From: a virus
Taxonomy: Duplodnaviria > Caudoviricetes
Reading direction: 5' to 3' (one strand)
DNA: 64,000 nucleotides
IMG/VR virus record: IMGVR_UViG_3300025708_000007
Coordinates: 26,968 to 90,967 of that record
A program made the translations under genes and the position numbers. Shown here one piece after another: positions 1 to 64,000 of the stretch (positions are counted from its first letter, which is position 1; each line of letters opens with the position of its first letter). The notes beneath the pieces were generated by a model, which did not search any database, had not been told where the DNA came from, and was given only the letters and a program-made list of their open reading frames with translations.

Positions 1-539
1 TCTTCACCAGCAGCAGGTTCAGCATCTAAACCAGCAGCCATTTCAGCATCACCTGCAGCATCAGCAGCAGCCATTGCATCGCCACTTGCATCTGCAGCAG
101 CAGCGTCTGCGGTAGCAGCGTCTAAATCAGCTACTTTACTTGCAGCTTGGTCAATTTCTTGCCCAGCAACATCTTCTTTTAAAAGCTTGCTACCATTTTT
201 GTTTAACTTGCTGCCAACACTTTCATTGATGGTTGCAAATAACATATTTCTATTCTTATCAGCTTCTGCCAACGATTTGTATTGGAATTCAGTGATGTTT
301 GCCAACCCACCGATATATGCAAAATCAGCAACATTTGGGTCTTGTTTTAAACCAGCCTTTTTGACATAGTAGTGATGGTTTTCTTTGATAATGCCATAAG
401 CAACACCGTCTGCTGCTCTTTTATAATCAATTAAAGTACCCAAATTACGTGTTTTTGATTCTTTTACAGAAACTTTGTTTACTTCTGCTAAGTTTTTTAG
501 CCTTTCGAAATAAGCTTCTTTTGAACTATGATTCTTCAT
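1..539 (-). CDS. Hypothetical protein with acidic Ala/Asp-rich region, truncated by the window edge; possible virion or scaffold protein
   Basis: ATG at 539, MKNHSSKEAYFERLKNLAE..., open to window start; GTATTTAT motif upstream. Confidence 0.7.
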   Translation of the reverse strand, partial: MKNHSSKEAYFERLKNLAEVNKVSVKESKTRNLGTLIDYKRAADGVAYGIIKENHHYYVKKAGLKQDPNVADFAYIGGLANITEFQYKSLAEADKNRNMLFATINESVGSKLNKNGSKLLKEDVAGQEIDQAASKVADLDAATADAAAADASGDAMAAADAAGDAEMAAGLDAEPAAGE

Positions 540-617
540 TTTTATATTTTTATAATAGCTATTATGTACTTTACATTTTTTTATAAATACTTAATTAAGA
601 ACAAAAAAATACTAAAC

Positions 618-863
618 TCATATTATTTCATAGTTTTCGTTTATGATTTTGTGCTTAACAAGCATTTCATATACCCTTGGGGTTATTAATTTTTTTCTCT
701 TGTAATTTTCAATGACAGACTGGTTAGCTTTCTTATGTGAAATGCTTTCGTTCAAAAATTTTGCATTTTTATGCAAATTTTCAACAATCTCATAAAAAAC
801 CTTTTCGGCTTTCTTCTTTTCAACAAACTCGGCTAATTGCTCTTTTGTGACTATAATTTTCAT
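618..863 (-). CDS. Hypothetical protein
   Basis: 81-aa ORF co-oriented with its neighbours. Confidence 0.6.
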   Translation of the reverse strand: MKIIVTKEQLAEFVEKKKAEKVFYEIVENLHKNAKFLNESISHKKANQSVIENYKRKKLITPRVYEMLVKHKIINENYEII

Positions 864-1690
864 AATTCGTTGTCAATAAATTCCTTTAAACTTAATTCTT
901 GTGTTAAGTATTCGTTTTTAAGTTCAATCATCTTGCCAAGATATCCGGTATTTCTTAAAACTTTAAAAACGAGATTTTCAACTGAGTATTCACCCGCTCT
1001 ATCAAGTCCGGTCTGTCTATATTTTTTTACCTTATCCTTAATTTTTTCATATTTTTTCAAAAAATCTTCGCTATTAGCATGCTTTTCCAAATCATCAATT
1101 GCATTCATATAATCGGCAGATTTTAATTGAACATCTGCAGTATCAATATTTACAATCTTCTTTGTTGGCTTATTAATCCATTCATTTCTATATAGCGAAT
1201 ATGTGCCCGATGCATGATGTGGTTCAGCACTGTCTTGAAAATACATTTCAACGTCATGTCCTTTCACTTGAATTGGAAGGGTATCATTCCACAATGTTTT
1301 TTTTAATTTAAAAAAGTCACCGACAAAATCTTTATTTTCTGAAACCTGTCCAAAATCCAAAACAATATGAACATCCAAATCCGAATTTTCATTATAATTG
1401 AAATTTGCCATACTGCCAGTTAGCATAATGTCATTGAATTTAAGATTTTCAACATCACTAAACTCAATGAATCTTTTAGCATTCATCAGCAATGCTTTTC
1501 TAACTTCAGGTTTCATTTTCTCGCTCTCATCCCAAATAAGCGGAGATAATGTATCGTGCATTTGAAGTGATGAAACATCAACGCTATCTGGTTCAATAAC
1601 TTCTTTCAATACGTCAGAAACGTTCTTTTTTGACCAGAATTTACATGACCAGCATCTTGGATTTTTCTTATTCTCAGCTTCGTTATGCAT
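860..1690 (-). CDS. Pol-beta superfamily nucleotidyltransferase
   Basis: GS-x(n)-DLDVH motif (LTGSMANFNYNENSDLDVHI) and downstream DVEMY acidic strand. Confidence 0.75.
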   Translation of the reverse strand: MHNEAENKKNPRCWSCKFWSKKNVSDVLKEVIEPDSVDVSSLQMHDTLSPLIWDESEKMKPEVRKALLMNAKRFIEFSDVENLKFNDIMLTGSMANFNYNENSDLDVHIVLDFGQVSENKDFVGDFFKLKKTLWNDTLPIQVKGHDVEMYFQDSAEPHHASGTYSLYRNEWINKPTKKIVNIDTADVQLKSADYMNAIDDLEKHANSEDFLKKYEKIKDKVKKYRQTGLDRAGEYSVENLVFKVLRNTGYLGKMIELKNEYLTQELSLKEFIDNEL

Positions 1691-1692
1691 GA

Positions 1693-1992
1693 TTATTTTT
1701 TCTTGGTAAATACTTTTAATAATTCTTCAGCTACCATTTGAACATCTTGTTGAACGTTCTGTCCTCTCGGCTTTCTTTCAACAAACAGTCTATATAGTGT
1801 ATCAATCACTTCGTAATCGTATTCTCTCATTAATTCATCAATAACGGCTTTAAGTTTTTCAGCCTTTAATTGATATTCTCTATCATACTCGTCTTCGCTA
1901 CGATTTAAAACACCTTCATTTACTTTGAAATCAGAGTTTAATTTAACCATGTTTTCAAATAATAGCTTTTTTATATCCTTTTGCTTTTTCAT
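1693..1992 (-). CDS. Hypothetical protein with shared LFE-x-M-x-x-L N-terminal leader
   Basis: KKLLFENMVKLNSDFKVNE. Confidence 0.65.
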   Translation of the reverse strand: MKKQKDIKKLLFENMVKLNSDFKVNEGVLNRSEDEYDREYQLKAEKLKAVIDELMREYDYEVIDTLYRLFVERKPRGQNVQQDVQMVAEELLKVFTKKK

Positions 1993-2008
1993 ATAAGATA
2001 AATACTTA

Positions 2009-3133
2009 TTAATGATACAATAAAAAGGTTCTTTTTACATCTTTTCTTTGTGCTGCAATATCACCCTGTCCTTTTGGCAATACAATAACATCAAAAACAC
2101 CTTGAGAACCTTCAGGTATTTTTATTAAGTCATCATACATTATTAAAGTATTGATGTCTGCATTATACTTATCAGCAATTCTTTGCTTTAATGTAGCAAT
2201 GCTGTTTTCGTCTTTTGGTATTAATTTGCCTTTATCGTCCACAGCAAAATGCGGACCTTTTCTAATAAACAAATCATTAAAAATATCTGAGGACACTATT
2301 TCAGATGTTTTTGCTTGCGTTAAATCAACCTTCCCTTTTTCTTTTTCGGTAGCATCGACAGAAAAATTCAAGGTCACATCAGGGTCATTCAAGTTATAAA
2401 CATCACCCATTTTCGTATGCGCATATGAGCCAAAATTATATCCTTTGCTTTTTAATTCACGTGTTATATCTGCAGCAATTTGAAAATATTTTTTTGAGAA
2501 AAAATCACCAGCATCATTCCATCTGAAAAGTAATTTTTTACCTTTATTTTTCAATGCCACTATTTCAATTTCACGCCTCAATATTTCTTTAAATTCATCT
2601 GGTTTATTTAACAACAGGTTTAAAATTCTTGTTTGCTTTACAAATATTGATGGTATTAAAACATATCTTCCACGTCTTGCATAGCACACTCTCTGGCAAG
2701 AACCTGCACCGGGACAAGTGTTTATAATATAAAATTCTTTATTATCCATATCATATACTAACCCACGCAATGCAGGTATGCCGATATTAAATGTTATTGA
2801 ATTATCAGTACCAGATTTTCCCATTTTTTCGTTTTGACTGATAATATTTGGGGGGTATGCTGTTATGTTATCAATAAAAGCCTGTACATCAATTTCTCCT
2901 TTTTCATCAAACGGAATTGCTTTATTGTGTACAAGTAACGATGATTTAGTTCTTTTATCTGAAGGCAATTCCTGATTAGACAATACTTTATTGAGATATT
3001 CTTTCAATGCCTCAACATTCATACATTCTTTTGAAACATCACTGAATTCACCTTCCCAATCAATTTCGTTCAATGACATCCCGCCAACACTTTCCATTAA
3101 TTGAAAAAGTCGTTTCTTATTATCCTTATCCAT
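2009..3133 (-). CDS. GP88-like Cys-cluster (radical-SAM-like) phage protein
   Basis: TCPGAGSCQRVCYA and FRWNDAGDF motifs. Confidence 0.6.
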   Translation of the reverse strand: MDKDNKKRLFQLMESVGGMSLNEIDWEGEFSDVSKECMNVEALKEYLNKVLSNQELPSDKRTKSSLLVHNKAIPFDEKGEIDVQAFIDNITAYPPNIISQNEKMGKSGTDNSITFNIGIPALRGLVYDMDNKEFYIINTCPGAGSCQRVCYARRGRYVLIPSIFVKQTRILNLLLNKPDEFKEILRREIEIVALKNKGKKLLFRWNDAGDFFSKKYFQIAADITRELKSKGYNFGSYAHTKMGDVYNLNDPDVTLNFSVDATEKEKGKVDLTQAKTSEIVSSDIFNDLFIRKGPHFAVDDKGKLIPKDENSIATLKQRIADKYNADINTLIMYDDLIKIPEGSQGVFDVIVLPKGQGDIAAQRKDVKRTFLLYH

Positions 3134-3205
3134 TGAAAATCATTTTTTATAAATACTCATTTCTATTTAAATAGCATTAGTATTTATATTAAATTCCAGT
3201 ACGAA

Positions 3206-5053
3206 ATGAATTTAGAATGCTTAAACGACATAATTACCGACAATTTGGCAATACACATTGATTTAACTAACATTAAATCATGGATTGATTGGAATACGGG
3301 TTTAACTGCATTTAGCTTAACCAAATGGGCAGGTGCAATTTCAGACAATATTAATCTTATTGATTTCGGTTTAACTGGTTTCGATAACGGAAGAACCGAT
3401 ATTATATGGAGCGGATTTACATTAACACCCAACGACACATTATTTTCAATGCACAGGGTTGGTTATAATGAAGTACAAAACCCAACAACCGGACAAACAA
3501 GTGGTATTACGGTAACAACGGAATATCTTCCAATGAGCGCAACTTCAGTAACTGGTGGTACTTCAAATTATTTTGATTTGGCAGGTGGTTATTTGCAAGG
3601 ATTCTTTAAATTGAATGGATTTAATTATCAATTGTTTCCGGCACGCTATAATACGGGTATTACGATTGAAACACTATTATATCTATATCCAGATTCAGAA
3701 GGTATTTTCTTAATGATGGGTGCTCGTGCAGAAGACAAATATAATCCATATTTTTCTGGCGAAACAATGACAGGTATAACAACAACTGGCGTAACAACAA
3801 GTTTTGATAATTACTTGGATGCAATTCAGGAAAATCAAACAATAAAGAGTGGATTTGGTGTTTTTGAGGAAAGAATGGAAGTTACATATTCACAACCCAA
3901 TCCGCTCGATAACATAAAAAATAATGTAATTGCTTTCGAATTAACTGAAGACAAGCATTTGGCTTACAAATATATCAATAAAGACGGCTTAATTGTAACA
4001 AACGCTTCGGGTGCAATAATTGAAAGAACTGGTTTTACATGGATTACAATAACATTCACACCTGATTCAATAATCGAAGACCCGGATTTGCTTGAATGCG
4101 CAAAACAAAGAACTGGCAAATTAAAATTCTTCGTTAACGGACGCAGTGTTTGGACAATTAACGAATTCCCCGAATTTTATTTTAAAGCACTTATTAATGA
4201 CAAAGAAAAACAAATAGGTGTCCCATATTCAATTAGCTGGGGCGGTGGTTCATTTGGCTTAAAACATTCATGGCATTATGATTATCAAACATACGAATTA
4301 TATACGGGACAAGACACAGCATACATTGAAAATAATTTCTTTGTTGAAGCAAATCCAATTCCGGCAGAATGTTATATTCCCCCAACAGGAAGCACATATT
4401 TAAGTGGTTTATCGTTAAGTGCTGACAGTCAAACATTTTATGGCGTTGATGAATGTAATCCAATGGTAATGATTCCAATGACAGTAATGCGCATTGAATT
4501 TACTGGTACAACGGGAAATTCATATTATATCAAATATAATCATCCTGTTTCAGTTTTATCAAACAGGGATTGTGTAGTTGAATTGTCGGTATTTGATGCT
4601 GGTTTCTTCAGAATCGGTGCAACCAAAAAAATATCAATATTGCCATACGGTAATGTTGACGTTAATATTATCAGCGAAACAGTATTTGATTCTGGTTTTG
4701 GTATGTGGAAACCATTGAAATGTGTATTCAGAATAAATGATAATACTGGTCAGCAATTCATCAACATTGGAATATTAATCGAATCCAGTGATACTTTTAA
4801 TGCCGATGTACCGTTATTTGTAACCGGGTTTGGTTATACTGCAGCAGACATATTAGTACAAGACCCAAGAAAAAACAACCTAACAATAGAGCAAAATTTT
4901 GATTCAGCATTTATCGGTGGAATCCAAAAATTGAGGATTTACGATAATGCGTTAACATCATCTGAAGTATTACATAATATATATTGGGAAACGAAAAACA
5001 ACCCATATCAAAATATTGTTGTAAGTAAGGGTGGTAGAATTATCTATCGTTAG
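3206..5053 (+). CDS. Putative virion structural protein with C-terminal LamG/ConA-like domain
   Basis: Thr/Gly-rich 615-aa ORF ending FIGGIQKLRIYDNALTSSEV. Confidence 0.6.
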   Translation: MNLECLNDIITDNLAIHIDLTNIKSWIDWNTGLTAFSLTKWAGAISDNINLIDFGLTGFDNGRTDIIWSGFTLTPNDTLFSMHRVGYNEVQNPTTGQTSGITVTTEYLPMSATSVTGGTSNYFDLAGGYLQGFFKLNGFNYQLFPARYNTGITIETLLYLYPDSEGIFLMMGARAEDKYNPYFSGETMTGITTTGVTTSFDNYLDAIQENQTIKSGFGVFEERMEVTYSQPNPLDNIKNNVIAFELTEDKHLAYKYINKDGLIVTNASGAIIERTGFTWITITFTPDSIIEDPDLLECAKQRTGKLKFFVNGRSVWTINEFPEFYFKALINDKEKQIGVPYSISWGGGSFGLKHSWHYDYQTYELYTGQDTAYIENNFFVEANPIPAECYIPPTGSTYLSGLSLSADSQTFYGVDECNPMVMIPMTVMRIEFTGTTGNSYYIKYNHPVSVLSNRDCVVELSVFDAGFFRIGATKKISILPYGNVDVNIISETVFDSGFGMWKPLKCVFRINDNTGQQFINIGILIESSDTFNADVPLFVTGFGYTAADILVQDPRKNNLTIEQNFDSAFIGGIQKLRIYDNALTSSEVLHNIYWETKNNPYQNIVVSKGGRIIYR

Positions 5054-5057
5054 AAGT

Positions 5058-5270
5058 ATGAGCGCATTAGAAAGATTGACAGAAATTTATCAGGGTTGGA
5101 AGAATTTTGCTTTTCCAAATCCCGAAACTGAAGAAATGGCAAAAAAAAGAATCACAATCTGTGTTGATTGTGATAAACTAAAAAGGAATAATACATGCGC
5201 ACTCTGTGGCTGTTATATGCCAGCAAAGGTAAGAAGTCCAAAATCACATTGCAGATTAAAAAAATGGTAG
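5058..5270 (+). CDS. Small Cys-rich zinc-binding protein
   Basis: CVDC...CALCGC...AK...C..KKW pattern. Confidence 0.65.
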   Translation: MSALERLTEIYQGWKNFAFPNPETEEMAKKRITICVDCDKLKRNNTCALCGCYMPAKVRSPKSHCRLKKW

Positions 5271-5687
5271 TTATACCTTATTGGTTGTAATTAAGTAAGT
5301 ATTTTCCAAAGCCTTGCCATGAAATTCATTATCTTCTAAGCAAATTTTAGTATATGCTTCAAGAAGTACTGTCTTATCCCCAATTTCAAGCTCAAGACCA
5401 CCATTAATACATGTTATACAACCAATATAATCTCTCTTTCTGTGTTCAAGAATTGCACCTTTTGGGATAAAAAAGAATACTACCTTTTCATCTGGTTTGT
5501 TTACGTTAATTATTCTTTTATATCTTATTTTAGTGTTGTCATCACAACTATCCCAATCGGTGAAAAAACGAATAATAAAGCCATCCTCAATTTCATGAAC
5601 TGCCGGAAATCTATCTAACATTTCATTTCTTAATTTAAGAATCTGCTTATTGATTTTGTCTAATATTTGTTTTTTTTCGTCTGTCAT
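5271..5687 (-). CDS. Hypothetical protein
   Basis: ORF; probable start MTDEKKQ. Confidence 0.6.
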   Translation of the reverse strand: MTDEKKQILDKINKQILKLRNEMLDRFPAVHEIEDGFIIRFFTDWDSCDDNTKIRYKRIINVNKPDEKVVFFFIPKGAILEHRKRDYIGCITCINGGLELEIGDKTVLLEAYTKICLEDNEFHGKALENTYLITTNKV

Positions 5688-5688
5688 T

Positions 5689-6333
5689 TTAACAATAAGG
5701 TGATTTTGACATATTATTATAACGACTACTATTGTCTTCAATAGATAGCGTTCTGTTTTCAATAAAACCTTCAGTATATTCTCTAATAAACAGTGTTTGA
5801 ATGTTACGTGGGGCATGTTTAAATGCAAGGAAATCTATTTCATCACCATCGGGACTCCACATGGTCACTTGAATATCATCCCAATTTAAGTGTGTGAAAT
5901 ACGCCTCACCTTCAGCTTCTCTATCAGTATCAGGTGTACCACCAAGTCTTGCAGGTGTATAATAACCACCCTTTCCAATTGAAATTTTGTCTGAATCAAA
6001 AATCAATGTAAATTTTACAGGTGCTTGTGTTTCATCATGTTTATATTCAATTTCAAGACCATAAAATAATGTTAAGTACGATGCGTCACCAAAATCATTT
6101 TCCCAATCACCATCAATTGTTGCATCCGTTACATTAATTTTTATTTTTCTATTTCTTTCAGTTTTTCTATAATCATTGATACTGAGTAATGAATCACAAA
6201 TAAATTGCTTTTGAAAATCTTCACTCGACAACAATCTCAAATCGTTTTCTTCTTGAAGACGTTTTTCACTACCTAAAAAATCAAAATTGGAAATCTCTTC
6301 GTTGATTATTTTTATAAATTCTTTCTTTTTCAC
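5689..6333 (-). CDS. Hypothetical protein with IINEEI N-terminal leader
   Basis: 214-aa ORF. Confidence 0.7.
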   Translation of the reverse strand: MKKKEFIKIINEEISNFDFLGSEKRLQEENDLRLLSSEDFQKQFICDSLLSINDYRKTERNRKIKINVTDATIDGDWENDFGDASYLTLFYGLEIEYKHDETQAPVKFTLIFDSDKISIGKGGYYTPARLGGTPDTDREAEGEAYFTHLNWDDIQVTMWSPDGDEIDFLAFKHAPRNIQTLFIREYTEGFIENRTLSIEDNSSRYNNMSKSPYC

Positions 6334-6534
6334 AAAGCAAAATTTATTATAAATACTTATTACTTTATATAAATGCAGAAAAATTTGTGCTATCCAAGTA
6401 TTTATGAAATGAAAGGGTCATTGCTTAATAGTGATATTAAGTTAGGTCAGATAAAGTTAGATGTGACTTTTAAAATTTTATCGCCTGATAGGGGTTATGT
6501 AAAATTTTAGACTTGACTTTTCAAAAGAAAGATT

Positions 6535-6574
6535 AAACGCACCTTGTTATCATATATAAGGTGCGTTTTTTTTC
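6535..6574 (+). terminator. Intrinsic terminator
   Basis: AAACGCACCTT / AAGGTGCGTTT hairpin followed by a T run. Confidence 0.7.
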
Positions 6575-6611
6575 ACAAAAAAATATTTTTTTGAAAAATT
6601 TTTCGAAAAAG

Positions 6612-6642
6612 TTTGTATTTATGATTTTAAGTGCTATATTTG
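6612..6642 (+). promoter_or_regulatory. Bacteroidota sigma-A type promoter of tRNA operon A
   Basis: TTTG (6612-15), 19 nt, TATATTTG (6635-42). Confidence 0.8.
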
Positions 6643-6675
6643 CACTATCATTTTTTAAGATTTATTGCTATAGTT

Positions 6676-6750
6676 ATGGAGAATTTTGTACATATTCAAC
6701 CCCAGCCACAACAGCATCCACAAGATGGTGAATGGGGAACATGTGCTTAA
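6676..6750 (+). CDS. Leader peptide A, MENFVHIQPQPQQHPQDGEWGTCA (putative attenuator)
   Basis: 10 of 11 consecutive codons are His/Gln/Pro; precedes the Pro/His/Gln tRNA cluster. Confidence 0.8.
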   Translation: MENFVHIQPQPQQHPQDGEWGTCA

Positions 6751-6785
6751 TTTTTCGAAGATGAAGTTTTGAGTTAAACATTGTG

Positions 6786-6816
6786 AACCCCATTCTGAAA
6801 AGAGTGGGGTTTTTTT
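6786..6816 (+). terminator. Attenuator terminator A
   Basis: AACCCCATTC / GAGTGGGGTT plus T run; 5' arm also complementary to GAATGGGG (6730-37). Confidence 0.85.
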
Positions 6817-6829
6817 GTTCTTTGAAATT

Positions 6830-6904
6830 CTGGGTGTTCCGCAGATGGCTATACGGGCGTGCCTTGGAAGCACGTGTTCGCTGGTTCGAATCCAGCTACC
6901 CAGA
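6830..6904 (+). tRNA. tRNA-Pro(TGG)
   Basis: Cloverleaf; CGTGC CT TGG AA GCACG. Confidence 0.9.
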
Positions 6905-6910
6905 CAACAC

Positions 6911-6984
6911 GGTGAGCGTAGTTCAGTTGGCAGAACACCAGATTGTGGTTCTGGTTGTCGCTGGTTCGAATCCAGTCGTTCACC
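6911..6984 (+). tRNA. tRNA-His(GTG)
   Basis: G-1:C73 pair; CCAGA TT GTG GT TCTGG. Confidence 0.9.
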
Positions 6985-7156
6985 CAAAAATATCGATGAT
7001 TTTATCTATATTTTCAAAATATCGATGAATTTATCGATAAAATGAAAATATCGCTTAATTACACGATAATTGTATTTATCACGTAAACAAGTGATAAATA
7101 AGTTCTTTGAATTAATGAAAAAATGGGATTTGAAAAATTTTCAAGTATTTATTTAC

Positions 7157-7564
7157 ATGAAATATCCTAAGATAATAAAACGTTGTCCTATTTGTGATAA
7201 AGAATTTGAAACAAAATCGGGACACCCCAAAGAAAAAACAGTTTGTTCACATTCTTGTGCAAACACATATTTTCGGTCTGGAACTTCAAATCCTAATTAC
7301 AAAAATGATGATGAATTAACTGGTGTTGCGAAATACATTAGAATTTGTTTTCGATATCATCCTAAAAAATGCGTCTGCTGCAATGAAACAAATATTGTGG
7401 AAGTGCATCATTATGATAATAATAAAGAAAATAATTCACCCGAAAACTTAATACCTTTATGTCCAACACATCATCAATATTGGCACAGTAGATTTAGACA
7501 TTTGATTAAAACAAAGATTGATAAATATATTGTGGAATTTAAAAAAAATTTTATCGGGGTGTAG
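7157..7564 (+). CDS. HNH endonuclease
   Basis: CVCC...VEVHHYD...NSPENLIPLCPTHH; stop codon lies inside the next tRNA. Confidence 0.8.
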   Translation: MKYPKIIKRCPICDKEFETKSGHPKEKTVCSHSCANTYFRSGTSNPNYKNDDELTGVAKYIRICFRYHPKKCVCCNETNIVEVHHYDNNKENNSPENLIPLCPTHHQYWHSRFRHLIKTKIDKYIVEFKKNFIGV

Positions 7565-7627
7565 CGCAGTTGGTAGCGTACCTGCTTTGGGAGCAGGGGG
7601 TCGTCAGTTCGAGCCTGACTACCCCGA
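7555..7627 (+). tRNA. tRNA-Pro(TGG)
   Basis: CCTGC TT TGG GA GCAGG. Confidence 0.9.
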
Positions 7628-7629
7628 CT

Positions 7630-7704
7630 GTGTTAGATGAAGATATTGGTTCTCTTCGCCTGATTGTGACTCAGGCTTCTGCGGGTTCGATTCCCGTCTA
7701 ACAC
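7630..7704 (+). tRNA. tRNA-His(GTG)
   Basis: CCTGA TT GTG AC TCAGG; G-1:C73. Confidence 0.85.
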
Positions 7705-7712
7705 CTAATTAT

Positions 7713-7785
7713 TGTCTCGTGGTGTAACGGCTAACATGGCTGACTCTGACTCAGGAGATTGCAGGTTCGAATCCTGCCGAGACAA
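7713..7785 (+). tRNA. tRNA-Gln(CTG)
   Basis: CTGA CT CTG AC TCAG; T1:A72. Confidence 0.9.
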
Positions 7786-7789
7786 CAGT

Positions 7790-7883
7790 GGTGACAGATA
7801 TAAAAAACTGCACGAGAAACAGACACGAGTGGGTTAAGAGTTGTTTTAATACCCGCAATGGTTGCCAGTACCTAATGTCACCC
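7790..7883 (+). ncRNA. Unassigned 94-nt structured RNA, copy 1
   Basis: Near-identical copy at 12760-12853 with compensatory changes. Confidence 0.75.
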
Positions 7884-7887
7884 AAAT

Positions 7888-7970
7888 TGACCTCTGGCAG
7901 AATGGTTATTGCATCGGTCTTTGAAGCCGACACCCTTTGTGGTTTACAGGTTCGAGTCCTGTGGGGTCAA
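7888..7970 (+). tRNA. tRNA-Gln(TTG) with long variable arm
   Basis: TCGGT CT TTG AA GCCGA; ~14-nt variable region. Confidence 0.8.
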
Positions 7971-8043
7971 CAAAATATATTTTTTTGCATATATTTTAAT
8001 ATGTTTGCATAAAATTATATTTATTTACATATATTTGCATAAT

Positions 8044-8198
8044 TATTGTTACGTGACGAAGCGATTCGTAATTAAGCCTTTGACTGTAAACCTTCACAGG
8101 GGTTCGGTTGCTTTCAGGATATAGTTCACTGGTTATGTGGAAAGTAACACTGTGTTAAGTGATAACTTAATGAAAGTAAAGACAGTCCCGTAACAATA
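8044..8198 (+). ncRNA. Unassigned ~155-nt multi-branched RNA
   Basis: TATTGTTACG / CGTAACAATA closing stem with internal hairpins. Confidence 0.5.
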
Positions 8199-8201
8199 CA
8201 T

Positions 8202-8275
8202 TGACCCGTAGTGTAATTGGTTAACACGTCTCACTTTGACTGAGAAGACTACAGGTTCGAGTCCTGTCGGGTCAA
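8202..8275 (+). tRNA. tRNA-Gln(TTG)
   Basis: CTCA CT TTG AC TGAG. Confidence 0.9.
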
Positions 8276-8745
8276 CTTTTTTTACGACAATGCGTTGGTA
8301 ATGTTGCGTTACAGTTAGGACATAAAATTCTTAGATTTTCAATTCTATGGTCTGAATTATCACCATTAATATGGTCGAGAATTAAACTTATATGTTCACC
8401 GTTCCAATTTTCATTCTGACCACATTTTTCACAAATACGTTTTTTTAATCCTTCTTCATATAATCTATTCTTAATATTACCCAAATTTGTATAGGTTGAG
8501 CCAGACACTAAAATTTCGATTGTTGAAATTTTGCGAGAATTATTTAATTTGGTGTTTGTTCTCATATACCGTTCTACTTTTGATTCGAAATGTGAAATAT
8601 CAATATCATATAATTTAATATATTTCTTTAGTGTAGGTCTCGAATTTCCTTTAATTCCCAATCCCAATTTTTGAAGTATTTCGGTATAATTTTTCGAGTT
8701 TTTTACAATAGGTTCAAAATTTTCTCGCAAATATTTTGTTTTCAT
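8272..8745 (-). CDS. HNH endonuclease (paralog of 45572-46246)
   Basis: CEKCG...LILDHINGDNSDHRIENLRILCPNC. Confidence 0.85.
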   Translation of the reverse strand: MKTKYLRENFEPIVKNSKNYTEILQKLGLGIKGNSRPTLKKYIKLYDIDISHFESKVERYMRTNTKLNNSRKISTIEILVSGSTYTNLGNIKNRLYEEGLKKRICEKCGQNENWNGEHISLILDHINGDNSDHRIENLRILCPNCNATLPTHCRKKS

Positions 8746-8810
8746 ATTTTATTTTTTTAACTTCGTGGTTTATTTTAAAATAAATAGTTAAAAATAAAAA
8801 AACAACAACG

Positions 8811-9212
8811 ATGAGTTACAATTTATTTCTTGACGACTTCCGCATGCCAAAAGATGCTTTTGACTACATGCATTTACCAGTCTATATTCAAAAAGAATGG
8901 ATTGTGGTTCGTAATTACCATGCATTTATTTCATTAATTGAAGGAAAAGGAATTCCCGAAATTATATCTTTTGACCATGACCTTGCAGATGAACATTATG
9001 ATTATCAGGAACATCTTGATGGTGATTATTATGATATAATGACTGAAAAAACAGGATACCATTGCGCAAAATGGCTCATTGATTATTGTATTGATAACAA
9101 TAAAGAACTTCCTGCAACGATTCTTATTCATTCGATGAATCCTGCTGGAAGTCTTAATATTAAATCTCTTTTCGATACCTATTATAAGTATCACGAAAAG
9201 GGTTTATTGTAA
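8811..9212 (+). CDS. Cyclic-phosphate processing receiver-domain protein
   Basis: LFLDDFR.P, ISFDHDL, KTGYHCAKWL, HSMNPAG motifs. Confidence 0.7.
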   Translation: MSYNLFLDDFRMPKDAFDYMHLPVYIQKEWIVVRNYHAFISLIEGKGIPEIISFDHDLADEHYDYQEHLDGDYYDIMTEKTGYHCAKWLIDYCIDNNKELPATILIHSMNPAGSLNIKSLFDTYYKYHEKGLL

Positions 9213-10358
9213 TTATCTTCTGCCACCACTTGAACTTCTACCTGCTGAACTGCTGGATGAAGAACTTCCCGAACTTCTACTTGCCCCGGACGAACCAGAA
9301 CTGAAAGAAGAACTGTTTCTGCTTTGATTCGAATAACTACTTGAACTTCTATTGTATGATTGTGGAGTACTTGATGAAGGACGTGAATAGCTGTTCGAAC
9401 TTCTTGAAGTGGATGGTGTCGAATATGACGGTCTGCTACTATTTGTAGAAGGACGAGAATAAATCGGTTTATCCTGATTTGAAGGAGTAGTTGTGCGAGT
9501 TTGCGTTTGGGTACGTGTCTGAGTAGTTGACGATGAACGAGTATATGTGCGATTTGGTGTTGTATTATTATAACTTGGTCTTGTACTCATACGTGGGTTT
9601 TCGTAAGAAGGAGTATATGTTCTTCTACTTTCACTATATGTTGGCTTATTCTGCGGATTAGTGGCAACAGTACGTCTTTCTTGTGTTGCTGTAACAGTAC
9701 GTGTTTGTGTCTGATTTTGAGCAACACTGATTCTTCTTGTTGGTTGACTAAGCGTCATTGTTGAAGGGCGTTCTCTACGACCATATTCAATATTGTTATA
9801 ATACGGCTTTGATTGATTCCAACTATAATAATTGTAATTAATTGTTTGATATCTTGGTGTATACCAATACCTATATGGTTGATGCCAATACCAGTGTGAA
9901 TAATATGGATACCCCCAACTATAATATGGATAATACCAATCATAATAGAATGGGTCATACCATCCATAATTCCAACTCCAATACCATGAATCATAATAAA
10001 ATGGTGAGTAATGATAACTATACCAAAAGCTAAAACTTCCGTGATGATACCTATTAATTAAATTTGCATAGTAATAATCATCGCTGTAATAATAATTGTT
10101 AACGATGGTTTTTTGTTGTTCCTTTTTAATTTCTCTTTTTTCTTGTCTTAAAAATTTTTGTTGCTGTTTGATAGTATCTAATTTAGCGTTATAATAGAGG
10201 TCATCAAACTCTGGTTTTTCTGCAACCTTCAATGTGTCACCAAATTTTGCAGCTTCTTTAGCTTCCCAATACTTCTCGTAATCGGATTTTTCTCTAACTT
10301 GTGCAATTAATGCACCAGTTAAAAGTAATGCAATTATTGTTAAGATTAATCTTTTCAT
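9213..10358 (-). CDS. Secreted Bacteroidota-type protein with Tyr/Trp-rich core and Ser/Arg-rich tail
   Basis: Signal peptide MKRLILTIIALLLTGALIAQ; low-complexity C terminus. Confidence 0.65.
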   Translation of the reverse strand: MKRLILTIIALLLTGALIAQVREKSDYEKYWEAKEAAKFGDTLKVAEKPEFDDLYYNAKLDTIKQQQKFLRQEKREIKKEQQKTIVNNYYYSDDYYYANLINRYHHGSFSFWYSYHYSPFYYDSWYWSWNYGWYDPFYYDWYYPYYSWGYPYYSHWYWHQPYRYWYTPRYQTINYNYYSWNQSKPYYNNIEYGRRERPSTMTLSQPTRRISVAQNQTQTRTVTATQERRTVATNPQNKPTYSESRRTYTPSYENPRMSTRPSYNNTTPNRTYTRSSSTTQTRTQTQTRTTTPSNQDKPIYSRPSTNSSRPSYSTPSTSRSSNSYSRPSSSTPQSYNRSSSSYSNQSRNSSSFSSGSSGASRSSGSSSSSSSAGRSSSGGRR

Positions 10359-10440
10359 ATCTTGTGTGTTTAAATAAATAAAACAATTTTCGTGCCGGAA
10401 TTATTAATATCTTTATGGTATTTATTATAAATATTTGATT

Positions 10441-11154
10441 ATGAAAAATCGGGGTGGTAGACAAAGACTTTTTGAAGTTCTGGCAAAAGTAGACCCAACT
10501 TTCAAACCCAAAGCAGGTACTGGTGCAAAGCTATATGTAAAGCCATCGGATGTGCCGTTACAAATCATTGATTGGGCAAAATCAATTGTTGGCGGTGGCT
10601 TTCAAAACAATATAACAATACAAAAATCAACAGGTGCTGTAAAACTTGGTATGCCTTGGCATGATGCTGATAGAGAAACACACCAATATTTTAAATTAAT
10701 GGATAATGGTGCTGCTGAAATGGGAAATCCAGTATCAAGGTCAGGCTGGTCAGAAGTAAATATGGGTGATAGTTATGGTGAAGTTCCAATACCGTCAGGT
10801 TATGTTTTAGCAACAGTTGGTACATATCCAAAAAGGCTTAGAATAGTAACAAACCCGGATGCGATGGATGTGCTTTCAAATAATGATGAAGCATTAAACA
10901 AACTTTCTGATGAAGCATTGGTTGCGTTACACCAAGCAAAATCATATAAATCGTTTGCCAGACAAAAATTTAATAATAGTGTTTATGAGGAATTATTATC
11001 ATCTGGATTAATGAACAAACAAAGAGCAATAACAATTGATGGAAGAAATTTCATTAGTTCTCCAGAAGCCATTAAAAAATTAAAAAACATTAAAGAAAAA
11101 GATGAAAAGGAAAATGGCAGATGGAGTGCGAAATATTATATGCCAAGTATTTAA
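10441..11154 (+). CDS. Hypothetical protein with RLFEV leader
   Basis: RQRLFEVLAKVDPTFKPK. Confidence 0.7.
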   Translation: MKNRGGRQRLFEVLAKVDPTFKPKAGTGAKLYVKPSDVPLQIIDWAKSIVGGGFQNNITIQKSTGAVKLGMPWHDADRETHQYFKLMDNGAAEMGNPVSRSGWSEVNMGDSYGEVPIPSGYVLATVGTYPKRLRIVTNPDAMDVLSNNDEALNKLSDEALVALHQAKSYKSFARQKFNNSVYEELLSSGLMNKQRAITIDGRNFISSPEAIKKLKNIKEKDEKENGRWSAKYYMPSI

Positions 11155-11169
11155 TATAAAATAAATGTT

Positions 11170-12093
11170 ATGAAAAAAGATAGCAAACAAAGACTTTTCG
11201 AAGTTATGAGCAGACTTGATAAAACATTCAAGCCAAAATTGAATGAAATTTTTGGGGAAGAACCAGAAGAATTCGTCCCACACGGCACATATACTGTTTC
11301 GAATGCAGGTGGTTATGAAATTATGTTAAACGATGCGGGTGATGCTGCCAAAGTACGTGATGCGTTTGGCTCAGACAACCCAAAAACTTCAGATTGGTTA
11401 GAAATAGAATACACGCCTGATAATGAAACTGGCGAAAGTGAACCAGTTATTGACCCAAATGGTTATAACATTCCTTTAAATCAGGTTATGAGATTACAAG
11501 AAGAAGCAAATGTTAATGAAGAACAAACCAGACCATTATATGATATTGCTCAAGAAATCTATCAGGACTGGAGACCAGTTCATCCATATGCAAAACCATA
11601 TCTTGAAGCAATGTCAACATTGAATTCAATAGATGATAACTATATGATGGATTCAGGTAGAAGTATTGTTTCATATTTTCTTTCAAATGCAAGTCAATGG
11701 AAAGGTGAAACAGCAAAACGCATTAAAATTGAATTGAAAAAAATGTTAGGAATGCGAGAAGGTAGTAGATTAAATGAAACTGGTGAATGGGCAGGTGATG
11801 AAGATGATATAGCATGGATAGATGCTCTCAAATCTGAAGTACAAAAAATCGAATCAGAAACTGATGGAAAATTAAAATTGGTCGAAGTCAGGGGTTTCGA
11901 TAAATATCAAGGACCTTACGCCATTGTTGATATTGAAGGAAGAAAATACAAAATCTGGACAGTTGGTGGTGAATATGATAGCGATTTACTTTGGATTGAA
12001 AATTATCCCATTGACAATACTTCAAGTGAGGATATGAATGCTGGTTTTATGGGTACAACAAAAACAATTATTAATATGTTGAAACAGAACTGA
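11170..12093 (+). CDS. Hypothetical multi-segment protein with RLFEVM leader
   Basis: KQRLFEVMSRLDKTFKPKLNE; internal VNEE and LNE junctions. Confidence 0.7.
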   Translation: MKKDSKQRLFEVMSRLDKTFKPKLNEIFGEEPEEFVPHGTYTVSNAGGYEIMLNDAGDAAKVRDAFGSDNPKTSDWLEIEYTPDNETGESEPVIDPNGYNIPLNQVMRLQEEANVNEEQTRPLYDIAQEIYQDWRPVHPYAKPYLEAMSTLNSIDDNYMMDSGRSIVSYFLSNASQWKGETAKRIKIELKKMLGMREGSRLNETGEWAGDEDDIAWIDALKSEVQKIESETDGKLKLVEVRGFDKYQGPYAIVDIEGRKYKIWTVGGEYDSDLLWIENYPIDNTSSEDMNAGFMGTTKTIINMLKQN

Positions 12094-12137
12094 TTGCAAA
12101 ACTTGAAAAATTATTTTTAAAAATAATTGAAAAAAAG

Positions 12138-12168
12138 TTTGTTTATTTTGAAACATTTTTTATCTTTG
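12138..12168 (+). promoter_or_regulatory. Bacteroidota-type promoter of tRNA operon B
   Basis: TTTG, 19 nt, TATCTTTG. Confidence 0.8.
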
Positions 12169-12233
12169 TATCGTATAATTGCAAAACAAATAGTATTTAA
12201 ATAAAAAGTATTAACAATTAAAATTCAAAACGA

Positions 12234-12329
12234 ATGAAAAGAATGCTCGACATATCAGTAATGGCAGTAGCCTTGAACGCAGTCCTATTATGGGATGCAG
12301 TAGAGGATGCGCTATGCAAAGTCGGGTAA
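12234..12329 (+). CDS. Leader peptide B, MKRMLDISVMAVALNAVLLWDAVEDALCKVG (putative attenuator)
   Basis: 20 of 31 residues are L/V/A/D/E/W, matching the downstream tRNAs. Confidence 0.8.
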   Translation: MKRMLDISVMAVALNAVLLWDAVEDALCKVG

Positions 12330-12361
12330 TTTGTATTCATATACAACCTCCTTTCTAAATG

Positions 12362-12398
12362 AAAAGACCCGACTTCCCTACAAGCCGGGTTTTTTTTT
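12362..12398 (+). terminator. Attenuator terminator B
   Basis: ACCCGACTT / AAGCCGGGT plus T run; 5' arm perfectly complementary to AAGTCGGGT (12319-27). Confidence 0.85.
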
Positions 12399-12408
12399 GA
12401 AAGGAGAA

Positions 12409-12426
12409 GTTCTTTGACATGCTGGA
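12409..12426 (+). promoter_or_regulatory. boxA-like antitermination element
   Basis: GTTCTTTGACATGCTGGA, identical at 34045-34062. Confidence 0.6.
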
Positions 12427-12431
12427 AATTT

Positions 12432-12507
12432 GGTGCTGGGGTCTGCTTGGCGTGGACGCATGACTGTCACTCATGATATCAGGAGAGTTCGAATCTCTTC
12501 AGCACCG
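12432..12507 (+). tRNA. tRNA-Asp(GTC)
   Basis: CATGA CT GTC AC TCATG; G73. Confidence 0.9.
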
Positions 12508-12511
12508 CATA

Positions 12512-12629
12512 CGGTCTTATAAATAATTACCCTGAGTAAATCGGGTAGCCGATGTACACGGTTTGGAACGATTCGGAAAGCAAGCATGCATTGCTCGATG
12601 AGGGGGGGTTCGAATCCCTGTAAGACCGC
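12512..12629 (+). ncRNA. tRNA-like RNA: acceptor stem and T arm with a non-tRNA interior
   Basis: CGGTCTTA / TAAGACCG; GGG TTCGAAT CCC. Confidence 0.55.
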
Positions 12630-12634
12630 AATTT

Positions 12635-12706
12635 CGAGGTCGTAGTTTAATGGTTAGAATGCCACCCTGTCACGATGGAGAAGGGGTTCGAATCCCACGG
12701 CTTCGG
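12635..12706 (+). tRNA. tRNA-Asp(GTC), weak T stem
   Basis: CCACC CT GTC AC GATGG. Confidence 0.7.
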
Positions 12707-12759
12707 CAAATTTTACTGTTAAAGCAGTAAAAAGTGCCATATATGATACTAAAGATAGT

Positions 12760-12853
12760 GATGACCGATGTAAAAAACTGCACGAGAAACAGACACGAGT
12801 GGGTTAAGAGTTGTTTTAATACCCGCAACGGTTGCCAGTACCCAAGGTCATCC
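12760..12853 (+). ncRNA. Unassigned 94-nt structured RNA, copy 2
   Basis: 87 of 94 nt identical to 7790-7883. Confidence 0.75.
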
Positions 12854-12857
12854 AGAT

Positions 12858-12931
12858 GCTGCGTTCGGCAAGATGGTTAAGCCGTAAGACCTTCAATCTT
12901 ACATGCATGGGTTCGAGTCCCATACGCAGTA
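12858..12931 (+). tRNA. tRNA-Glu(TTC) with non-canonical C33
   Basis: TAAGA CC TTC AA TCTTA. Confidence 0.7.
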
Positions 12932-13046
12932 CAAGTGAAATCGAAATGTCGTAAGATAGTAGTAGTTAAGTCTACCGATTTTTGTGGTTTTGAGCACGAG
13001 ACGCTCATGTAATAGGGCATACACTCCCTTTCCACCACTTACTTAT

Positions 13047-13118
13047 GCTCGATTCTTCTAACGGTAAGGAAAACTGACTCTCAATCAGTTAATGGCAGTT
13101 CAATTCTGCCATCGAGTA
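13047..13118 (+). tRNA. tRNA-Glu(CTC)
   Basis: ACTGA CT CTC AA TCAGT. Confidence 0.85.
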
Positions 13119-13123
13119 CAATT

Positions 13124-13198
13124 GGTCGGCTCGTCTAATTGGTTAGGACATCACCCTTTCACGGTGAAGATTTACGGGTTCGAGTCCCATACGCAATA
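13124..13198 (+). pseudogene. Chimeric tRNA-Glu(TTC) with unpaired acceptor stem
   Basis: 5' GGTCGGC cannot pair with 3' ACGCAAT; 3' end copies that of the 12858 tRNA. Confidence 0.65.
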
Positions 13199-13199
13199 C

Positions 13200-13292
13200 A
13201 ATGTTGAGGTGGTATTACACAGAGAAAAGAAAGTCTCTGCAGAGAACCTAAAAAATAATGGCTGCATGCGGGTGAAAATCCCGTCAACGTTA
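13200..13292 (+). ncRNA. tRNA-like RNA with TGAAAAT T-loop variant
   Basis: AATGTTG / CAACGTT stem; GCGGG TGAAAAT CCCGT. Confidence 0.5.
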
Positions 13293-13295
13293 AAT

Positions 13296-13367
13296 GTCCG
13301 GTTCGTCTAACGGTTAGGACACCACCCTTTCACGGTGAAAATACGAGTTCGATTCACGTACCGGATA
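13296..13367 (+). tRNA. tRNA-Glu(TTC)
   Basis: CACC CT TTC AC GGTG. Confidence 0.85.
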
Positions 13368-13407
13368 CTATAAATCGGCACTAAATTCAATTTGCTGCCG
13401 AAAATTT

Positions 13408-13481
13408 GCTTCCTTAACTCAGTCCGGGAGAGTGTCTGTTTTACATACAGAAAGTCGCAGGTTCAAACCCTGCAGGAAGCA
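13408..13481 (+). tRNA. tRNA-Val(TAC)
   Basis: TCTGT TT TAC AT ACAGA. Confidence 0.9.
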
Positions 13482-13485
13482 CAAA

Positions 13486-13670
13486 ATGCCAAAGACTTGG
13501 GATAACATTCTCTTAAAGGGAAACCGGAGTAGTGATAGCTTAAACGAAGGGGTTTCATAGTCAATGGTAACAGCGAAAAGATAGCCACTCAGTAACTGTT
13601 GGGTGAGTAATGTAAGGGTTAAGCATGCCGGAGCGAAAGCCGGAAGATAAGGTTCGAATCCCCCACCCCA
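13486..13670 (+). ncRNA. Unassigned ~185-nt structured RNA ending in a T-loop motif
   Basis: CACTCA/TGGGTG and CCGG-GC-GAAA-GC-CGG hairpins; GGTTCGAATCC near the 3' end. Confidence 0.45.
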
Positions 13671-13674
13671 AAAT

Positions 13675-13752
13675 GCACTCTTAGCTCAGTTGGTTCAGAG
13701 CGTGTGCCTTACAAGCACAGGGTCGGGGGTTCGAATCCCTCAGAGTGCACCA
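13675..13752 (+). tRNA. tRNA-Val(TAC), CCA encoded
   Basis: TGTGC CT TAC AA GCACA. Confidence 0.92.
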
Positions 13753-13828
13753 AAATGAAAAATATGCTCAAAAACAAAAAAATATTATACTTTTGAGCAT
13801 ATGTTAGTATTTATTGTAAATTATTATC

Positions 13829-14326
13829 ATGGAAAGCTGTATTTTTTGTGGACATAGCAATATCGTTAGGGCAGGTAAAAATAAAAGGGGTAGTCAAAGA
13901 TATATTTGCAGAAAATGTGGTAAATATTTTAACGAAAATACTGACCCAAACATTGGAGTTATATTAAATGGTAAAAAATATTGTTCTAAGTGTAAAACAT
14001 TTAAGTTAGTATCGGAATTTCAATCAACAAATGGTAGATTACGTTATTGTTGTAAAAAATGTGCATCAAAATCAAGTAAAGCAAGATTCAGAAATCATAA
14101 TATAACTGAATTTGAATTCGTTAATTTAATCGATAGTCAAAAAAATATGTGTCCAATATGTGGGGATAAATTTAAATCATATAAACATGCAATTATTGAC
14201 CATAATCATAAAAATGGTAAAAATAGAGAATTATTATGTTCTAAATGTAATACGTTGTTAGGTATGTGTAATGATAATATTGATATTCTCAATAGTGCAA
14301 TCAATTATTTATTAAAACACAATTAA
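13829..14326 (+). CDS. Endonuclease VII-type HNH endonuclease with N-terminal Zn ribbons
   Basis: CPICG...IIDHNH.NGKNRELLCSKCNTLLG. Confidence 0.85.
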   Translation: MESCIFCGHSNIVRAGKNKRGSQRYICRKCGKYFNENTDPNIGVILNGKKYCSKCKTFKLVSEFQSTNGRLRYCCKKCASKSSKARFRNHNITEFEFVNLIDSQKNMCPICGDKFKSYKHAIIDHNHKNGKNRELLCSKCNTLLGMCNDNIDILNSAINYLLKHN

Positions 14327-14383
14327 TTTATCGGTATATTTGCCTATAAAGATATATTATCGGCTCTACAACCGATAAAATTT

Positions 14384-14466
14384 CCTCAAGTGTTGTAATT
14401 GGGTAGCCAAGCCAGACTAAGAATCTGGTGTCGAAAGATGTGTGGGTTCGAGTCCCACCTTGAGGA
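14384..14466 (+). tRNA. tRNA-Leu(AAG), rare A34 anticodon
   Basis: CCAGA CT AAG AA TCTGG; long variable arm. Confidence 0.85.
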
Positions 14467-14472
14467 CAAAAT

Positions 14473-14559
14473 GCGGATGTGATGGAATGGTAGACATGAT
14501 ACGCTTAGAACGTATTGCGAAGTAATAGTAGCGTGGGGGTTCGAGTCCCTTCATCCGTA
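14473..14559 (+). tRNA. tRNA-Leu(TAG)
   Basis: ATACG CT TAG AA CGTAT; long variable arm. Confidence 0.9.
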
Positions 14560-14565
14560 CTAAAT

Positions 14566-14640
14566 GCTGGTGTAGCCGAATGGTAAAGAGGCAACTGTTT
14601 TAGAAACAGAAATTTGTGGGTTCGACTCCCACCACCAGTA
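14566..14640 (+). tRNA. tRNA-Leu(TAG) with short variable loop
   Basis: CTGT TT TAG AA ACAG; no long arm. Confidence 0.75.
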
Positions 14641-14644
14641 CAAA

Positions 14645-14868
14645 GATGTTAATAAATAGAGTTGAGGGGCAGTAAGAGTGGTAATGAAAAGTCCTGAGAA
14701 CCACCACCAGTTTGTTAACATTGAGAGAGGCGCATGACAGATTCGAGCAGGGATGACTGCGTAGCCTGTACCAAGTGTTCTTAAAAGTGAAGGAGTAATA
14801 CCTTCAGGCGCATTATTTCGAACTGCAAAGGGGTAATGGTCGAATTACTAATAAGGTACTACTCTCAT
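14645..14868 (+). ncRNA. Unassigned structured intergenic RNA(s)
   Basis: ATGTTAATAAA/TTTGTTAACAT domain then TGAGAG/CTCTCA domain; non-coding, inside the tRNA array. Confidence 0.4.
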
Positions 14869-14870
14869 TT

Positions 14871-14944
14871 GGGGTCGTAGCTCAATTGGCAAGAGCACCT
14901 GCCTTGCACGCAGGGGGTTGAGGGTTCGAGTCCCTTCGACTCCA
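14871..14944 (+). tRNA. tRNA-Ala(TGC)
   Basis: CCTGC CT TGC AC GCAGG; G3:U70. Confidence 0.92.
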
Positions 14945-14947
14945 CAA

Positions 14948-15027
14948 AATGAAATACAGAAAGTCTGGGTCAAACCCCAGAGAGACGTAAAATGTCGAGA
15001 AGTGTGACGGCACGTCTGTATTTCATT
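14948..15027 (+). ncRNA. 80-nt cloverleaf-topology RNA with 13-bp closing stem
   Basis: AATGAAATACAGA / TCTGTATTTCATT enclosing three short hairpins. Confidence 0.55.
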
Positions 15028-15031
15028 CTTT

Positions 15032-15103
15032 GGGGCAGTAACTCAACGGCTGAGTGCTTGACTTGCAATCAAGTGTATGCGGGTTCGAATCCCGTCTGCT
15101 CCA
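15032..15103 (+). tRNA. tRNA-Ala(TGC)
   Basis: CTTGA CT TGC AA TCAAG; G3:U70. Confidence 0.9.
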
Positions 15104-15183
15104 CAAAATTGGTTGGAATTATTCCGTCAATTCTGTAATAAGAGCGTCAACAGCTACGGCATTAACTCTTTCCAATTTTAACA

Positions 15184-15266
15184 TGACCCCTTGAATTATG
15201 CAAAATAGGCACAGCAGACAGGCTTAAACCCTGATTCTTTGTGGGTTCGAGTCCCACAGGGGTTAC
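15184..15266 (+). tRNA. Atypical tRNA-Leu(TAA): possible 8-bp acceptor, enlarged D region, short variable loop
   Basis: CAGG CT TAA AC CCTG; TGACCCCT / AGGGGTTA. Confidence 0.6.
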
Positions 15267-15274
15267 AAATTTAC

Positions 15275-15348
15275 GGCACAGTAGTCCAACTGGCAGAGAT
15301 ACCCGCCTCAAAAGCGGTTCAGTGTGGGTTCGAATCCCACCTGTGCTA
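15275..15348 (+). tRNA. tRNA-Leu(CAA) with short variable loop
   Basis: CCGC CT CAA AA GCGG. Confidence 0.8.
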
Positions 15349-15399
15349 CAAGCACGCACACAATGAATCGAAAATAAATTTTCGAAGTATTTATGATAT

Positions 15400-16068
15400 A
15401 TGATACCACTATATACACAAACGGAATTTGATTTAGCAAAAGATAATGATAAATTACCTTGTAAATGTGTTGAATGTGGTAAAATTTTTTATAAACTGAA
15501 AAGGGTGATAAAAAGAACATTCATTGGCTACGATAGAAACATTGGTGATTATTGTTCAAGAAGATGTGCTCGATTATCAAAAAAATCGAGTGCAGATGTT
15601 GTTTGCAGTAATTGTGGAAAATCTTTCAATAAAGTAAAAAGTCAAATTAAAAGAAGCAAAAATCATTTTTGTTCTAAATCATGTTCTGCAATTTATAATA
15701 ACGTCCATAAAAAACATGGAACACGAAAATCCAAACTTGAAAAATGGTTGGAATATAATCTCACCAAAATATACCCAGACTTAAATTTTCATTTTAATTG
15801 CAAAGACACCATTAATTCAGAACTTGATATTTATATTCCATCATTAAAATTAGCTTTTGAATTAAATGGAATATACCATTACGAACCAATATATGGTGAG
15901 GATAAACTTCAACAAATTCAAAGCAATGATAATCGTAAATTTCAAGCCTGTTTGGAAAAAGGTATCGAACTATGTATTATTGATACTTCACAACAAAAAT
16001 ATTTTAAAGAACAAACATCACAAAAATATTTAAAAATCGTACAAGAAATAATAAACACACATCGGTAG
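15400..16068 (+). CDS. Zn-finger repeat plus PD-(D/E)XK (Vsr/DUF559-like) endonuclease
   Basis: CxxC...YCSxxC repeats; ELDIYIPSLKLAFELNG..HY; stop codon inside tRNA-Trp. Confidence 0.8.
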   Translation: MIPLYTQTEFDLAKDNDKLPCKCVECGKIFYKLKRVIKRTFIGYDRNIGDYCSRRCARLSKKSSADVVCSNCGKSFNKVKSQIKRSKNHFCSKSCSAIYNNVHKKHGTRKSKLEKWLEYNLTKIYPDLNFHFNCKDTINSELDIYIPSLKLAFELNGIYHYEPIYGEDKLQQIQSNDNRKFQACLEKGIELCIIDTSQQKYFKEQTSQKYLKIVQEIINTHR

Positions 16069-16130
16069 TTCAGTGGTAGAACGTTGGTCTCCAAAACCAA
16101 ATGTCGGGTGTTCGAATCGCCCCCGGTGTG
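16059..16130 (+). tRNA. tRNA-Trp(CCA)
   Basis: TTGGT CT CCA AA ACCAA. Confidence 0.9.
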
Positions 16131-16136
16131 CTAAAT

Positions 16137-16211
16137 GTGTCTGTCGTCTAATGGCTAAGATATTGGCTTCCAAACCCAAGGATGAAGGTTCGAGTCCTTC
16201 CAGACATGCCA
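16137..16211 (+). tRNA. tRNA-Trp(CCA), CCA end encoded
   Basis: TTGGC TT CCA AA CCCAA; G73. Confidence 0.8.
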
Positions 16212-16244
16212 AAACACGGAATAAAACCGTGCCAATTTTCGTAA

Positions 16245-16369
16245 TGAAACGGTGAAAAAATCGCAGGTGCGAGGCACAATCACCGTTGGAGTCCAAATCC
16301 GACACAGATACCACTGAGGGCAGAAGTGTACCCAAGAGCAATATCAGTTAGTGGTTCGTCACCGTTTCA
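16245..16369 (+). ncRNA. Unassigned ~125-nt RNA
   Basis: Perfect 11-bp TGAAACGGTGA / TCACCGTTTCA closure; alternative internal TCACCGTT. Confidence 0.45.
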
Positions 16370-16686
16370 GAAAGTTTCAGTATTTTGTAACATTTTCAAA
16401 TTTATTTCGTATAATCATTAAAAAGAAAGGAGCATGCCTTCAAAATAACATTTAAATATCGCAAGACTTGGTGGTGGAGATTTGTACATTACAATTATTT
16501 TCACAAGCAATTGTTCAGAAAATATTATGTGCAAAGAAAAAGAGCACTTACCGAAAAGGAAATCAAGAAGTATAAACGATATCAGAAAATCGATGACTTG
16601 ATAACTTTAAGAAAAGTAGATTGGTTGCGAGAATTTATATGGCGATTAGAACCATAATTTTGTATTTATTGATAAAAGTGAAAATT

Positions 16687-17118
16687 ATGAAAAAAATATT
16701 GTTTCTTTTAACTCTGGTGATTATTGCAATGTTTTTGATGTCACAGACACAAACAACAAGGCAGAAAGAAGTTTATTATCAGGATAAATTTGCTGAAATC
16801 ATCAAAGGCAGCACAAGCGTTACATTATGGGATAAAACTGAAGTCGATATTCTTACCGACACATTTGCAATCGAAGTTGATTTTTCTGAGAAATGGGCAG
16901 AAAGCATAGGTCAGTCATTATATTATGCTGAAATGACAAATCGTAAAGCAGGTGTTTTACTTGTTGTAAATAGTAATCTCGATGAAAGATTTATCAGAAG
17001 ACTAATGACCGTTGCTATGAGAAAAGACATTACTGTTTGGTTAATGGACTATACCACAGAAAAATGGTGCAAAGTTGATAGATTTGTTGAATATTCTTAT
17101 TCATACGAATTTAAATAA
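16687..17118 (+). CDS. Signal-peptide protein with PD-(D/E)XK-like motif
   Basis: DILTDTFAIEVDFSEKWAESIGQSLYY. Confidence 0.6.
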   Translation: MKKILFLLTLVIIAMFLMSQTQTTRQKEVYYQDKFAEIIKGSTSVTLWDKTEVDILTDTFAIEVDFSEKWAESIGQSLYYAEMTNRKAGVLLVVNSNLDERFIRRLMTVAMRKDITVWLMDYTTEKWCKVDRFVEYSYSYEFK

Positions 17119-17159
17119 CACTTGTTTGTTTCAGAAAAAAGAATTAAATTTGTCACCCT

Positions 17160-17894
17160 ATGTATATCATTGCAAAGAAAAAGGACTATTATGATGGCGT
17201 TGCTGGAAGTACTGGCATTGACAAAACCATTGTTTATGACCGTCAAATAGTTGAACTTGAAAGGGACGAAATACCCACTGAGTTCAGGAAAAGGGGTTAT
17301 TATACTAAAGAAAACAACCCATTATATCTTTTAAGCAATGCCAGCATAAAAAAAGAATATCAGGAAACATATCCAAAAGGTGCATATTTCATTATTGGAT
17401 TTTGTGGTAAACTTTATCTGGGGTGGAAATTCTATAGTTTCAAAAAGAATTGTGAGTATAATGATTATGAAAACATTAATACTTTAATAACATACGATTT
17501 GGACTATATTAAAGAAATCCTTGAAGAAAAAACTTGGTATGGTGTCACTGCTGACCAAATCGAAAGTGTATTAAATTTTAATGCAACGGATTGGTTCAGA
17601 AAATTTAATGCTCCTTGTTTTGTTTACGATTATGATTATGGCAGAACACACCTTGATGAAAAATATTGGAGAAGTGATAATGTTTCAAAATTTATAATCA
17701 ATCCTCTTTTAAAAGACTACGAATTTTATAAAGTATTTGATTCATTTCAAGCATTTCAGGAAGTTTCGATGTTCATAGGCGGTGTACTTGGCAAGGAAGA
17801 AAAAGATATTGTAGAAGTTGCGGATAAATATAAAATTGCGCAACATGGTTTTGATAAATGGAGTTTCAGAAAAATGCCAAAAAATGAAAAATAG
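17160..17894 (+). CDS. Hypothetical phage protein
   Basis: 244-aa ORF, KDYYD...HGFDKWSFRK. Confidence 0.7.
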   Translation: MYIIAKKKDYYDGVAGSTGIDKTIVYDRQIVELERDEIPTEFRKRGYYTKENNPLYLLSNASIKKEYQETYPKGAYFIIGFCGKLYLGWKFYSFKKNCEYNDYENINTLITYDLDYIKEILEEKTWYGVTADQIESVLNFNATDWFRKFNAPCFVYDYDYGRTHLDEKYWRSDNVSKFIINPLLKDYEFYKVFDSFQAFQEVSMFIGGVLGKEEKDIVEVADKYKIAQHGFDKWSFRKMPKNEK

Positions 17895-18084
17895 TGTTAC
17901 GGATGAAAATGATAATCCAATTGGATTGATGGAACAAATAAGAAAGCAATCTGAAGAGAACAAAAAAATTGAAATTAATCTCGAAGAAAAATTAAGTGAG
18001 CCTTGGAAAAAACCCAATATTGACACAATATATGGTGGAATTGAATTTATTGAAAAATTTAATGAAGAGTTAAATGAAACATAA
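17884..18084 (+). CDS. Hypothetical protein
   Basis: Short ORF overlapping the previous stop. Confidence 0.5.
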   Translation: MKNSVTDENDNPIGLMEQIRKQSEENKKIEINLEEKLSEPWKKPNIDTIYGGIEFIEKFNEELNET

Positions 18085-18154
18085 TTGAAGACTTTATTCA
18101 TGAAGTCAGATACAGTATTTCTTTAATGGATGGTACGCATCCTTGACGTTCTTT

Positions 18155-18527
18155 GGGGCAGTTTGGTTTTGACAGCATGCTTGAATGGTATGTAAGCAAG
18201 TCGTAGTTTGAGCAACACTACGTAAAAACAGGTTCAAAACAATAAATGCAGAGGATATAATGTCCATTCCTACTTCTCTAACGAGAGGTCGCTTATTTGT
18301 AGAGAGTGCTGAACTCGCAATGGTAGCGTAAGGAAGCAGCAAACGCAGCAAAAACCTTCCAAATAAACCCATCTCGATGGAACTTGTTATTTTAACAGAG
18401 AGATAAGGAAGTAAAATAAAACAGTGGATAAAAAATAAATGTTTTGCTGATTTAGAAAAATCAGATAAACTTGTAGAAAACGTATTGGGCACATGACTGC
18501 ACACGGGTTCGAATCCCGTCTGCTCCA
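18155..18527 (+). ncRNA. ssrA: tmRNA
   Basis: GGGGCAG / CTGCTCC-A acceptor with G3:U70, stemless D region, T arm, resume context TAAAT-GCA and a tag ORF ending AMVA. Confidence 0.9.
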
Positions 18528-18552
18528 CTAAAACATTTAAAACATTGAAATT

Positions 18553-18990
18553 ATGAGTGACCATAGTAAACAAATAGAATTACTGGAAAAACTTCTCAAT
18601 TCTGAGGAAGGTAAAGCCTCTATGAAAAAATTTTTCAACGATTTGGCAGATAAGAAAAAAATTGCTGAAGGTCGTTATAGGAAATTTGAAAAATGGCTTG
18701 AAACTCACGATTTAGATGAAATAATGCAACGTCTTGAAAAAGAACATTGTGTTGAATGGCGTAATAAGTGTTATAATAATGGTTATGAACCATATCCAAA
18801 TAACAAACTTGCTTTTTTAATTGATTATGTCGTTCATAATTATTATTCAATTAGCGTACCGCAAATTGAAAGCGAACATTTCGCAAATCAATCTTGGTTT
18901 TTCAAAGGATACTATATTAATATGACTTGGGGTCAGGGAGTGTTCACGCAAATATTTGACAGCAAATTCAATCAAATTATTGCGCTATGA
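18553..18990 (+). CDS. Hypothetical protein
   Basis: 145-aa ORF. Confidence 0.65.
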   Translation: MSDHSKQIELLEKLLNSEEGKASMKKFFNDLADKKKIAEGRYRKFEKWLETHDLDEIMQRLEKEHCVEWRNKCYNNGYEPYPNNKLAFLIDYVVHNYYSISVPQIESEHFANQSWFFKGYYINMTWGQGVFTQIFDSKFNQIIAL

Positions 18991-19301
18991 AAATATATCA
19001 CAACAAATTGGTGAGAGATAAAATACTGAAGACACTAAAAAAATCTGGTGTTGGTCATAAATATCATATTGCAAAAGACGATACTGAATTTCTTGAAAAA
19101 CTTAATGAAAAACTTCGGGAAGAAATACAAGAATTTAATGAAAAACCAAGCATTGAGGAATTTGCGGATATACTACAAGTACTTGAAACCATTGCAAGAT
19201 TTCATAGTTTTGATTTGAATGAAATTAAAGAAGCAAAAGCCAATAAATTCTATAATAAAGGTGGCTTTAATAATAGAATTGTTTTGGAAGAAACGAATTA
19301 A
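18987..19301 (+). CDS. MazG-like / PRA-PH nucleoside triphosphate pyrophosphohydrolase
   Basis: HNKLVRDKI...EEFADILQV...KGGF. Confidence 0.8.
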   Translation: MKIYHNKLVRDKILKTLKKSGVGHKYHIAKDDTEFLEKLNEKLREEIQEFNEKPSIEEFADILQVLETIARFHSFDLNEIKEAKANKFYNKGGFNNRIVLEETN

Positions 19302-19328
19302 CTGAAACTTTTTGCGGTAAAAATAAAC

Positions 19329-19418
19329 GGGGGTGTGATGAAATTGGTAGCACATACGGGACTTAAAATCCCGTGGGCAGTAATGCCCGTGTCGGTTCGA
19401 GTCCGACCACCCCTACCA
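19329..19418 (+). tRNA. tRNA-Leu(TAA), CCA encoded
   Basis: CGGGA CT TAA AA TCCCG; long variable arm. Confidence 0.92.
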
Positions 19419-19423
19419 AAACA

Positions 19424-19526
19424 TTTGGTAGCATTGCTACAAATAAACAAAGGCGGGTGTGGTGTCCCAACATCGGCAATTTAGATGCAATTGTCGGTAG
19501 CATGAGTTCGAGTCTCACCACCAAAT
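19424..19526 (+). ncRNA. tRNA-like RNA with expanded 5' domain and 8-bp anticodon-like stem
   Basis: TTTGGT / ACCAAA; CGGCAATT / AATTGTCG; TGAG TTCGAGT CTCA. Confidence 0.5.
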
Positions 19527-19545
19527 GTTTTTAAATTAAAATGAT

Positions 19546-19728
19546 ATGTTGTCATACGGAAAAAATAAGAAAATGCGTGAAAACTATCCTGACAATCATC
19601 CCAAGAAAGGATATGTAAACTGGTGGGAAGTTGAACTTGGAGATATTGATAAAGGTCGTGAACGTCAAGAAGCAAAACGTAACATAAAAAAAGAATTAAA
19701 TGATGAAACTATTGGCAGGAATGATTGA
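19546..19728 (+). CDS. Hypothetical protein
   Basis: 60-aa ORF, GYVNWWE. Confidence 0.5.
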   Translation: MLSYGKNKKMRENYPDNHPKKGYVNWWEVELGDIDKGRERQEAKRNIKKELNDETIGRND

Positions 19729-19814
19729 AATGTTCAGAATGTTGTTTATTAACAGTTATGATGACCCATACACTGAATACCTTTCGGAACAACCGGGTAT
19801 TTATGTTCACATAA

Positions 19815-20111
19815 GTGATGTTTATGATAATGTTTAGAGAAATGCGTAAAGAAGTTAAGTTTTTATCAAAAGAAATTAAATTTGCAATTCGTAAAGAAAT
19901 TCGCAAAGAATGCCGTCAGGAAGCAATACGAATACTTGAACTTGCAGAGGAAAAAGACCGTGAGGATTTTCTTAAATATCATAAAGAAGACCAAGGAAAC
20001 ATTTGCTGTATGGTGTTGGATTTTGCAAAGAAAAAATTAGTTGAAAAGGGTGTTATGGAACAAAAACCAAACGATTGTTTTGAAGACCCGACAATACATT
20101 TGGAAAAATGA
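19815..20111 (+). CDS. Hypothetical protein
   Basis: 98-aa ORF. Confidence 0.5.
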   Translation: MMFMIMFREMRKEVKFLSKEIKFAIRKEIRKECRQEAIRILELAEEKDREDFLKYHKEDQGNICCMVLDFAKKKLVEKGVMEQKPNDCFEDPTIHLEK

Positions 20112-20229
20112 AAATCAAAAAGAATTTCAATCCCAATGATTGTGGTTGTGGTAAATCTTTAAAAACTAAGGATTCTCGAAGAAAAAATACCACACCAAAA
20201 CGAATAATAAAGAAAAAAAGTAACCTCAA

Positions 20230-20775
20230 GTGATGGATAATAAATCATATTCATATTTGTTGGGGCAGTATTTAGGTGACGGCTGTGTTTCTGAAACAAA
20301 AAGAACGTATAGATTACGTATTTTTAATGACGTTAAATATAATCATTTAAATGACTATATATTTCAAACAATACAAAAAATATTTCCAAACAATAAGGTG
20401 AATACATGTTTTTATCAAAATCATGTTATTACTTATGTTTATTCAAATGAAATTCCCAAATTATTTCCACAACACAATCTGGGATTAAAAAAAAATAGAA
20501 AAATTCAATTATATGACTGGCAAATAAAAATATTGGACTATAAATATTTATTTGCAGGATTGTTGCATTCAGATGGTTGTATTTATTTTGACAGAGGATA
20601 TAAAATGTGTGTATTTACTAACACTTCATTAGACATATTGGACATTTTTAAAGATTGTTGCGATAAATTAAATATTGAATACACCATCAATAAAAATAGG
20701 ATACAAATAAGAAAAAGAAAATCTAATGATTGGATTGAAGAAAATGTTGGTGATAAAAATATAATTAAAATATAA
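20230..20775 (+). CDS. LAGLIDADG homing endonuclease
   Basis: Two motifs, YLLGQYLGDG and LFAGLLHSDG. Confidence 0.85.
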   Translation: MMDNKSYSYLLGQYLGDGCVSETKRTYRLRIFNDVKYNHLNDYIFQTIQKIFPNNKVNTCFYQNHVITYVYSNEIPKLFPQHNLGLKKNRKIQLYDWQIKILDYKYLFAGLLHSDGCIYFDRGYKMCVFTNTSLDILDIFKDCCDKLNIEYTINKNRIQIRKRKSNDWIEENVGDKNIIKI

Positions 20776-20776
20776 T

Positions 20777-20850
20777 GCCCAGATGACGGAATTGGCATAC
20801 GTATTAGATTCAAAACCTAAGTTTTGTGGGTTCGACTCCCACTCTGGGCA
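20777..20850 (+). tRNA. tRNA-Leu(CAA) with short variable loop
   Basis: TTAGA TT CAA AA CCTAA. Confidence 0.75.
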
Positions 20851-20870
20851 CTAAAAAAAATGTATTGGTT

Positions 20871-21374
20871 ATGGCAAAAATACTCAAAGTTCCAATGAAA
20901 GGACAATGGTATGATTTTGATTGCGGTGTTGCTATAACATATTCAATATTAAGATATCTCAAAATAAAGGTTAGTTATGAAGATGTTTTAAAAACATCAA
21001 AAGTGTGCCCGGTAAATGGCATAAAGCCAAACAAGCTTATCAATTTGTTTAAAAAATTTGGATTGAATGCTGTTTGCGAAAACGATAAAAACATTAGATT
21101 CTTAATCAAACAAATAAATGCCAATAATCCAGTAATTGTATTAATTCAATGTAGAAAAGAATATAAAAAGTCTTGGGCGAGTACGTGGGCACACGGACAC
21201 TACGTTGTGGTAATTGGTTACGATAAAAACAGAGTATTTATATTTGACCCGTCAATGGGTGGTAGCATAAAAACATTTACACATAAACAATTTTATGGTC
21301 GTTGGCATGATTATTCAAAAAATAATACTTATATTCGAACCGTAATTTATATTGATGATGAAAATGAGAAATGA
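20871..21374 (+). CDS. C39-family cysteine peptidase
   Basis: DCGVA; GHYVVVIGYD; FDP. Confidence 0.8.
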   Translation: MAKILKVPMKGQWYDFDCGVAITYSILRYLKIKVSYEDVLKTSKVCPVNGIKPNKLINLFKKFGLNAVCENDKNIRFLIKQINANNPVIVLIQCRKEYKKSWASTWAHGHYVVVIGYDKNRVFIFDPSMGGSIKTFTHKQFYGRWHDYSKNNTYIRTVIYIDDENEK

Positions 21375-21409
21375 AAGGGCATCAGTCTTTTAAGTTAATT
21401 ACTTAAAAG

Positions 21410-21733
21410 ATGAAAGCAAAAAAAATCTCAGACGAAACCACTAATCGTGGTGAATTCAATCGTGCATACAAGTTTTATCTTGAGCACAGTGGCAAAATTA
21501 GCTGTAGTTATTGTCGTTACAATCGTGGCGAAAATTCAAATCAAAAATGGTATGGTGGTTATCTTTATGATGACATGGAAATTTGTCGTGGTAAAAGAAA
21601 GGGAACAAATACCAGATTTCCAAACTGGAAACTTGTTTCAAAAAATAAAAAACAGTGGATGGAAAAGCCAATCAAAATGAAAAAAAGATATTTTGGTGGG
21701 TATACCAGAATTTATATCGACATTGTTTGGTAA
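21410..21733 (+). CDS. Hypothetical protein
   Basis: 107-aa basic ORF with CSYC. Confidence 0.6.
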   Translation: MKAKKISDETTNRGEFNRAYKFYLEHSGKISCSYCRYNRGENSNQKWYGGYLYDDMEICRGKRKGTNTRFPNWKLVSKNKKQWMEKPIKMKKRYFGGYTRIYIDIVW

Positions 21734-21745
21734 TGTCGATTATTT

Positions 21746-21818
21746 GGCGGGATAGCTCAGTTGGTAGAGCGATGGAGTCATAACCCATAGGTCGTGAGTT
21801 CGAATCTCACTCCCGCTA
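21746..21818 (+). tRNA. tRNA-Met(CAT) (elongator Met or Ile2)
   Basis: ATGG..GT CAT AA..CCAT; GGCGGGA / TCCCGCT. Confidence 0.85.
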
Positions 21819-21823
21819 CAAAT

Positions 21824-21851
21824 AAAAAAACCCATCGAATTCGATGGGTTT
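21824..21851. terminator. Bidirectional terminator
   Basis: AAACCCATCG / CGATGGGTTT between convergent units. Confidence 0.65.
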
Positions 21852-21866
21852 ATGTTTCCAGTGTGT

Positions 21867-22133
21867 TTACTTTTTCTTTTTTTCTTTTTGCTGTTTGATG
21901 TATGCTTTGATAACTTTATCCAATCCGAAGAATTTCCAGAAAATCCAATATCCCAAAAGGATAAATCCCCAAAGTCCAACCAGTGTTGCAGCACCCGATT
22001 TTCCAGCATCGTCTAATTTACCATATGCAAATAATACAACAAATACGTTTACTATTTGAATCCACGCAACTTTTAACCAAGGCAGTGCGGTTTCTTTTGC
22101 CCATTTTTTAATTTTTTCCCAAAGATTTTTCAT
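21867..22133 (-). CDS. Small two-TM membrane protein
   Basis: Two hydrophobic segments and a basic tail. Confidence 0.65.
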   Translation of the reverse strand: MKNLWEKIKKWAKETALPWLKVAWIQIVNVFVVLFAYGKLDDAGKSGAATLVGLWGFILLGYWIFWKFFGLDKVIKAYIKQQKEKKKK

Positions 22134-22160
22134 TTTATTATTTTTACCATAATGTTATTT

Positions 22161-22559
22161 TTATTTATAATCAGGACTTATTTTGTATGATTTTGCTGTA
22201 ACATACCCGCTTGATGCACTCTTGCCTGTTGGAACAATTGCACCCATATCAATGAGTGATTTTGCAACTGGTTCATTTTCGCTCCAATCTTTCAAGAAAA
22301 ATTCGTCTTCAGCAAGTTGCGCTGATTCCGGCATATTAACCGAAATCATTGCAAATGGTTCGCCATTGGTAGTGATTAGTTCAACGGCAAGTGCATTGTT
22401 GTCCCTATACCTGTCAAATTCGAAATATACTTCATCATCTTCACCCCAAAGATTAAGTGTGAATGTTTTCTGCGGACTTTCATTCAATTTTCTTTTCTTA
22501 AATGTTTTATCAAGTCTGCCCATGACTTCATAAAGTCTTTTTCTATCTGTATTTTTCAT
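22161..22559 (-). CDS. DUF4313-like protein with RLYEVM leader
   Basis: RKRLYEVMGRLDKTFKKRKLNE; YRDNNALAVEL...SGYV. Confidence 0.6.
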   Translation of the reverse strand: MKNTDRKRLYEVMGRLDKTFKKRKLNESPQKTFTLNLWGEDDEVYFEFDRYRDNNALAVELITTNGEPFAMISVNMPESAQLAEDEFFLKDWSENEPVAKSLIDMGAIVPTGKSASSGYVTAKSYKISPDYK

Positions 22560-22563
22560 ATTA

Positions 22564-23397
22564 TTAAATTATTTCAACTAATTCCCACTCACTTGAATTT
22601 TTGGGTGATTGAATTTCTTCCGAAACCACTACGGATGAACCTCTTTTTATTCTTAACTCTTTGATGATATCATCATTCAACAATTGTTCAAGAACCGCAT
22701 CTGATAGTGGCGATGAGGTAAATCCTCTTGCAAATGTCCTTGAAATCCTATAACGTTGTAATTCAGGATTTTTTGATTTAACAACTGTAATTTCCAAATC
22801 ACTCAATCTTCCTTGATTTACAAATTTTTCCATTAAGTTGAATAGATGGTCAGATTCTTTATTATAAACTTCCGGTGTCGTTACAGTAACACTATATTGT
22901 TTATTCATGTGAATAATTATTGCAATCAAATCTTTTTGTCTGACATTATCAGACACGTTGATTTCACCTTCATGTGTTGCAGTTATTTTAAATCCATATC
23001 CCATACCATTTATTCTTCTTGCTTCACGTTCAAACGAAAATCCATGATTTCCGTTTTCCTTAAAAATAAGAAATTGCTTCACGTGAATCATTTCGTGTGC
23101 AAATGTATTTAAAAATTCTCTATATGGCAACTTATAAAAGGTGGAAATTGCTAAATTTTTTACAATTATTTCACGTGTGTATCTATTAATCAATGCCTGT
23201 ACCTTACCAAGCGGTCTCATTTTCATTAACACCAATGGAACTTTTGGTAATTGATTATCAAAAAGCAATAGATTTAATCTATCGTATTCCTCTTGCAGAT
23301 TAATCTTGTTCAAATCAACGATTTCATCATCAGCATACTTGCCATATTCAGTAATAAAACCACCGATTTCTTCTTTTATGATTACATTTAATTTCAT
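22564..23397 (-). CDS. SprT-like zinc metalloprotease
   Basis: FAHEMIH...HGFSF; IIKEEI leader. Confidence 0.75.
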   Translation of the reverse strand: MKLNVIIKEEIGGFITEYGKYADDEIVDLNKINLQEEYDRLNLLLFDNQLPKVPLVLMKMRPLGKVQALINRYTREIIVKNLAISTFYKLPYREFLNTFAHEMIHVKQFLIFKENGNHGFSFEREARRINGMGYGFKITATHEGEINVSDNVRQKDLIAIIIHMNKQYSVTVTTPEVYNKESDHLFNLMEKFVNQGRLSDLEITVVKSKNPELQRYRISRTFARGFTSSPLSDAVLEQLLNDDIIKELRIKRGSSVVVSEEIQSPKNSSEWELVEII

Positions 23398-23400
23398 CTA

Positions 23401-23859
23401 TTAACCAAATATTACATCACATTTCATTGTACTGAAATCTATTTCAACTTCTGTTGGATATACTCCATCACCAAAAACTCTGTCTGTAATTGAAGTATTA
23501 AATTCCCACTGATACTTCGCAACATCAAGCTGTGCTTCTTGGTCGGGTACATTTTCATCTGATGATACGATTTCATAATATATTGTGCCTACAATGCCAT
23601 CAATCATAACCATCATGCTTTTAATTCCATAATCCCTGATTTCTGGTATAATGTGCCATTTCACATCAACCTTCTGACGATAAGCATCAACATATTCTGC
23701 TTGTGGATAAAATTTTTCTTTTAAGCCGTCAATATGAACCTCAACATTTTTTGAATAAAATGACCAATCATCATCAGTCATTTCATTCATTTTGGGTTTA
23801 TACGATTTATCAATAGCTTGCATAACTTCAACAAGCCTTTGTTTTTTATTGCCTTTCAT
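23401..23859 (-). CDS. Hypothetical protein with RLVEVM leader
   Basis: KQRLVEVMQAIDKSYKPKMNE. Confidence 0.65.
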   Translation of the reverse strand: MKGNKKQRLVEVMQAIDKSYKPKMNEMTDDDWSFYSKNVEVHIDGLKEKFYPQAEYVDAYRQKVDVKWHIIPEIRDYGIKSMMVMIDGIVGTIYYEIVSSDENVPDQEAQLDVAKYQWEFNTSITDRVFGDGVYPTEVEIDFSTMKCDVIFG

Positions 23860-23923
23860 GTCGTGGAATAACAATTTTTTATAAATACTTGACAACGATT
23901 AAAATTCTATATAAATTCGCAGC

Positions 23924-24430
23924 ATGTTACAAGAATACACTTCAGCAAAATCATGCATTAAACAAGTTCCGGCTGGTTTTAAAATTGTTCACAAATATTT
24001 TGGCTGGGAAGAAAATACCGTTAATCTTGATATTGGCGGTGGAAAATATGATTTAATGACTAATAGATTAAAAGAATTGGGTGTGACAAATTTAGTGTTT
24101 GACCCATATAACCGAAGTATCACCCACAATATCAAAGTTGTGAATAAGATATTCAATAATGATGTGGATACGGTTACAATCTTTAATGTTTTAAATGTAA
24201 TAAAAGAACGTGAAATTCAATTAAACGTATTAAAGCTTGGATTTAACGCACTTAAAAAGGGTGGAATGGTATTTGTCAGGTCAACATATATGAACTCAAA
24301 TAAAGCCTCTGGTGTGACAAAATCGGGCACATTTCAACATTACCTCACCCAAGGACAATATCTCGAAATAGTAAAAGAAGTTTTTCCAAACGCCCAATTA
24401 AAATACGGCATAATTTACGCAACAAAATGA
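23924..24430 (+). CDS. Class I SAM-dependent methyltransferase
   Basis: VNLDIGGGKYD; FNVLNVI. Confidence 0.75.
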   Translation: MLQEYTSAKSCIKQVPAGFKIVHKYFGWEENTVNLDIGGGKYDLMTNRLKELGVTNLVFDPYNRSITHNIKVVNKIFNNDVDTVTIFNVLNVIKEREIQLNVLKLGFNALKKGGMVFVRSTYMNSNKASGVTKSGTFQHYLTQGQYLEIVKEVFPNAQLKYGIIYATK

Positions 24431-25291
24431 TTAGAGATTACAATAAAGACCATTGCTGGCAATATGATATCAGATTAAATAACCTTGAAGAAGATTTAAT
24501 ATTGGCTGGTTTAACTGCAGATGATGTAAGTAATCTTAATGTCACTGATTTTGTTTTACAGCACGAAGACAAGGAAATCTGCTATGAGGAAGTAAAGTCT
24601 TTCATTGAAAGGCACGAATGGCTTGGAAGAATGAGTTTATATCCAACAAATATTTTTACCGCAAGATATAATGGCATTTTAGCGGGTGTGGTTATAATGG
24701 ATATGCCAAGTGTGTTTTCAAAAATGCTTGGCGATGAAACAAGAAAAATTGAAAGATTAATAAGCAGGGGGGGCATGTATCAGTTGGTCGCCAAAAAATT
24801 TGGGAAGTTCTTTAATTATGTTTGCCATAAAATGGATGGTAAAAAACACCAGATTTCGTTTGTTTGTGGCGTATTCGGATATTGAGGCAAAAGAATTGGG
24901 AACAATATATCAAGCATGCAACTTTTATTATATTGGTAAGAAATCTGGTGCAAAGAAACAATATAAAATAGAATCAGGCAGGTGGGTTTCCGATAGATAT
25001 TTCAGAGCAAGGTCTGTATATAAAAGACTGGCGAAAGAAGATGGAATTGTTTGGCAGGATGAATGGCAAATTGGTGATAGTGTTAAATTTGATAAAATGC
25101 CGGAAGATGTTGCCAAAAGAATAAAAATGCTATCGAAAAATTATCTCAATTCTTGTGAGAGTAGGGAAATAATGCCAAAGCATAAATATGTTTATGTCTT
25201 AGGCGAAAACAAGGCAGAAACGAAGTATTTAAGAAAAATGTTTATAAGTAGAAATAAAATTTACCCTTATCCGAAAGAAAGAGGTAATTAA
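24427..25291 (+). pseudogene. Mom-like (GNAT) DNA modification gene split by a frameshift in a G7 tract
   Basis: Removing one G at 24767-73 joins ERLISRG to ACISWSPKNLGS...AYSD..GTIYQACNFYYIG. Confidence 0.65.
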
Positions 25292-25328
25292 TTGTAACAT
25301 TTTTAAATATTCTTCGTATAATTGCATT

Positions 25329-26423
25329 ATGAAGTTAAATTACAAAATATTAGAAAAGGTCGATTGGAAAGTCTTGCAGACTTACATTGATAACAGTCTT
25401 ATTGTCGCAAATAAGCATCCAGAATATGACATTTGGATATTGAACTATTCACCAAAAGTTCAATCTAAGAAATTCTGGGATGAATATACTTTATCTGCAC
25501 GTGGACTCGTTATTGATGCAGAGGGTAATATTGTTGCACGTCCATATCAGAAGTTCATGAACCTTGAAGAACATGACCCAGCAGACATTGATATGTCTCA
25601 GGAATATGAGGTTTTTGAAAAGGTAGATGGGTCATTAATCATCCTTTTCTATTACGAACCACGTATGCAATGGATTTTTGCTTCAAGAGGCTCATTCATT
25701 TCAGAACAGGCATTGGAAGCACAGAAAATGTTCAACCACACTGTTCAGGAAAAAATGAGTTCAAAATATACTTATTTGTTTGAAGTCTTATATCCAGAAA
25801 ACCGTATTGTGGTTGATTATGGTAGCAGAAGGGAACTTGTGTTACTTGGAAAAATGAACACCACTACGGGTGAAGAATGCCCATACGAATATCTTGTTGA
25901 CAAATATTCAAAGCATTTTACTGTCGTGAAAAGAATTGACGTAAGACTCGATAATTTATCCGAATTAAAAAGGCTTGAAGAAGACAACAAGGAAGGGTTC
26001 GTGGTGAGATTCAAGAACGGTTTCAGGGTTAAAGTCAAATTTAACGAATACGTTAGATTGCATGGTATTCTAACAAATGTTTCAAACATAACTGTTTGGG
26101 AACATTTGGTGAATAACTACAATTTTGACCAGTTACTTGACAGAGTGCCAGACGAATTTTATGGTTGGCTACAAAGAGTCGTAGCGTCATTGCAAGGAAA
26201 ATACGATGAAATTGAAAAAGAATCGTTGAAAGAATTCGTGAGAATTTACCACACCAATGGTATTATTGAACGTAAGGATTTTGCAATGGAAGCTTTGAAA
26301 TCGGACTACCGTTCGATTCTTTTCAAAATGTACGACAAAAAACCATATGAATCGATAATCTGGAATATGGTGCGTCCTGTATATAGTAAGCCATTCAAGG
26401 ATGGTTTCGAATATAGTATATAA
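25329..26423 (+). CDS. T4 Rnl1-type RNA ligase
   Basis: KVDGS motif I, EGFVV motif IV, RVKVK. Confidence 0.88.
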   Translation: MKLNYKILEKVDWKVLQTYIDNSLIVANKHPEYDIWILNYSPKVQSKKFWDEYTLSARGLVIDAEGNIVARPYQKFMNLEEHDPADIDMSQEYEVFEKVDGSLIILFYYEPRMQWIFASRGSFISEQALEAQKMFNHTVQEKMSSKYTYLFEVLYPENRIVVDYGSRRELVLLGKMNTTTGEECPYEYLVDKYSKHFTVVKRIDVRLDNLSELKRLEEDNKEGFVVRFKNGFRVKVKFNEYVRLHGILTNVSNITVWEHLVNNYNFDQLLDRVPDEFYGWLQRVVASLQGKYDEIEKESLKEFVRIYHTNGIIERKDFAMEALKSDYRSILFKMYDKKPYESIIWNMVRPVYSKPFKDGFEYSI

Positions 26424-26452
26424 AAAAAAGCTACCAAACGGTAGCTTTTTTT
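26423..26452. terminator. Bidirectional terminator
   Basis: AAAAGCTACC / GGTAGCTTTT. Confidence 0.75.
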
Positions 26453-26454
26453 AT

Positions 26455-27024
26455 TTATCGTATTCTTTCTTTATTGTCACCCATGTAGGTGTATTTAAAT
26501 GCCGGATTCTTTAATAATGCACTTCCTGCAGCAATTGCAGCAATTCTTTCTTCCAACATTGGAATTATAGGGGGTGGCGTACCAGAAGGTATTGAAATAT
26601 ATTGTGCAATTTCTTCGTAAGGCACAACTTCCCAATCCAACGTATATACAGTATGAAATGTTGCATCTTCCTGTGGAACAATTGGGAAATATCTACCGTT
26701 AGGTCCTTCCACCATTATTTTCACACCCTCAATTGGCTTGTATTCAGTTGTACCGCCAACAAATTGGAAATTAGGGTCTTTACGCAACATTGATTCTTTG
26801 TATGTTTCTGCCCATCTGAACTTATAGGGTTTGTGTTTAAAAATCCTACCAAAATATGGATTTGGGTTTGTTCTTGAACCCAATGTCTTTGGTGCTCGTG
26901 CTGGATATGTATAATATACGTATCCAAAAGAATATTTTTGTGGGTCTCTACCCATAAATTCGAGAAAATCCTCTACGGTTGTAATTTCACGACCTTCACT
27001 AAGTTCGTATATAAAATTTCCCAT
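26455..27024 (-). CDS. Hypothetical protein
   Basis: 189-aa ORF. Confidence 0.65.
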   Translation of the reverse strand: MGNFIYELSEGREITTVEDFLEFMGRDPQKYSFGYVYYTYPARAPKTLGSRTNPNPYFGRIFKHKPYKFRWAETYKESMLRKDPNFQFVGGTTEYKPIEGVKIMVEGPNGRYFPIVPQEDATFHTVYTLDWEVVPYEEIAQYISIPSGTPPPIIPMLEERIAAIAAGSALLKNPAFKYTYMGDNKERIR

Positions 27025-27096
27025 AAATCTTTAATTTTTCTATAAATACTTTCGACTCACTGAAAACAATTTTGTATTTATATTAAAAGCAACACT

Positions 27097-27900
27097 ATGA
27101 AACTATTTAATTTTTTAAAAAGAAAAAACAAAATCGAACCACAGGTTAGTGGAAATAAATTAGGACTTGGTTGGAAACGTGATTTACCTGACCCAAGAGA
27201 CTTTAAATTTAAAGTAACTGCACCAATTCCATTACCAAGTTTGGTTGATTTAAGACCAAAATGCCCACCAATTTATAACCAATATGAACTTGGTTCATGT
27301 ACAGCAAATGCAATGGGTGCTGCATTTCAATTTGAACAAATGAAGCAGGGAAAGAAAAATTTCATGCCTTCAAGACTTTTTATTTATTATAATACCAGAG
27401 CAATTGAGGGTACAATTAATTCCGATGCAGGTGCAACCATGAGAAATACAATGAAAAGTTTGGTTGATAAAGGCACTTGCCCTGAAACAAAATGGGATTA
27501 TAATACCAGCAAATTTGCAGAAAAACCAAATTTCTGTTGCTATCAGATAGCAAAGGATAATCAAGTTCTTCAATATTTGAGAGTAACGCATGATTTAACA
27601 GAAATAAAACAATGCCTTGCTTTGGGATACACCGTTGCATTCGGTATGATACTATTTAATTCATTCATGTCAAACGATACTGCTGCAAACGGAAATGTAA
27701 TTATGCCATTGCCAAATGAATCATCAATTGGCGGTCATGCAGTACTTGCTGTTGGATATGATGAAGAGAAGAAAGTATTGATAATGAGGAATAGTTGGGG
27801 CGTAGAATGGGGTGATAAGGGTTATTTTTATCTACCATACGAATATATAACAACACCCAACTTAGCTGCTGACTTTTGGACAATTAGACTGGTTGAATAA
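27097..27900 (+). CDS. C1 (papain-like) cysteine peptidase
   Basis: QYELGSCTANA; GGHAV; RNSWG. Confidence 0.9.
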   Translation: MKLFNFLKRKNKIEPQVSGNKLGLGWKRDLPDPRDFKFKVTAPIPLPSLVDLRPKCPPIYNQYELGSCTANAMGAAFQFEQMKQGKKNFMPSRLFIYYNTRAIEGTINSDAGATMRNTMKSLVDKGTCPETKWDYNTSKFAEKPNFCCYQIAKDNQVLQYLRVTHDLTEIKQCLALGYTVAFGMILFNSFMSNDTAANGNVIMPLPNESSIGGHAVLAVGYDEEKKVLIMRNSWGVEWGDKGYFYLPYEYITTPNLAADFWTIRLVE

Positions 27901-27928
27901 AAAAATATTGAAAATTTTGTAACATTTA

Positions 27929-27959
27929 TTTGTTTTTATCGTATTTATCCTTACATTTG
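27929..27959 (+). promoter_or_regulatory. Bacteroidota-type promoter of tRNA operon C
   Basis: TTTG, 19 nt, TACATTTG. Confidence 0.8.
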
Positions 27960-27987
27960 TAACCTCAAACTTTGTAAAAACATTTTT

Positions 27988-28077
27988 ATGATGACTATTT
28001 TTGGAACATATTATTACGGTAAAAAATCTTATAAGAAACAACTTATAGGAATCGGGAATACTATGTCCAAAAATTAA
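27988..28077 (+). CDS. Leader peptide C, MMTIFGTYYYGKKSYKKQLIGIGNTMSKN (putative attenuator)
   Basis: YYYGKKSYKK run precedes a cluster containing only Tyr and Lys tRNAs. Confidence 0.82.
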   Translation: MMTIFGTYYYGKKSYKKQLIGIGNTMSKN

Positions 28078-28105
28078 ATGGTTTTGATTTTAATCTGACA
28101 TGAAC

Positions 28106-28134
28106 AACCCGATTCCGAAAGAGTCGGGTTTTTT
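28106..28134 (+). terminator. Attenuator terminator C
   Basis: AACCCGATTC / GAGTCGGGTT plus T run; CCCGATTCC also pairs perfectly with GGAATCGGG (28048-56). Confidence 0.85.
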
Positions 28135-28146
28135 ATTTTGTATATT

Positions 28147-28228
28147 CGGCAGAATGGTAAGTGGGTGAAATCACAGGTCTGTAAAACCTTCGCCATTGGC
28201 TATGGGGGTTCGAATCCCTCTCTGCCGA
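28147..28228 (+). tRNA. tRNA-Tyr(GTA) with apparent C1:G72
   Basis: AGGT CT GTA AA ACCT; long variable arm. Confidence 0.8.
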
Positions 28229-28277
28229 CTGAAAGAGTTTAGGCATTTTCTGTATCGCTGACTGAAATATCCAAATT

Positions 28278-28351
28278 GACTTCGTATCCGTAGTGGCTTT
28301 CGGACTTGACTCTTAATCAAGGATACGTGGGTTCGAATCCCACCGAGGTCA
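28278..28351 (+). tRNA. tRNA-Lys(CTT)
   Basis: CTTGA CT CTT AA TCAAG. Confidence 0.88.
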
Positions 28352-28356
28352 CAAAT

Positions 28357-28439
28357 GGGAGTGCGCTATCGTTGGAGAGATAGGCTTGTCTGTAAAACAA
28401 GTGCCATTGGCTGAGTTGGTTCGAATCCTATCGCTCCCA
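28357..28439 (+). tRNA. tRNA-Tyr(GTA)
   Basis: CTTGT CT GTA AA ACAAG. Confidence 0.85.
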
Positions 28440-28446
28440 CAAATTT

Positions 28447-28519
28447 GCGCTTGTAACTCAGTTGGTAGAGTAACGGACCTTTAATCCGTGAGTCGTGGGT
28501 TCGACCCCCACCGGGCGCA
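28447..28519 (+). tRNA. tRNA-Lys(TTT) with non-canonical C33
   Basis: ACGGA CC TTT AA TCCGT. Confidence 0.85.
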
Positions 28520-28526
28520 CAAATAT

Positions 28527-28600
28527 TCTCCTATAGCAAACAGGATGTATTGCCCCGCTCTTTTAAAGCGGTGGGTCTGGTTCGATTCCAGATAGGAGAA
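28527..28600 (+). tRNA. tRNA-Lys(TTT)
   Basis: CCGCT CT TTT AA AGCGG. Confidence 0.8.
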
Positions 28601-28688
28601 CAGACAAGCATTGTGTTCATACTAACATTTAATTAATGAATATAATGCTTTTTCGTTTTGCAATGTATTTATCATAAAAGTATTTTTT

Positions 28689-29333
28689 ATGTATCATTGC
28701 AATAAATGTGATAAAAACTTCGAAAATCGGTATTCTTATATAGCACATTGCCGAATTCATTCCAATTATGTAAGACCCAAAAATCCAAATTCAAGACGAA
28801 ATAAACCACCCAAAACAATATGTATATATTGTGGTAAAACTTTTCAGAATGGACGTAGTTTAGGTGGACACATGACCCATTGCGAATTAAATCCAAATCA
28901 TAATCTTATTTTACAAAACATGTCCAAAGCAAGTCCAAAACGAAAATGGTCAGAAGAAGATAAAAAGAAAATTAGTAGAAGAATGATTGAATTTTTAATG
29001 AAAAATCCAGACAAAGTACCATATAAATTAAATCATTCAAGTAAAATGAGTTATCCTGAAAGAGTATTTGAAAATGCATTAAAATCAGCAAATATTTCAG
29101 GTTGGACATACAATTACCAAAATGGAATTTATTCATATGACTTTGCGTTTCCAGTTTTGAAAATAGATGTGGAAATTGATGGAAATACACATATCCAAGA
29201 AAAGGTGAGAAATATTGATAAACGCAGGGATAAATTTAGTACCAATAATGGTTGGATTGTAATTCGTTTTACCGCAAATGAAATTAAAGAAGATGTTTTG
29301 AAATGTATAAATACATTAAAAACATTTCTTTAA
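28689..29333 (+). CDS. C2H2 zinc-finger plus DUF559/Vsr-like endonuclease
   Basis: CNKC..H...H; YDFAFPVLKIDVEIDGNTH; GWIVIRF. Confidence 0.8.
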   Translation: MYHCNKCDKNFENRYSYIAHCRIHSNYVRPKNPNSRRNKPPKTICIYCGKTFQNGRSLGGHMTHCELNPNHNLILQNMSKASPKRKWSEEDKKKISRRMIEFLMKNPDKVPYKLNHSSKMSYPERVFENALKSANISGWTYNYQNGIYSYDFAFPVLKIDVEIDGNTHIQEKVRNIDKRRDKFSTNNGWIVIRFTANEIKEDVLKCINTLKTFL

Positions 29334-29445
29334 GTATTTATATTCCCCATTGTTTTTATTTAGTCTAAATAAAAATAACTTGCATTTTTAAATAAAAGAT
29401 GTTATATTTGGGGAAAATAACTTTTAAGTTTAAGTATTATGAAGC

Positions 29446-30270
29446 ATGACTAAAAAGAAAAAAGTAACGACAACCGTTACGACTACCGTTACTGAAGAAA
29501 TAATTTCTTCGAACGAAAAAACTCAAATTATCTGTATTCTTGACCGTTCTGGCTCTATGTCAGAGAACGGTGTAATTTATGAAGCAATCAATGGCTTCAA
29601 CGAGTTCCTTAAAAAACAAAGGGAGCTAAAAGACAAAGCAACACTCACTGTTGCACTATTCGATGACCAATATCAGTTACTTTATGATGATGTTGACGTA
29701 AAAGATGTTCCAGACATCACATACGACACTTGGACACCAAGAGGGATGACAGCATTGCTTGATGCAATTGGTAAAACAATCAACGCTGTAAAGGCAAACC
29801 GTATTAAATTAGGCTCAGAAAAACCCGATAAAGTATTGGTTTGCATTGTTACTGACGGCAAAGAAAATGCAAGTCAGGAATATGTTGCAAGACAAGGCAA
29901 TAAAGGCGATGTGATAAAAAAACTTATTAAAGAATGTGAAAATGAAGGCTGGAATTTCATTTATCTTGCTGCAAATCAGGACGCATTTGATGTTGGCAGC
30001 ACATTTGGTGTAAGTTATGGAAATACCTACAATTTTGCTGCAACTGCTGCTGGCGCATCTGCAATGAGCATGACGTTAAATAACGCTACTGTATCATACA
30101 GAAGCATGAGCACACAAGACGCTGGCTATCAGAAAAAAGCAAAAAATCTTATTGCTGATTTAGGCGAACAGGATGAAAAAGATGACTCACAAGATAGTGA
30201 TAATAATACTGTAACTGGTACGGCTACAGGTAATGTTACTTTTGATGTAAATAATATGTCACACACATAA
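29446..30270 (+). CDS. von Willebrand factor A domain protein
   Basis: ILDRSGSM MIDAS; TALLDAIG; VTDGKENAS. Confidence 0.88.
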   Translation: MTKKKKVTTTVTTTVTEEIISSNEKTQIICILDRSGSMSENGVIYEAINGFNEFLKKQRELKDKATLTVALFDDQYQLLYDDVDVKDVPDITYDTWTPRGMTALLDAIGKTINAVKANRIKLGSEKPDKVLVCIVTDGKENASQEYVARQGNKGDVIKKLIKECENEGWNFIYLAANQDAFDVGSTFGVSYGNTYNFAATAAGASAMSMTLNNATVSYRSMSTQDAGYQKKAKNLIADLGEQDEKDDSQDSDNNTVTGTATGNVTFDVNNMSHT

Positions 30271-30307
30271 TTATTTTTCTGTTTTTTTTCGTATCTATTT
30301 CCGTTTT

Positions 30308-30335
30308 AAAGGGTGTTTTCCGACACCCTTTTTTT
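30308..30335 (+). terminator. Intrinsic terminator
   Basis: AAAGGGTGT / ACACCCTTT plus T run. Confidence 0.7.
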
Positions 30336-30479
30336 GTTAAAAGTTTCAGCCATAGTGGATTAAAAAAACGTGAAAAATTTTTTTAAAAATAATTGTGAAA
30401 TGTCAAGAATCCCTTGTATTTATGGTTGCCTTTGCATATATTTGCAAACATAAAATTTCATAAAAAATTATAAAAAATT

Positions 30480-33047
30480 ATGACAGAAAAATCGCAAAAA
30501 ATTTATTCAAAACAGGAAATAGAAAAATCAACATTACAGTATTTTAAGGGTGACGAACTGGCAACAAAAGTCTGGCTTACAAAATACTGCTTAAAGGACG
30601 AAAAAAACTATTACGAATTAAACCCGGATGAGATGCACAGAAGACTTGCCAAAGAACTCGCAAGAATCGAAGCAAAATATCCAAACCCTCTCACAGAAGA
30701 ACAAATTTATGAAACATTAAAAAATTTCAATAGAATTGTACCACAAGGGTCTCCAATGTCAGGTATTGGCAATGATTTCCAAGTGGTATCTTTATCCAAT
30801 TGTTTCGTTATTGGTAATAAGGGTGAATCAGATTCCTATGGTGGAATATTAAAAATAGACCAAGAACAAATACAATTAATGAAACGCAGAGGCGGTGTCG
30901 GACACGATTTGTCCCACATTCGTCCAAAAGGAAGTCCGGTGAAAAATAGTGCAATTACCAGTACGGGTGTTGTACCTTTCATGGAAAGATATTCAAATAG
31001 CACAAGAGAAGTCGCACAAGACGGTAGACGTGGCGCACTTATGCTTAGTATTTCAATAAAACATCCAGATTCCGAAGCATTTATTGATGCAAAAATGACA
31101 CCGGGAAAAATAACTGGCGCAAACGTATCGGTAAAAATTGATAATGATTTCATGGAGTGTGCAATGCAAGGGACTACATACACTCAAATGTTTCCTACAA
31201 AGGGACATCCAAAAATGATTAAAGATATTGATGCGCAAAAACTTTGGAAAAAAATTATTCACAATGCTTGGAAATCTGCCGAACCGGGAATACTTTTCTG
31301 GGATAAGATTATGGAAGAAAGTGTTCCAGATTGTTATGCTGATGAAGGATTCACAACCGTAAGCACAAATCCTTGTGGCGAAATTCCACTATGTCCATAC
31401 GATAGTTGTCGATTGTTAGCAATTAATTTGTTTGGATATATTAAAAATCCTTTCACCAAGGAAGCAGAATTTGATTGGGATTTGTTTGAAAAAGATGTCA
31501 TTATTGCTATGAGATATATGGATGACATCATTGACTTGGAAGTTGAAAAAATTGATGCAATTCTTGAAAAAATCAAGTCTGACCCCGAAGATGAATTTCT
31601 TAAATTAACTGAAATCAACCTTTGGAATAATATCAAGGAAATGACGCTTAAAGGTAGAAGAACCGGACTTGGTGTAACTGCTGAAGGTGACATGCTTGCA
31701 GCTTTGAATTTACGTTATGGAACTGATGAAGCAACAGATTTTAGTGAAAAAGTACATAGAACATTAAAATTAAAAGCATATCGTTCAAGTGTTATTATGG
31801 CAGAAGAACGTGGCGCATTCTCCGTTTGGAATGGCGAACGTGAAACAAAAAATCCTTTCATTCTTAGAATAGCTGCTGAAGACCCAGAATTGTTTGAAGA
31901 TATGATGAAATATGGACGTAGAAATATTTCATTACTCACAATTGCACCAACTGGTACTGTTTCAATCATGACACAAACAACTTCGGGTATTGAACCAGCA
32001 TTTGAAGTGTTTTACAAACGTAGACGTAAAATTAATCCACAGGAAAAAGATGTTCGCATTGATTTTGTTGATGAAGAAGGAATTGCGTGGACTGAATATC
32101 CAGTCTTTCACCATAAATTCGAAACATGGCTTGAATTGAATGGATATGACGTTAATGTTGTAAGAACAATGGATAATGCGCAACTCGATGAAGTTGTGAA
32201 AAAATCGCCATATTATAAAGCAACGGCAAATGATGTCGATTGGTTAAAAAAGGTTGAAATGCAGGGTCGTTTACAAAGACACGTAGACCACTCAATTTCA
32301 GTGACAGTCAATCTCCCAAGTGACATTACTGAAGAAATGGTGGCAAAAGTTTATGAAACCGCATGGAAATCTGGCTGTAAGGGTTGTACTGTCTATCGTG
32401 ATGGTTCACGCAGTGGTGTGTTAATCACTGAAGAAAAGAAAACAAAAGAAAGTGAATTTCATGATACGCATGCGCCAAAACGTCCTAAGAGATTAAAAGG
32501 TGAAATTCATCGTTTTCAAAACAGTCTTGAAAAATGGATTGCAGTTGTTGGATTAAAAGACGGCAGACCATATGAAATTTTCACAGGTAAAAATGAAAAC
32601 GGCTTGAGTTATCTGCCAAACAATTTAAAAGAATGTGAAATTGTTAAGCAAATCTTTGAAGTTGAAGAACCAGATGAAAATGGTAAATTGGTTAAAGTCA
32701 GAAAAAAAAGATATGACATTGAATATATTGACGCTAATGGCGAAAGACAAGTACATACTGGCTTAAATCATGCATTCAATCCTGAATTCTGGAACTATGC
32801 AAAATTCATATCTGCAGTTCTCAGGCATGGAATGCCACTTCTTTATACGTGGGAATTAATTGATTCATTGAACTTTAAAGAAGACTATATCAACACTTGG
32901 AAAAATGGTGTTGCTCGTGTGATAAAGAAATACATTAAAGATGGTATTGAAGTAAATAAAAAATGCCCGAATTGTGGTAGTGACCATTTGGAATTTAAAG
33001 AAGGTTGCCTCACATGTATGGCATGTGGAAACAGTAAATGCGGTTAA
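30480..33047 (+). CDS. nrdJ: Class II (adenosylcobalamin-dependent) ribonucleotide reductase
   Basis: TNPCGE, RRGGVG, TIAPTG, GCKGCTVYRDGS and C-terminal CPNC...CMAC. Confidence 0.92.
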   Translation: MTEKSQKIYSKQEIEKSTLQYFKGDELATKVWLTKYCLKDEKNYYELNPDEMHRRLAKELARIEAKYPNPLTEEQIYETLKNFNRIVPQGSPMSGIGNDFQVVSLSNCFVIGNKGESDSYGGILKIDQEQIQLMKRRGGVGHDLSHIRPKGSPVKNSAITSTGVVPFMERYSNSTREVAQDGRRGALMLSISIKHPDSEAFIDAKMTPGKITGANVSVKIDNDFMECAMQGTTYTQMFPTKGHPKMIKDIDAQKLWKKIIHNAWKSAEPGILFWDKIMEESVPDCYADEGFTTVSTNPCGEIPLCPYDSCRLLAINLFGYIKNPFTKEAEFDWDLFEKDVIIAMRYMDDIIDLEVEKIDAILEKIKSDPEDEFLKLTEINLWNNIKEMTLKGRRTGLGVTAEGDMLAALNLRYGTDEATDFSEKVHRTLKLKAYRSSVIMAEERGAFSVWNGERETKNPFILRIAAEDPELFEDMMKYGRRNISLLTIAPTGTVSIMTQTTSGIEPAFEVFYKRRRKINPQEKDVRIDFVDEEGIAWTEYPVFHHKFETWLELNGYDVNVVRTMDNAQLDEVVKKSPYYKATANDVDWLKKVEMQGRLQRHVDHSISVTVNLPSDITEEMVAKVYETAWKSGCKGCTVYRDGSRSGVLITEEKKTKESEFHDTHAPKRPKRLKGEIHRFQNSLEKWIAVVGLKDGRPYEIFTGKNENGLSYLPNNLKECEIVKQIFEVEEPDENGKLVKVRKKRYDIEYIDANGERQVHTGLNHAFNPEFWNYAKFISAVLRHGMPLLYTWELIDSLNFKEDYINTWKNGVARVIKKYIKDGIEVNKKCPNCGSDHLEFKEGCLTCMACGNSKCG

Positions 33048-33048
33048 T

Positions 33049-33231
33049 ATGATAATATTGGAAAACAAAATTATTGGTGAAAAGTACGTTGCAGGATATT
33101 ACCTGACAATGGAAGATTTAAAAAGGCTTGTAAGAGATTTTCAAGCAGATTGTCACGATGGATTCATAAGTAATGATGAAGCATATCTTGAACAGTGGCT
33201 TAAAAAGCACGAACGAATCGAAAAAAAATAA
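33049..33231 (+). CDS. Hypothetical protein
   Basis: 60-aa ORF after nrdJ. Confidence 0.55.
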   Translation: MIILENKIIGEKYVAGYYLTMEDLKRLVRDFQADCHDGFISNDEAYLEQWLKKHERIEKK

Positions 33232-33233
33232 GC

Positions 33234-33269
33234 AAAAACCCCGGAAAGCCAGTATTTTCGGGGTTTTTT
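33234..33269 (+). terminator. Intrinsic terminator
   Basis: AAAACCCCGGAAA / TTTTCGGGGTTTT. Confidence 0.7.
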
Positions 33270-33308
33270 ATTGTTTGTTGTAGTATTTATTATAAAAAAT
33301 TATAAATC

Positions 33309-33524
33309 ATGGAAACTGTGTTAACAATATTGTTACTTTACATATTGGGAGTGACAATTTATACTATCTTGGTAAGAAAAAGTCCAACAAATAAACATGT
33401 GCCGAACTTTAATTATAAGTCAACAATAATTGATGGAATGAAAGGGATGGCTATTGGTTTTGCAGTTGTCGGTGCATTATATTTTATCTTAGGACAAATT
33501 TTAACTTGGGTTCATATACATTGA
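33309..33524 (+). CDS. Small membrane protein
   Basis: Two hydrophobic segments. Confidence 0.55.
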   Translation: METVLTILLLYILGVTIYTILVRKSPTNKHVPNFNYKSTIIDGMKGMAIGFAVVGALYFILGQILTWVHIH

Positions 33525-33579
33525 ATATTAACGAGTTAGATTTTTTCTGTAAAAAAAATGAAAAAAATATTGAAAATAA

Positions 33580-33610
33580 TTTGGTATTTATGAAACATTT
33601 TATACCTTTG
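33580..33610 (+). promoter_or_regulatory. Bacteroidota-type promoter of tRNA operon D
   Basis: TTTG, 19 nt, TACCTTTG. Confidence 0.8.
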
Positions 33611-33679
33611 CATCGTATTTAGGTAAAAATGAGTTTATGAAAAAACCTTTTTATTATTAAAAACAAAAAAAATAAAACA

Positions 33680-33814
33680 ATGAAACGAATAGCGTACATA
33701 TTAGTATCGAGTCTAACGACAACCAGTCGTATTGGAGAAGGTACATTTTGCTCAGATTTCGGCAGAAATAATATTGCGGATACGGGTTCAGGTTTTATTG
33801 ACTTAAAAAGATAA
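33680..33814 (+). CDS. Leader peptide D, MKRIAYILVSSLTTTSRIGEGTFCSDFGRNNIADTGSGFIDLKR (putative attenuator)
   Basis: 30 of 44 residues are S/T/G/I/R/F/N/C, matching the downstream tRNAs. Confidence 0.8.
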   Translation: MKRIAYILVSSLTTTSRIGEGTFCSDFGRNNIADTGSGFIDLKR

Positions 33815-33847
33815 GTAGGTAGTAAAATAAAACTGAAATAAAATCAG

Positions 33848-33879
33848 AACCCGGAATCCAAAAAAGTTCCGGGTTTTTT
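33848..33879 (+). terminator. Attenuator terminator D
   Basis: AACCCGGAAT / GTTCCGGGTT plus T run; alternative pairing with 33778-33799. Confidence 0.85.
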
Positions 33880-33904
33880 GTTTTTAATGCGTTCTTTACA
33901 TATT

Positions 33905-33976
33905 GCCAAGTTAGTTTAACGGATAGAATCTCTGTGTGGTATTCAGGGGATACAAGTTCGATTCTTGTACTTGGCT
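33905..33976 (+). tRNA. tRNA-Thr(GGT)
   Basis: GCCAAGT / ACTTGGC; loop GT GGT AT. Confidence 0.75.
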
Positions 33977-34044
33977 CAAAAATATAAGTCTTACAGCTTA
34001 TAAACACCGAATATAAGGTTTATGTCTTATATTTACCGTAAGAT

Positions 34045-34062
34045 GTTCTTTGACATGCTGGA
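34045..34062 (+). promoter_or_regulatory. boxA-like element
   Basis: GTTCTTTGACATGCTGGA, identical to 12409-26. Confidence 0.6.
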
Positions 34063-34068
34063 TTACCT

Positions 34069-34153
34069 GTCGGGTTGCCTGAGTGGTTGAAAGGGGCGGT
34101 CTGCAAAACCGTTTGCTTAATTGCACACGTGGGTTCGAATCCCACATCCGACT
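34069..34153 (+). tRNA. tRNA-Cys(GCA) with long variable arm
   Basis: GCGGT CT GCA AA ACCGT; U73; TGC TTAATT GCA arm. Confidence 0.85.
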
Positions 34154-34243
34154 CTACGGTTCAACAAACTAATGGCGTTGAATTTTATACGCATGCATGC
34201 CAATACGTATGAAAGGAAGGGTGAAACCCCCTTCACTGCACTT

Positions 34244-34329
34244 GTTCGGGTTGCTTTAGTTGGTCGAAAAGTCCTGCCTGTTAAGCAGACGGAGAAATCC
34301 CACCGCAGGTTCGAATCCTGCCCCGAACG
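34244..34329 (+). tRNA. tRNA-Asn(GTT) with long variable arm
   Basis: CTGC CT GTT AA GCAG; G73. Confidence 0.8.
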
Positions 34330-34392
34330 CAAATCTTTTTCATACTTTCGACTATTTATTATAAATAATGAGATAATTAATTAATCGAAAGT

Positions 34393-34986
34393 ATGAAAAC
34401 AAAAGATAGTGTAATTAAACTAAGACTTTCTGGAAAAAGTTATGGCGAAATAAGTAAAATGCTGAACATTTCTAAACCCACAGTATCCTACCATTGTATA
34501 AATGCCGGATTGAATGAACCAATTGATGGTCGTAAAATATTGAATGAGGCTGAGAAAATTGAACTTAATGAATATTATAAATCACATACTATTTTCGAAA
34601 CAGCAGAAAAATTTAAGATATCAAGAACAACTGTTCTTGCAAACACTGAAAATAAGAGACTGGTATTGTGTGAAATTGAAAAAAGAAAAAGAAATTATGA
34701 AAAGGTAAAAAATAGGCGACAACGGCTTAAAGAGATGGGTGTTGAATATTTAGGTGGAAAATGTATGAAATGTGGGTATGATAAATGTATTGCTGCGTTA
34801 GAATTTCACCATAGAAACCCAGAAGAAAAAGAATTTGGAATATCACGTTATCAAAATTTGAGTTGGTCAAGAATTATTGTTGAATTAGATAAATGTGATT
34901 TACTGTGTTCTAATTGTCATAAAGAATTACATTATGAGGAACATTGGGATGTATCACCTCTGCCTGATAAGCAGTCGAAAGTGTAG
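34393..34986 (+). CDS. HTH plus HNH endonuclease
   Basis: GGKCMKCGY...LEFHH...ELDKCDLLCSNCHKELH. Confidence 0.85.
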   Translation: MKTKDSVIKLRLSGKSYGEISKMLNISKPTVSYHCINAGLNEPIDGRKILNEAEKIELNEYYKSHTIFETAEKFKISRTTVLANTENKRLVLCEIEKRKRNYEKVKNRRQRLKEMGVEYLGGKCMKCGYDKCIAALEFHHRNPEEKEFGISRYQNLSWSRIIVELDKCDLLCSNCHKELHYEEHWDVSPLPDKQSKV

Positions 34987-35022
34987 TTTGGTTGCACGTG
35001 GGTTCAAATCCCACCTTCCCAA
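34945..35022 (+). tRNA. D-armless tRNA-Ile(GAT)-like RNA overlapping the HNH 3' end
   Basis: TGGGATG / CTTCCCA; CTGC CT GAT AA GCAG; 6-bp hairpin in the variable position. Confidence 0.5.
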
Positions 35023-35065
35023 CAAACCTTGACGAAGGTTTAACGTTGCAACGTTGAAATGGCTA

Positions 35066-35137
35066 CCTGTGGTTAGCATAGCTGGCAATGCTGCCCCCTG
35101 AAATGGGTGAAGGTGAGTTCAAGTCTCACACGCAGGA
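35066..35137 (+). tRNA. Atypical tRNA, probable Phe(GAA)
   Basis: GCAT/ATGC D stem; CCC CT GAA AT GGG; bulged acceptor stem. Confidence 0.5.
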
Positions 35138-35148
35138 GTCATTTATTT

Positions 35149-35233
35149 GGAGAAGTGTCCGAGTGGTTTATGGTGGCAGTCTTGAAAACTGCTGGATGTA
35201 ACAGTCCCGTGGGTTCGAATCCTACCTTCTCCG
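35149..35233 (+). tRNA. tRNA-Ser(TGA)
   Basis: GCAGT CT TGA AA ACTGC; long variable arm; G73. Confidence 0.92.
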
Positions 35234-35307
35234 CAAAGTCGTGTGCATTGGACTATCATCACACGATTTTCACATCAAAAAGGAGTCATGACCCGGTTTG
35301 ATGTCAG

Positions 35308-35462
35308 GGTTCTGGGTTGCATAAGAGGCTGCCCTGATGTTCAGTGGCGAAATCATGTACTCGCATTTGGCAGTGCGAATAGTACACGATAAGTAGTTGA
35401 GAGACATCCAAGTTAGTTGAAATACTTTCGGGGGACGTGAGTATGAGGCTCACACCAGAACC
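35308..35462 (+). ncRNA. Unassigned ~155-nt structured RNA
   Basis: GGTTCTGG / CCAGAACC closure; long internal hairpin TGTACT-TCGCA / TGCGA-AGTACA. Confidence 0.5.
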
Positions 35463-35467
35463 AAAAT

Positions 35468-35539
35468 GGAGCGGTAACTCAATGGTAGAGTGTCTGCCTG
35501 AAGAGCAGATGGTTGCAGGTTCAAGTCCTGCCCGTTCCA
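35468..35539 (+). tRNA. tRNA-Phe(GAA)
   Basis: TCTGC CT GAA GA GCAGA. Confidence 0.88.
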
Positions 35540-35545
35540 CCGAAA

Positions 35546-35585
35546 CGGTTCGCACTACACGATATGGAGAGTAGGAAGTGCAAAT
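35546..35585 (+). repeat. Inter-tRNA hairpin repeat, copy 1 of 3
   Basis: CGGTTCGCACTACACG-Nx-AGGAAGTGCAAA; also at 35754-35792 and 36119-36151. Confidence 0.8.
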
Positions 35586-35747
35586 GGGGAGATAGGGTTA
35601 TTTGGTAGACTCGTCAGTGTGAAAACTGAACTACGAAAGTAGGTAGTCCTCATGAGGGTTGTTGTTAACGTGCGCACAATTCTAACAACGCTTCCACTGA
35701 ATGTGAGTAATGACGAGAGGTTGGTGGTTCAAATCCATCTCTCCCCA
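35586..35747 (+). ncRNA. 162-nt tRNA-like RNA with a 94-nt insert at the anticodon
   Basis: GGGGAGA / TCTCCCC-A; D loop TGGTAG; CTCGTCA / TGACGAG; T arm. Confidence 0.65.
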
Positions 35748-35793
35748 CCGCAACGGTTCGCACTACACGGTGATTAACGAGGAAGTGCAAAAT

Positions 35794-35868
35794 TGTTGGG
35801 TAGTTTACAATGGGCAAAACGTCTGCCATGCGCAGGTGGACAAGAGGGTTCAAATCCTTCTCCAACAG
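35794..35868 (+). pseudogene. tRNA-like gene with a 5-nt anticodon loop (CATGC)
   Basis: Good acceptor, D and T arms; TCTGC CATGC GCAGG. Confidence 0.55.
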
Positions 35869-36033
35869 CAATTAAGAACTGGTCGCACGGGTGTTTGTCC
35901 TAACCAGAAAAACATTGTTCACCGAATAGGTGAGTATCCGAAAGTGGGCGATTCGGAGTGTGAAAATTTTTTATAGGTCGGGTCACAGAGGGCGTGGCTT
36001 GGGTAACTGTCTCACAAGGCATCCTGTAAATAC

Positions 36034-36106
36034 GGTGCGGTAGCTCAGTTGGTAGAGCAATGGACTGAAAATCCATGTGTCGGCAGTTCGATTCTGCCCC
36101 GTACCA
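36034..36106 (+). tRNA. tRNA-Phe(GAA)
   Basis: ATGGA CT GAA AA TCCAT. Confidence 0.92.
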
Positions 36107-36151
36107 CCCCCATCCATGCGGTTCGCACTACACGAAGTAGGAAGTGCAAAT

Positions 36152-36224
36152 GCAGGAATAACTCAATTGGCAGAGCGTCAGCCTTCCAAGCTGAAAGTTG
36201 CGGGTTCGAATCCCGCTTCCTGCT
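36152..36224 (+). tRNA. tRNA-Gly(TCC)
   Basis: TCAGC CT TCC AA GCTGA; U73. Confidence 0.92.
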
Positions 36225-36278
36225 CAAAATGGGTCTGAGGGAGTCCCTTAAAGGTATAAATAACCTGTCCCTCTCCAT

Positions 36279-36352
36279 AGTGGTGTAGCTCAATTGGTTA
36301 GAGCACTCGGCTTATACCCAAGAGGTTGGGGGTTCAAGTCCCTTCACCACTA
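36279..36352 (+). tRNA. tRNA-Ile(TAT), rare anticodon
   Basis: CTCGG CT TAT AC CCAAG; A73. Confidence 0.85.
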
Positions 36353-36471
36353 CAAACGCAGTGCTCACAGTCTCGCAAACTGTTATAAAGGAGTAGTTAA
36401 ACCCGAAATCGGTTCTCGAAATCGGCTGCGTTTTATTTTTTTGGTTAACAATTTGTGTTAACCACGTATTT

Positions 36472-36834
36472 ATGCATAAATTGTATTTTATGATTAAAGA
36501 ATGTAAAAAACATGGGTTAACTGAATTTAGTTGTGTTGGAAATGGTAATGGCACAAAAAGATGGCGATGCAAAAAATGTGTTGTTGATGCAGTAACCAAA
36601 AGACGAAGAGTTTTAAAAGAAAAAGCAGTTGCATATAAAGGTGGAAAATGTGAAAAGTGTGGATATGATAAATATATTGGAGCACTTGAATTTCATCATC
36701 CTGAAAATAATAAAGAATTTGGAATCGGTCAAAAAGGATATACAAAAAGTTGGGAAGCAATAAAAAAAGAATTGGATAAATGTATGCTTGTTTGTTCTAA
36801 TTGTCATAAAGAAATTGCTGCTGGTATAATATAA
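36472..36834 (+). CDS. HNH endonuclease (paralog of 34393-34986)
   Basis: GGKCEKCGYDKYIGALEFHH...CSNCHKEI. Confidence 0.85.
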   Translation: MHKLYFMIKECKKHGLTEFSCVGNGNGTKRWRCKKCVVDAVTKRRRVLKEKAVAYKGGKCEKCGYDKYIGALEFHHPENNKEFGIGQKGYTKSWEAIKKELDKCMLVCSNCHKEIAAGII

Positions 36835-36908
36835 GCTTCGGTAGCTCAGTTGGTAGTAGCATCTGACTGTTAATCAGAGGGTCGCAGGTTCAAGTCCTGC
36901 CCGGAGCG
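36835..36908 (+). tRNA. tRNA-Asn(GTT)
   Basis: TCTGA CT GTT AA TCAGA; G73. Confidence 0.92.
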
Positions 36909-37055
36909 CAAAAAAGATTTGGAATCATCATTTTAATTATTATCTTTGTTTTTTAATTTTTATAAAATGTACGAATATCCAAAGCTTAGTGAACGGTACT
37001 TTTTCTGGAAAAGATTGTATCAAAAATTGAAAAAGGGCAATAAATTCTATCACAC

Positions 37056-37547
37056 ATGATTATAACAGTAATATTATTATGCCTAATTGTTGTTTTTGTT
37101 GTTTTCGAAAAACTCAATTTCGATTTAAAAGACCCGTTTTATATTTTAAAACAAGCAAATATTTTTTTCAATGAATTGTGTCGTGACGATAATGTTTTCA
37201 TGGTCGAAAAACCACGTCCTGTTTTATATTCGTATTATCTAAACGATAAGGGTAAAATCAACAAAAATACAATTGCTTTCGGACAATATTTTCCATTTAA
37301 ATTCTTAAACCATGAAAATGATGAGAAAAAAAAGTATTTGACCTTAATTGCAATAAGATTATTAGAATGGCTTAAATTATATTATTCTGGAAGAATTTTA
37401 ATAGAAAATGGAAAACGAATTTCATCAAATAATATTGTCATCAAATTTAATGGTTTCACGTTATTTGGAAAATATGTGGTAAACAATGGTGGAATCTATA
37501 CGATATTTCTTTTGTTTTTATTTTTTTTATTAGATAAAATTATATGA
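37056..37547 (+). CDS. Hypothetical membrane protein
   Basis: Hydrophobic N and C termini. Confidence 0.55.
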   Translation: MIITVILLCLIVVFVVFEKLNFDLKDPFYILKQANIFFNELCRDDNVFMVEKPRPVLYSYYLNDKGKINKNTIAFGQYFPFKFLNHENDEKKKYLTLIAIRLLEWLKLYYSGRILIENGKRISSNNIVIKFNGFTLFGKYVVNNGGIYTIFLLFLFFLLDKII

Positions 37548-37888
37548 AAAAATACCTTTTTGTTGGTGAACGCAGAAGTCCAACTGCAATTCGAATGAAT
37601 GTTACATGGGTAGATAAACGCCTTGCTGCAGGACACCTTTATAAAGCATTAAAAAATCTTGATATTTGTTGGGATGAATGTGCATTCGCAAACGTCTTCG
37701 AAGACAAAATCGAGGACATTTTGTCCTTCAAAGGTGTGGTTATTGCAATGGGCAGAAAAGTTGAAAGAGAACTCAAAAAACACCAAATACAACACGAATT
37801 TATTTATCATCCCGCAACTCGTGGAGCGGTAAGAAACATTGAAAAATATAAAAATCACGTTAAAGAAAGAATCGGTCATATTGCTTGA
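37544..37888 (+). CDS. Hypothetical protein (uracil-DNA-glycosylase-like fold possible)
   Basis: FVGE, IAMG, IYHPA motifs. Confidence 0.45.
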   Translation: MKKYLFVGERRSPTAIRMNVTWVDKRLAAGHLYKALKNLDICWDECAFANVFEDKIEDILSFKGVVIAMGRKVERELKKHQIQHEFIYHPATRGAVRNIEKYKNHVKERIGHIA

Positions 37889-37910
37889 GTATTTATATTA
37901 AACTCGCAAC

Positions 37911-38180
37911 ATGAAAAAGATACTTAAAGCAATACAACGCTGGTTCGAACATTACGGATTGGTTAAAATCCTTGCTGCATTCATAATCTTGGCACTTGCT
38001 GTCGCAATTGGAAGAAGATTTCCTGAAACACAAACAGTTTGTGGATGGATTGGTGCAATTTCCGGTGGATATTTATTACTTACATTTGTTGTATTTTTTA
38101 TTGCAGGAATTGTTAATACAATAAAAGACATAATTGCAGTCAGAAAAGAAAAAAATGAAGAAAATAATACCGAAGAATAA
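37911..38180 (+). CDS. Small membrane protein
   Basis: Two TM segments. Confidence 0.6.
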   Translation: MKKILKAIQRWFEHYGLVKILAAFIILALAVAIGRRFPETQTVCGWIGAISGGYLLLTFVVFFIAGIVNTIKDIIAVRKEKNEENNTEE

Positions 38181-38679
38181 GAGAAGACCATTTCCGTACT
38201 TTGATTTCTTCATACCAGTATTAATCAACAGGAATAAAGATTATTCAATTATCAGATATTTTAAATTCACTGAAACTGCAATTTATTTGTTTAATGATGA
38301 AGACCAACACGATGTGAATAAATTATTTGGTTTCAGTTTTGGTTGGCATCACAAAAATTCAGTGAGGTTTGGTTGGAGACCCAACGAAACTCTGGATAAA
38401 ATTGAAATTGTTGGATATGAATATATTAATAAATTAAGAGTACCAACAATACCAATTTGTGATATTGAATTAAACAAATGGTATGGATTTGAATTGAAAT
38501 ATAAAAGTGGTGTTTTTGGACAAATTGAATATACCGTAACTGATGGTATTGAACATCATAGCACAGTTCATCCAATCACATTAAAAAATACTTGGAATTT
38601 AGGTTATAAACTTTTCCTCTATTTTGGTGGAAATAAAAAAGCACCACACGATATTTTAATATATCAAGCAAATAAATAA
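38155..38679 (+). CDS. Hypothetical protein
   Basis: NKLFGFS...NSVRFGWR...LYFGGNKKAPH. Confidence 0.65.
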   Translation: MKKIIPKNKRRPFPYFDFFIPVLINRNKDYSIIRYFKFTETAIYLFNDEDQHDVNKLFGFSFGWHHKNSVRFGWRPNETLDKIEIVGYEYINKLRVPTIPICDIELNKWYGFELKYKSGVFGQIEYTVTDGIEHHSTVHPITLKNTWNLGYKLFLYFGGNKKAPHDILIYQANK

Positions 38680-38681
38680 AT

Positions 38682-38765
38682 GCCGAAGTCGCTTAGTGGT
38701 CGATAGCACTGGTTTTGTAAACCAGAGGATAATATCCCACGTGGGTTCGAATCCCACCTTCGGCT
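38682..38765 (+). tRNA. tRNA-Thr(TGT) with long variable arm
   Basis: CTGGT TT TGT AA ACCAG; GGAT AAT ATCC arm. Confidence 0.85.
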
Positions 38766-38771
38766 CTCATT

Positions 38772-38845
38772 GCCGACATGGTTTCAGTGGCAACAACACC
38801 ACTTTCGTAAAGTGACAATCGTGAGTTCGAATCTCACTGTCGGCT
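38772..38845 (+). tRNA. tRNA-Thr(CGT)
   Basis: CACT TT CGT AA AGTG. Confidence 0.85.
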
Positions 38846-38914
38846 CAAAAAGGAGCAACTTTTCAAGATTTCTTCGTTTCATTCGTATTAGTATTTATAT
38901 GAAATACGATTGTA

Positions 38915-39646
38915 ATGAAGCCAGAGAATAAAGTATTATCCATCATCAATGAAGAAATTAATCTTTTTGAAACTGATATTAGCGGACACGCTTTTGACCA
39001 GATGAGAAAAAGATTGGATAGGATGAAATCTGGTGGTGACATTACACCGGAAGAAGATGCTGAAATAAGAAAAAATTTAAATAGCATTTTAACACACGAA
39101 TTTGATTCAAAAGATTATGGCATTTTTTTGGGTGCGTTTAAGCCAAATCCAAAATCACCACTTTATACCATAACAAATCCATATGACCCCGGAATACCAT
39201 TCTATCAAATATTTTCTGATGATGGTGTTTTCGCAAAAGATTCAACTGGCGATGAAATGTGGGCAATCATAAGAAACAATGTGTTAAAGACGGTGATGCT
39301 TAGAAAGAGTGTTCAACGCAGGTCAATGAATAAAGAAAGAAATGTTGACGGTGGATTGGGTGTTGATATAGCAATTCCAAATTTGGAAAAATTCTTAGCA
39401 AACGAAAAACAAAAAAAGGAATTGTTTCAACAAAAAATGTTGCAAAGGCAGCAAGAAGAAAAAAGCACAATCAATGTGGATGGTGTCATCTGGGCAATTG
39501 ATACAAAAAACCAAAAACTTTATAAGAAAAATAATCCAAATGTTTTTGTAACATTTGATAACATATTAAATCATCCTGCATGGAATGAAAATACGCAAGA
39601 GAAAGTATTTAATTATGTAACCGATTATCTCGATACTTTAAAGTAA
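38915..39646 (+). CDS. Hypothetical protein with IINEEI leader
   Basis: 243-aa ORF; SGHAFDQM. Confidence 0.7.
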   Translation: MKPENKVLSIINEEINLFETDISGHAFDQMRKRLDRMKSGGDITPEEDAEIRKNLNSILTHEFDSKDYGIFLGAFKPNPKSPLYTITNPYDPGIPFYQIFSDDGVFAKDSTGDEMWAIIRNNVLKTVMLRKSVQRRSMNKERNVDGGLGVDIAIPNLEKFLANEKQKKELFQQKMLQRQQEEKSTINVDGVIWAIDTKNQKLYKKNNPNVFVTFDNILNHPAWNENTQEKVFNYVTDYLDTLK

Positions 39647-39679
39647 AAATAATAATTATTAATCCTAAAACTATGGAAA

Positions 39680-39916
39680 GTGATGAAGGTGGTAAACAGG
39701 GAAAAAACAGCAACCTTATTTCTGTTCTTAGGGACTTTTTTCAATCCCTTGGGATACGATGCTTTACTCAAATGGCTAATGGATACAACAGGCAGTTATT
39801 GGTTTTCAATTTCTATTTTTTACCTTGTTTCAGCCTCATGCTTTATTTCATACTTCTTGTTGGCTAAAGTAAATCCATTTGCTTGGTTGAAAAATAAAAG
39901 GAAAAAGAGTGAATAA
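39680..39916 (+). CDS. Small membrane protein
   Basis: GTFFNPLGYD plus hydrophobic segments. Confidence 0.6.
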   Translation: MMKVVNREKTATLFLFLGTFFNPLGYDALLKWLMDTTGSYWFSISIFYLVSASCFISYFLLAKVNPFAWLKNKRKKSE

Positions 39917-39948
39917 TTTCACTCTTTTTTCATATCTTTGTAATCTAT

Positions 39949-40022
39949 GCACCCGTAGCTCATTTGGATAGAGCATCGGTCTTCTAAACCGAGGGTGGTG
40001 AGTTCGAATCTCACCGGGTGTA
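39949..40022 (+). tRNA. tRNA-Arg(TCT)
   Basis: TCGGT CT TCT AA ACCGA. Confidence 0.92.
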
Positions 40023-40133
40023 CAAAAACACACAAAATGAAAACAGTTATTTGTCCAAAATGTGGAAAAGTAATTGCAGTGCCGGAAGGAAAAGATTTTG
40101 TAATTTGCTGCGATGAAGTAATTTATGTGATTA

Positions 40134-40358
40134 ATGAAGTTCACGATTGAAAACATGCCACCACTTATAGTGCTGGATGAAAAAGGTAAAGAAGTAAAAT
40201 TAAATGGTTATGCTTTTATGGATGAATATAAGCATTGCATTATAATCCGATATGGAGAGGGAAGTAGAGATGCAATGGCAAAGTATTTAACTGAAGAAGG
40301 CGACCCATTAGGAATTAAATACCACTATGTTAATATGCTCCCATCGTCCAACGGATAG
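40134..40358 (+). CDS. Hypothetical protein
   Basis: 74-aa ORF ending inside the next tRNA. Confidence 0.45.
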   Translation: MKFTIENMPPLIVLDEKGKEVKLNGYAFMDEYKHCIIIRYGEGSRDAMAKYLTEEGDPLGIKYHYVNMLPSSNG

Positions 40359-40408
40359 GGTGAAGGTTTCCTAAACCTTAGATGCAGGTTCGATTCCTGC
40401 TGGGAGTA
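40337..40408 (+). tRNA. tRNA-Arg(CCT)
   Basis: AAGGT TT CCT AA ACCTT. Confidence 0.88.
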
Positions 40409-40420
40409 CAAAAAATAAAT

Positions 40421-40494
40421 GCCCTTGTAGTTCAATGGATAGAATGCTTGGTTTCGACCCAAGAGGTTTGCGGGTTCGAGTCCTGCCAAGGGTA
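40421..40494 (+). tRNA. tRNA-Arg(TCG)
   Basis: CTTGG TT TCG AC CCAAG. Confidence 0.88.
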
Positions 40495-40499
40495 CAAAT

Positions 40500-40577
40500 G
40501 CATCTGTGGCGCAATTGGATTAGCGCATTGGTCTACGAAACCAAAGGTTGTGAGTTCGAATCTCACCAGATGTACCA
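40500..40577 (+). tRNA. tRNA-Arg(ACG), CCA encoded
   Basis: TTGGT CT ACG AA ACCAA. Confidence 0.92.
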
Positions 40578-40601
40578 AAGTATTTATGGTAAAAGATTAA
40601 T

Positions 40602-40952
40602 ATGTGTCTAAAACCAAAAGTAAAAAAAATGAACGGCTTCGTGAGTTTTATCACGTTTGGCTTTGCAGCAGGAATTACATTAGCACCATTCGGTATTTAC
40701 ATCAAAGAAAAATATTTGACGTTAAAACGAATGGTAAACCACGAAAAAATTCATTGGCAACAGCAATTAGAAATGCTGATAATCTTTTTCTACATTTGGT
40801 ATTTTGTTGAATGGTTGATTAAATTATTTTTTTATGGAAGTAAAGCATATTATAATCTTTCATTTGAACGTGAAGCCAATGAATATGAAAATGATTTCGA
40901 GTATTTGAAAAAAAGAAAACATTTTGCTTGGATTAAAAGAATTTTTAAGTAA
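40602..40952 (+). CDS. HExxH zincin-like membrane protein
   Basis: NHEKIHWQQQLE; SFEREA. Confidence 0.7.
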   Translation: MCLKPKVKKMNGFVSFITFGFAAGITLAPFGIYIKEKYLTLKRMVNHEKIHWQQQLEMLIIFFYIWYFVEWLIKLFFYGSKAYYNLSFEREANEYENDFEYLKKRKHFAWIKRIFK

Positions 40953-41015
40953 TTTTGCATACATGAAGAAAACAAACACATCGTAAATCAGTCCTGCTAC
41001 TGATTAATTACGATT

Positions 41016-41267
41016 ATGTTGTTCAGAGAAACAAAGAAGCAGGAACAACCAGAAGAAGTAATCAAGGATGATGCCTATTATAGAAAGCATCCGAAAATTG
41101 CAAGACTCTGGCTCGTGGAAATTACCTCTACGGATGGTGAAATCTACAAATTTTACGTTAATGCCTTAACACAATTTGATGCTTATGAAAAAGCAGATGG
41201 TTATGTTTACTGGCTTGAAAACGAAAAACTAAGGAATATACTGAAAACTTTTCGGTTGATGCCTTAA
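41016..41267 (+). CDS. Hypothetical protein
   Basis: 83-aa ORF. Confidence 0.55.
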   Translation: MLFRETKKQEQPEEVIKDDAYYRKHPKIARLWLVEITSTDGEIYKFYVNALTQFDAYEKADGYVYWLENEKLRNILKTFRLMP

Positions 41268-41276
41268 CAAAAAAAG

Positions 41277-41364
41277 TGAGTTGTATGCATGGAGTGTGAA
41301 GTCTGCTCCGGTAACTTAAAACTGCGGTAACGTGCAGAGACCGATGGTGCTCCACACAACTTAT
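41277..41364 (+). ncRNA. Candidate ~88-nt structured RNA upstream of tRNA-Gly
   Basis: GAGTTGT/ACAACTT, TGGAGT/GCTCCA and TCTGC/GCAGA nested stems. Confidence 0.4.
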
Positions 41365-41372
41365 TTTAAAAT

Positions 41373-41444
41373 GCGAGATTAGCTCAGTGGTAGAGCACGA
41401 CTTTGCCAAAGTCGGGGTCGTGGGTTCAAATCCCATATCTCGCT
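41373..41444 (+). tRNA. tRNA-Gly(GCC)
   Basis: CGACT TT GCC AA AGTCG. Confidence 0.92.
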
Positions 41445-41495
41445 CAATTTTGTAACATTTTTAAATTTTTATTCGTATAATGAGAAAAACTTAAT

Positions 41496-41801
41496 ATGAA
41501 TTACAAGGGTAAGAAATATAAAAAGGTGAATTTGTTCTGGAAACAACATCTAAACCCAATTAAAAAAGGTGATTTAGTTGTTGTACATTGCAAACCCAGC
41601 AGTGATTATTTCAAATATAATGGAATATATACTATTGTAGATGATTGGAGAGGTATTGATATTGAAAATTATGATGGCGAAGGTCATACGCTCTGTTTGA
41701 AACTTGGATATAATATCAGTTACAGAGATTTTTCTAAATTGGTTGAAGTCGAAAGAAAGAAAAATCTTCCAATGCCACTAAAAGAAAAACAAGAATATTA
41801 G
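41496..41801 (+). CDS. Hypothetical protein
   Basis: 101-aa ORF. Confidence 0.55.
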   Translation: MNYKGKKYKKVNLFWKQHLNPIKKGDLVVVHCKPSSDYFKYNGIYTIVDDWRGIDIENYDGEGHTLCLKLGYNISYRDFSKLVEVERKKNLPMPLKEKQEY

Positions 41802-41953
41802 TGTGGTTATACAAAAATCGACTACCCCGCCACACAAAAAAATAACACAGAGGATTCATCGCTTATAGGACATTTTATAGGACAAAGTGTCTCATAAGAG
41901 GAACTTCAGAACATCGCTTTTATTAAAAATCATTGTATTTATAATAAAAAACT

Positions 41954-42577
41954 ATGGCAAAATATTATCATAAGTGTTCAATATGCAATAAAAGAGTAAA
42001 AAGAAAAAAACCAAATTTTAATGGTAAAATAATTTGTAATCCTTGTAAGAAAAATGAAAATACTGTAAAATGTTTATGTTGTGGAAAATATTTTAAAAAA
42101 AGAGTTTCTAAACGTAAATTTTGTTCACGAGCATGTTCTGGAAAATATCTTGGTGAGCATACATTAAAAGGTAGAAAACTTTCAACAATTACAAAAGAAA
42201 AACTTTCAAAAATTGCATCTGGAAATAACAACGGAATCATAAAAACCAAATATTATAAAATATTTTCACCACATATGAATAAATTTGTTGCCGTTCAGGG
42301 AACATATGAATTGAAATATGCTAAATATCTTAATGAAAATAATGTTGATTGGATAAGGTCAAAAGAAATTTCAATGCAATATAAAAAAGCCGATAATGTG
42401 ACAAGAAATTATTTTCCAGATTTTTATCTTCCAAATACAGATGAGTATATTGAAATTAAAGGATATTTTTTTCCTAAAGATAAAGAAAAAATGAAATTGG
42501 TTCAAAAACAAAATAACAATAAAAACATTCGGATTTTATTTAAAGAAGACTTGGAAAAACTAAACATTATTTTATAG
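41954..42577 (+). CDS. NUMOD3 plus TnsA-like PD-(D/E)XK endonuclease
   Basis: GRKLSTITKEKLS; YFPDFYL...YIEIKG. Confidence 0.8.
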   Translation: MAKYYHKCSICNKRVKRKKPNFNGKIICNPCKKNENTVKCLCCGKYFKKRVSKRKFCSRACSGKYLGEHTLKGRKLSTITKEKLSKIASGNNNGIIKTKYYKIFSPHMNKFVAVQGTYELKYAKYLNENNVDWIRSKEISMQYKKADNVTRNYFPDFYLPNTDEYIEIKGYFFPKDKEKMKLVQKQNNNKNIRILFKEDLEKLNIIL

Positions 42578-42787
42578 ATATTCATTATAAGTGAGTAGTA
42601 GCGTGTATTTTACATGAGAAAACTCCGAACACCGTTGCTGGACGCAGGAGACCTAAACAGTCGTTAATACTGCGGAGTGGTGCAAGCCAAATAGACTTAG
42701 AGGGAAAGCAACTCAGTGATAGTCGGGTTGGTGCATTAGATAAATTACTACATAAAGCAGAATTCGGGTTACGGCTGTAATGAATAT
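42578..42787 (+). ncRNA. rnpB: Minimal RNase P RNA candidate
   Basis: P1, P2, P3, P4 with bulged U (AAC-U-CCGAA / TTCGGGTT), GCAAGCCAAATAG, TAGATAAAT and GCAGAATTCGGGTTAC conserved-region motifs in the correct order. Confidence 0.75.
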
Positions 42788-42864
42788 TTATAAAATTCTG
42801 GGTACGCTCACGTTATTTTTATTTTTTTTGTAACATATTCAAATTTATTTCGTATATTTGCCGA

Positions 42865-43182
42865 ATGGAAAATGAATTATGGGAAATATTAGTCCCTGCG
42901 TCAAACAATAAAGACCAGAAATTCAGCTTTGAACACCACAAAGCATGGGATGCTTTTGTAAAAAAGACAACTGGTGGTGTTACAATAATGAAAACAGCCA
43001 AAGGTCAGTGGGTTAGTCCTACTGGAAAACTTTATATTGACAGAATGATACCCTGCAGAATTGTTTGTACTGAAGAACAGATGTCAGAGATTATTGACTT
43101 TACACTGGAACACTATAATCAGGAAGCAGTTCTGGCTTACAGGATTTCAACGAATGTAATTTTACGTTATAAAAATAAATAA
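42865..43182 (+). CDS. Hypothetical protein
   Basis: 105-aa ORF. Confidence 0.65.
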   Translation: MENELWEILVPASNNKDQKFSFEHHKAWDAFVKKTTGGVTIMKTAKGQWVSPTGKLYIDRMIPCRIVCTEEQMSEIIDFTLEHYNQEAVLAYRISTNVILRYKNK

Positions 43183-43184
43183 TC

Positions 43185-43448
43185 ATGAAACTTTATCATT
43201 TTAATCACAATGGCTATGGTGAAGAATTTTATGTAATGGCAGAAAATAAAATTGATGCACATAAATATCTTCTTAAATATCTACAAGAAAAAATTGATGA
43301 CCCAAGAAATCATGTCTATAAAAGCATGTATAAACAAGACCTAAATGATTGGATAAATGTGAATCCAGAAGACCCAGATACTTTTCCAAGTTCGTTTACT
43401 TTAGACGAATATGAGGAAGGTTTTGTTATTCAATCAGAAGTGGCTTGA
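43185..43448 (+). CDS. Hypothetical protein
   Basis: 87-aa ORF. Confidence 0.6.
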   Translation: MKLYHFNHNGYGEEFYVMAENKIDAHKYLLKYLQEKIDDPRNHVYKSMYKQDLNDWINVNPEDPDTFPSSFTLDEYEEGFVIQSEVA

Positions 43449-43453
43449 TTATT

Positions 43454-43538
43454 GGAGAGATGGGTGAGTGGCTTAAACCACCAGTTTGCTAAACTGACGT
43501 ATGTAACAGTACCGAGGGTTCGAATCCCTCTCTCTCCG
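43454..43538 (+). tRNA. tRNA-Ser(GCT)
   Basis: CAGT TT GCT AA ACTG; long variable arm. Confidence 0.92.
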
Positions 43539-43575
43539 CAAACATAATTTTTCGTATTTATATTAAACGAATGTT

Positions 43576-43749
43576 ATGTGGGAATATAAAATGGTTTACG
43601 TCAAATATAAATTATTTCAAGAATTAAATGATAAATTAAACGAATTTGGTGCAGATAATTGGGAAGTAATTTATTATCAAGAGAATAAACCCAAAGAGTG
43701 GGGCAATGAGCACGAAGCAAAAATATTATTTAAGAAACAAAAAAATTAA
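43576..43749 (+). CDS. DUF4177-like small protein
   Basis: MWEYK...LNEFGADNWEV...FKK (below the ORF-track cutoff). Confidence 0.6.
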   Translation: MWEYKMVYVKYKLFQELNDKLNEFGADNWEVIYYQENKPKEWGNEHEAKILFKKQKN

Positions 43750-43755
43750 TCCAGC

Positions 43756-43971
43756 ATGTACACACCGAGAAAAGCAATAACTATTAATAGTGATGGCGAT
43801 AGCGCATTGACGTTAGTTAAGCCATTTTCAAATGAACATCCCGATGATTTGTTTGTAATATATGAAGACGCATATGGCGAAATGTATGGGATATTAACAC
43901 CAATCAGTATCGTCAGAGAAAAATTCAATGGAACTGATGAAGAATTCAGTGAAATCTTAGAACGGCTATGA
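43756..43971 (+). CDS. Hypothetical protein
   Basis: 71-aa ORF. Confidence 0.55.
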   Translation: MYTPRKAITINSDGDSALTLVKPFSNEHPDDLFVIYEDAYGEMYGILTPISIVREKFNGTDEEFSEILERL

Positions 43972-44540
43972 ATGTAACTGCAACAAACATACCTGATGTA
44001 TTAATAATAACACCGCACATTTATCGTGATGAAAGAGGATATTTTTTTGAGACATTCAATCACGAAAAACTTGAAAATTACATAGGTGAGTTCAATGTAG
44101 TTCAAGAAAATCAATCCAAATCATATCGTGGCGTTGTAAGAGGATTTCATTTTCAAAAACCACCATATAATCAAGCTAAAATAGTGTCAGTGGTTAAAGG
44201 AATGGTATTGGATGTTGTGGTAGATATACGTGTCGATTCTCCGACATTTGGTGAGTGGGTATCGATTATTTTGGATGGTACAAATAAATTAAGCTTATTT
44301 ATTCCGAGAGGATTTGCACACGGCTTTATCACATTATCCAAAGACGCAATATTTCAATATAAGGTGGATAATAAATATTCACCCACTCACGAAACTGGCA
44401 TTAAATATGATGATAAAGTATTAAATGTTGATTGGAAAATGAAGGCAAGATTGATGGTCAGCCAAAAAGATAAAATGTTGCCAATCTTTAATCAATGTGA
44501 ATTTTATAAGAAAGGAGAATATCATGAAAATCCTAAATGA
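43968..44540 (+). CDS. rmlC: dTDP-4-dehydrorhamnose 3,5-epimerase
   Basis: DERGYFFE; RGFHFQ; QAKIV; GFAHGF. Confidence 0.92.
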   Translation: MNVTATNIPDVLIITPHIYRDERGYFFETFNHEKLENYIGEFNVVQENQSKSYRGVVRGFHFQKPPYNQAKIVSVVKGMVLDVVVDIRVDSPTFGEWVSIILDGTNKLSLFIPRGFAHGFITLSKDAIFQYKVDNKYSPTHETGIKYDDKVLNVDWKMKARLMVSQKDKMLPIFNQCEFYKKGEYHENPK

Positions 44541-54465: not shown

Positions 54466-54795
54466 ATGAATATCAGCGAATTGTTTGAAGAGATTCAAAA
54501 TAAATTTCTCCCCGAAGATTTAAATGGTGAATTGACACTACATGGAAATTGCATAATTTGGACATATAATCTTGATGAAGAAGAAGTTGAGATTATTGTT
54601 CCTAATGATGACGAAGATGAAGATGCGCCATTGTTTGACTTCGAATCTTCAAGTTCAGAAGAATTATTGCAAGATGCATACGATGAAGATATTTTACTTA
54701 TTGAACAACTTTTGGATGAATTAGAAGAAAGCGGTAATTGGTCGTTCTCAGAACCAGAAATAAGTGAAAATATCATATCCTTTAAAATTTTTTAA
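54466..54795 (+). CDS. Highly acidic hypothetical protein
   Basis: D/E-rich 109 aa. Confidence 0.6.
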   Translation: MNISELFEEIQNKFLPEDLNGELTLHGNCIIWTYNLDEEEVEIIVPNDDEDEDAPLFDFESSSSEELLQDAYDEDILLIEQLLDELEESGNWSFSEPEISENIISFKIF

Positions 54796-54849
54796 AAAAC
54801 ATGTAACAATTTGATTTGTTTTTCGTATAATTGCAAAAACAAATCAGTA

Positions 54850-55857
54850 ATGGGCGGTAAAGCATTAAATAAGTACGGTGTATTCACCGAAAGGAAAAAT
54901 ACTGACGAATTCAAGCAGATAGGTACTGAATTGAAAAATAAGGTGCTTACCGAATTGGCATTGGAGTGTACTGTGGTTCAGTGTTACCACACTAAAGAAA
55001 CACATGGTGATTTGGATTTATTGATAAAAATGCCAAAAGACAGGCAAATAGCTTGGAGAGAATTCATAGCATATAGATTGCAACCGCAAGCTATACACAA
55101 CAATGGTGGTGTATATTCTTTCGATTACAAAAATTTCCAAGTTGACTTTATTCCAATAAAGGAAGATAAATGGGAAATAGCGCAAACCTATTACTCATAC
55201 GACCCGCTTGGAAACATAATGGGTAAAACTTTCCACAAATTTGGATTGTCATATGGATGGGACGGATTGTTCTATAAGTACAGGAACTTTCGTGGTACAA
55301 ATTCTGCTGATATATTATTGACTACCGATGCAAAAAGAATATTTGATTTTGGTGGCTACAATTATGATAGATATTTGCAAGGCTTTGATACTTTGGAAGA
55401 CATATTCAAATTTGCAATTGACGGTATAAACTTTGATGCTGAAATGTTTAAAATAGAAAACCTTAAAAGCATCGATAAAAAAAGAAACCGTAAACGTGGC
55501 TCATACCATTTATTTTTGAATTATCTGGAAGAAAATGACATACGGACAAAAAAGGATTTTAATCCCGATAAGTCAGTATATATAACCGCAATTGATTTCT
55601 TCTTTCCTGAAGTGAATCTTAAAAATAAGCTTCAGGAATTGCAGGAAAAGGATAGTCTTGATATGTTCATATCGCAAAAATTTAATGGTGATATTGTAAT
55701 GTCATGGCTTCCAAATCTTAAAGGAAAGGAATTGGGTGAAGCGATGTCGAAATTCAAAAGTCAATTCGAAGGCAATGATTTTAAAACATTTATCTTAACT
55801 GCTGATTATCAAACAATATACAAGAAATTCATGCAAGTCTATAATGGGGAGCGTTAG
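54850..55857 (+). CDS. Pol-beta superfamily nucleotidyltransferase (possible tRNA end-repair or CCA-adding enzyme)
   Basis: HGDLDLL and FQVDFI acidic triad. Confidence 0.6.
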   Translation: MGGKALNKYGVFTERKNTDEFKQIGTELKNKVLTELALECTVVQCYHTKETHGDLDLLIKMPKDRQIAWREFIAYRLQPQAIHNNGGVYSFDYKNFQVDFIPIKEDKWEIAQTYYSYDPLGNIMGKTFHKFGLSYGWDGLFYKYRNFRGTNSADILLTTDAKRIFDFGGYNYDRYLQGFDTLEDIFKFAIDGINFDAEMFKIENLKSIDKKRNRKRGSYHLFLNYLEENDIRTKKDFNPDKSVYITAIDFFFPEVNLKNKLQELQEKDSLDMFISQKFNGDIVMSWLPNLKGKELGEAMSKFKSQFEGNDFKTFILTADYQTIYKKFMQVYNGER

Positions 55858-56731
55858 TCAAAATAAGGAGAGGAACAATATCCTTAAAGTTGGAAGCAAA
55901 AATCTGAATGCTGAAAACTGGCTCGTTTTCCACCCCAATGGAAGGCATATGTTTACTTGTGGTGAGAAGAAGGCGTTCTGGTATTTGGAAAGAGAATTAG
56001 CCAAACAAATTGGTGAAAGAGAAATTGAACTCACTTTTGTTCCAAAAGGAAATGGCTTTGAGGATAACGAAGAATTTGGTCGGAGTATCCGTGAATCCAG
56101 ATGTGTTGTAACCGGGATGGAAGAAGGACTGCAACGGCATCATATTGTGCCGTACTGCTACCGTTCTTACTTCCCGGAACAATACAAATCCAAAAATCAT
56201 CACGATGTGGTGCTTGTTAATCACGAAATACATTCAGAATACGAGCAAAAAGCAAATGAATATAAAGATGTTATTGCCGAAATGTATGGGGTGAAAACAA
56301 TAAGCGAACTTAATGCCGAATATACCAGAAATTTACGTGAGAGAGGCAAAGGAAATTCTATTTTGCTGAATGCAATTCATTCACTATTTAAATCATATGG
56401 AAAAATGCCTGATGAAATAAAATTCGAAAAATTGCGTTTTATATCGGAACACACCAATATCCCTTACAGCACAATAGGAAGCTTCAGTTACATTCAAATG
56501 TATAAACTATATCTCCTACTGAAAGAGGAACATTTGACGCAAATGTACGTATTTAAAGAAGAAAATAGAAAATATTACGACCACGGATATCATGTAGTAC
56601 AAAAACTTGACACTGAAGATAAAATTGAAGAGTTTGTTAAGCTGTGGAGAAATCATTTTATCGATACAATGAACCCAATGTATATGCCAAACGGCTGGTC
56701 AATTGATTTTAGAATAAAAACAAAAATTTAA
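55844..56731 (+). CDS. HNH-like protein
   Basis: CVVTG...HHIVPYCYR...HDVVLV...H. Confidence 0.55.
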   Translation: MGSVSQNKERNNILKVGSKNLNAENWLVFHPNGRHMFTCGEKKAFWYLERELAKQIGEREIELTFVPKGNGFEDNEEFGRSIRESRCVVTGMEEGLQRHHIVPYCYRSYFPEQYKSKNHHDVVLVNHEIHSEYEQKANEYKDVIAEMYGVKTISELNAEYTRNLRERGKGNSILLNAIHSLFKSYGKMPDEIKFEKLRFISEHTNIPYSTIGSFSYIQMYKLYLLLKEEHLTQMYVFKEENRKYYDHGYHVVQKLDTEDKIEEFVKLWRNHFIDTMNPMYMPNGWSIDFRIKTKI

Positions 56732-56786
56732 AAACATTTGCATAATCAAAATAATATGCTTATACTTGCATTGAAAAAATAAAAGC

Positions 56787-57047
56787 ATGGGAACTATATT
56801 TCAAATCATTTTAACAATCATTGCTTGGAATCGTGGATGGAGATGGCTATCATTAATTCCAATTGCTGTTGGATTAGTATTGGGATTTTTGATTGGTGCT
56901 ATTGGTATTAGCATGGGATACTCCATTGAAGATTTGAGATGGTCAATCATTCTTGACCTTTTGCTTTATGCCGTTTTAATTTATATGTACTTAAAGCCGA
57001 AACAGAATAATACTGAAAAATTACCGGAAGAAAATAATAAACAATAA
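56787..57047 (+). CDS. Small membrane protein
   Basis: Hydrophobic segments. Confidence 0.6.
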   Translation: MGTIFQIILTIIAWNRGWRWLSLIPIAVGLVLGFLIGAIGISMGYSIEDLRWSIILDLLLYAVLIYMYLKPKQNNTEKLPEENNKQ

Positions 57048-57051
57048 GAAT

Positions 57052-57552
57052 ATGAAACTTTACAAAGCATTAAAGCTAAGAAAAAAACTCATTGGCGAAA
57101 TCGCTCAGTTGAAATCGAAGATTCAACAGAAGAACTCATACATGGTGGGTTCATTAAATCCTGAAAAATATAACGTACAGAAGCTTTACGATGAACTTGT
57201 TGGCAAAATCGACCTGCTCACTGGTCTGAAATTTGCAATCAATGAGGCAAATCGTGAAATTCAGTCAAAAATATACGTTATCGCTGAATACAAAGCATTA
57301 ATTGCTTTCTGGAATAGCGTAAATACCACAGAAGGTATGCAGGAAGCCGGAAGATTCGGTTCTGAGTCTCTGAGGGAATATAAGGCACAGGTTGATGACG
57401 AAACCCGCAATAAATATGTTGCTGATTTCCAAAAGCGTGTTGATGCAATTCAGGAAGAAATCGACACTTATAACTACACCACCGAAATTCCTTGGGATGA
57501 GCCGGGTGAAGATGAAAAAATTCCTTTCATCGAAGAACCAAAAGCCGAATAA
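57052..57552 (+). CDS. DIP1984-like coiled-coil protein
   Basis: MKLYKALKLRKKL...IQEEIDTYNYTT. Confidence 0.55.
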   Translation: MKLYKALKLRKKLIGEIAQLKSKIQQKNSYMVGSLNPEKYNVQKLYDELVGKIDLLTGLKFAINEANREIQSKIYVIAEYKALIAFWNSVNTTEGMQEAGRFGSESLREYKAQVDDETRNKYVADFQKRVDAIQEEIDTYNYTTEIPWDEPGEDEKIPFIEEPKAE

Positions 57553-57761
57553 TACAACTGGAGTGTTGTGCTGAGTAACTTAGTGAGTTGATTCTGCGCA
57601 AGATTTGCGTTCTGACAATTATGGTAAAAGATAATGACATTGAGTTTTCAAGATTTATGCTCTCATGATTATCAAGATTTAAGCATCATACCTCAAGCCT
57701 CATTTACCATCAATTTCATTTCGAGAAAAGCACACACTTCTTTTTTTCTTAGACCGTAAAA

Positions 57762-58832
57762 ATGGAAAATATAAAAGCTAAATTCGATTTTGATGATATC
57801 CTCATCGTTCCAAGTGTAAACACACACGTTACAAGCAGATACAAAGATATTAAACTTCCAAAAAAACTTCCATTATTTACCGCACCAATGGACACTGTGG
57901 TAAATCTTGATAATTTTAACACTTTTTTAGAAAATGGGATTCATGTTACGCTTCCACGTACAATTAAATATGACCAATTTTTGGCACGTGAAATTGTGAG
58001 TGGGTCGAAAAGTGATAAAGGCGTGTTTGTAAGTATGGGTTTTGAAGATTTGGATAGATATTACAAAACCAATTTTAAAGATTTCCATAAAAATGCACAT
58101 ATTTTAATTGATATCGCCAATGGTCATATGCAAAAAATTGTTGACTATTGCCGGGAAATGAAAAGATTAAGACCAGATATTATTATTATGGTTGGCAATA
58201 TTGCCAATCCTGAGACATATCGCTGGTATTGCCAAAATAACTGCGTTGATTATATTCGAATTGGTATTGGGAATGGAAATGGTTGTCTTACAACGAAGCA
58301 GTCTGGAATTGGTTATCCAATGGCATCGCTAATTCATGAAATCAAACAAATAAAAAATGAATTTGAAAGCGATGATGTTGATATAGTTCCCCCGGAAATC
58401 GTTGCTGATGGTGGAATGAAAGATTATTCCGATGTGATAAAATCATTAGCACTTGGTGCTGATTATGTCATGATTGGCTCAATATTCAATAAAGCATTCG
58501 AAAGTGCTGCAGATAACTATCTTTACGGTTTTAAATTAAGCAAAAATTTTGCAGAGAAACTTTTTGACAGAGGATATCCAATAAAGAAATATTTCAGAGG
58601 TATGAGTACCAAGGAAGCGCAAAAAGCAATGGGAAAGACCAGTTTTAAGACTTCTGAAGGCGTTGTAAGAATCAGACGAGTAGAATATCACCTGAGTGGT
58701 TGGGTTGAAAATTTCGAGCATTATTTACGTAATATGATGAGTTATGTAAATGCGAAAGAATTAGATGAATTTATAGGAAATGTTCAGATTTGTCAAATTT
58801 CAAAAAACGCATATGATAGATTTAACAAATAA
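57762..58832 (+). CDS. IMP dehydrogenase / GMP reductase family protein
   Basis: APMDTV; DIANGH; GIGNGNGCLT; ADGG; FRGMS. Confidence 0.9.
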   Translation: MENIKAKFDFDDILIVPSVNTHVTSRYKDIKLPKKLPLFTAPMDTVVNLDNFNTFLENGIHVTLPRTIKYDQFLAREIVSGSKSDKGVFVSMGFEDLDRYYKTNFKDFHKNAHILIDIANGHMQKIVDYCREMKRLRPDIIIMVGNIANPETYRWYCQNNCVDYIRIGIGNGNGCLTTKQSGIGYPMASLIHEIKQIKNEFESDDVDIVPPEIVADGGMKDYSDVIKSLALGADYVMIGSIFNKAFESAADNYLYGFKLSKNFAEKLFDRGYPIKKYFRGMSTKEAQKAMGKTSFKTSEGVVRIRRVEYHLSGWVENFEHYLRNMMSYVNAKELDEFIGNVQICQISKNAYDRFNK

Positions 58833-59205
58833 AAGTGTTGAAGAAATAAACGGACTTATTCAAAAATACGCTCCCTTATTGGAATTAACTAAGAATAAAA
58901 AGGAAATTCCATATTTAGCATATGTATTAGATATTGCCATCAAACACATTGAAACAAATCATAATGAAAAACATAAAGACCAAAAAGCGTGGGCAGCAAC
59001 AATTGTTAGGTCACAATATTTGGATGGGAAAATAAAAAGAGAATCTGAGATTACACAAACAATTGATGAATTTTTTCAGTACATTGAAGATGAACTTGAA
59101 AGATATCTCAGCAATATGGTTGGTACTGATTTAGAGGCAGGGTTTGCACATCAATTCATGGAGAAAAAAAATCGGCAACCAAAGATTGCCGACTTCCATT
59201 TGTAG
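58813..59205 (+). CDS. Hypothetical protein
   Basis: 130-aa ORF. Confidence 0.6.
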   Translation: MIDLTNKSVEEINGLIQKYAPLLELTKNKKEIPYLAYVLDIAIKHIETNHNEKHKDQKAWAATIVRSQYLDGKIKRESEITQTIDEFFQYIEDELERYLSNMVGTDLEAGFAHQFMEKKNRQPKIADFHL

Positions 59206-59217
59206 TTTCGTATCTAA

Positions 59218-59397
59218 TTAATAATCACCCGTTTGTTCTACTTCTTCGAGCCACAATTCATATCTTGCTTGCTTTTCTTCCATTTTATCAATTTTCTTCT
59301 GTGAAATGCCACATTTTTTCATTTCTGCAACTTTTTGTTTAAATTTCTTAGCTCTGTGGTCTAAAACTTTCAAGTCTCTGTCTTTTTTTGCGCCCAT
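59218..59397 (-). CDS. Small basic hypothetical protein
   Basis: MGAKKDRDLKVLDHRAKK...; GTATTTAT motif upstream. Confidence 0.45.
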   Translation of the reverse strand: MGAKKDRDLKVLDHRAKKFKQKVAEMKKCGISQKKIDKMEEKQARYELWLEEVEQTGDY

Positions 59398-59494
59398 GAT
59401 AGTATTGTTTTATATTAAATTATTTTCTTATAAATACTAAAAGACTTGCATTCCAATCCAAATTTTATTATATTTGGGAAAAGATATTTTCTAA

Positions 59495-59704
59495 ATGGAA
59501 AGATTCATTAAATATAAAAGAATTGAAGAAAAATTAACATTACCAGAACTACAAGTCCTCTTTGATGAATTAATTACAGATGGATTTGAAATTATCTATT
59601 ACAACGAAAAAAAAGAAGAAGTAAATAATGTTTGGGGTAAACCTGAGATTAATGTTGTAATTGTGGCTGGTAAGAAGCAAAATGATTTAAAATCAGTCTT
59701 ATGA
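59495..59704 (+). CDS. Hypothetical protein
   Basis: 69-aa ORF. Confidence 0.55.
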   Translation: MERFIKYKRIEEKLTLPELQVLFDELITDGFEIIYYNEKKEEVNNVWGKPEINVVIVAGKKQNDLKSVL

Positions 59705-59883
59705 GTACAGATAGAAATCCGGGTTATCTGGTAGAAACCAAAACCGGGAAAAAGGGGAAAACATATCATCGTGAACCGTTGGTAAATAAAAAGCAAGTTG
59801 TTCATGTTGAAGATGAAACAGGCAAAGAATATAAACTTCTTTGTGACCCTAAAACAGTAAAAATAATTGGATATTTTGATTAA
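59701..59883 (+). CDS. Hypothetical protein
   Basis: 60-aa ORF. Confidence 0.55.
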   Translation: MSTDRNPGYLVETKTGKKGKTYHREPLVNKKQVVHVEDETGKEYKLLCDPKTVKIIGYFD

Positions 59884-59887
59884 CAAC

Positions 59888-60277
59888 ATGGATACTGAAC
59901 TTAGAAATTTACAAAAGGGTCACACATACTTGCTTTTACGCAATCATGGTAGCGTATTTGCAGCAAAAATTCTTTTAATTACAGATAAGGCATATCATAT
60001 TCGTTGGGACAGTGGAAACGAAACGTGGGAACTCAAAGAAAGTTTGTACATTCAGTATAGTTTAATTGAAGATATTAGCGATTATGTAACATCAGAAAAA
60101 AAGGATGTTGAGCCAGTAGTATTAGAAGCCAAGACAGAACTGGTGCAATGTTATATTTGTCACGGCATGGGAACAATTCCTGAACCAAGTTCAACTGCCG
60201 GAAAAAAAACATGTCCCGCATGTAATGGAGCTAAATTAGTTCCTAAAGTGATAAGTGTTGCACCGAAAATAGAGTAA
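59888..60277 (+). CDS. Protein with C-terminal DnaJ-type CxxCxGxG zinc finger
   Basis: CYICHGMG...CPACNGAK. Confidence 0.65.
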   Translation: MDTELRNLQKGHTYLLLRNHGSVFAAKILLITDKAYHIRWDSGNETWELKESLYIQYSLIEDISDYVTSEKKDVEPVVLEAKTELVQCYICHGMGTIPEPSSTAGKKTCPACNGAKLVPKVISVAPKIE

Positions 60278-60316
60278 TTCATCTGATTGAAACGTATTTA
60301 TTAAAAAGAACTTTTA

Positions 60317-60892
60317 ATGAAACGTTCCGTTTTTCAAGTTATAAAAGAAGAAGTCCAGAACTTTTTTTCTGATTGGCAAATGGGTGATGAACCAAGCATC
60401 GCTGATAAGTACTATGAAAAATATCACGGTATAGATGCTGGCGACCCAAATAAAGAAGCCAAGCAAGTAGACGCAGAAGTGATTGGCTATGTTACAACTG
60501 ATTGGGGTAGAAGAAAATTAGAAACCGCAATTCCAATATATAAAAATCCAAGGTCGCTTGAAGGTATCGGTAAAACTGCAAGAGGAATTTTAATGCAAAA
60601 TGGCGATTTTTATGTTGCAAAAACATATTATGGCGCACATGAAATTATTCTGGAAGAACTTGCAAAAAAAGGAATTGTTCCCCAAGGATTGGATACTGAT
60701 TATATGCATGAATTACCCGATGAATTTATTGCTGTACAGAGAAATGAAAGTACCAATGTATTTGTACAATCAGATGCTTATCGACAATTCCCGGAGAAAT
60801 ATCAACAAATTTTCAATAATGCTAATAGGCTGCATCCATATAAGTTTGAATTTATGAAAATTGTTGACGAATATGTTGAAAAGCGCAAATAG
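60317..60892 (+). CDS. Hypothetical protein with VIKEEV leader
   Basis: 191-aa ORF. Confidence 0.65.
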   Translation: MKRSVFQVIKEEVQNFFSDWQMGDEPSIADKYYEKYHGIDAGDPNKEAKQVDAEVIGYVTTDWGRRKLETAIPIYKNPRSLEGIGKTARGILMQNGDFYVAKTYYGAHEIILEELAKKGIVPQGLDTDYMHELPDEFIAVQRNESTNVFVQSDAYRQFPEKYQQIFNNANRLHPYKFEFMKIVDEYVEKRK

Positions 60893-61298
60893 AAGAAAAG
60901 TCCTACTTATTTTAGAATGGTGCATCTCAAATTTTGGAATATCAAAGTATTGTGACGATTTTCCGTCACTTAGAGTATATAAATCAAAAGGAACTTCAGA
61001 GTACTATGCCGATGAATCAGGTGTGCGTGGAACTTATGGCGATGGATTAATTACCATATATTTGGGCACAATTTCATCATATAGAGATTTATGTGCAACA
61101 GTCATACACGAATACAAGCATTATCTTATGAACAATGAAGAATACTTAAAAATTGAGAAAAAAATGTTTAAAGTGTGCCCGGACAATGATTATGTATATG
61201 AAAATCATCCACACGAAAAACGTGCTTTTAAAGCAGAAGAAAAATGGGGTGGTGTTTGTTACGAAGAATTAAAAACAGAATTTCGTAAACGAAAGTGA
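60873..61298 (+). CDS. HExxH zincin-like protein
   Basis: VIHEYKH...YENHPHEKRA. Confidence 0.7.
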   Translation: MLKSANRRKVLLILEWCISNFGISKYCDDFPSLRVYKSKGTSEYYADESGVRGTYGDGLITIYLGTISSYRDLCATVIHEYKHYLMNNEEYLKIEKKMFKVCPDNDYVYENHPHEKRAFKAEEKWGGVCYEELKTEFRKRK

Positions 61299-61318
61299 CT
61301 ATTTTTTTTAATTTTTTC

Positions 61319-61699
61319 TTATTTTCCGAGCATTTCTAATGCTTTCTGTAAGCCAAACTCCATTGCATCTTCATATGTTTGGTATTCTTCATCACGTGCA
61401 TCATTTTGTGGTATACCATTAATATAAGCAACATAATCACGATATTCTCCATTTCCGTTCTTTGTGGAAGAATAAGCATAAACCTGAAGATTGTGCATAT
61501 CTCTCAACCATTTGGCAAGATGTGATTGTGTTGGTGCTGTAAACCAAATGTCAGGATTGGACTTGTTATGATTATCATAGTGGTGTAAACCCTCATATCC
61601 ATCAAATACACCCCATAGATGACTACAATACTCATCAAAGCCACATTTCCTTGCAAGTTTTGCTGTCTCGTAATTAATTCTTCTTTCTTGTATTAACAT
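61319..61699 (-). CDS. Hypothetical protein
   Basis: APTQSHLAKWLRD...YEDAMEFGL. Confidence 0.7.
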   Translation of the reverse strand: MLIQERRINYETAKLARKCGFDEYCSHLWGVFDGYEGLHHYDNHNKSNPDIWFTAPTQSHLAKWLRDMHNLQVYAYSSTKNGNGEYRDYVAYINGIPQNDARDEEYQTYEDAMEFGLQKALEMLGK

Positions 61700-61710
61700 G
61701 ATGGTACGTG

Positions 61711-62187
61711 TTAAAGTGTATCAAATTCCGGTATCCAACGTTTCGGTAATCTCTTGAAAACAAGATTAACCTCTTTTTCTTTTTTCAGGTCAGAGAAGTC
61801 TTTATAAACTCCACCCTCACCAGACTTGTGAACAGTATATTTGTCACGCCTGTCCGAACGCCTTCTGCTTCTACGTGGTTCAAAAATGTAAACACGTTCT
61901 TTCCAGAATTTCCAATGTCCTCTGGAACGACCTTCACTCCACATTGAAATATAGCAGAAATAATGTGTGTAATGTTTTTTGAGATATTTTTCAACTTCTC
62001 CCCGGAAACCACGAAGAATAAAATTACCGTGATGCTTCGAATATACAAATATCATTGTACGTGCACCTTCAAACCAATCGGGTTTACCTGTGGCTGGAAC
62101 ATCAATGATTGGATATTTGCCCTTTTCTGCGGGAAATTTCTGTGTCATCGACACTTCGAATTTTACATTTTCACCTACGTTGTCCAT
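61711..62187 (-). CDS. Hypothetical protein
   Basis: 158-aa ORF. Confidence 0.6.
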   Translation of the reverse strand: MDNVGENVKFEVSMTQKFPAEKGKYPIIDVPATGKPDWFEGARTMIFVYSKHHGNFILRGFRGEVEKYLKKHYTHYFCYISMWSEGRSRGHWKFWKERVYIFEPRRSRRRSDRRDKYTVHKSGEGGVYKDFSDLKKEKEVNLVFKRLPKRWIPEFDTL

Positions 62188-62334
62188 AATTTTAAGTTAA
62201 AAGTTTAGGCAGGTGCGGGAACATATCGACCATTGTTAAGCATTATATATTTGAGCCAGATTCCCGCACCATCGGATTTGTTATGCAATCTATTAAAGAA
62301 CCACCATCTGCCGAAGCAGAACCCAAACAGTTTG

Positions 62335-62500
62335 TGAGGGCAGAGGGAGTCGAACCCCCACGAAGACCGGACACTTCAAAAACAAACAATTGCGCACTCA
62401 TTCATTAAATTCGCATCCAATCTTTCCGTTAACGTGCTGTACATCACAACGGAACTCCACCCAAAACAGGTGGCAACTCTACCAATTCGTCTACACCCTC
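62335..62500 (-). ncRNA. 166-nt tRNA-like RNA with ~95-nt insertion in the variable region
   Basis: Minus strand: GAGGGTG / TGCCCTC-A, D loop AATTGGTAG, CCACC/GGTGG arm, GGGGG TTCGACT CCCTC. Confidence 0.65.
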
Positions 62501-62510
62501 ATTAATTCAA

Positions 62511-62612
62511 TGAACCGGGACGGTGGGGACTTTTACCCCAGCGAAGGAAGTTTACGTTTCCTTTTGCAACCTTACGTTAGGCTTAACCATCTTGGATTGC
62601 CGTCCGTTTCTT
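62511..62612 (-). ncRNA. Candidate tRNA-like RNA (closing stem plus T-like arm)
   Basis: Minus strand: GGACGG / CCGTCC; TGGGG TAAAAGT CCCCA. Confidence 0.4.
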
Positions 62613-62653
62613 TTTGCAATTATACGAATATTTTTTTAATTTGTTACAAAAAA

Positions 62654-63040
62654 TCAAATTTTTTTCACTTTAATTTCGAAATTCATTTCATTGGTGCTGG
62701 AACACAACCCATTAGGACTAACATACAAATAATTTCTTTTTGAATTTGCATACAGTGGAAGCTCACGAATCTTTACTGAATAGTCAGTACTGAGATTAAA
62801 AAACATCGACCCAACACTTTCTGGTAAACCATCCGGGTATGGTGTTGCGATGTTAAATTCAATTCCATTACATATTCGACTTCCTTCAATACGAAACGAA
62901 TTATTCTTTATTAAGCTAAGTGCAAGTGAAAGTTGTTCATATAATTGAATCTCTTCTTTTGTGCCAGAATTAGTTTGCCTTGCTTTTTCAATAACATCCA
63001 TTCTCGCATCCTCTATTTCGTCATCATCGTCATAAAACAT
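62654..63040 (-). CDS. Hypothetical protein
   Basis: ORF; start uncertain. Confidence 0.5.
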   Translation of the reverse strand: MFYDDDDEIEDARMDVIEKARQTNSGTKEEIQLYEQLSLALSLIKNNSFRIEGSRICNGIEFNIATPYPDGLPESVGSMFFNLSTDYSVKIRELPLYANSKRNYLYVSPNGLCSSTNEMNFEIKVKKI

Positions 63041-63155
63041 AGCAATAAATATTACAAACAAATATAGCATTTTTAATTCAGAATTCATAGGATTTTATAA
63101 AAAATTATACTTTTGGAAAGGTTGATGTATTTATATATGTGGGATTCAAAGTAAT

Positions 63156-63440
63156 ATGACAAAACTCACGTTAAGCAATATAAGGGAAGGTATTATTTTA
63201 TTTGGTGCACAAATGACATCATTTGCGGTTATCAGTATCAATTACAGAGCAATTGCACAGGCAAATTATCTATGGTCGGTGCTTACTGATATTGTGGTGG
63301 CAAGTATATCATTTTTTGTTGTAAGAAGAATCGCCAAATCAAATGCAAATAGCATTGCACAATGGATTGGATTTACAGTTGGCAGTGCAGTTGGAACGGT
63401 TATTGGAATCTTCATTTCCAAGCTAATTCTTGGGGGGTGA
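63156..63440 (+). CDS. Small multi-TM membrane protein
   Basis: Three hydrophobic segments; GSAVGTVIG. Confidence 0.65.
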   Translation: MTKLTLSNIREGIILFGAQMTSFAVISINYRAIAQANYLWSVLTDIVVASISFFVVRRIAKSNANSIAQWIGFTVGSAVGTVIGIFISKLILGG

Positions 63441-63480
63441 GAATTTATTATAATTAGTATTTATGTGAAAAATATACTAT

Positions 63481-64000
63481 ATGTTAAATGATTTTTTATT
63501 AATACTTGTGAAAAACGATGGGAATGTCGTTTATGACATATTTGCCACTTCGCATAAAGATTTGGTGAATAAATACATTACTCCTGAAGATGAAAAACAA
63601 AAAACGTATTTTAAAGCAGTTTTCGTTCCAAAAGATGGTCACAGACTTGATGAGGTAAATGAATATGTTTTAAGAAATGCAGAGGTTTCATACCCACATT
63701 GGTTTACATCTGAAGTTGAGAAAACAGCAATCAACAACCTCAAAAATATCATCAATTCAATGATAGTTAAGGGTCGTAAACAATTATTATTGCATGAAGG
63801 TGCAATACTCGCTGGAAATGCTGTTATTGACGAATCAAAACATTCAGTAATTTTTGCAATGTATGATAATGCACACATTAAAATTGTTGACAATAGTTCT
63901 GAAATTCAAAGAATGACAGATGAAAGTTTTGTTGACAAACTTTGTGATAATTCAAAAATTGAGGAAGTTTGGGGATTTGCAAAAATCAAAGAAATGCGAG
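63481..64000 (+). CDS. Hypothetical protein, truncated by the window edge
   Basis: ATG at 63481, open to the window end. Confidence 0.6.
   Translation, partial: MLNDFLLILVKNDGNVVYDIFATSHKDLVNKYITPEDEKQKTYFKAVFVPKDGHRLDEVNEYVLRNAEVSYPHWFTSEVEKTAINNLKNIINSMIVKGRKQLLLHEGAILAGNAVIDESKHSVIFAMYDNAHIKIVDNSSEIQRMTDESFVDKLCDNSKIEEVWGFAKIKEMR

What the first reader, a model, noticed from the sequence alone, without database searches (positions are those of the whole stretch)
6612..33905. Four tRNA operons each controlled by a codon-matched leader-peptide attenuator
Seen: the same architecture occurs four times (6612, 12138, 27929, 33580): TTTG-N19-TAnnTTTG promoter, a 24-44 codon ORF, an intrinsic terminator, then a tRNA cluster. 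In each case the terminator 5' arm is also complementary to the 3' part of the leader ORF. Each leader is enriched for the amino acids of its own cluster: A = P/H/Q, B = D/E/V/L/A/W, C = Y/K, D = T/C/N/I/S/F/G/R. Together the sets cover 19 amino acids without overlap. Established: this is the logic of trp/his/pheST ribosome-mediated attenuation. Inference: a ribosome stalled for lack of a given tRNA frees the antiterminator and switches on the phage operon that supplies that tRNA. This would be a demand-driven tRNA supply, possibly countering host anticodon nucleases or starvation. I am not aware of attenuation being described for tRNA genes themselves.
Basis: partly seen in the sequence, partly recalled or inferred. 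Interest (0 to 1): 0.97.

Follow-up and report, generated by a model that had tools for sequence, protein, structure and literature searches.

The report
Leader-peptide attenuators gating phage tRNA operons
In this fragment of a giant uncultured phage, each of four blocks of tRNA genes sits behind a tiny translated "test" gene written in the amino acids those tRNAs carry and wired to a switchable transcription stop, so the phage probably makes a tRNA set only when ribosomes read those codons slowly; I found no paper describing this control for tRNA genes.

Summary
Four times in the window a Bacteroidota-type promoter is followed by a 24-44 codon ORF, an intrinsic terminator and a tRNA block. 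All 50 tRNAs and the tmRNA lie downstream of these four units.

- **Composition match.** Each ORF is enriched for the amino acids of its own block: 71 of 124 leader residues are cognate, against 35 expected (z 7.7). The match holds only in the ORF frame (59% against 25-28%).
- **RNA switch.** The terminator 5' arm pairs with the 3' part of the ORF. An upstream segment inside the regulatory codons pairs with that same part. This is the classical 1:2 / 2:3 / 3:4 layout, with compensatory changes in relatives.
- **Comparative test.** Related huge phages that sort their tRNAs differently have leaders that follow the new sorting. I saw at least four partitions, including the GenBank record LR745206.1.

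The best reading is ribosome-mediated attenuation giving demand-driven tRNA supply (confidence about 0.8). No step has been shown experimentally.

Caveats:
- Relatives that lack tRNA-Val or tRNA-Ala keep Val and Ala codons in the leader.
- In units C and D a ribosome at the stop codon does not cover region 2.
- No expression data could be obtained.

This scan had already noted the same design in at least eight other huge-phage genomes. I found no publication on it.

The parts
6612..6642 (+). Promoter A (TTTG-N19-TAnnTTTG, Bacteroidota type)
   Evidence: conserved in relatives
6676..6750 (+). Leader ORF A, 24 codons. Codons 6-16 hold 10 Pro/His/Gln codons. Region 1 (ACCCCA...) is at about 6699-6710.
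6729..6738 (+). Region 2 of A (GAATGGGG). It pairs either with region 1 or with the terminator 5' arm.
6785..6819 (+). Terminator A (12-bp stem, -18.4 kcal/mol, T-run); the 5' arm is region 3
6830..8276 (+). tRNA block A: Pro, His, Pro, His, Gln x3, with an HNH-like ORF at 7070-7564
12138..12168 (+). Promoter B
12234..12329 (+). Leader ORF B, 31 codons, 22/30 in Asp/Glu/Val/Leu/Ala/Trp/Met. Region 1 is at about 12243-12252. Region 2 is at 12318-12328 and overlaps the stop codon.
12365..12398 (+). Terminator B (-9.9 kcal/mol; the antiterminator is stronger at -15.1)
12432..21819 (+). tRNA block B: Asp x2, Glu x3, Val x2, Leu x4, Ala x2, Trp x2, then tmRNA (18155-18528), Leu(taa), Leu(caa) and Met. 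Endonuclease-like ORFs are interspersed. The extent as one transcription unit is inferred.
21828..21851 (.). Palindromic hairpin at the convergent gene junction; likely end of unit B
27929..27959 (+). Promoter C
27988..28077 (+). Leader ORF C, 29 codons. Codons 8-17 hold 8 Tyr/Lys codons. Region 1 is at 28017-28035. Region 2 is at 28042-28057.
28106..28136 (+). Terminator C
28147..28601 (+). tRNA block C: Tyr, Lys, Tyr, Lys, Lys
33580..33610 (+). Promoter D
33680..33814 (+). Leader ORF D, 44 codons, 30/43 in Thr/Cys/Asn/Phe/Ser/Arg/Gly/Ile. Region 2 core is at 33782-33790; an extended helix to about 33799 is predicted.
33846..33879 (+). Terminator D
33905..36909 (+). tRNA block D, first part: Thr, Cys, Asn, Phe, Ser, Phe, Arg, Phe, Gly, Ile, Asn
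38682..43539 (+). Further tRNAs of the same amino-acid set (Thr x2, Arg x4, Gly, Ser) whose codons also occur in leader D. Whether they belong to unit D is uncertain: a promoter-like site lies at 36918 and a hairpin at 39900-39931.

Best explanation
Each unit is a ribosome-mediated (leader-peptide) transcription attenuator placed in front of a tRNA operon.

How it would work:
1. Transcription starts at a Bacteroidota-type promoter, and a ribosome translates the short leader.
2. If the codons for the amino acids served by the downstream tRNAs are read slowly, the ribosome sits on region 1.
3. Region 2, the 3' part of the ORF, is then free to pair with the terminator 5' arm (region 3). The terminator cannot form, and RNA polymerase reads into the tRNA genes. 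In unit B it also reads into the phage tmRNA.
4. If decoding is fast, the ribosome runs over region 2 to the stop codon. Region 2 is then covered, or re-captured by region 1, and regions 3 and 4 form the terminator. Transcription stops after about 150-260 nt.

The result is negative feedback: each tRNA set is made on demand.

Shown from sequence: the anatomy, the frame-specific composition match, the alternative pairings with covariation, and the co-variation of leader composition with operon content across phages.

Inferred: that the ORFs are translated, that termination is regulated, the direction of the response, and the physiological trigger.
For: 1. Anatomy is present four times at the given coordinates.
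2. Composition:
   - The residue-shuffle test gives 71/124 cognate residues against 35.3 +/- 4.7 expected (z 7.7, 0 of 20000 shuffles). Four relatives give z 7.2-7.7.
   - The true assignment is the best permutation in all five genomes tested.
   - Over 19 units, 59% of residues are cognate in the ORF frame against 25% and 28% in the other two frames of the same nucleotides.
3. Re-partition test:
   - G008 (675 kb) has three units with entirely different amino-acid sets, and its leaders match them (20/27, 27/43 and 25/38).
   - G006 splits set D into Thr/Arg/Ile and Phe/Ile/Ser/Gly/Asn/Leu/Cys, each with its own matching leader (13/24 and 30/38).
   - GenBank LR745206.1 shows a fourth partition, with Asp joining Pro/Gln and the leader gaining Asp codons.
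4. Codon level:
   - Leader D has consecutive ACG ACA ACC codons and the phage encodes Thr cgt, tgt and ggt.
   - In G008, AGR codons occur in the leader of the unit holding Arg cct/tct, and CGC in the unit holding Arg acg.
   - In G006, only TTR Leu codons occur where the Leu tRNAs are taa/caa, and CTN codons appear where they are tag/aag. The counts are small, so this is suggestive only.
5. RNA switch:
   - The R2:R3 duplex is present in all 15 close homologues.
   - It is better than random genomic segments.
   - Among 12 D-type leaders the cognate pairing (-12.1 kcal/mol) beats the non-cognate pairing (-10.2; permutation P < 5e-5).
   - R1, R2, R3 and R4 change together in A-type leaders of G001, G006 and G007.
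   - The R1:R2 helix of the C type is 94% paired in 18 sequences. One pair covaries fully (GC 12, AU 6, none broken). It links a synonymous Lys third base to a Leu/Phe first base.
6. Folding with a ribosome footprint on the transcript ending just after region 3:
   - In A, P(R2:R3) is 0.12 for naked RNA, 0.93-1.0 with the ribosome on codons 1-14, and 0 from codon 16 to the stop.
   - In B, C and D it drops to 0 when the ribosome covers codons 26-stop, 18-28 and 32-42 respectively.
   - Even the full-length equilibrium fold switches for C (0 to 0.9-1.0) and B (0.07 to 0.9).
7. The pattern argues against a functional peptide. The ATG is invariant, indels inside the regulatory codons are 3 nt, one homologue carries a 1-nt frameshift after them with region 2 kept, and the spacer after region 2 is hypervariable.
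Against: - No expression or ribosome data.
- Tracking is imperfect. G003 (no Val or Ala tRNA), G004 (only Asp and Trp in block B) and G014 (no Ala) keep Val/Ala/Leu/Glu codons in leader B.
- Leader D uses ATT three times, but the window has only tRNA-Ile(tat).
- For A and D the terminator wins at equilibrium in the full-length transcript for every ribosome position, so kinetic control must be assumed.
- In B, C and D the naked RNA forms the antiterminator at equilibrium. A 'no translation means termination' state is supported only for A.
- In C and D a ribosome parked on the stop codon does not cover region 2.
- Enrichment in C is modest over the whole ORF (P 0.016).
- One cluster of LR745206.1, starting at 364870, has no recognisable leader.
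- R2:R3 is weak in a few relatives (G007 A and C, G006 D1).
Confidence: 0.8

Rival explanations
1. The mechanism is the same attenuator, but the signal is not the supply of these particular tRNAs. The leaders would report general translation speed or amino-acid starvation, and the composition match would be a by-product of the history of the leaders.
For: Leaders keep Val/Ala codons where those tRNAs are absent. Attenuators sense charged tRNA, so starvation would also stall the ribosome (established for trp and his).
Against: Leader composition follows operon content through at least four different partitions. A general sensor has no reason to do that. Making more tRNA does not relieve amino-acid starvation.
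Confidence: 0.1
2. The short ORFs encode small functional peptides, or are chance ORFs, and the hairpins are ordinary terminators or processing signals. There is no regulatory coupling.
For: Individual enrichment levels are reached by 0.3-2% of random short ORFs. Leaders B and D begin like hydrophobic signal-like peptides.
Against: - The joint probability is about 7e-6 in the window alone, and the pattern repeats in five other genomes.
- The match is frame-specific.
- A frameshift is tolerated after the regulatory codons while the RNA element is kept.
- R1:R2 and R2:R3 covary.
Confidence: 0.03
3. An RNA-only switch, as in a T-box, binds uncharged tRNA directly, and the ORF is irrelevant.
For: T-boxes are the known tRNA-sensing leaders with a terminator/antiterminator choice.
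Against: No T-box or any other leader family is found at E <= 1. The leaders are 100-200 nt long without a specifier-loop architecture. A leader would need to sense up to 8 amino acids. The composition signal exists only in the reading frame.
Confidence: 0.02
4. The logic is inverted or different. Translation of the leader would mainly serve another purpose, for example protecting the nascent transcript or timing RNA processing, with termination not modulated by stalling.
For: In C and D a ribosome at the stop codon leaves region 2 free. In B, C and D naked RNA prefers the antiterminator.
Against: The regulatory codons sit upstream of region 2 and overlap region 1 in every type. This geometry gives stall-dependent antitermination in the classical systems. 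An inverted logic would not explain the codon match.
Confidence: 0.05

Closest known systems
Leader-peptide attenuators of amino-acid biosynthesis operons (trpL, hisL, leuL, pheL, thrL; the multivalent ilvGMEDA and thr leaders)
   Same: A promoter-proximal short ORF is rich in regulatory codons. Four RNA segments form 1:2, 2:3 (antiterminator) and 3:4 (intrinsic terminator). Region 1 overlaps the regulatory codons. Several amino acids are sensed by one leader, as in ilv and thr.
   Different: The regulated genes are tRNAs (plus a tmRNA), not biosynthetic enzymes. Up to 8 amino acids are listed in one leader. Four units together cover all 20 amino acids. The element is phage-borne. There is no sequence similarity to the Rfam leader families. 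Region 2 lies inside the ORF, upstream of the stop codon.
pheST (pheM) leader-peptide attenuator of phenylalanyl-tRNA synthetase in E. coli, and the His leader before hisS paralogues in bacilli (PMC2965389)
   Same: Leader-peptide attenuation controls a component of the translation apparatus that serves the sensed amino acid.
   Different: Those systems control a synthetase and one amino acid. Here the tRNA genes themselves are controlled, in amino-acid-sorted operons.
T-box riboswitches
   Same: They sense the state of a specific tRNA and choose between a terminator and an antiterminator.
   Different: A T-box binds the tRNA directly, without a ribosome, regulates synthetase or amino-acid genes, and senses one tRNA per leader. 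No T-box match was found here, and the signal is frame-dependent.
tRNA gene clusters of large phages (T4, T5, vibriophages, huge phages)
   Same: Many tRNA genes are clustered and interspersed with homing-endonuclease genes. They are thought to compensate for codon-usage mismatch or for host tRNA loss.
   Different: In the literature I could search, none of these clusters is described as having a leader-peptide attenuator or being sorted into operons by amino acid.

Membership tests
Ribosome-mediated (leader-peptide) transcription attenuator | Short ORF with a start codon directly downstream of a promoter and upstream of the regulated genes | tested here: met
   Four ATG...TAA ORFs of 24-44 codons lie 21-62 nt after the predicted starts. 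They are conserved in relatives, with an invariant ATG.
Ribosome-mediated (leader-peptide) transcription attenuator | Regulatory codons for the amino acid(s) to which the regulated genes relate | tested here: met
   Frame-specific enrichment with z 7.2-7.7 in five genomes. It follows four different partitions of the tRNAs.
Ribosome-mediated (leader-peptide) transcription attenuator | Intrinsic terminator between the leader and the regulated genes | tested here: met
   GC-rich stems of 10-12 bp plus T-runs lie 11-34 nt before the first tRNA.
Ribosome-mediated (leader-peptide) transcription attenuator | Antiterminator (2:3) mutually exclusive with the terminator | tested here: met
   Present in all 15 close homologues. 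Empirical P is 0.002-0.033. Cognate pairing beats non-cognate with P < 5e-5. Compensatory changes are seen.
Ribosome-mediated (leader-peptide) transcription attenuator | Region 1 overlaps the regulatory codons and pairs with region 2 (anti-antiterminator or pause hairpin) | tested here: met
   Found in 9 A-type and 9 B-type leaders. The C type has one fully covarying pair and 94% pairing. For D it rests on a single-sequence fold only. At equilibrium 1:2 outcompetes 2:3 only in A.
Ribosome-mediated (leader-peptide) transcription attenuator | Read-through depends on leader translation and rises when the cognate charged tRNA is scarce | not testable with these tools
   Needs Term-seq, Ribo-seq, reporters or in vitro assays.
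Rfam leader families (Trp, His, Leu, Thr, Phe leaders) | Match to the family covariance model | tested here: not met
   No such match at E <= 1 over 5000-47000. The element works like these leaders but is not a sequence member of any of those families.
T-box riboswitch | Match to the T-box model (specifier loop, T-box antiterminator bulge) | tested here: not met
   No match at E <= 1.

The most novel reading that the evidence does not exclude
A widespread lineage of huge phages carries a distributed decoding-capacity sensor. A handful of multi-amino-acid leader peptides together list all 20 amino acids. Each gates the operon that supplies exactly those tRNAs, and in unit B also a phage tmRNA. 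The phage would thus restore any tRNA species that becomes limiting. That includes tRNAs cut or depleted by host anticodon nucleases, so the system would act as a built-in counter-defence as well as a codon-usage adaptor.
Probability: 0.35. Interest if true: 0.95.

Novelty: new variant of a known kind. Interest (0 to 1): 0.88.

Why it matters
Leader-peptide attenuation is a textbook mechanism, but it is known for amino-acid biosynthesis and a few synthetase genes, not for tRNA genes.

- **Regulation of phage tRNAs.** If confirmed, phage tRNA supply is regulated by demand rather than constitutive. That bears on the long-standing question of why large phages carry tRNAs (codon-usage mismatch, host tRNA decay or anticodon nucleases).
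- **Gene order.** It would explain why these phages sort their tRNA genes into operons by amino acid.
- **Annotation.** It offers a rule for spotting such units in unannotated huge-phage genomes. The published record LR745206.1 has them.
- **Tools.** It provides compact natural sensors of the decoding speed of chosen codon sets, which could be used as reporters.
- **tmRNA.** Placing a tmRNA in a stall-induced operon would link ribosome rescue to the same signal.

Tried and rejected
- **Chance.** Rejected by the short-ORF null, the residue shuffle, the permutations and the frame control.
- **Nucleotide composition or RNA-structure constraints as the cause of the amino-acid bias.** The other two frames show background levels. 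Structure explains at most 2-3 codons per leader.
- **Known RNA families.** None matched.
- **More A/B-type homologues through the gene at 9213-10358.** This gave only one weak locus. I used whole-genome handles instead.
- **Cultured relatives in the phage collection.** None were found. Only uncultured huge-phage records and generic tRNA hits came back.
- **Extra leaders for the distal tRNAs at 38682-46399.** No short ORF with a terminator was found there.
- **Strict co-variation on short time scales.** It fails for leader B in G003, G004 and G014.
- **Codon-level matching in split Leu and Arg families.** The direction is right, but the counts are too small to test.
- **An apparent missing B leader in G011.** This was an artefact of my terminator filter, because the T-run is interrupted.
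Full report
**What the window is.** The window is positions 26968-90967 of a 90,967-bp IMG/VR viral contig judged about 28% complete. It is therefore a fragment of a phage of roughly 300 kb or more. GC content is 31-35%. The window holds 50 tRNA genes, a tmRNA (18155-18528) and a CUA-anticodon tRNA, all on the + strand. The 27 kb of the contig upstream of the window has no tRNA.

**Checking the observation.** The motif TTTG-N19-TAnnTTTG occurs at 6612, 12138, 27929 and 33580. The four upstream regions also share an A-rich segment. On the + strand of the whole contig there are six such sites, and four of them are these.
- Each promoter is followed by an ATG...TAA ORF: 6676-6750 (24 codons), 12234-12329 (31), 27988-28077 (29) and 33680-33814 (44).
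- Each ORF is followed by a strong intrinsic terminator: 6785-6812, 12365-12391, 28106-28130 and 33846-33877.
- The first tRNA follows 11-34 nt after the T-run.
- A stringent scan finds only 14 such terminators on the + strand of the 91-kb contig, and four of them are these.

**Composition match in the window.** I took the amino acids of the downstream tRNAs as the set for each unit.

| Leader | Cognate residues | Expected | P |
|---|---|---|---|
| A | 10/23 | 2.0 | 9e-6 |
| B | 22/30 | 10.3 | 1e-5 |
| C | 9/28 | 4.1 | 0.016 |
| D | 30/43 | 18.2 | 2.5e-4 |

- Off-diagonal combinations are at or below expectation, and the true assignment is the best of 24.
- The signal is concentrated: 10 of 11 consecutive codons in A (HIQPQPQQHPQ) and 8 of 10 in C (YYYGKKSYKK).
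Among 383 other ATG ORFs of 20-50 codons in the window, 2, 0, 4 and 7 are at least as enriched for sets A, B, C and D. One enrichment alone is therefore not remarkable. Four at the right places for the right sets give Fisher P 7e-6.
- Shuffling residues among the four leaders gives 35.3 +/- 4.7 cognate residues, against 71 observed (z 7.7, 0 of 20000).
- Translating the same nucleotides in the other two frames gives 25% and 28% cognate residues, against 59% in the ORF frame (19 units). The match is therefore a property of the reading frame, not of base composition or RNA structure.

**The RNA switch.** In all four units the terminator 5' arm (region 3) is complementary to a segment in the 3' part of the ORF (region 2). 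In A it is GAATGGGG with CCCCATTC, in B AAGTCGGG with CCCGACTT, in C GAATCGGG with CCCGATTC, and in D CGGGTTC with GAACCCG.
- Duplex energies are -12.8 to -15.1 kcal/mol, against -9.9 to -18.4 for the terminators.
- Only 0.2-3.3% of random genomic segments of the same length pair as well.
- A third segment (region 1), lying inside the regulatory codons, pairs with region 2. It is ACCCCA in the Gln-Pro-Gln codons of A, CTCGAC in the Leu-Asp codons of B, and the Tyr-Gly-Lys-Lys-Ser-Tyr-Lys codons of C.
- This is the classical four-segment layout.

**Conservation and covariation.** Flanking genes led to many related contigs. Whole-genome handles gave the tRNA regions of G001-G014.
- All four leaders are conserved, with their terminators.
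- In 18 C-type sequences the ATG is invariant. Indels inside the regulatory codons are 3 nt. One sequence has a 1-nt deletion after them that changes the peptide tail while keeping region 2. The spacer between region 2 and the terminator is hypervariable. This pattern fits regulatory codons plus an RNA element, not a functional peptide.
- The 1:2 helix of the C type is 94% paired. One pair is GC in 12 sequences and AU in 6, with none broken. It couples a synonymous Lys third base to a Leu/Phe first base.
- The 2:3 helix of the C type is invariant.
- Among 12 D-type leaders, whose terminator arms differ, cognate 2:3 pairing is better than non-cognate pairing (-12.1 against -10.2 kcal/mol, permutation P < 5e-5).
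- In A-type leaders, regions 1, 2, 3 and 4 change together in G001 (GAACGGGG with CCCCGTTC and GAGCGGGG), and likewise in G006 and G007.

**The re-partition test.** It does.
- G001 and G007 (complete, 357 and 322 kb) keep the window's partition, and their leaders match it.
- G006 (247 kb) splits set D. One leader with 13/24 Thr/Arg/Ile precedes Thr, Arg, Arg, Ile. Another with 30/38 precedes Phe, Ile, Ser, Gly, Asn, Leu(tag, aag), Cys.
- G008, G009 and G010 (421-676 kb) have three units with quite different sets: Leu/Asp/Asn/Met/Glu/Tyr(/Cys), Thr/Gly/Ala/Gln/Pro/Arg, and Trp/Ile/Val/His/Ser/Phe/Lys(/Arg). Their leaders match with 20/27, 27/43 and 25/38.
- The published but unannotated GenBank record LR745206.1 (634,780 bp) has a fourth partition. 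Leaders at 342380-342475, 387700-387816 and 406703-406798 precede His/Phe/Trp/Lys/Arg/Ser, Asn/Arg/Leu/Val/Ile/Thr/Met (29/37, P 3e-6) and Pro/Asp/Gln.
- In every genome the true assignment is the best permutation, and the shuffle z-scores are 7.2-7.7.
- At codon level the direction is right where six-codon families are split between units, but the counts are too small to test.

**Geometry and folding.** I masked a ribosome footprint of -15 to +12 nt around the A site and folded the transcript that ends just after region 3.
- Unit A behaves like a textbook attenuator. The antiterminator probability is 0.12 for naked RNA, 0.93-1.0 with the ribosome on codons 1-14, and 0 from codon 16 to the stop.
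- B, C and D also lose the antiterminator when the ribosome covers the last part of the ORF (B codons 26 to stop, C 18-28, D 32-42). Their naked RNAs, however, already prefer 2:3 at equilibrium.
- In C and D a ribosome parked on the stop codon no longer covers region 2. Termination after fast translation must then rely on timing, or on re-formation of 1:2.
- With the full-length transcript at equilibrium, C and B still switch (0 to 0.9-1.0 and 0.07 to 0.9). In A and D the terminator always wins, so kinetic control has to be assumed, as for classical attenuators.

**Counter-evidence.**
- Leader B keeps Val, Ala, Leu and Glu codons in G003, G004 and G014, where some of those tRNAs are missing. 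In G004 a GIY-YIG-like ORF and two other ORFs lie between Asp and Trp.
- The ORFs between the tRNAs of the window are homing-endonuclease-like (HNH, endonuclease VII, LAGLIDADG, endonuclease I/NUMOD3, DUF559). Recent loss of tRNA genes is therefore plausible, but the leaders have not followed.
- One cluster of LR745206.1 has no recognisable leader.
- Whether the distal tRNAs at 38682-46399 belong to unit D is open.
- No expression data could be obtained.

**Comparison with what is known.**
- No Rfam leader or T-box family matches.
- Four full-text searches found no description of attenuation of tRNA genes or of leaders before phage tRNA clusters.
- A survey of premature terminators does not mention tRNA genes (PMC2965389).
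- The library lacks most subscription journals, so absence is not proof.
- This scan had already recorded the same design in at least eight other huge-phage genomes, each time without a published precedent. Those are unchecked AI notes. I did not rely on them, but my independent tests agree with them. One note describes a 676-kb phage with three units, which matches what I found in G008.

**Verdict.** The mechanism belongs to a known class (leader-peptide attenuation), applied to a new kind of target with a new design. That design is multi-amino-acid "checklist" leaders that partition the genetic code among tRNA operons. Confidence that these are functional attenuators responding to decoding of the listed codons is about 0.8. 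Confidence that the physiological role is specifically defence against host tRNA-targeting nucleases is much lower.

Noticed in passing
18155-18528: A phage tmRNA lies inside the presumed attenuator-controlled unit B, between Trp and Leu(taa). The same order (Trp, tmRNA, Leu, Leu, Met) is kept in G001, G003, G004 and G007. Ribosome stalling would then also induce the rescue RNA.
   Followed up: partly
46324-46399: A tRNA with a CUA anticodon (amber suppressor; ARAGORN labels it Pyl) closes the tRNA region. It is conserved at the same place in G001-G003, G006 and G007. All four leaders stop with TAA.
   Followed up: no
7070-7564, 13829-14326, 20230-20775, 28689-29333, 34393-34986, 36472-36834, 41954-42577: ORFs interspersed among the tRNAs look like homing endonucleases (HNH, endonuclease VII, LAGLIDADG, DUF559/Vsr-like, endonuclease I with NUMOD3). 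They probably drive the gain and loss of tRNA genes seen among relatives.
   Followed up: partly
6813-6829, 12400-12431, 33880-33904: A conserved motif, GTTCTTTGA(C)A, sometimes extended by TGCTGGAAATTT, lies between the terminator T-run and the first tRNA. It also occurs in G003, G004 and G011. It may be a processing site or a second signal, and it remains unexplained.
   Followed up: no
36918-37059: A fifth promoter-like TTTG-N19-TAnnTTTG lies directly after tRNA-Asn. It is followed by a 30-codon Lys/Tyr-rich ORF (36967-37059) with no terminator or tRNA behind it. It could be an internal promoter for the distal part of block D.
   Followed up: partly
13133-13190: A partial tRNA match (model positions 10-63, 34 bits) between Glu(ctc) and Glu(ttc) is likely a tRNA gene remnant.
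   Followed up: no
20826-21374: A peptidase C39-like (papain-fold) ORF lies inside unit B, between Leu(caa) and Met.
   Followed up: no
L134 (LR745206.1 387681), L135 (342360), L136 (364839): In LR745206.1 an AAAAGGGAGA...CTTTTT motif lies about 19 nt before two leader ATGs. At the leaderless cluster it sits directly before the first tRNA. It could be a Shine-Dalgarno-like element or a phage promoter element.
   Followed up: no
33680-33814 and 36279-36353: Leader D uses ATT three times, but the window encodes only tRNA-Ile(tat). Relatives G001 and G002 have Ile(gat) in this block, which suggests recent loss here.
   Followed up: partly

What the first reader, a model, noticed from the sequence alone, without database searches (positions are those of the whole stretch)
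6676..6830. Attenuator A: Gln/Pro/His leader before the Pro-His-Pro-His-Gln-Gln-Gln cluster
MENFVHIQPQPQQHPQDGEWGTCA has 10 H/Q/P codons in an 11-codon window, using CAA, CAG, CCA, CCC and CAT. The downstream tRNAs are Pro(TGG) x2, His x2, Gln(CTG) and Gln(TTG) x2. GAATGGGG (6730-37, last codons) pairs perfectly with CCCCATTC (6788-95), the 5' arm of the terminator. A ribosome at the stop codon would cover the antiterminator strand; one stalled at the Q/P/H run would leave it free.
Basis: partly seen in the sequence, partly recalled or inferred. Interest (0 to 1): 0.9.

Follow-up and report, generated by a model that had tools for sequence, protein, structure and literature searches.

The report
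Leader-peptide attenuator gating phage tRNAs
A giant uncultured phage places a tiny Gln/Pro/His-rich test gene and a switchable transcription stop in front of its Pro/His/Gln tRNA genes, so it probably makes these tRNAs only when ribosomes read those codons slowly; I found no paper describing this control for tRNA genes.

Summary
The unit reads: Bacteroidota-type promoter (6612-6642), 24-codon ORF (6676-6750) with 10 Gln/Pro/His codons in 11, GAATGGGG (6730-37) exactly complementary to the terminator's 5' arm CCCCATTC (6788-95), T-run to 6816, tRNA-Pro at 6830.

It is not chance. The unit recurs before the Pro/His/Gln tRNA cluster in 42 distinct leader sequences from related ~330-365 kb phages, found through a neighbouring gene. 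Within the run, codons 9-15 vary only at third positions, while the next two codons change amino acid freely. The antiterminator/terminator strands change together in several lineages and survive frame shifts of the ORF. Folds with a ribosome stalled in the run give the antiterminator; with a ribosome at the stop codon the terminator arm is free.

Three other tRNA clusters in the window have the same unit, each leader matching its own tRNA set.

My best reading, at 0.68 confidence, is a trp/his-style ribosome-mediated attenuator acting on tRNA genes. No expression data could be obtained.

Six full-text literature searches and Rfam found nothing equivalent. This scan has already noted the same kind of unit on other phage genomes; those are unchecked AI notes, and one later check rated its bold reading at 30/100.

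The parts
6612..6642 (+). Promoter of Bacteroidota type: TTTG, 19 nt, TAtaTTTG
   Evidence: Read. The strict pattern TTTG-N18-21-TAnnTTTG occurs only 6 times on the + strand of the 64-kb window, and 4 of those sit before the four leader ORFs. It is kept in 22 of 29 homologous units, and the other 7 listed all keep a TAnnTTTG box, 6 of them behind a CTTG/ATTG-type first box.
6676..6750 (+). Leader ORF, 24 codons, MENFVHIQPQPQQHPQDGEWGTCA, stop TAA 6748-6750
   Evidence: Conserved as MKNLVNIQPQPQQHPQ..EWG.YA in related phages. There is no Shine-Dalgarno sequence, but only 1 of 32 long ORFs in the window has one.
6691..6723 (+). Regulatory run: 10 His/Gln/Pro codons in 11 (CAT, CAA, CAG, CCC, CCA)
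   Evidence: In 21 anchor-derived homologues, codons 9-15 vary at 0 first, 0 second and 5 third positions. Synonymous to non-synonymous differences are 423:142 in the run and 0:305 in the next two codons.
6700..6704 (+). Possible region 1 (CCCCA), able to pair with UGGGG 6733-6737 in untranslated RNA
   Evidence: Predicted in the free-RNA folds of most homologues. It can pair in 92.6% of alignment cells but shows no covariation. Weak evidence.
6730..6737 (+). Region 2: the 5' strand of the antiterminator, GAATGGGG, spanning codons Glu-Trp-Gly and ending 10 nt before the stop codon
   Evidence: The GAATGGGG letters are invariant or nearly so in A1, and codons 19-21 vary far less than their neighbours. 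Region 2 changes together with region 3 in L009, L126, L127 and L138.
6739..6784 (+). Spacer hairpin that contains the stop codon and stacks on the 2:3 helix
   Evidence: Constrained folds. It is not recovered as a consensus helix by alifold.
6785..6816 (+). Intrinsic terminator: 5' arm 6785-6796 (contains region 3, CCCCATTC 6788-6795), loop 6797-6800, 3' arm 6801-6812 (region 4, GAGTGGGG 6802-6809), T-run 6810-6816
   Evidence: Of alignment cells, 98.9% are paired.
6817..6825 (+). Conserved GTTCTTTGA motif between the terminator and the first tRNA; function unknown
   Evidence: GTTCTTTRA occurs 10 times against 2.5 expected. It also follows terminator B (12409) and appears in many homologous units.
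6830..8276 (+). Regulated genes: tRNA Pro(TGG), His(GTG), an HNH endonuclease ORF at 7070-7564, then Pro(TGG), His(GTG), Gln(CTG), Gln(TTG), Gln(TTG)
   Evidence: No canonical promoter pattern lies inside the cluster.

Best explanation
This is a ribosome-mediated (leader-peptide) transcription attenuator that gates a phage tRNA operon. Host RNA polymerase starts at the TTTG/TAnnTTTG promoter, and a ribosome begins translating the 24-codon leader while transcription continues. If charged tRNA-Gln, tRNA-Pro and tRNA-His (host plus phage) are plentiful, the ribosome runs to the last codons or the stop. There it covers GAAUGGGG and melts the stop-containing spacer hairpin. CCCCAUUC then pairs with GAGUGGGG, and transcription ends at 6816, 14 nt before tRNA-Pro. 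If decoding of CAA/CAG/CCN/CAU is slow, the ribosome stalls in the first part of the run. GAAUGGGG then pairs with CCCCAUUC as soon as that strand emerges, the terminator cannot form, and polymerase reads into the seven tRNA genes. The result is negative feedback on decoding capacity for exactly these three amino acids. Shown here: the anatomy, its conservation, codon-level selection and coupled changes in the helices. Inferred: that the ORF is translated, that translation is coupled to transcription in the host (probably a Bacteroidota species), and the direction of the response.
For: (1) Anatomy at the stated coordinates.
(2) The same unit precedes three other tRNA clusters in the window. 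Each leader is enriched for its own cluster's amino acids (P = 8.5e-6, 1.5e-5, 1.6e-2, 2.6e-4). The true leader-to-cluster assignment scores best of 24 permutations. Each ORF carries a 7-9 nt exact complement of its terminator arm (P = 0.0022, 0.00095, 0.00015, 0.013).
(3) Searching with a flanking gene, not with the leader, gave 42 distinct leader sequences. Every locus that reaches the start of the Pro/His/Gln cluster has the leader and terminator.
(4) Selection pattern: the run always consists of Q/P/H, in 19 different arrangements. Codons 9-15 vary only at third positions. The two codons after the run change amino acid freely (0 synonymous, 305 non-synonymous differences). The GAATGGGG letters are invariant or nearly so in A1.
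(5) The 2:3 helix pairs in 96.9% of cells and the terminator in 98.9%. Coupled changes: L009 GAACGGGG/CCCCGUUC/GAGCGGGG, which costs Trp to Arg in the peptide; L126 GAGUGGGG/CCCCACUU; L127 GACCGGGG/UCCCGGUU. In L114, L106, L138 and L027 the ORF frame or stop is shifted but the region-2 nucleotides are kept.
(6) Constrained folds of 28 homologues, with the ribosome A site in the first five codons of the run: 7-14 nt of the terminator's 5' arm are held in an antiterminator of -15 to -27 kcal/mol. With the ribosome at the stop codon, 0-5 nt are paired in 26 of the 28 (8 and 9 nt in L051 and L057), at 0 to -6.6 kcal/mol. Leaders B, C and D behave the same way.
(7) Lack of a Shine-Dalgarno sequence is normal for this phage.
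Against: In the full-length RNA the terminator is the minimum-energy fold in every ribosome state tested, so the model depends on kinetic competition, which I did not test. The pairing segments are so conserved that only about four independent compensatory events exist. In the 28-sequence alignment, 17 of 500 shuffles reach the observed covariation score. Region 2 lies inside the ORF and becomes free again once the ribosome leaves. Stalls on the last one or two run codons would partly mask it. Some clusters show no tRNA-His in the DNA held (L013, L038, L051), yet their leaders keep His codons. A conserved GTTCTTTGA motif downstream of the terminator could be a bypass promoter or a processing site. 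An earlier unit of this kind in the scan was later rated only 30/100 for its bold reading.
Confidence: 0.68

Rival explanations
1. A translation-dependent but codon-blind switch. The leader reports only whether ribosomes are available at all (for example after host shut-off): translation to the stop gives termination, and no translation gives read-through. The Q/P/H content plays no sensing role.
For: For leaders B, C and D the untranslated truncated RNA folds into the antiterminator by default. Some homologues of A do the same ('free' column).
Against: It does not explain why four leaders each match their own tRNA set. It does not explain why the Q/P/H identity is kept through 19 arrangements with only third-position change. 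Untranslated leader A is predicted to form a 1:2 helix plus the terminator, which is the opposite outcome.
Confidence: 0.12
2. An ordinary leaky terminator that tunes tRNA output, preceded by a conserved micro-ORF whose peptide has its own function. There is no switching.
For: The peptide is conserved in outline (MKNL...QPQPQQHPQ..EWG.YA). Full-length folds always favour the terminator.
Against: Outside the run and the EWG segment, amino acids change freely. Frame-shifted variants keep the RNA segment but not the peptide (L114, L106, L138, L027). L009 gives up Trp to keep the base pair. The exact complement to the terminator arm is unexpected by chance.
Confidence: 0.08
3. A sensor that works without a ribosome. 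The C/A-rich run would be a Rho-loading site, a protein-binding site, or a T-box-like site bound directly by tRNA.
For: The run CAACCCCAGCCACAACAGCAUCCACAA is C-rich and G-poor, as Rho-loading sites are (established knowledge). Weak sub-threshold Rfam matches to PyrR and L10 leaders appear.
Against: Variation in the run has a strict period of three (0/0/5 variable sites by codon position). Leaders B, C and D are not C-rich yet share the architecture. No Rfam family, T-box included, reaches its threshold.
Confidence: 0.04

Closest known systems
Enterobacterial leader-peptide attenuators of amino-acid operons: hisL (7 His codons), trpL, and the multivalent thrL (Thr+Ile) and ilvL (Ile/Val/Leu)
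   Same: A promoter, a short ORF with a run of codons for the sensed amino acids, mutually exclusive antiterminator and terminator helices that share one strand, and then the regulated genes. It senses several amino acids at once, as thrL and ilvL do. The stop codon lies about 66 nt before the end of the T-run, close to the roughly 70 nt I recall for trp (from memory, not tested).
   Different: The regulated products are tRNAs, not biosynthetic enzymes, so the loop reports decoding capacity rather than amino-acid synthesis. The element is phage-borne and probably acts in a Bacteroidota host without Shine-Dalgarno sites. Region 2 lies inside the ORF, ending 10 nt before the stop, rather than after it. 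There is no sequence or covariance-model similarity to the Rfam His, Trp, Thr, Leu or Phe leader families.
pheM leader of the E. coli pheST operon (phenylalanyl-tRNA synthetase)
   Same: A leader-peptide attenuator that controls a component of the translation machinery for the sensed amino acid (established knowledge).
   Different: It controls a protein-coding synthetase gene and senses one amino acid. Here the products are the tRNAs themselves.
T-box riboswitches
   Same: They couple the state of a specific tRNA to transcription read-through by choosing between an antiterminator and a terminator.
   Different: T-boxes bind uncharged tRNA directly and need no ORF. Here the sensor is a translated ORF, and no T-box model matches.
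tRNA arrays of T4, T5 and huge phages
   Same: Clustered phage tRNA genes interspersed with homing endonuclease genes.
   Different: I found no published description of attenuator control for such arrays.

Membership tests
Ribosome-mediated (leader-peptide) transcription attenuator | A short ORF in the leader with a cluster of codons for the sensed amino acids | tested here: met
   10 of 11 codons are Q/P/H, P = 8.5e-6. This is conserved in 42 distinct homologues.
Ribosome-mediated (leader-peptide) transcription attenuator | An intrinsic terminator between the ORF and the regulated genes | tested here: met
   A 12-bp stem and 7 T at 6785-6816. Pairing holds in 98.9% of alignment cells.
Ribosome-mediated (leader-peptide) transcription attenuator | An antiterminator helix that uses the terminator's 5' arm, so the two are mutually exclusive | tested here: met
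   GAATGGGG pairs with CCCCATTC, P = 0.0022. Pairing holds in 96.9% of cells. Compensatory variants occur in L009, L126 and L127.
Ribosome-mediated (leader-peptide) transcription attenuator | Geometry: a ribosome stalled at the regulatory codons leaves the antiterminator strand free, and a ribosome at the stop blocks it | tested here: met
   Constrained folds of 28 homologues and of leaders B-D. This is a computation with an assumed ribosome footprint reaching 12 nt past the first A-site nt, with everything 5' of that held unpaired.
Ribosome-mediated (leader-peptide) transcription attenuator | The ORF is translated, translation is coupled to transcription, and read-through responds to supply of the cognate charged tRNA | not testable with these tools
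The indirect evidence is a coding-type substitution pattern.
Ribosome-mediated (leader-peptide) transcription attenuator | The regulated genes make or charge the sensed amino acid (the classical scope of the family) | tested here: not met
   The downstream genes are tRNAs plus an HNH endonuclease. This is the respect in which the element is a new variant.
Rfam leader families (His_leader, Trp_leader, Thr_leader, Leu_leader, Phe_leader) and T-box | A match to the family covariance model at its gathering score | tested here: not met
   Nothing in the leader reaches threshold. The only hits are chance-level, PyrR at 27.8 bits against a 54-bit cut-off and L10_leader at 24.8 against 44.

The most novel reading that the evidence does not exclude
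Attenuator A is one of four sensors that together cover all 20 amino acids: P/H/Q; D/E/V/L/A/W/(M); Y/K; T/C/N/F/S/R/G/I. Together they would form a phage-encoded homeostat for decoding capacity. Each tRNA block would be switched on only when ribosomes slow on its codons. One such situation is when host anticodon nucleases or phage-induced host shut-off deplete particular host tRNAs. The T4 Rnl1-like RNA ligase about 1.5 kb upstream of the Tyr/Lys leader C would fit a context of tRNA damage and repair.
Probability: 0.3. Interest if true: 0.92.

Novelty: new variant of a known kind. Interest (0 to 1): 0.82.

Why it matters
Leader-peptide attenuation is a textbook mechanism, but it is known for genes that make or charge amino acids. 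Here the same logic appears to control tRNA genes themselves, in a widespread clade of ~350-kb environmental phages. If true, it gives the first cis-acting feedback known for tRNA supply. It would help explain how huge phages deploy 50 or more tRNAs without constant cost. It would also offer a compact, modular codon-specific sensor of translation speed. Why phages carry tRNAs is a long-standing question (codon usage, host shut-off, or escape from tRNA-cleaving defences). This element makes that question testable through the conditions that open each attenuator. I rate interest at 0.82, because a specialist would be surprised and the test is simple. The rating stays below 0.9 because nothing is experimentally shown and the mechanism class is known.

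Tried and rejected
(2) Rfam at gathering and at permissive thresholds: no family fits the leader.
(3) GenBank phage collection by blastn: only tRNA and HNH pieces match and no leader homologue appears.
(4) Scan of 185,579 species genomes for the leader pattern: only two contigs match, both MAG-binned contigs that are probably phage. The element therefore looks phage-specific and not borrowed from a cellular tRNA operon.
(5) Covariation statistics on the 28-sequence alignment: little variation, one compensatory pair each for the terminator and the 2:3 helix, and none for the 1:2 helix. I therefore relied on divergent loci inspected one by one.
(6) A consensus (alifold) fold of the spacer hairpin was not recovered, so it remains a single-sequence prediction.
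(7) Codon-level tracking of anticodons: L009 has Pro CGG, GGG and UGG tRNAs and CCG, CCC and CCA codons. L010 has Pro(CGG) but no CCG codon, so tracking is not strict.
(8) Chance ORF: rejected on conservation and statistics.
(9) A C-rich Rho-loading site: rejected on the period-three pattern of variation.
(10) A cross-pairing matrix of ORF tails against terminator arms: the diagonal is clearly best for window leaders A, B and C and for L097 and L127. It is only marginal for D, and not best for L107 or L136.

Full report
CONTEXT. The window is part of a 90,967-base IMG/VR virus record that CheckV estimates to be 28% complete. It has 33% G+C and carries 50 tRNA genes plus a tmRNA, all on the + strand. 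HNH endonuclease ORFs lie between the tRNAs, and the window also encodes ribonucleotide reductase, a T4 Rnl1-like RNA ligase and other phage-type genes. Related contigs of 327-365 kb exist. An identical stretch comes from activated sludge, and relatives come from other JGI and ENA metagenome contigs whose habitats I did not look up. Only 1 of 32 long ORFs has a Shine-Dalgarno-like motif. The promoters before the leaders follow the TTTG-N19-TAnnTTTG consensus, which I know as the Bacteroidota housekeeping-sigma type (my own knowledge). The host is therefore probably a Bacteroidota species; this is an inference.

OBSERVATION.
- The ORF is 6676-6750, and the H/Q/P run (10 of 11 codons) is 6691-6723.
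- GAATGGGG is at 6730-37, CCCCATTC at 6788-95 and GAGTGGGG at 6802-09.
- The T-run is 6810-16, and tRNA-Pro starts at 6830.
- The downstream tRNAs are Pro, His, Pro, His, Gln, Gln, Gln.
- Q, P and H make up 8.6% of residues in the window's long ORFs, so 10 of 23 gives P = 8.5e-6.
- An 8-nt exact complement of the terminator arm arises in 0.22% of shuffled ORFs.
- Other terminator-like hairpins in the window lack such an upstream complement.

THE UNIT IS REPEATED IN THE WINDOW. Three more tRNA clusters start with a promoter, a short ORF, a terminator and then the first tRNA.
- Leader B (12234-12329, MKRMLDISVMAVALNAVLLWDAVEDALCKVG) precedes Asp, Glu, Val, Leu, Ala and Trp tRNAs.
- Leader C (27988-28077, ...TYYYGKKSYKK...) precedes Tyr and Lys tRNAs.
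- Leader D (33680-33814) precedes Thr, Cys, Asn, Phe, Ser, Arg, Gly and Ile tRNAs.

Each leader is enriched in its own set, and the true leader-to-cluster pairing scores best of all 24 permutations. Each ORF contains a 7-9 nt exact complement of its own terminator arm. Row by row, the 3' tails of ORFs A, B and C pair best with their own terminator arm; for D the margin is negligible. The strict promoter pattern occurs six times on the + strand, and four of these are the four leaders.

CONSERVATION. I searched IMG/VR and JGI metagenomes with the unrelated 214-aa protein encoded next to the leader on the opposite strand (5689-6333, - strand), not with the leader itself. This gave 19 and 61 loci. 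Every locus that extends to the start of the Pro/His/Gln tRNA cluster has a Q/P/H leader ORF followed by a terminator. This amounts to 42 distinct sequences and 41 distinct peptides. A pattern scan for the run added more copies. Among 185,579 species genomes, the leader pattern occurs only on two MAG-binned contigs that are probably phage.

WHAT IS UNDER SELECTION. The run is always built from Q, P and H, but in 19 different arrangements, such as QPQPQQHPQ, QPQHQPPQ, QHPQPQHPQ and QQPPQQHPQ. I examined the 21 anchor-derived leaders that share the 24-codon format.
- Codons 9-15 vary at 0 first, 0 second and 5 third positions.
- Synonymous to non-synonymous differences are 423:142 in the run.
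- The same ratio is 0:305 in the two codons that follow, and 167:508 at the N-terminus.

This means the codon family (that is, the decoding tRNA) is conserved in the run. Neither a particular peptide nor a particular RNA word is conserved there. In contrast, the GAATGGGG letters are invariant or nearly so in A1, which indicates an RNA constraint. Four variants support this. L114, L106 and L138 read that segment in another frame, and L027 ends its ORF just before it, yet all four keep the nucleotides.

ALTERNATIVE HELICES. The 2:3 helix pairs in 96.9% of alignment cells and the terminator in 98.9%. The segments vary little, so formal covariation is thin. The divergent loci, however, change in step:
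- L009/L097 has GAACGGGG / CCCCGUUC / GAGCGGGG, a three-way change that replaces Trp with Arg.
- L126 has GAGUGGGG / CCCCACUU / AAGUGGGG.
- L127 has GACCGGGG / UCCCGGUU / AACCGGGA, with an unrelated peptide tail.
- L138 has GAAUGGGGAU / AUCCCUGUU.

Leader B shows the same behaviour in its homologues, for example L021 and L022.

FOLDING. Full-length RNA always prefers the terminator. As I recall, the trp 3:4 helix is likewise more stable than its 2:3 helix, so the choice must be kinetic. I therefore folded transcripts cut just before the terminator's 3' arm, with the ribosome-covered nucleotides forced single-stranded.
- In all 28 homologues, a ribosome with its A site in the first five codons of the run leaves an antiterminator that holds 7-14 nt of the terminator's 5' arm. 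Its energy is -15 to -27 kcal/mol and it includes a spacer hairpin that contains the stop codon.
- A ribosome at the stop codon leaves 0-5 nt of that arm paired in 26 of the 28 (8 and 9 nt in L051 and L057), at 0 to -6.6 kcal/mol.
- A ribosome on the last one or two run codons already covers part of region 2.
- Untranslated leader A can pair CCCCA with UGGGG (1:2) and still form the terminator. That helix has no covariation support.
- Leaders B, C and D show the same dependence on ribosome position. When untranslated, they default to the antiterminator.

INTERPRETATION. My best reading is a trp/his-type attenuator whose output is tRNA: slow decoding of Gln, Pro or His codons opens the operon that supplies those tRNAs. 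My confidence is 0.68. What is shown is the anatomy, its repetition, its conservation, coding-type selection on the run, RNA-type selection on region 2, and coupled changes in the helices. What is inferred is translation, coupling to transcription, the kinetics and the physiological trigger.

Caveats:
- There are no RNA data.
- Independent compensatory events are few.
- Region 2 lies inside the ORF.
- The leader's His codons persist where no tRNA-His was seen in the DNA held.
- A conserved GTTCTTTGA motif lies between the terminator and the first tRNA and could mark a second start site or a processing site.

COMPARISON AND NOVELTY. The element works like hisL, trpL and the multivalent thrL and ilvL leaders, and it meets the structural criteria of that class. 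It differs in what it regulates and in where it lives. It matches no Rfam leader or T-box model. Six full-text searches found no description of leader-peptide attenuation of tRNA genes; subscription journals are not covered. This scan has already noted the same kind of unit on several other phage genomes. One of those was later rated 93/100 for what was seen and 30/100 for its bold reading. These are unchecked AI notes, and I did not use them as evidence. I classify the element as a new variant of a known kind.

Noticed in passing
window 12234-12398, 27988-28137, 33680-33881: Three more promoter, leader ORF and terminator units (B, C, D) stand before the other tRNA clusters. Each leader matches its own tRNA set and carries a 7-9 nt complement of its terminator arm. 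Homologues of leader B in related phages show compensatory changes (L021, L022).
   Followed up: partly
window 25329-26423 (+): A T4 Rnl1-type RNA ligase (Pfam RNA_lig_T4_1, E = 1.4e-21) lies about 1.5 kb upstream of the Tyr/Lys leader C. In T4 this enzyme repairs tRNA cut by an anticodon nuclease (established knowledge).
   Followed up: no
window 6817-6825, 7102-7110, 12409-12417, 34045-34053, 45703-45711: The motif GTTCTTTGA (GTTCTTTRA occurs 10 times against 2.5 expected) sits directly after terminators A and B, before an HNH ORF and between tRNAs. It is also kept in related phages. It may be a second promoter element or a processing signal.
   Followed up: partly
window 6676-6696 and 12234-12254; loci L004-L022: Across the phage clade, leaders A and B share the N-terminus MKNL(V/L)(N/D)I. 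This suggests either that the units arose by duplication or that both need an A/U-rich, unstructured start.
   Followed up: no
L078 (JBAZIW010000001.1, 362,763 b): A contig labelled 'MAG: Candidatus Paceibacterota bacterium' carries the leader. It has exactly the length of IMG/VR UViG 3300029288_000055 and of Ga0265297_10000074, so it looks like a huge-phage genome binned as a CPR bacterium.
   Followed up: partly
window 18155-18528 and 46324-46399: A phage-encoded tmRNA (tag AEDIMSIPTSLTRGRLFVESAELAMVA) and a tRNA with the amber-reading CUA anticodon.
   Followed up: no
window 7070-7564, 8272-8745 (-), 13829-14326, 15400-16068, 34393-34986: ORFs are inserted between the tRNA genes. The one at 7070-7564 matches Pfam HNH families (HNH_2, E = 2.8e-5), lies inside the operon controlled by attenuator A and overlaps the start of tRNA-Pro at 7555. 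The other four were not searched against any family; I judged them HNH or zinc-finger-like by eye from their Cys/His-rich translations.
   Followed up: partly
window 13133-13190 and 34945-35022: Rfam reports two extra tRNA-like matches (34.0 and 31.4 bits) that ARAGORN did not call. They may be tRNA fragments or degenerate copies.
   Followed up: no
5' UTR and spacer of leader A in related loci (e.g. L004, L015, L054, L061); window 6774-6781: The word AGTTAAACA recurs both in the 5' UTR and between the stop codon and the terminator in many homologues. Its function is unknown.
   Followed up: no

What the first reader, a model, noticed from the sequence alone, without database searches (positions are those of the whole stretch)
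7790..12853. Duplicated 94-nt RNA with three compensatory base-pair changes, each copy just before a tRNA
Copies at 7790-7883 and 12760-12853 differ at 7 positions. Six form compensatory pairs in the terminal helix (2/92 G-C to A-T, 7/87 A-T to C-G, 11/84 A-T to G-C), which is strong evidence of a conserved structure. The interior has a long hairpin (GTGGGT-TAAGA / TTTTA-ACCCGC) and a T-arm-like GGT TGCCAGT ACC. The copies sit before Gln(TTG) and Glu(TTC) tRNAs. I cannot assign a family; a Y-RNA-like or decoy function is speculation.
Basis: seen in the sequence. Interest (0 to 1): 0.75.

Follow-up and report, generated by a model that had tools for sequence, protein, structure and literature searches.

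The report
Cloverleaf-shaped RNA gene among phage tRNAs
A giant uncultured phage carries two copies of a 94-base gene for a folded, tRNA-shaped RNA that is not a tRNA, sits among its tRNA genes like one more tRNA, and matches no described RNA family; its job is unknown.

Summary
Copies at 7790-7883 and 12760-12853 differ at 7 positions, and 6 of these form three compensatory pairs. I found 11 more copies in related phage contigs, giving 9 distinct sequences. One is a distant homolog, about 60% identical, in another phage lineage. Across these sequences 98% of the proposed pairs hold and 10 pairs change on both sides.

The fold is cloverleaf-like: a 7-bp terminal stem with a 2-bp extension, then three hairpins. 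G-U pairs place the RNA on the tRNA strand. Spacers to neighbouring tRNAs are 3-6 nt, which is typical of tRNA-tRNA spacing here.

No Rfam family, tRNA model or ARAGORN call matches it. The Y-RNA reading fails, because the motif is absent and no Ro60 gene was found.

The most likely reading is a stable tRNA-like RNA cut from the tRNA operon transcript by RNase P and end trimming, as with T4 species 1 and 2 RNAs. Its function is unknown; my guess is that it mimics tRNA. Expression is untested.

The family is narrow: three lineages among about 55 related contigs. It occupies different slots in different phages, so it behaves as a movable cassette. The scan has noted other tRNA-like cassette arrays in unrelated phages, but not this family.

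The parts
7790..7883 (+). Copy 1 of the 94-nt RNA gene, in the Gln slot between tRNA-Gln(CUG) and tRNA-Gln(UUG)
   Evidence: The same type occurs at the same slot in metagenome contig L160. The distant homolog in L199/L211 is also in the Gln slot.
12760..12853 (+). Copy 2 of the 94-nt RNA gene, in the Glu slot 4 nt before tRNA-Glu(UUC)
   Evidence: This type sits 3-4 nt before tRNA-Glu(UUC) in L082, L149, L151-L154, L156-L158 and L221.
7790..7796 (+). P1 5' strand, copy 1 (element positions 1-7). It pairs with 7876-7882. In copy 2 the strands are 12760-12766 and 12846-12852.
   Evidence: All 7 pairs hold in all 9 distinct sequences. Pairs 1/93, 2/92, 6/88 and 7/87 change on both sides, and 7/87 shows four pair types.
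7876..7882 (+). P1 3' strand, copy 1 (positions 87-93), followed by the unpaired and invariant C94 at 7883
   Evidence: C94 is invariant in A7.
7799..7800 (+). P1b, a 2-bp extension (positions 10-11) pairing with 7873-7874 (positions 84-85) across a purine bulge (GA, or AA in L199)
   Evidence: Pairs 10/85 and 11/84 both change on both sides.
7801..7808 (+). Invariant A-rich junction UAAAAAAC (positions 12-19). In copy 2 it lies at 12771-12778.
   Evidence: Invariant in all 9 distinct sequences, including the distant homolog.
7808..7822 (+). P1a small hairpin: CUG/CAG (positions 19-21 with 31-33) and a 9-nt loop CACGAGAAA
   Evidence: It appears in the minimum-energy fold of copy 1. The distant homolog independently folds a CUGG/CCAG hairpin with a 4-nt loop at the same place. 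There is no covariation, so support is moderate.
7829..7856 (+). P2 long hairpin (positions 40-67). Its lower stem GUGGGU/ACCCGC is conserved in sequence. In copy 2 it lies at 12799-12826.
   Evidence: Pairs 43/64 and 44/63 change from G-C to A-U in L154. Pairs 41/66 and 43/64 switch between G-U and Watson-Crick. The apical loop varies: GUUG, GAUG or UUUG.
7860..7872 (+). P3 small hairpin GGU-loop-ACC (positions 71-83). In copy 2 it lies at 12830-12842.
   Evidence: The stem is invariant in all sequences. The loop is UGCCAGU here and UAGAGC in L199. L199 also forms this hairpin in its own fold.
7713..7786 (+). tRNA-Gln(CUG), the upstream neighbour of copy 1 (3-nt spacer AGU)
7888..7971 (+). 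tRNA-Gln(UUG), 84 nt with a long variable arm; the downstream neighbour of copy 1 (4-nt spacer)
12858..12932 (+). tRNA-Glu(UUC), the downstream neighbour of copy 2 (4-nt spacer)
12708..12759 (+). Conserved upstream module of the Glu-slot copy: an 8-bp hairpin followed by a near-palindromic AGTGCCATATATGATACT
   Evidence: Conserved in alignment A5. It is repeated 2-3 times before tRNA-Glu in relatives that lack the element.

Best explanation
This is a gene for a small structured RNA of about 94 nt. It occupies the place of a tRNA gene in the tRNA operons of a giant phage. The genome is roughly 330-360 kb by its relatives, with Bacteroidota-style promoters, from activated-sludge-type samples. 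The RNA folds into a cloverleaf-like shape: a 7-bp terminal stem extended by 2 bp across a purine bulge, an invariant A-rich junction, and three hairpins (P1a, the long P2 and the small P3), with one unpaired C at the 3' end. I infer that it is co-transcribed with its tRNA neighbours. I infer that RNase P frees its 5' end, cutting after the conserved U at -1 and before the 7-bp stem. I infer that its 3' end is freed when the next tRNA, 4 nt downstream, is cleaved, followed by trimming. That would give a stable tRNA-like RNA, as with T4 species 1 and 2 RNAs. My best guess for its action is that it is recognised by shape, as a tRNA mimic that occupies a tRNA-binding factor such as a processing enzyme or a tRNA-directed nuclease. 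I think antisense pairing is less likely. Shown here: the sequence family, the strand, the covarying fold, strong conservation, tRNA-like spacing, and movement between slots. Inferred: transcription, processing and stability. Guessed: the mimic function.
For: 1. Fold. In 9 distinct sequences 98.3% of pair cells are standard pairs, and 10 pairs change on both sides. No shuffle of 500 reached this, and slid controls gave 0-2 such pairs. The distant homolog L199:16611-16699 folds on its own into the same four helices, with z -2.9.
2. Strand. The G-U pairs 41/66, 49/56 and 43/64 would be A-C mismatches on the other strand.
3. Constraint. The element is 96% identical between G000 and G005. Twenty tRNAs and the tmRNA of the same two phages are 64-97% identical, mostly 70-80%, and the upstream spacer is 57% identical.
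4. tRNA-like unit. It has an exact 7-bp terminal stem. Spacers of 3-6 nt fall in the usual tRNA-tRNA range of 1-8 nt in this clade. It lies inside operons of same-strand tRNAs.
5. RNase P. [quoted passage not shown] The window also holds a 206-nt partial match to RNase P RNA.
6. Precedent. T4 has rnaC and rnaD 1-6 nt from tRNA-Arg in its tRNA cluster.
7. Not antisense. The loop and linker carrying the CACGAG repeats are not conserved in the distant homolog. No complementary target stands out in the 91-kb record.
Against: The existence of the transcript, its ends and its stability are therefore all inferred. P1a and P3 have no covariation. The tRNA covariance model and ARAGORN do not recognise the element. 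The junction lengths differ from tRNA, so recognition by tRNA enzymes is not assured. The 96% identity between G000 and G005 could partly reflect recent exchange between phages rather than constraint, since tRNA-Leu(CAA) is also 97% identical. Most relatives, including five complete genomes, lack the element, so it is dispensable for this phage type.
Confidence: 0.6

Rival explanations
1. It is a cis-acting leader of the downstream tRNA. The structure would help or gate maturation of tRNA-Glu(UUC) and tRNA-Gln(UUG), or their transcription, and would not act as a free RNA.
For: Every one of the 13 copies lies 3-6 nt upstream of a tRNA: Glu(UUC) or the long-arm Gln(UUG). The Glu-slot copy follows a conserved upstream module.
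Against: It serves two unrelated tRNAs. Relatives have the same tRNAs without it: L151 has the Gln-Gln pair directly adjacent, and L165, L183 and G051 have the Glu slot empty of it. No terminator or alternative pairing with the tRNA is conserved. The P3 loop complementarity to the Gln D-stem is absent in L199.
Confidence: 0.15
2. It is a decaying tRNA gene, or a tRNA-derived relic with no function of its own.
For: It has cloverleaf topology, a 7-bp terminal stem and a position inside tRNA arrays. These arrays hold many odd tRNA-like units.
Against: Ten pairs are maintained by double changes. Long invariant junctions exist. Conservation is higher than for nearly all real tRNAs between G000 and G005. 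A pseudogene would not keep its pairing.
Confidence: 0.07
3. It is a trans-acting antisense small RNA. The single-stranded stretch at positions 12-39, with two CACGAG repeats, would pair with a phage or host mRNA.
For: Positions 12-39 are invariant in the 8 close variants.
Against: The CACGAG loop and linker are replaced in the L199 homolog; only UAAAAAAC is kept. The best duplex in the 91-kb record (-19.9 kcal/mol) is weaker than those found with shuffled queries (-20.5 to -25.6). Only 28% of the genome was searchable and no host genome was available.
Confidence: 0.07
4. It is a selfish mobile cassette whose terminal inverted repeat acts at the DNA level.
For: It occupies different slots in different lineages: Gln only in G039/G051, Glu only in G005 and L151, and both in G000 and L160. 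Its edges are clean. It is 96% identical across phages whose flanks are 57-76% identical. HNH and GIY-YIG endonuclease genes lie in the arrays.
Against: Terminal repeats bound by a transposase should keep their sequence rather than covary. G-U pairs fit RNA on one strand only. No target-site duplication is seen. Mobility and an RNA function can coexist.
Confidence: 0.06
5. It is a Y-RNA-like partner of a Ro60 (Rsr) protein.
For: The size (80-130 nt) and the stem formed by the two ends resemble Y RNAs. Some bacterial Y RNAs carry tRNA-like modules and occur in phages (PMC4201824). A Bacteroides control genome encodes a TROVE protein.
Against: No Rfam Y-RNA or YrlA match appears even at E up to 10. 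The GNCGAAN0-1G motif is absent: position 7 varies among A, C, U and G, covarying with position 87. No TROVE gene was found in G000, G005 or the complete relative G004.
Confidence: 0.03

Closest known systems
Bacteriophage T4 species 1 and species 2 RNAs (rnaC, rnaD)
   Same: They are small stable RNAs of unknown function encoded inside a phage tRNA cluster, 1-6 nt from a tRNA, on the tRNA strand, next to a homing endonuclease gene. T4 rnaC also pairs its two ends and carries tRNA-type features. From general knowledge, they are released by tRNA processing enzymes.
   Different: There is no sequence or model similarity: model R3 gives nothing at rnaC or rnaD. The T4 RNAs are 119-139 nt. rnaC has a canonical GGUUCGAAUCC T arm, while this element has only a 3-bp hairpin with a variable loop.
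Canonical tRNA (Rfam RF00005)
   Same: It shares a 7-bp terminal stem, one unpaired 3' base, three hairpins in cloverleaf order, and the position and spacing of a tRNA gene.
   Different: There is no hit from the tRNA model or ARAGORN. The first junction is 11-12 nt instead of 2. There is no 7-nt anticodon loop, and the P2 apex varies. The third hairpin has 3 bp instead of 5, lacks the T-loop consensus, and is separated from P1 by 2-3 nt.
Bacterial Y RNAs with a tRNA-like domain (YrlA; PMC4201824)
   Same: They are of similar size and pair their two ends. One member is cut by RNase P thanks to a 7-bp acceptor-like stem, and some are phage-encoded.
   Different: The Ro60-binding motif is absent. 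There are no canonical D- or T-arm mimics, no neighbouring Ro60 gene and no Rfam match.
Other tRNA-like cassette arrays noted by this scan in unrelated phages (e1-162090, e1-143581, e1-5379362)
   Same: They are the same kind of thing: folded non-decoding RNAs interleaved with phage tRNAs, absent from Rfam, and presumed to be excised by tRNA-trimming enzymes.
   Different: They come from different phages and different sequences. Those are unchecked notes, and I did not compare the sequences.

Membership tests
tRNA (RF00005) | Scores above threshold with the tRNA covariance model, or is called by a tRNA finder | tested here: not met
   There is no RF00005 hit at 7790-7883 or 12760-12853, even at E up to 10, and none in homologs. 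ARAGORN calls none.
tRNA (RF00005) | 7-bp acceptor stem with an unpaired discriminator base | tested here: met
   Pairs 1-7 with 87-93 hold in all sequences, and C94 is unpaired and invariant.
tRNA (RF00005) | 7-nt anticodon loop and a 5-bp T stem with the T-loop consensus | tested here: not met
   The P2 apex is a variable 4-nt loop. P3 has 3 bp, and its loop differs between the two types.
Bacterial Y RNA / YrlA | GNCGAAN0-1G motif in the Ro60-binding stem (PMC4201824) | tested here: not met
   The corresponding stretch reads ACCGAU, ACAGAU, ACUGAU or AUGAAC. Position 7 covaries with position 87.
Bacterial Y RNA / YrlA | Encoded next to a Ro60/Rsr (TROVE) gene | tested here: not met
   PF05731 was not found in G000, G005 or the complete relative G004, while the control genomes matched. 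G000 and G005 are fragments and the host is unknown.
Bacterial Y RNA / YrlA | Match to Rfam Y-RNA-type models | tested here: not met
   Searches show no such hit.
Phage tRNA-cluster stable RNAs (T4 rnaC/rnaD kind) | Non-tRNA gene inside a phage tRNA cluster, on the same strand, a few nt from tRNAs | tested here: met
Phage tRNA-cluster stable RNAs (T4 rnaC/rnaD kind) | Accumulates as a discrete stable RNA released by RNase P | not testable with these tools
Phage tRNA-cluster stable RNAs (T4 rnaC/rnaD kind) | Sequence or structure homology to rnaC or rnaD | tested here: not met
   R3 with filters off on the T4 locus gave a best score of 10.9 bits, away from rnaC and rnaD.
tmRNA | Match to the tmRNA model | tested here: not met
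   The only tmRNA in the window is at 18155-18530. The element gives no hit.

The most novel reading that the evidence does not exclude
The element is a movable, tRNA-shaped RNA cassette that giant phages exchange. It would act as an RNA decoy or inhibitor of a host factor that recognises tRNA shape, such as a tRNA-cutting defence nuclease. Alternatively, it would work together with the phage's own reduced RNase P RNA. Either way it would be an RNA-only accessory of the phage's private translation kit.
Probability: 0.12. Interest if true: 0.8.

Novelty: new member of a known kind. Interest (0 to 1): 0.5.

Why it matters
Giant phages carry near-complete tRNA sets, and these arrays are usually annotated as tRNAs plus empty spacers. 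Here one "spacer" is a covariation-supported RNA gene. It is better conserved than nearly all the tRNAs around it, appears in different slots in different phages, and has no described family. It is also not alone. In this clade 39 of 135 distinct inter-tRNA gaps have a terminal stem abutting both neighbours, against about 11 expected by chance. The arrays therefore seem to be mixed operons of tRNAs and tRNA-like RNAs. The function of such RNAs has been open since the T4 species 1 and 2 RNAs were found. A small family with clear covariation and natural presence/absence variants gives a tractable case to test. It would not overturn anything, and the family is narrow.

Tried and rejected
- Rfam. 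Searches at gathering threshold and at E up to 10, on the window and on four homolog loci, gave nothing for the element.
- Pairing of position 11 with 70. I rejected it because position 70 is U, C or G with no partner change.
- RNAalifold's long-range helix 18-23 with 74-80. It is invariant in the close variants, and the complementarity is absent in L199, whose P3 loop differs. I rejected it in favour of the P1a and P3 hairpins.
- Antisense target scan of the 91-kb record. The result was no better than with shuffled queries.
- Coding. Every frame lacks a start codon, and the interior shows no synonymous-type variation.
- Ideas from memory. A C/D-box reading (GUGAUGA at the 5' end of copy 2), a mini-tmRNA reading, a tRNA with an intron in P2, and a resemblance of GGGUUAAG..CCCGCAA to 16S rRNA were all dropped. 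Copy 1 or L199 lack the motifs, there is no G3-U70, and no model supports them.
- Searches for more homologs.
  - An exact 20-mer in IMG/VR found none.
  - Two 15-16-mers in IMG/VR found only L082.
  - A gapped conserved-core pattern found only the L199/L211 contigs.
  - R2 on 50 related records and R3 on 59 loci found nothing new.
  - The default filters and the genome-search first look missed the L199 homolog. It was found only by a gap scan and then confirmed with filters off. More distant members may therefore still be hidden.
- Searching relatives for RF00010 failed even on the window's own record, so it says nothing.


Full report
**What the window is**

The window is part of a 90,967-bp IMG/VR virus record, estimated at about 28% complete. 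It carries 50 tRNA genes and a tmRNA, all on the + strand. It also carries a T4 Rnl1-type RNA ligase, a ribonucleotide reductase and an HNH endonuclease. A 615-aa protein just upstream of the first array has relatives on 55 IMG/VR contigs. Several of these are complete genomes of 327-363 kb. This is therefore one clade of giant phages with syntenic tRNA arrays.

**Checking the observation**

The copies lie at 7790-7883 and 12760-12853 and differ at positions 2, 7, 11, 70, 84, 87 and 92.
- Seven random changes would hit both sides of three or more proposed pairs with probability about 2e-5.
- They would all miss the 58-nt interior with probability about 8e-4.
- Similarity ends at the element's borders.
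- Copy 1 lies 3 nt after tRNA-Gln(CUG) and 4 nt before an 84-nt tRNA-Gln(UUG). Copy 2 lies 4 nt before tRNA-Glu(UUC).
- No Rfam family matches at the curated thresholds or at E up to 10.

**Relatives of the element**

Pattern scans plus a covariance model built from the two copies found:
- one more copy in IMG/VR (L082 = G005);
- nine copies in metagenome contigs, some labelled activated sludge;
- one copy on a 5.9-kb contig binned into an Anaerolinea MAG, which is clearly phage because it has the same tRNA order.

These give 8 distinct sequences. The Glu-slot type is always 3-4 nt before tRNA-Glu(UUC). The Gln-slot type occurs only in the window and L160. In L151 the two Gln tRNAs are directly adjacent, and in G005 the Gln slot holds a different tRNA-like unit.

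Default-filter model searches of 50 related records found nothing. I then scanned every inter-tRNA gap in the 55 related loci for terminal stems. That scan turned up a distant homolog in two contigs (L199/L211, G039/G051) in the Gln slot.
- It shares the UAAAAAAC junction, the CUG/CAG hairpin, the GUGGGUU...ACCCAC hairpin base and the CGGUU...ACC hairpin.
- It is only about 60% identical overall.
- With filters off the older model scores it at 29 bits.
- Its Glu slot is empty of the element.
- A final model that includes it finds nothing further in 1.08 Mb of related loci.

The family is thus confined to three lineages of the clade.

**Structure**

On the 9 distinct sequences 98.3% of pair cells are standard pairs and 10 pairs change on both sides. 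No shuffle of 500 reached this, and slid controls gave 0-2 such pairs.
- **P1 (1-7 with 87-93) and its 2-bp extension (10-11 with 84-85).** These are the best supported. Six of nine pairs covary, and pair 7/87 appears as C-G, A-U, U-A and G-C.
- **P2.** It has double changes at 43/64 and 44/63 in L154, and G-U to Watson-Crick switches at 41/66 and 43/64.
- **P3 (GGU/ACC) and P1a (CUG/CAG).** Neither varies. However, the distant homolog, folded alone, gives the same four helices with z about -3. Copy 1's own minimum-energy fold shows them too.

The alignment used for the counts was fitted to the model. MAFFT places the P1 columns of L199 identically.

The G-U pairs mean the structure exists on the + strand RNA, the strand of the tRNAs. 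Two alternatives were discarded. Pairing 11 with 70 fails because position 70 varies freely. The RNAalifold helix 18-23 with 74-80 fails because its complementarity is lost in L199.

The overall shape is a cloverleaf: a terminal stem closing a junction with three hairpins. The junction lengths, the 3-bp third hairpin and the variable P2 apex are unlike tRNA.

**Constraint and mobility**

Between G000 and G005 the element is 96% identical. Twenty tRNAs and the tmRNA range from 64% to 97%, mostly 70-80%. The adjacent tRNA-Glu is 76% identical and the upstream spacer 57%.

This indicates strong constraint, recent exchange between phages, or both. The drop to about 60% identity in G039/G051, whose marker protein is only slightly more distant, hints that exchange plays a part.

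The element sits in the Gln slot only, the Glu slot only, or both, depending on lineage. It always has clean borders. It therefore behaves as a discrete cassette, like the tRNA genes themselves. HNH and GIY-YIG endonuclease genes lie within the arrays, as segB does in T4.

**How it most likely works**

- **Shown:** a conserved folded RNA gene on the tRNA strand, placed and spaced like a tRNA. Spacers are 3-6 nt, and the usual tRNA-tRNA spacers in the clade are 1-8 nt.
- **Inferred:** co-transcription with the tRNAs, 5' cleavage by RNase P at U-1/G1, and 3' release by cleavage of the next tRNA plus trimming. A 7-bp acceptor-type stem is cited as a major RNase P determinant, and a bacterial Y RNA with such a stem is cut by M1 RNA (PMC4201824). 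The window also has a 206-nt partial match to bacterial RNase P RNA at 42582-42787. It scores 48.7 bits with E 6e-14, below the curated cut-off, so the phage may bring its own enzyme.
- **Guessed:** the RNA acts by its shape, as a tRNA mimic. What is conserved across the two types is the architecture, the A-rich junction, the G-C base of P2 and P3. The CACGAG-bearing loop and linker are replaced in L199. No complementary target stands out in the 91 kb available.

**Comparison with known things**

The closest known case is the pair of T4 stable RNAs rnaC and rnaD. They lie in the T4 tRNA cluster 1-6 nt from tRNA-Arg and have no assigned function. There is no homology to them.

The Y-RNA idea fails on the stem motif, on Rfam and on the absence of a TROVE gene in the phage records I could search. 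The host could still encode one. The element is not a tRNA by any model.

Literature searches for such RNAs in giant or jumbo phage tRNA arrays found nothing relevant. Notes from this scan describe comparable tRNA-like cassette arrays in unrelated phages. The kind has therefore been seen before in the scan, but this family has not.

**Wider context seen on the way**

In the clade 39 of 135 distinct inter-tRNA gaps carry a terminal stem of 7 bp or more abutting both neighbours. Shuffles gave 11.2 +/- 2.8. Examples:
- a cloverleaf-like 86-nt unit at 14946-15031, with z -4.5;
- a 126-nt unit with a canonical T arm at 12509-12634;
- a family of about 150 nt between Pro and His tRNAs in five relatives.

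The element under study is the best-supported member of what looks like a general habit of these phages.

**Verdict**

The element is a real, new small RNA family of a known kind, with unknown function and narrow distribution. Expression is the missing piece.

Noticed in passing
window 42582-42787 (+): A 206-nt stretch matches bacterial RNase P RNA class A end to end (48.7 bits, E 6e-14), below the curated 100-bit cut-off. It may be a strongly reduced phage-encoded RNase P RNA.
   Followed up: partly
window 14946-15031 (+): The 86-nt gap between two tRNA-Ala genes folds into a 13-bp terminal stem closing three hairpins (-30 kcal/mol, z -4.5). It is another cloverleaf-like non-tRNA unit with no Rfam match.
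   Followed up: partly
window 12509-12634 (+): A 126-nt unit between two tRNA-Asp genes has an acceptor-like stem (GGUCUUA/UAAGACC) and a canonical GGUUCGAAUCC T arm around a long unrelated interior. Neither ARAGORN nor Rfam calls it. G005 has a similar unit in its Gln slot (L148:8086-8200).
   Followed up: partly
window 7888-7971 (+); also L009:8731-8817, L151:3443-3528, L148:8244-8325, L211:16705-16788: A tRNA-Gln(UUG) of 82-87 nt with a long variable arm is conserved across the clade, beside a normal-sized tRNA-Gln(UUG). Long variable arms normally belong to Leu, Ser and Tyr tRNAs.
   Followed up: no
window 12708-12759 (+); L082:292-395; L165:19840-19960; L183:19030-19150: A module made of an 8-bp hairpin plus the near-palindrome AGTG(C/T)CATATATGATACT precedes tRNA-Glu(UUC). 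It is repeated 2-3 times in relatives. It occurs only once in the window, so it is not a general promoter.
   Followed up: partly
L186:14236-14386, L187:14298-14450, L190:14950-15101, L195:14280-14431, L208:14778-14926: A conserved structured unit of about 150 nt lies between tRNA-Pro and tRNA-His in five relatives, with a terminal stem and a GGUGAAAAUCC T-arm-like hairpin. It looks like a further undescribed cassette family.
   Followed up: no
L162:21368-21446 (G005, between tRNA-Ala and tRNA-Leu(UAA)): A 72-nt stem-bounded unit shares GTTTTAATACCC..AATGG with the element (local score reached by 0 of 2000 shuffles, picked from 47 candidates). It also shares TGACAGA with copy 1. This may reflect module exchange between cassettes.
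   Followed up: partly
L221 (CAYPJS010000146.1): A 5.9-kb contig with this phage's tRNA order and the element is deposited as part of an uncultured Anaerolinea MAG. This is either mis-binning or a hint about the host.
   Followed up: no
window 46324-46399 (+): A tRNA with anticodon CUA (amber suppressor type) is labelled Pyl by ARAGORN.
   Followed up: no
window 25329-26423 (+): A T4 Rnl1-type RNA ligase gene lies between the tRNA arrays. It would suit repair of cut tRNAs.
   Followed up: no

What the first reader, a model, noticed from the sequence alone, without database searches (positions are those of the whole stretch)
12234..12432. Attenuator B: V/A/L/D/E/W leader sampling all four Leu isoacceptor classes
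20 of 31 codons encode V, A, L, D, E or W, which are the only amino acids among the tRNAs at 12432-16211. The Leu codons CTC, TTG, CTA and TTA match the Leu anticodons AAG, CAA, TAG and TAA found downstream, and the single TGG matches the two Trp tRNAs at the far end. AAGTCGGGT, at the end of the leader, is a perfect 9-bp partner of ACCCGACTT, while the terminator stem itself has a mismatch.
Basis: partly seen in the sequence, partly recalled or inferred. Interest (0 to 1): 0.88.

Follow-up and report, generated by a model that had tools for sequence, protein, structure and literature searches.

The report
Leader-peptide attenuator gating phage tRNA array
A 31-codon "test gene", written mostly in Val, Ala, Leu, Asp, Glu, Trp and Met codons and wired to a trp-operon-style terminator/antiterminator switch, sits in front of a phage's tRNA genes for those same amino acids, so the phage probably makes these tRNAs only when ribosomes read those codons slowly; I found no published account of this control for tRNA genes.

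Summary
ORF 12234-12329 has 20 of 31 codons for V/A/L/D/E/W (10.5 expected, P=5e-4). Its last codons pair perfectly (9 bp) with the 5' arm of a terminator that itself has an A·C mismatch, and tRNA-Asp starts 33 nt after the T-run.

It is a complete four-segment attenuator. I add a 1:2 "protector" helix (codons 4-6 with the antiterminator segment), a Bacteroidota-type promoter, and a boxA-like box identical to the one in Bacteroidota rRNA operons.

Twenty distinct homologous leaders from other phage contigs keep the frame: all 40 gaps inside the ORF are multiples of three. They also keep the composition (89% of core residues in the set) and the pairings, with compensatory changes in 2:3.

Across nine unrelated leader/array units, the true pairing of leader composition with tRNA set is the best of 362,880 permutations.

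The codon-level claim is not supported. Codon/anticodon matching does not exceed synonymous-usage expectation, and CTC, GAC and GTC are pinned by RNA pairing. One relative lost most of the array tRNAs but kept the leader.

No experiment exists, and four literature searches found no paper on this. This scan has noted the same class before on other genomes.

The parts
12138..12168 (+). Bacteroidota-type promoter: TTTG, 19-nt spacer, TAnnTTTG (-7 box at 12161-12168).
   Evidence: Pattern scan. There are six matches in the window, and four of them lie 45-95 nt upstream of the four leader ORFs. The same motif is seen in homologues. Promoter function is inferred.
12234..12329 (+). Leader ORF, 31 codons plus TAA. 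22 of 30 non-initiator codons are for D/E/V/L/A/W/M.
   Evidence: Twenty distinct homologues keep the ATG and an open frame, and all 40 gap runs in the ORF are multiples of 3, against 19 of 88 in the non-coding part.
12244..12251 (+). Segment 1 (codons 4-6, includes CTC GAC). It pairs with segment 2 when the leader is not translated.
   Evidence: RNAalifold consensus. 98.7% of cells are paired in 20 sequences, and all 14 one-sided changes keep pairing. The helix is in the single-sequence MFE of the window, L102 and L038.
12319..12328 (+). Segment 2 (antiterminator 5' strand). It overlaps the last three codons and the stop codon.
12348..12355 (+). Conserved pyrimidine box after the stop codon; 5' strand of an outer helix that encloses the terminator in read-through RNA.
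   Evidence: Fold (-26.6 kcal/mol). Per-sequence duplex test: own partner -9.9 against foreign partner -6.9 kcal/mol, mean z -1.65. Its role is unknown.
12365..12375 (+). Segment 3: terminator 5' arm and partner of segment 2.
12382..12398 (+). Segment 4: terminator 3' arm, running into a run of nine T.
12399..12406 (+). 3' strand of the outer helix.
12409..12427 (+). boxA-like box; matches 10 of 11 positions of GYTCTTTAANA.
   Evidence: The identical 19-mer lies about 20-50 nt upstream of 23S rRNA in Bacteroidota rRNA operons. It also heads many tRNA arrays in viral contigs. The consensus is from doi 10.1101/091223. Nus-factor binding is inferred.
12432..16211 (+). Regulated tRNA array: Asp x2, Glu x3, Val x2, Leu x4, Ala x2, Trp x2, with two inserted ORFs (one endonuclease VII-like).
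16212..21851 (+). Probable rest of the same transcription unit: ORFs, tmRNA (18155-18530), Leu(taa) 19329, Leu(caa) 20777, CAT-anticodon tRNA 21746, then a hairpin at 21828-21851.
   Evidence: No + strand terminator was detected between 12399 and 21828. Co-transcription is inferred.

Best explanation
This is a ribosome-mediated (leader-peptide) transcription attenuator that controls a phage tRNA operon.

Transcription starts at a Bacteroidota-type promoter near 12175. The nascent RNA carries a 31-codon ORF and four segments: 1 (12244-12251), 2 (12319-12328), 3 (12365-12375) and 4 (12382-12392, followed by U9).

The switch has three states:
- Untranslated RNA folds 1:2, so 3:4 forms and RNA polymerase terminates.
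- A ribosome that runs through to the stop codon covers segment 2. 3:4 forms again and transcription ends before the tRNAs.
- A ribosome that stalls at a codon up to about codon 25, because a charged tRNA for Asp, Glu, Val, Leu, Ala, Trp or Met is scarce, breaks 1:2 but leaves segment 2 free. Segment 2 then pairs with segment 3, the terminator cannot form, and polymerase reads on.

After read-through, polymerase passes a boxA-like box that probably loads the host Nus complex, and enters the Asp-Glu-Val-Leu-Ala-Trp tRNA array. The result is demand-driven supply of the phage's own tRNAs, with OR logic over about seven amino acids.

Shown here: the sequence elements, their conservation, covariation in 2:3 and 3:4, the coding-frame constraint and the amino-acid match. 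Inferred: translation of the ORF, stalling, read-through, the promoter and Nus loading.
For: 1. Anatomy. The order is promoter, ORF, segments 1-4, T-run, boxA, then the first tRNA 33 nt after the T-run, which leaves no room for another promoter.

2. Folding. RNA ending before segment 3 folds 1:2 (MFE -31.3 kcal/mol; the same helix appears in L102 and L038). RNA ending before segment 4 folds 2:3 (-17.2 kcal/mol, z -4.5). Without segment 2 the terminator forms (-14.3 kcal/mol, z -3.9).

3. Twenty distinct homologous leaders (alignment A1).
- 2:3 is paired in 92.7% of cells. Three pairs carry compensatory changes in 14 cells, and 0 of 500 shuffles reach this. Slid controls give 48% or less.
- 3:4 has five pairs with compensatory changes.
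- L123 changes G to A in segments 2 and 4 and C to T in segment 3 together.
- 1:2 is paired in 98.7% of cells.

4. Translation constraint. The ATG is invariant, and a stop lies 0-15 nt after segment 2. All 40 ORF gap runs are 3, 6 or 9 nt, against mixed lengths in the non-coding part.

5. Composition. 89% of 418 core residues in the family are D/E/V/L/A/W/M, against about 36% expected.

6. Generality. The window's other three arrays, and units in unrelated phage contigs, have the same architecture with other amino-acid sets. For nine non-homologous units, the true leader/array pairing is the single best of 362,880 permutations by two scores (P=2.8e-6). Each leader's 3' part is complementary to its own terminator arm (diagonal 4-10 nt, mostly 6-10, against an off-diagonal mean of 4.6).

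7. Anecdotal co-variation.
- The L039 B-type array lacks Val tRNAs, and its leader core lacks Val codons.
- The L039 A-type array gained two Arg tRNAs, and its leader core gained Arg.

8. No known RNA family matches the region.
Against: - Nothing here is experimental. The one attempt to lay metatranscriptome data failed.
- Codon-level matching does not exceed chance.
- L002-L004 (one phage) kept the V/A/L/E-rich leader although the array there holds only Asp and Trp tRNAs plus inserted protein genes. So the match is not maintained tightly.
- The 1:2 helix has no double-sided compensatory change, so it is conserved but its covariation is unproven.
- The leader core is hydrophobic and could pass for a membrane helix if B is taken alone.
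- Ile (ATA, codon 7) is conserved in the family, yet no Ile tRNA is called in the B block, unless the CAT tRNA at 21746 is an Ile2 type. I did not resolve this.
- A ribosome stalled at codons 12-25 does not itself cover segment 1. Whether 1:2 can re-form behind it is unknown.
- Three relatives carry a promoter-like insert between the terminator and boxA, which would bypass the switch.
Confidence: 0.8

Rival explanations
1. The attenuator is real, but it reads general ribosome traffic (overall translation capacity or infection timing) rather than the supply of particular charged tRNAs. On this view the amino-acid composition of the leader is largely inherited history.
For: - Codon choice does not track the anticodons of the array.
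- L002-L004 kept the leader after losing most of the array's tRNAs.
- Several 'set' codons are fixed by RNA pairing.
Against: Nine unrelated units each carry the amino acids of their own array and lack those that are absent from it. In L030, Ala, Asp, Gly, Leu and Pro are absent from both the leader and the array; in L058, Gly is absent from both. The permutation P is 2.8e-6. History alone does not explain this across non-homologous leaders.
Confidence: 0.1
2. The ORF encodes a small conserved hydrophobic phage protein, and the hairpin is an ordinary terminator or insulator. The match to the tRNAs would then be a by-product of a Leu/Val/Ala-rich membrane helix.
For: The core of the B family is hydrophobic and flanked by charged residues, and the peptide order is conserved among the 20 homologues.
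Against: - It does not explain why the last codons are complementary to the terminator arm and covary with it.
- It does not explain the 1:2 helix.
- The Gln/Pro/His, Tyr/Lys and Thr/Ser/Arg/Gly-rich leaders of the other arrays are not membrane-like, yet they match their own arrays.
- A terminator 33 nt before a promoterless tRNA array would silence that array.
Confidence: 0.05
3. The element is translation-independent. The leader RNA would bind tRNAs or a protein directly (T-box-like or protein-mediated antitermination), and the open frame would be incidental.
For: Sensing of tRNA by RNA is known from T-boxes (general knowledge). Nothing found here points to it.
Against: - There is no T-box or other Rfam match, even at E up to 10.
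- The ATG is invariant, the stop position is conserved, and indels come only in multiples of three within the frame. These point to translation.
Confidence: 0.05

Closest known systems
Multivalent leader-peptide attenuators of enterobacterial amino-acid operons (ilvGMEDA: Ile/Leu/Val; thr: Thr/Ile; also trp, his, leu, pheA). Named from general knowledge.
   Same: Both have a promoter-proximal short ORF rich in regulatory codons and four RNA segments with alternative 1:2, 2:3 and 3:4 pairings. Both have an intrinsic terminator before the first regulated gene and a stop codon placed so that a terminating ribosome masks segment 2. Both sense several amino acids in one leader.
   Different: - The regulated genes are tRNAs, that is, the sensed molecule itself, not biosynthetic enzymes.
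- About seven amino acids are covered.
- It is phage-borne, has a Bacteroidota promoter, and is followed by a boxA-like box.
- There is no sequence similarity to any Rfam leader family: Thr_leader scores 16 bits against a gathering score of 55.
pheST (phenylalanyl-tRNA synthetase) leader-peptide attenuator of E. coli. Named from general knowledge.
   Same: Leader-peptide attenuation applied to a component of the translation apparatus rather than to biosynthesis.
   Different: It controls a protein gene and senses a single amino acid.
T-box riboswitches
   Same: The same physiological logic: a shortage of charged tRNA causes antitermination upstream of translation-related genes.
   Different: A T-box binds uncharged tRNA directly and needs no translation. 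No T-box features or Rfam hit are present here, and the frame is conserved.
rRNA-operon boxA / Nus antitermination
   Same: The box at 12409-12427 matches 10 of 11 positions of GYTCTTTAANA. It is identical to the box upstream of 23S rRNA in Bacteroidota.
   Different: Here it sits behind a leader-peptide attenuator and in front of a phage tRNA array. Binding of NusB/NusE was not tested.

Membership tests
Leader-peptide (ribosome-mediated) transcription attenuator | Short ORF with start and stop codons between the promoter and the first regulated gene, under coding constraint. | tested here: met
   The ORF is at 12234-12329. The ATG is invariant and the frame is open in 20 homologues. All 40 indel runs are multiples of three.
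Leader-peptide (ribosome-mediated) transcription attenuator | Leader enriched in codons for the amino acid(s) tied to the regulated genes. | tested here: met
   22 of 30 codons against 10.8 expected (P=3.4e-5). The family core is 89% in the set. Permutation across nine units gives P=2.8e-6. The match holds at the amino-acid level only.
Leader-peptide (ribosome-mediated) transcription attenuator | Intrinsic terminator (3:4) between the leader and the regulated genes. | tested here: met
   An 11-pair stem followed by nine T, at -14.3 kcal/mol and z -3.9. It is conserved, with compensatory changes.
Leader-peptide (ribosome-mediated) transcription attenuator | Antiterminator (2:3) mutually exclusive with the terminator, with segment 2 masked by a ribosome at the stop codon. 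| tested here: met
   A 9-bp perfect helix; segment 2 overlaps the stop codon. There is covariation, with 0 of 500 shuffles reaching the observed score.
Leader-peptide (ribosome-mediated) transcription attenuator | Protector helix (1:2) inside the translated region. | tested here: inconclusive
   It is predicted by RNAalifold and by three single-sequence folds, and 98.7% of cells are paired. There are no double-sided compensatory changes.
Leader-peptide (ribosome-mediated) transcription attenuator | Read-through rises when the cognate charged tRNA is limiting, and the leader is translated. | not testable with these tools
   This needs reporter, in vitro or ribosome-profiling data. The attempt to lay RNA runs failed.
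T-box riboswitch | Specifier loop, conserved T-box sequence and stem I architecture. | tested here: not met
   No Rfam T-box hit at the gathering threshold or at E up to 10.
boxA / Nus-factor antitermination site | Sequence fits the boxA consensus and occurs in the host's rRNA operons. | tested here: met
   It matches 10 of 11 positions of GYTCTTTAANA. The same 19-mer lies about 20-50 nt before 23S rRNA in six of six Bacteroidota loci checked.
boxA / Nus-factor antitermination site | Binds NusB/NusE and makes polymerase termination-resistant. | not testable with these tools
   Inference only.

The most novel reading that the evidence does not exclude
The leaders may act as sensors of attack on the tRNA pool. 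When host anticodon nucleases, or the phage's own shut-off, deplete particular tRNAs, stalling on the matching codons would switch on just the phage array that replaces them. That would be an inducible counter-defence with per-amino-acid-group resolution. The four arrays of this phage split the 20 amino acids without overlap, which would give four independent alarm circuits.
Probability: 0.2. Interest if true: 0.9.

Novelty: new variant of a known kind. Interest (0 to 1): 0.8.

Why it matters
How phage tRNA genes are regulated is largely unknown; they are usually treated as constitutive cargo. Here a textbook mechanism, leader-peptide attenuation, is turned on the tRNA genes themselves. This closes a direct feedback loop between decoding speed and tRNA supply.

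The design is widespread in phages of Bacteroidota: 20 distinct homologues of this leader alone, plus several unrelated leader types. It gives a sequence-level readout of which tRNAs a phage treats as one regulatory group. It also suggests that transcription and translation are coupled in these hosts.

It makes the question 'why do big phages carry tRNAs' experimentally approachable, because the leader states which shortage the phage responds to. The leaders are compact, natural, multi-input sensors of decoding capacity and could be reused as reporters.

Tried and rejected
- RNA evidence. One search found six activated-sludge metatranscriptome runs that hold 56-65% of the words of 11170-14400. 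There is therefore no expression or 3'-end evidence.
- Codon-level matching. I tested the window against synonymous usage and ran a cross-array permutation within the B family. Neither was significant.
- Leu isoacceptor coverage by chance: P=0.02-0.14, so the evidence is weak.
- Synonymous-site conservation, leader against the flanking gene. Identical codons at identical residues were 67-93% in the leader and 54-73% in the flanking gene, on 15 codons. The sample is too small to use.
- GenBank phages hold no homologue of the region beyond tRNA matches.
- Rfam shows nothing above noise in 12090-12640 apart from the tRNA. The 126-nt gap at 12509-12634 looks tRNA-like by eye, but neither Rfam nor ARAGORN with introns calls it.
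- The identity of the CAT-anticodon tRNA at 21746 (Met or Ile2) could not be settled from the sequence.
- Literature. Four searches on leader-peptide or attenuation control of tRNA genes or phage tRNA arrays found no paper describing it. The library is incomplete, so this does not prove absence.

Full report
**Setting.** The window is AT-rich (about 33% G+C) and carries 50 tRNA genes and a tmRNA, all on the + strand. It is part of a 91-kb contig. The nearest relatives are uncultured viral contigs of up to 357 kb. Runs that hold the sequence come from activated sludge, anaerobic digesters and wastewater. Two features point to a Bacteroidota host. The promoters are of the TTTG-N19-TAnnTTTG type. 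A 19-nt box is shared with Bacteroidota rRNA operons.

**Observation.** ORF 12234-12329 has 31 sense codons, 20 of them for V/A/L/D/E/W (10.5 expected, P=4.6e-4). The tRNAs in 12432-16211 are Asp, Glu, Val, Leu, Ala and Trp only. Segment 12319-12327 is a perfect 9-bp partner of 12367-12375. The terminator (12365-12375 with 12382-12392, then nine T) has an A·C mismatch. The correction is that the Leu(taa) tRNA lies at 19329, outside the stated range. It is still in the same + strand block, which runs to a hairpin at 21828-21851 and ends with a CAT-anticodon tRNA. With Met included, the count is 22 of 30 non-initiator codons (P=3.4e-5).

**Anatomy.**
- A promoter match lies at 12138-12168.
- RNA that ends before segment 3 folds so that codons 4-6 (12244-12251) pair with 12321-12328. 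The same helix appears in the MFE folds of two homologues and in the RNAalifold consensus.
- RNA that ends before segment 4 folds the 2:3 antiterminator (-17.2 kcal/mol, z -4.5).
- Without segment 2 the terminator forms (-14.3 kcal/mol).
- The stop codon overlaps segment 2, so a terminating ribosome masks it.

This is the classical four-segment layout.

After the T-run comes a box at 12409-12427. It fits 10 of 11 positions of the boxA consensus GYTCTTTAANA. The identical 19-mer lies about 20-50 nt upstream of 23S rRNA in all six Bacteroidota rRNA loci that I checked. tRNA-Asp starts at 12432, so there is no room for a separate promoter.

A further helix can enclose the terminator in read-through RNA: the pyrimidine box at 12348-12355 with 12399-12406. 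Homologues keep such a helix with different sequences (own partner -9.9 against foreign partner -6.9 kcal/mol). Its role is unknown.

**Relatives.** I found homologues through the flanking gene and through the boxA-like box, and obtained 20 distinct homologous leaders. The evidence from them is as follows.
- All keep the ATG and an open frame of 27-32 codons, and a stop 0-15 nt after segment 2.
- Every one of the 40 gap runs inside the ORF is 3, 6 or 9 nt long, whereas the non-coding part has runs of all lengths.
- 89% of 418 core residues are D/E/V/L/A/W/M. Half of the remainder is one conserved Ile codon, ATA.
- The 2:3 helix is paired in 92.7% of cells. It has three pairs with compensatory changes, and 0 of 500 shuffles are as good.
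- The terminator has five pairs with compensatory changes.
- The 1:2 helix is paired in 98.7% of cells, but its changes are only one-sided, all compatible with pairing.
- The arrays behind these leaders are Asp-Glu-Val-Leu-Ala-Trp in that order wherever enough DNA is held.

**Generality.** The window's three other arrays have the same cassette. Their leaders are rich in Gln/Pro/His, in Tyr/Lys, and in Thr/Ser/Arg/Gly/Phe/Ile/Asn/Cys, each before tRNAs for exactly those residues. The four arrays split the 20 amino acids without overlap.

Unrelated contigs carry other leader types.
- The L030 leader contains all 13 amino acids of its array and none of Ala, Asp, Gly, Leu or Pro.
- The L058 leader contains all 17 amino acids of its array.
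- In L089, the part of the leader ahead of its hydrophobic tail is made almost wholly of its array's six amino acids. Over the whole peptide, 27 of 43 residues are in the set (12 expected, P=2e-6).

For nine non-homologous units, the true leader/array pairing is the single best of all 362,880 permutations by a z-score sum and by Jaccard overlap. Each leader's 3' part is complementary to its own terminator arm.

**What does not hold.**
- Codon-level correspondence does not exceed chance. In the window, 16 of 19 set codons are readable by the array against 14.3 expected (P=0.21; all four leaders together, P=0.10).
- Within the family there is no preference for a leader's own array.
- The leaders do favour codons that are rare in the phage's genes (CTC, CTA, GTC, GAG, ATA). 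However, CTC, GAC and the final GTC are parts of segments 1 and 2, so RNA pairing explains their conservation.
- The phage of L002-L004 has only Asp and Trp tRNAs left in this array, with a GIY-YIG-like gene, a receiver-domain gene and a membrane-protein gene in between. Its leader is nevertheless unchanged.
- In the other direction, the L039 array lacks Val tRNAs and its leader core lacks Val codons. Its Gln/Pro/His-type unit gained two Arg tRNAs and an Arg codon in the core.

**Mechanism and confidence.** The best reading is classical attenuation turned on tRNA genes. Stalling at any of about seven kinds of codon gives read-through, and fast translation or no translation gives termination. 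I put this at 0.8. The elements, their conservation and the amino-acid match are shown here. Translation, stalling, read-through and Nus loading are inferred. The rivals are a general translation-traffic sensor (0.1), a small protein with a plain terminator (0.05) and a translation-independent RNA element (0.05).

**Novelty.** Four full-text searches found no account of leader-peptide control of tRNA genes. Rfam has no matching family. The mechanism is a known kind; the target (tRNA arrays), the breadth of the leader and the phage setting are new. Earlier notes of this scan describe the same class on several other genomes and on this one. They are unchecked AI notes and I did not count them as evidence.

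Noticed in passing
window 6612-6830, 27929-28147, 33580-33905: There are three more promoter/leader/terminator cassettes before the Pro-His-Gln, Tyr-Lys and Thr-Cys-Asn-Phe-Ser-Arg-Gly-Ile arrays. Together with B they split the 20 amino acids without overlap. In A and C the untranslated leader also folds a 1:2-type helix over the regulatory codons.
   Followed up: partly
window 12409-12427; L124-L243: The 19-nt box before the first tRNA is the same as the box about 20-50 nt upstream of 23S rRNA in Bacteroidota rRNA operons. It occurs in more than 119 viral contigs in several contexts.
   Followed up: partly
L007 2697-2745 and about 60 similar viral contigs: A common phage family carries the Rfam motif DUF2693-FD RNA (76 bits) directly upstream of the same boxA-like box. 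A conserved hairpin-rich RNA of unknown identity follows it.
   Followed up: partly
L012, L066, L123 (alignment A1, columns 186-227): Three relatives carry a 25-30 nt insert between the terminator T-run and boxA. It resembles the phage's own -7 promoter region, so it may be a bypass promoter.
   Followed up: no
window 12509-12634 and other 110-230 nt gaps inside the array: Spacers between called tRNAs are long. The spacer at 12509-12634 has acceptor-like and T-arm-like ends, but no tool calls it a tRNA.
   Followed up: partly
window 13829-14326, 20230-20775, 20826-21374: Protein genes sit inside the tRNA block: one endonuclease VII-like, one LAGLIDADG-like, and one C39-type peptidase-like.
   Followed up: partly
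window 18155-18530: A phage-encoded tmRNA (Rfam 105.7 bits) lies in the same + strand block as array B and is conserved in position in relatives.
   Followed up: no
window 46324-46399: A tRNA with anticodon CTA, that is, an amber suppressor. ARAGORN labels it Pyl.
   Followed up: no
   Followed up: no
L127, L162 (genome contigs): Contigs binned as Anaerolinea and Shapirobacteria MAGs carry B-type and L030-type leader/array units. These are probably phage contigs binned by mistake.
   Followed up: no
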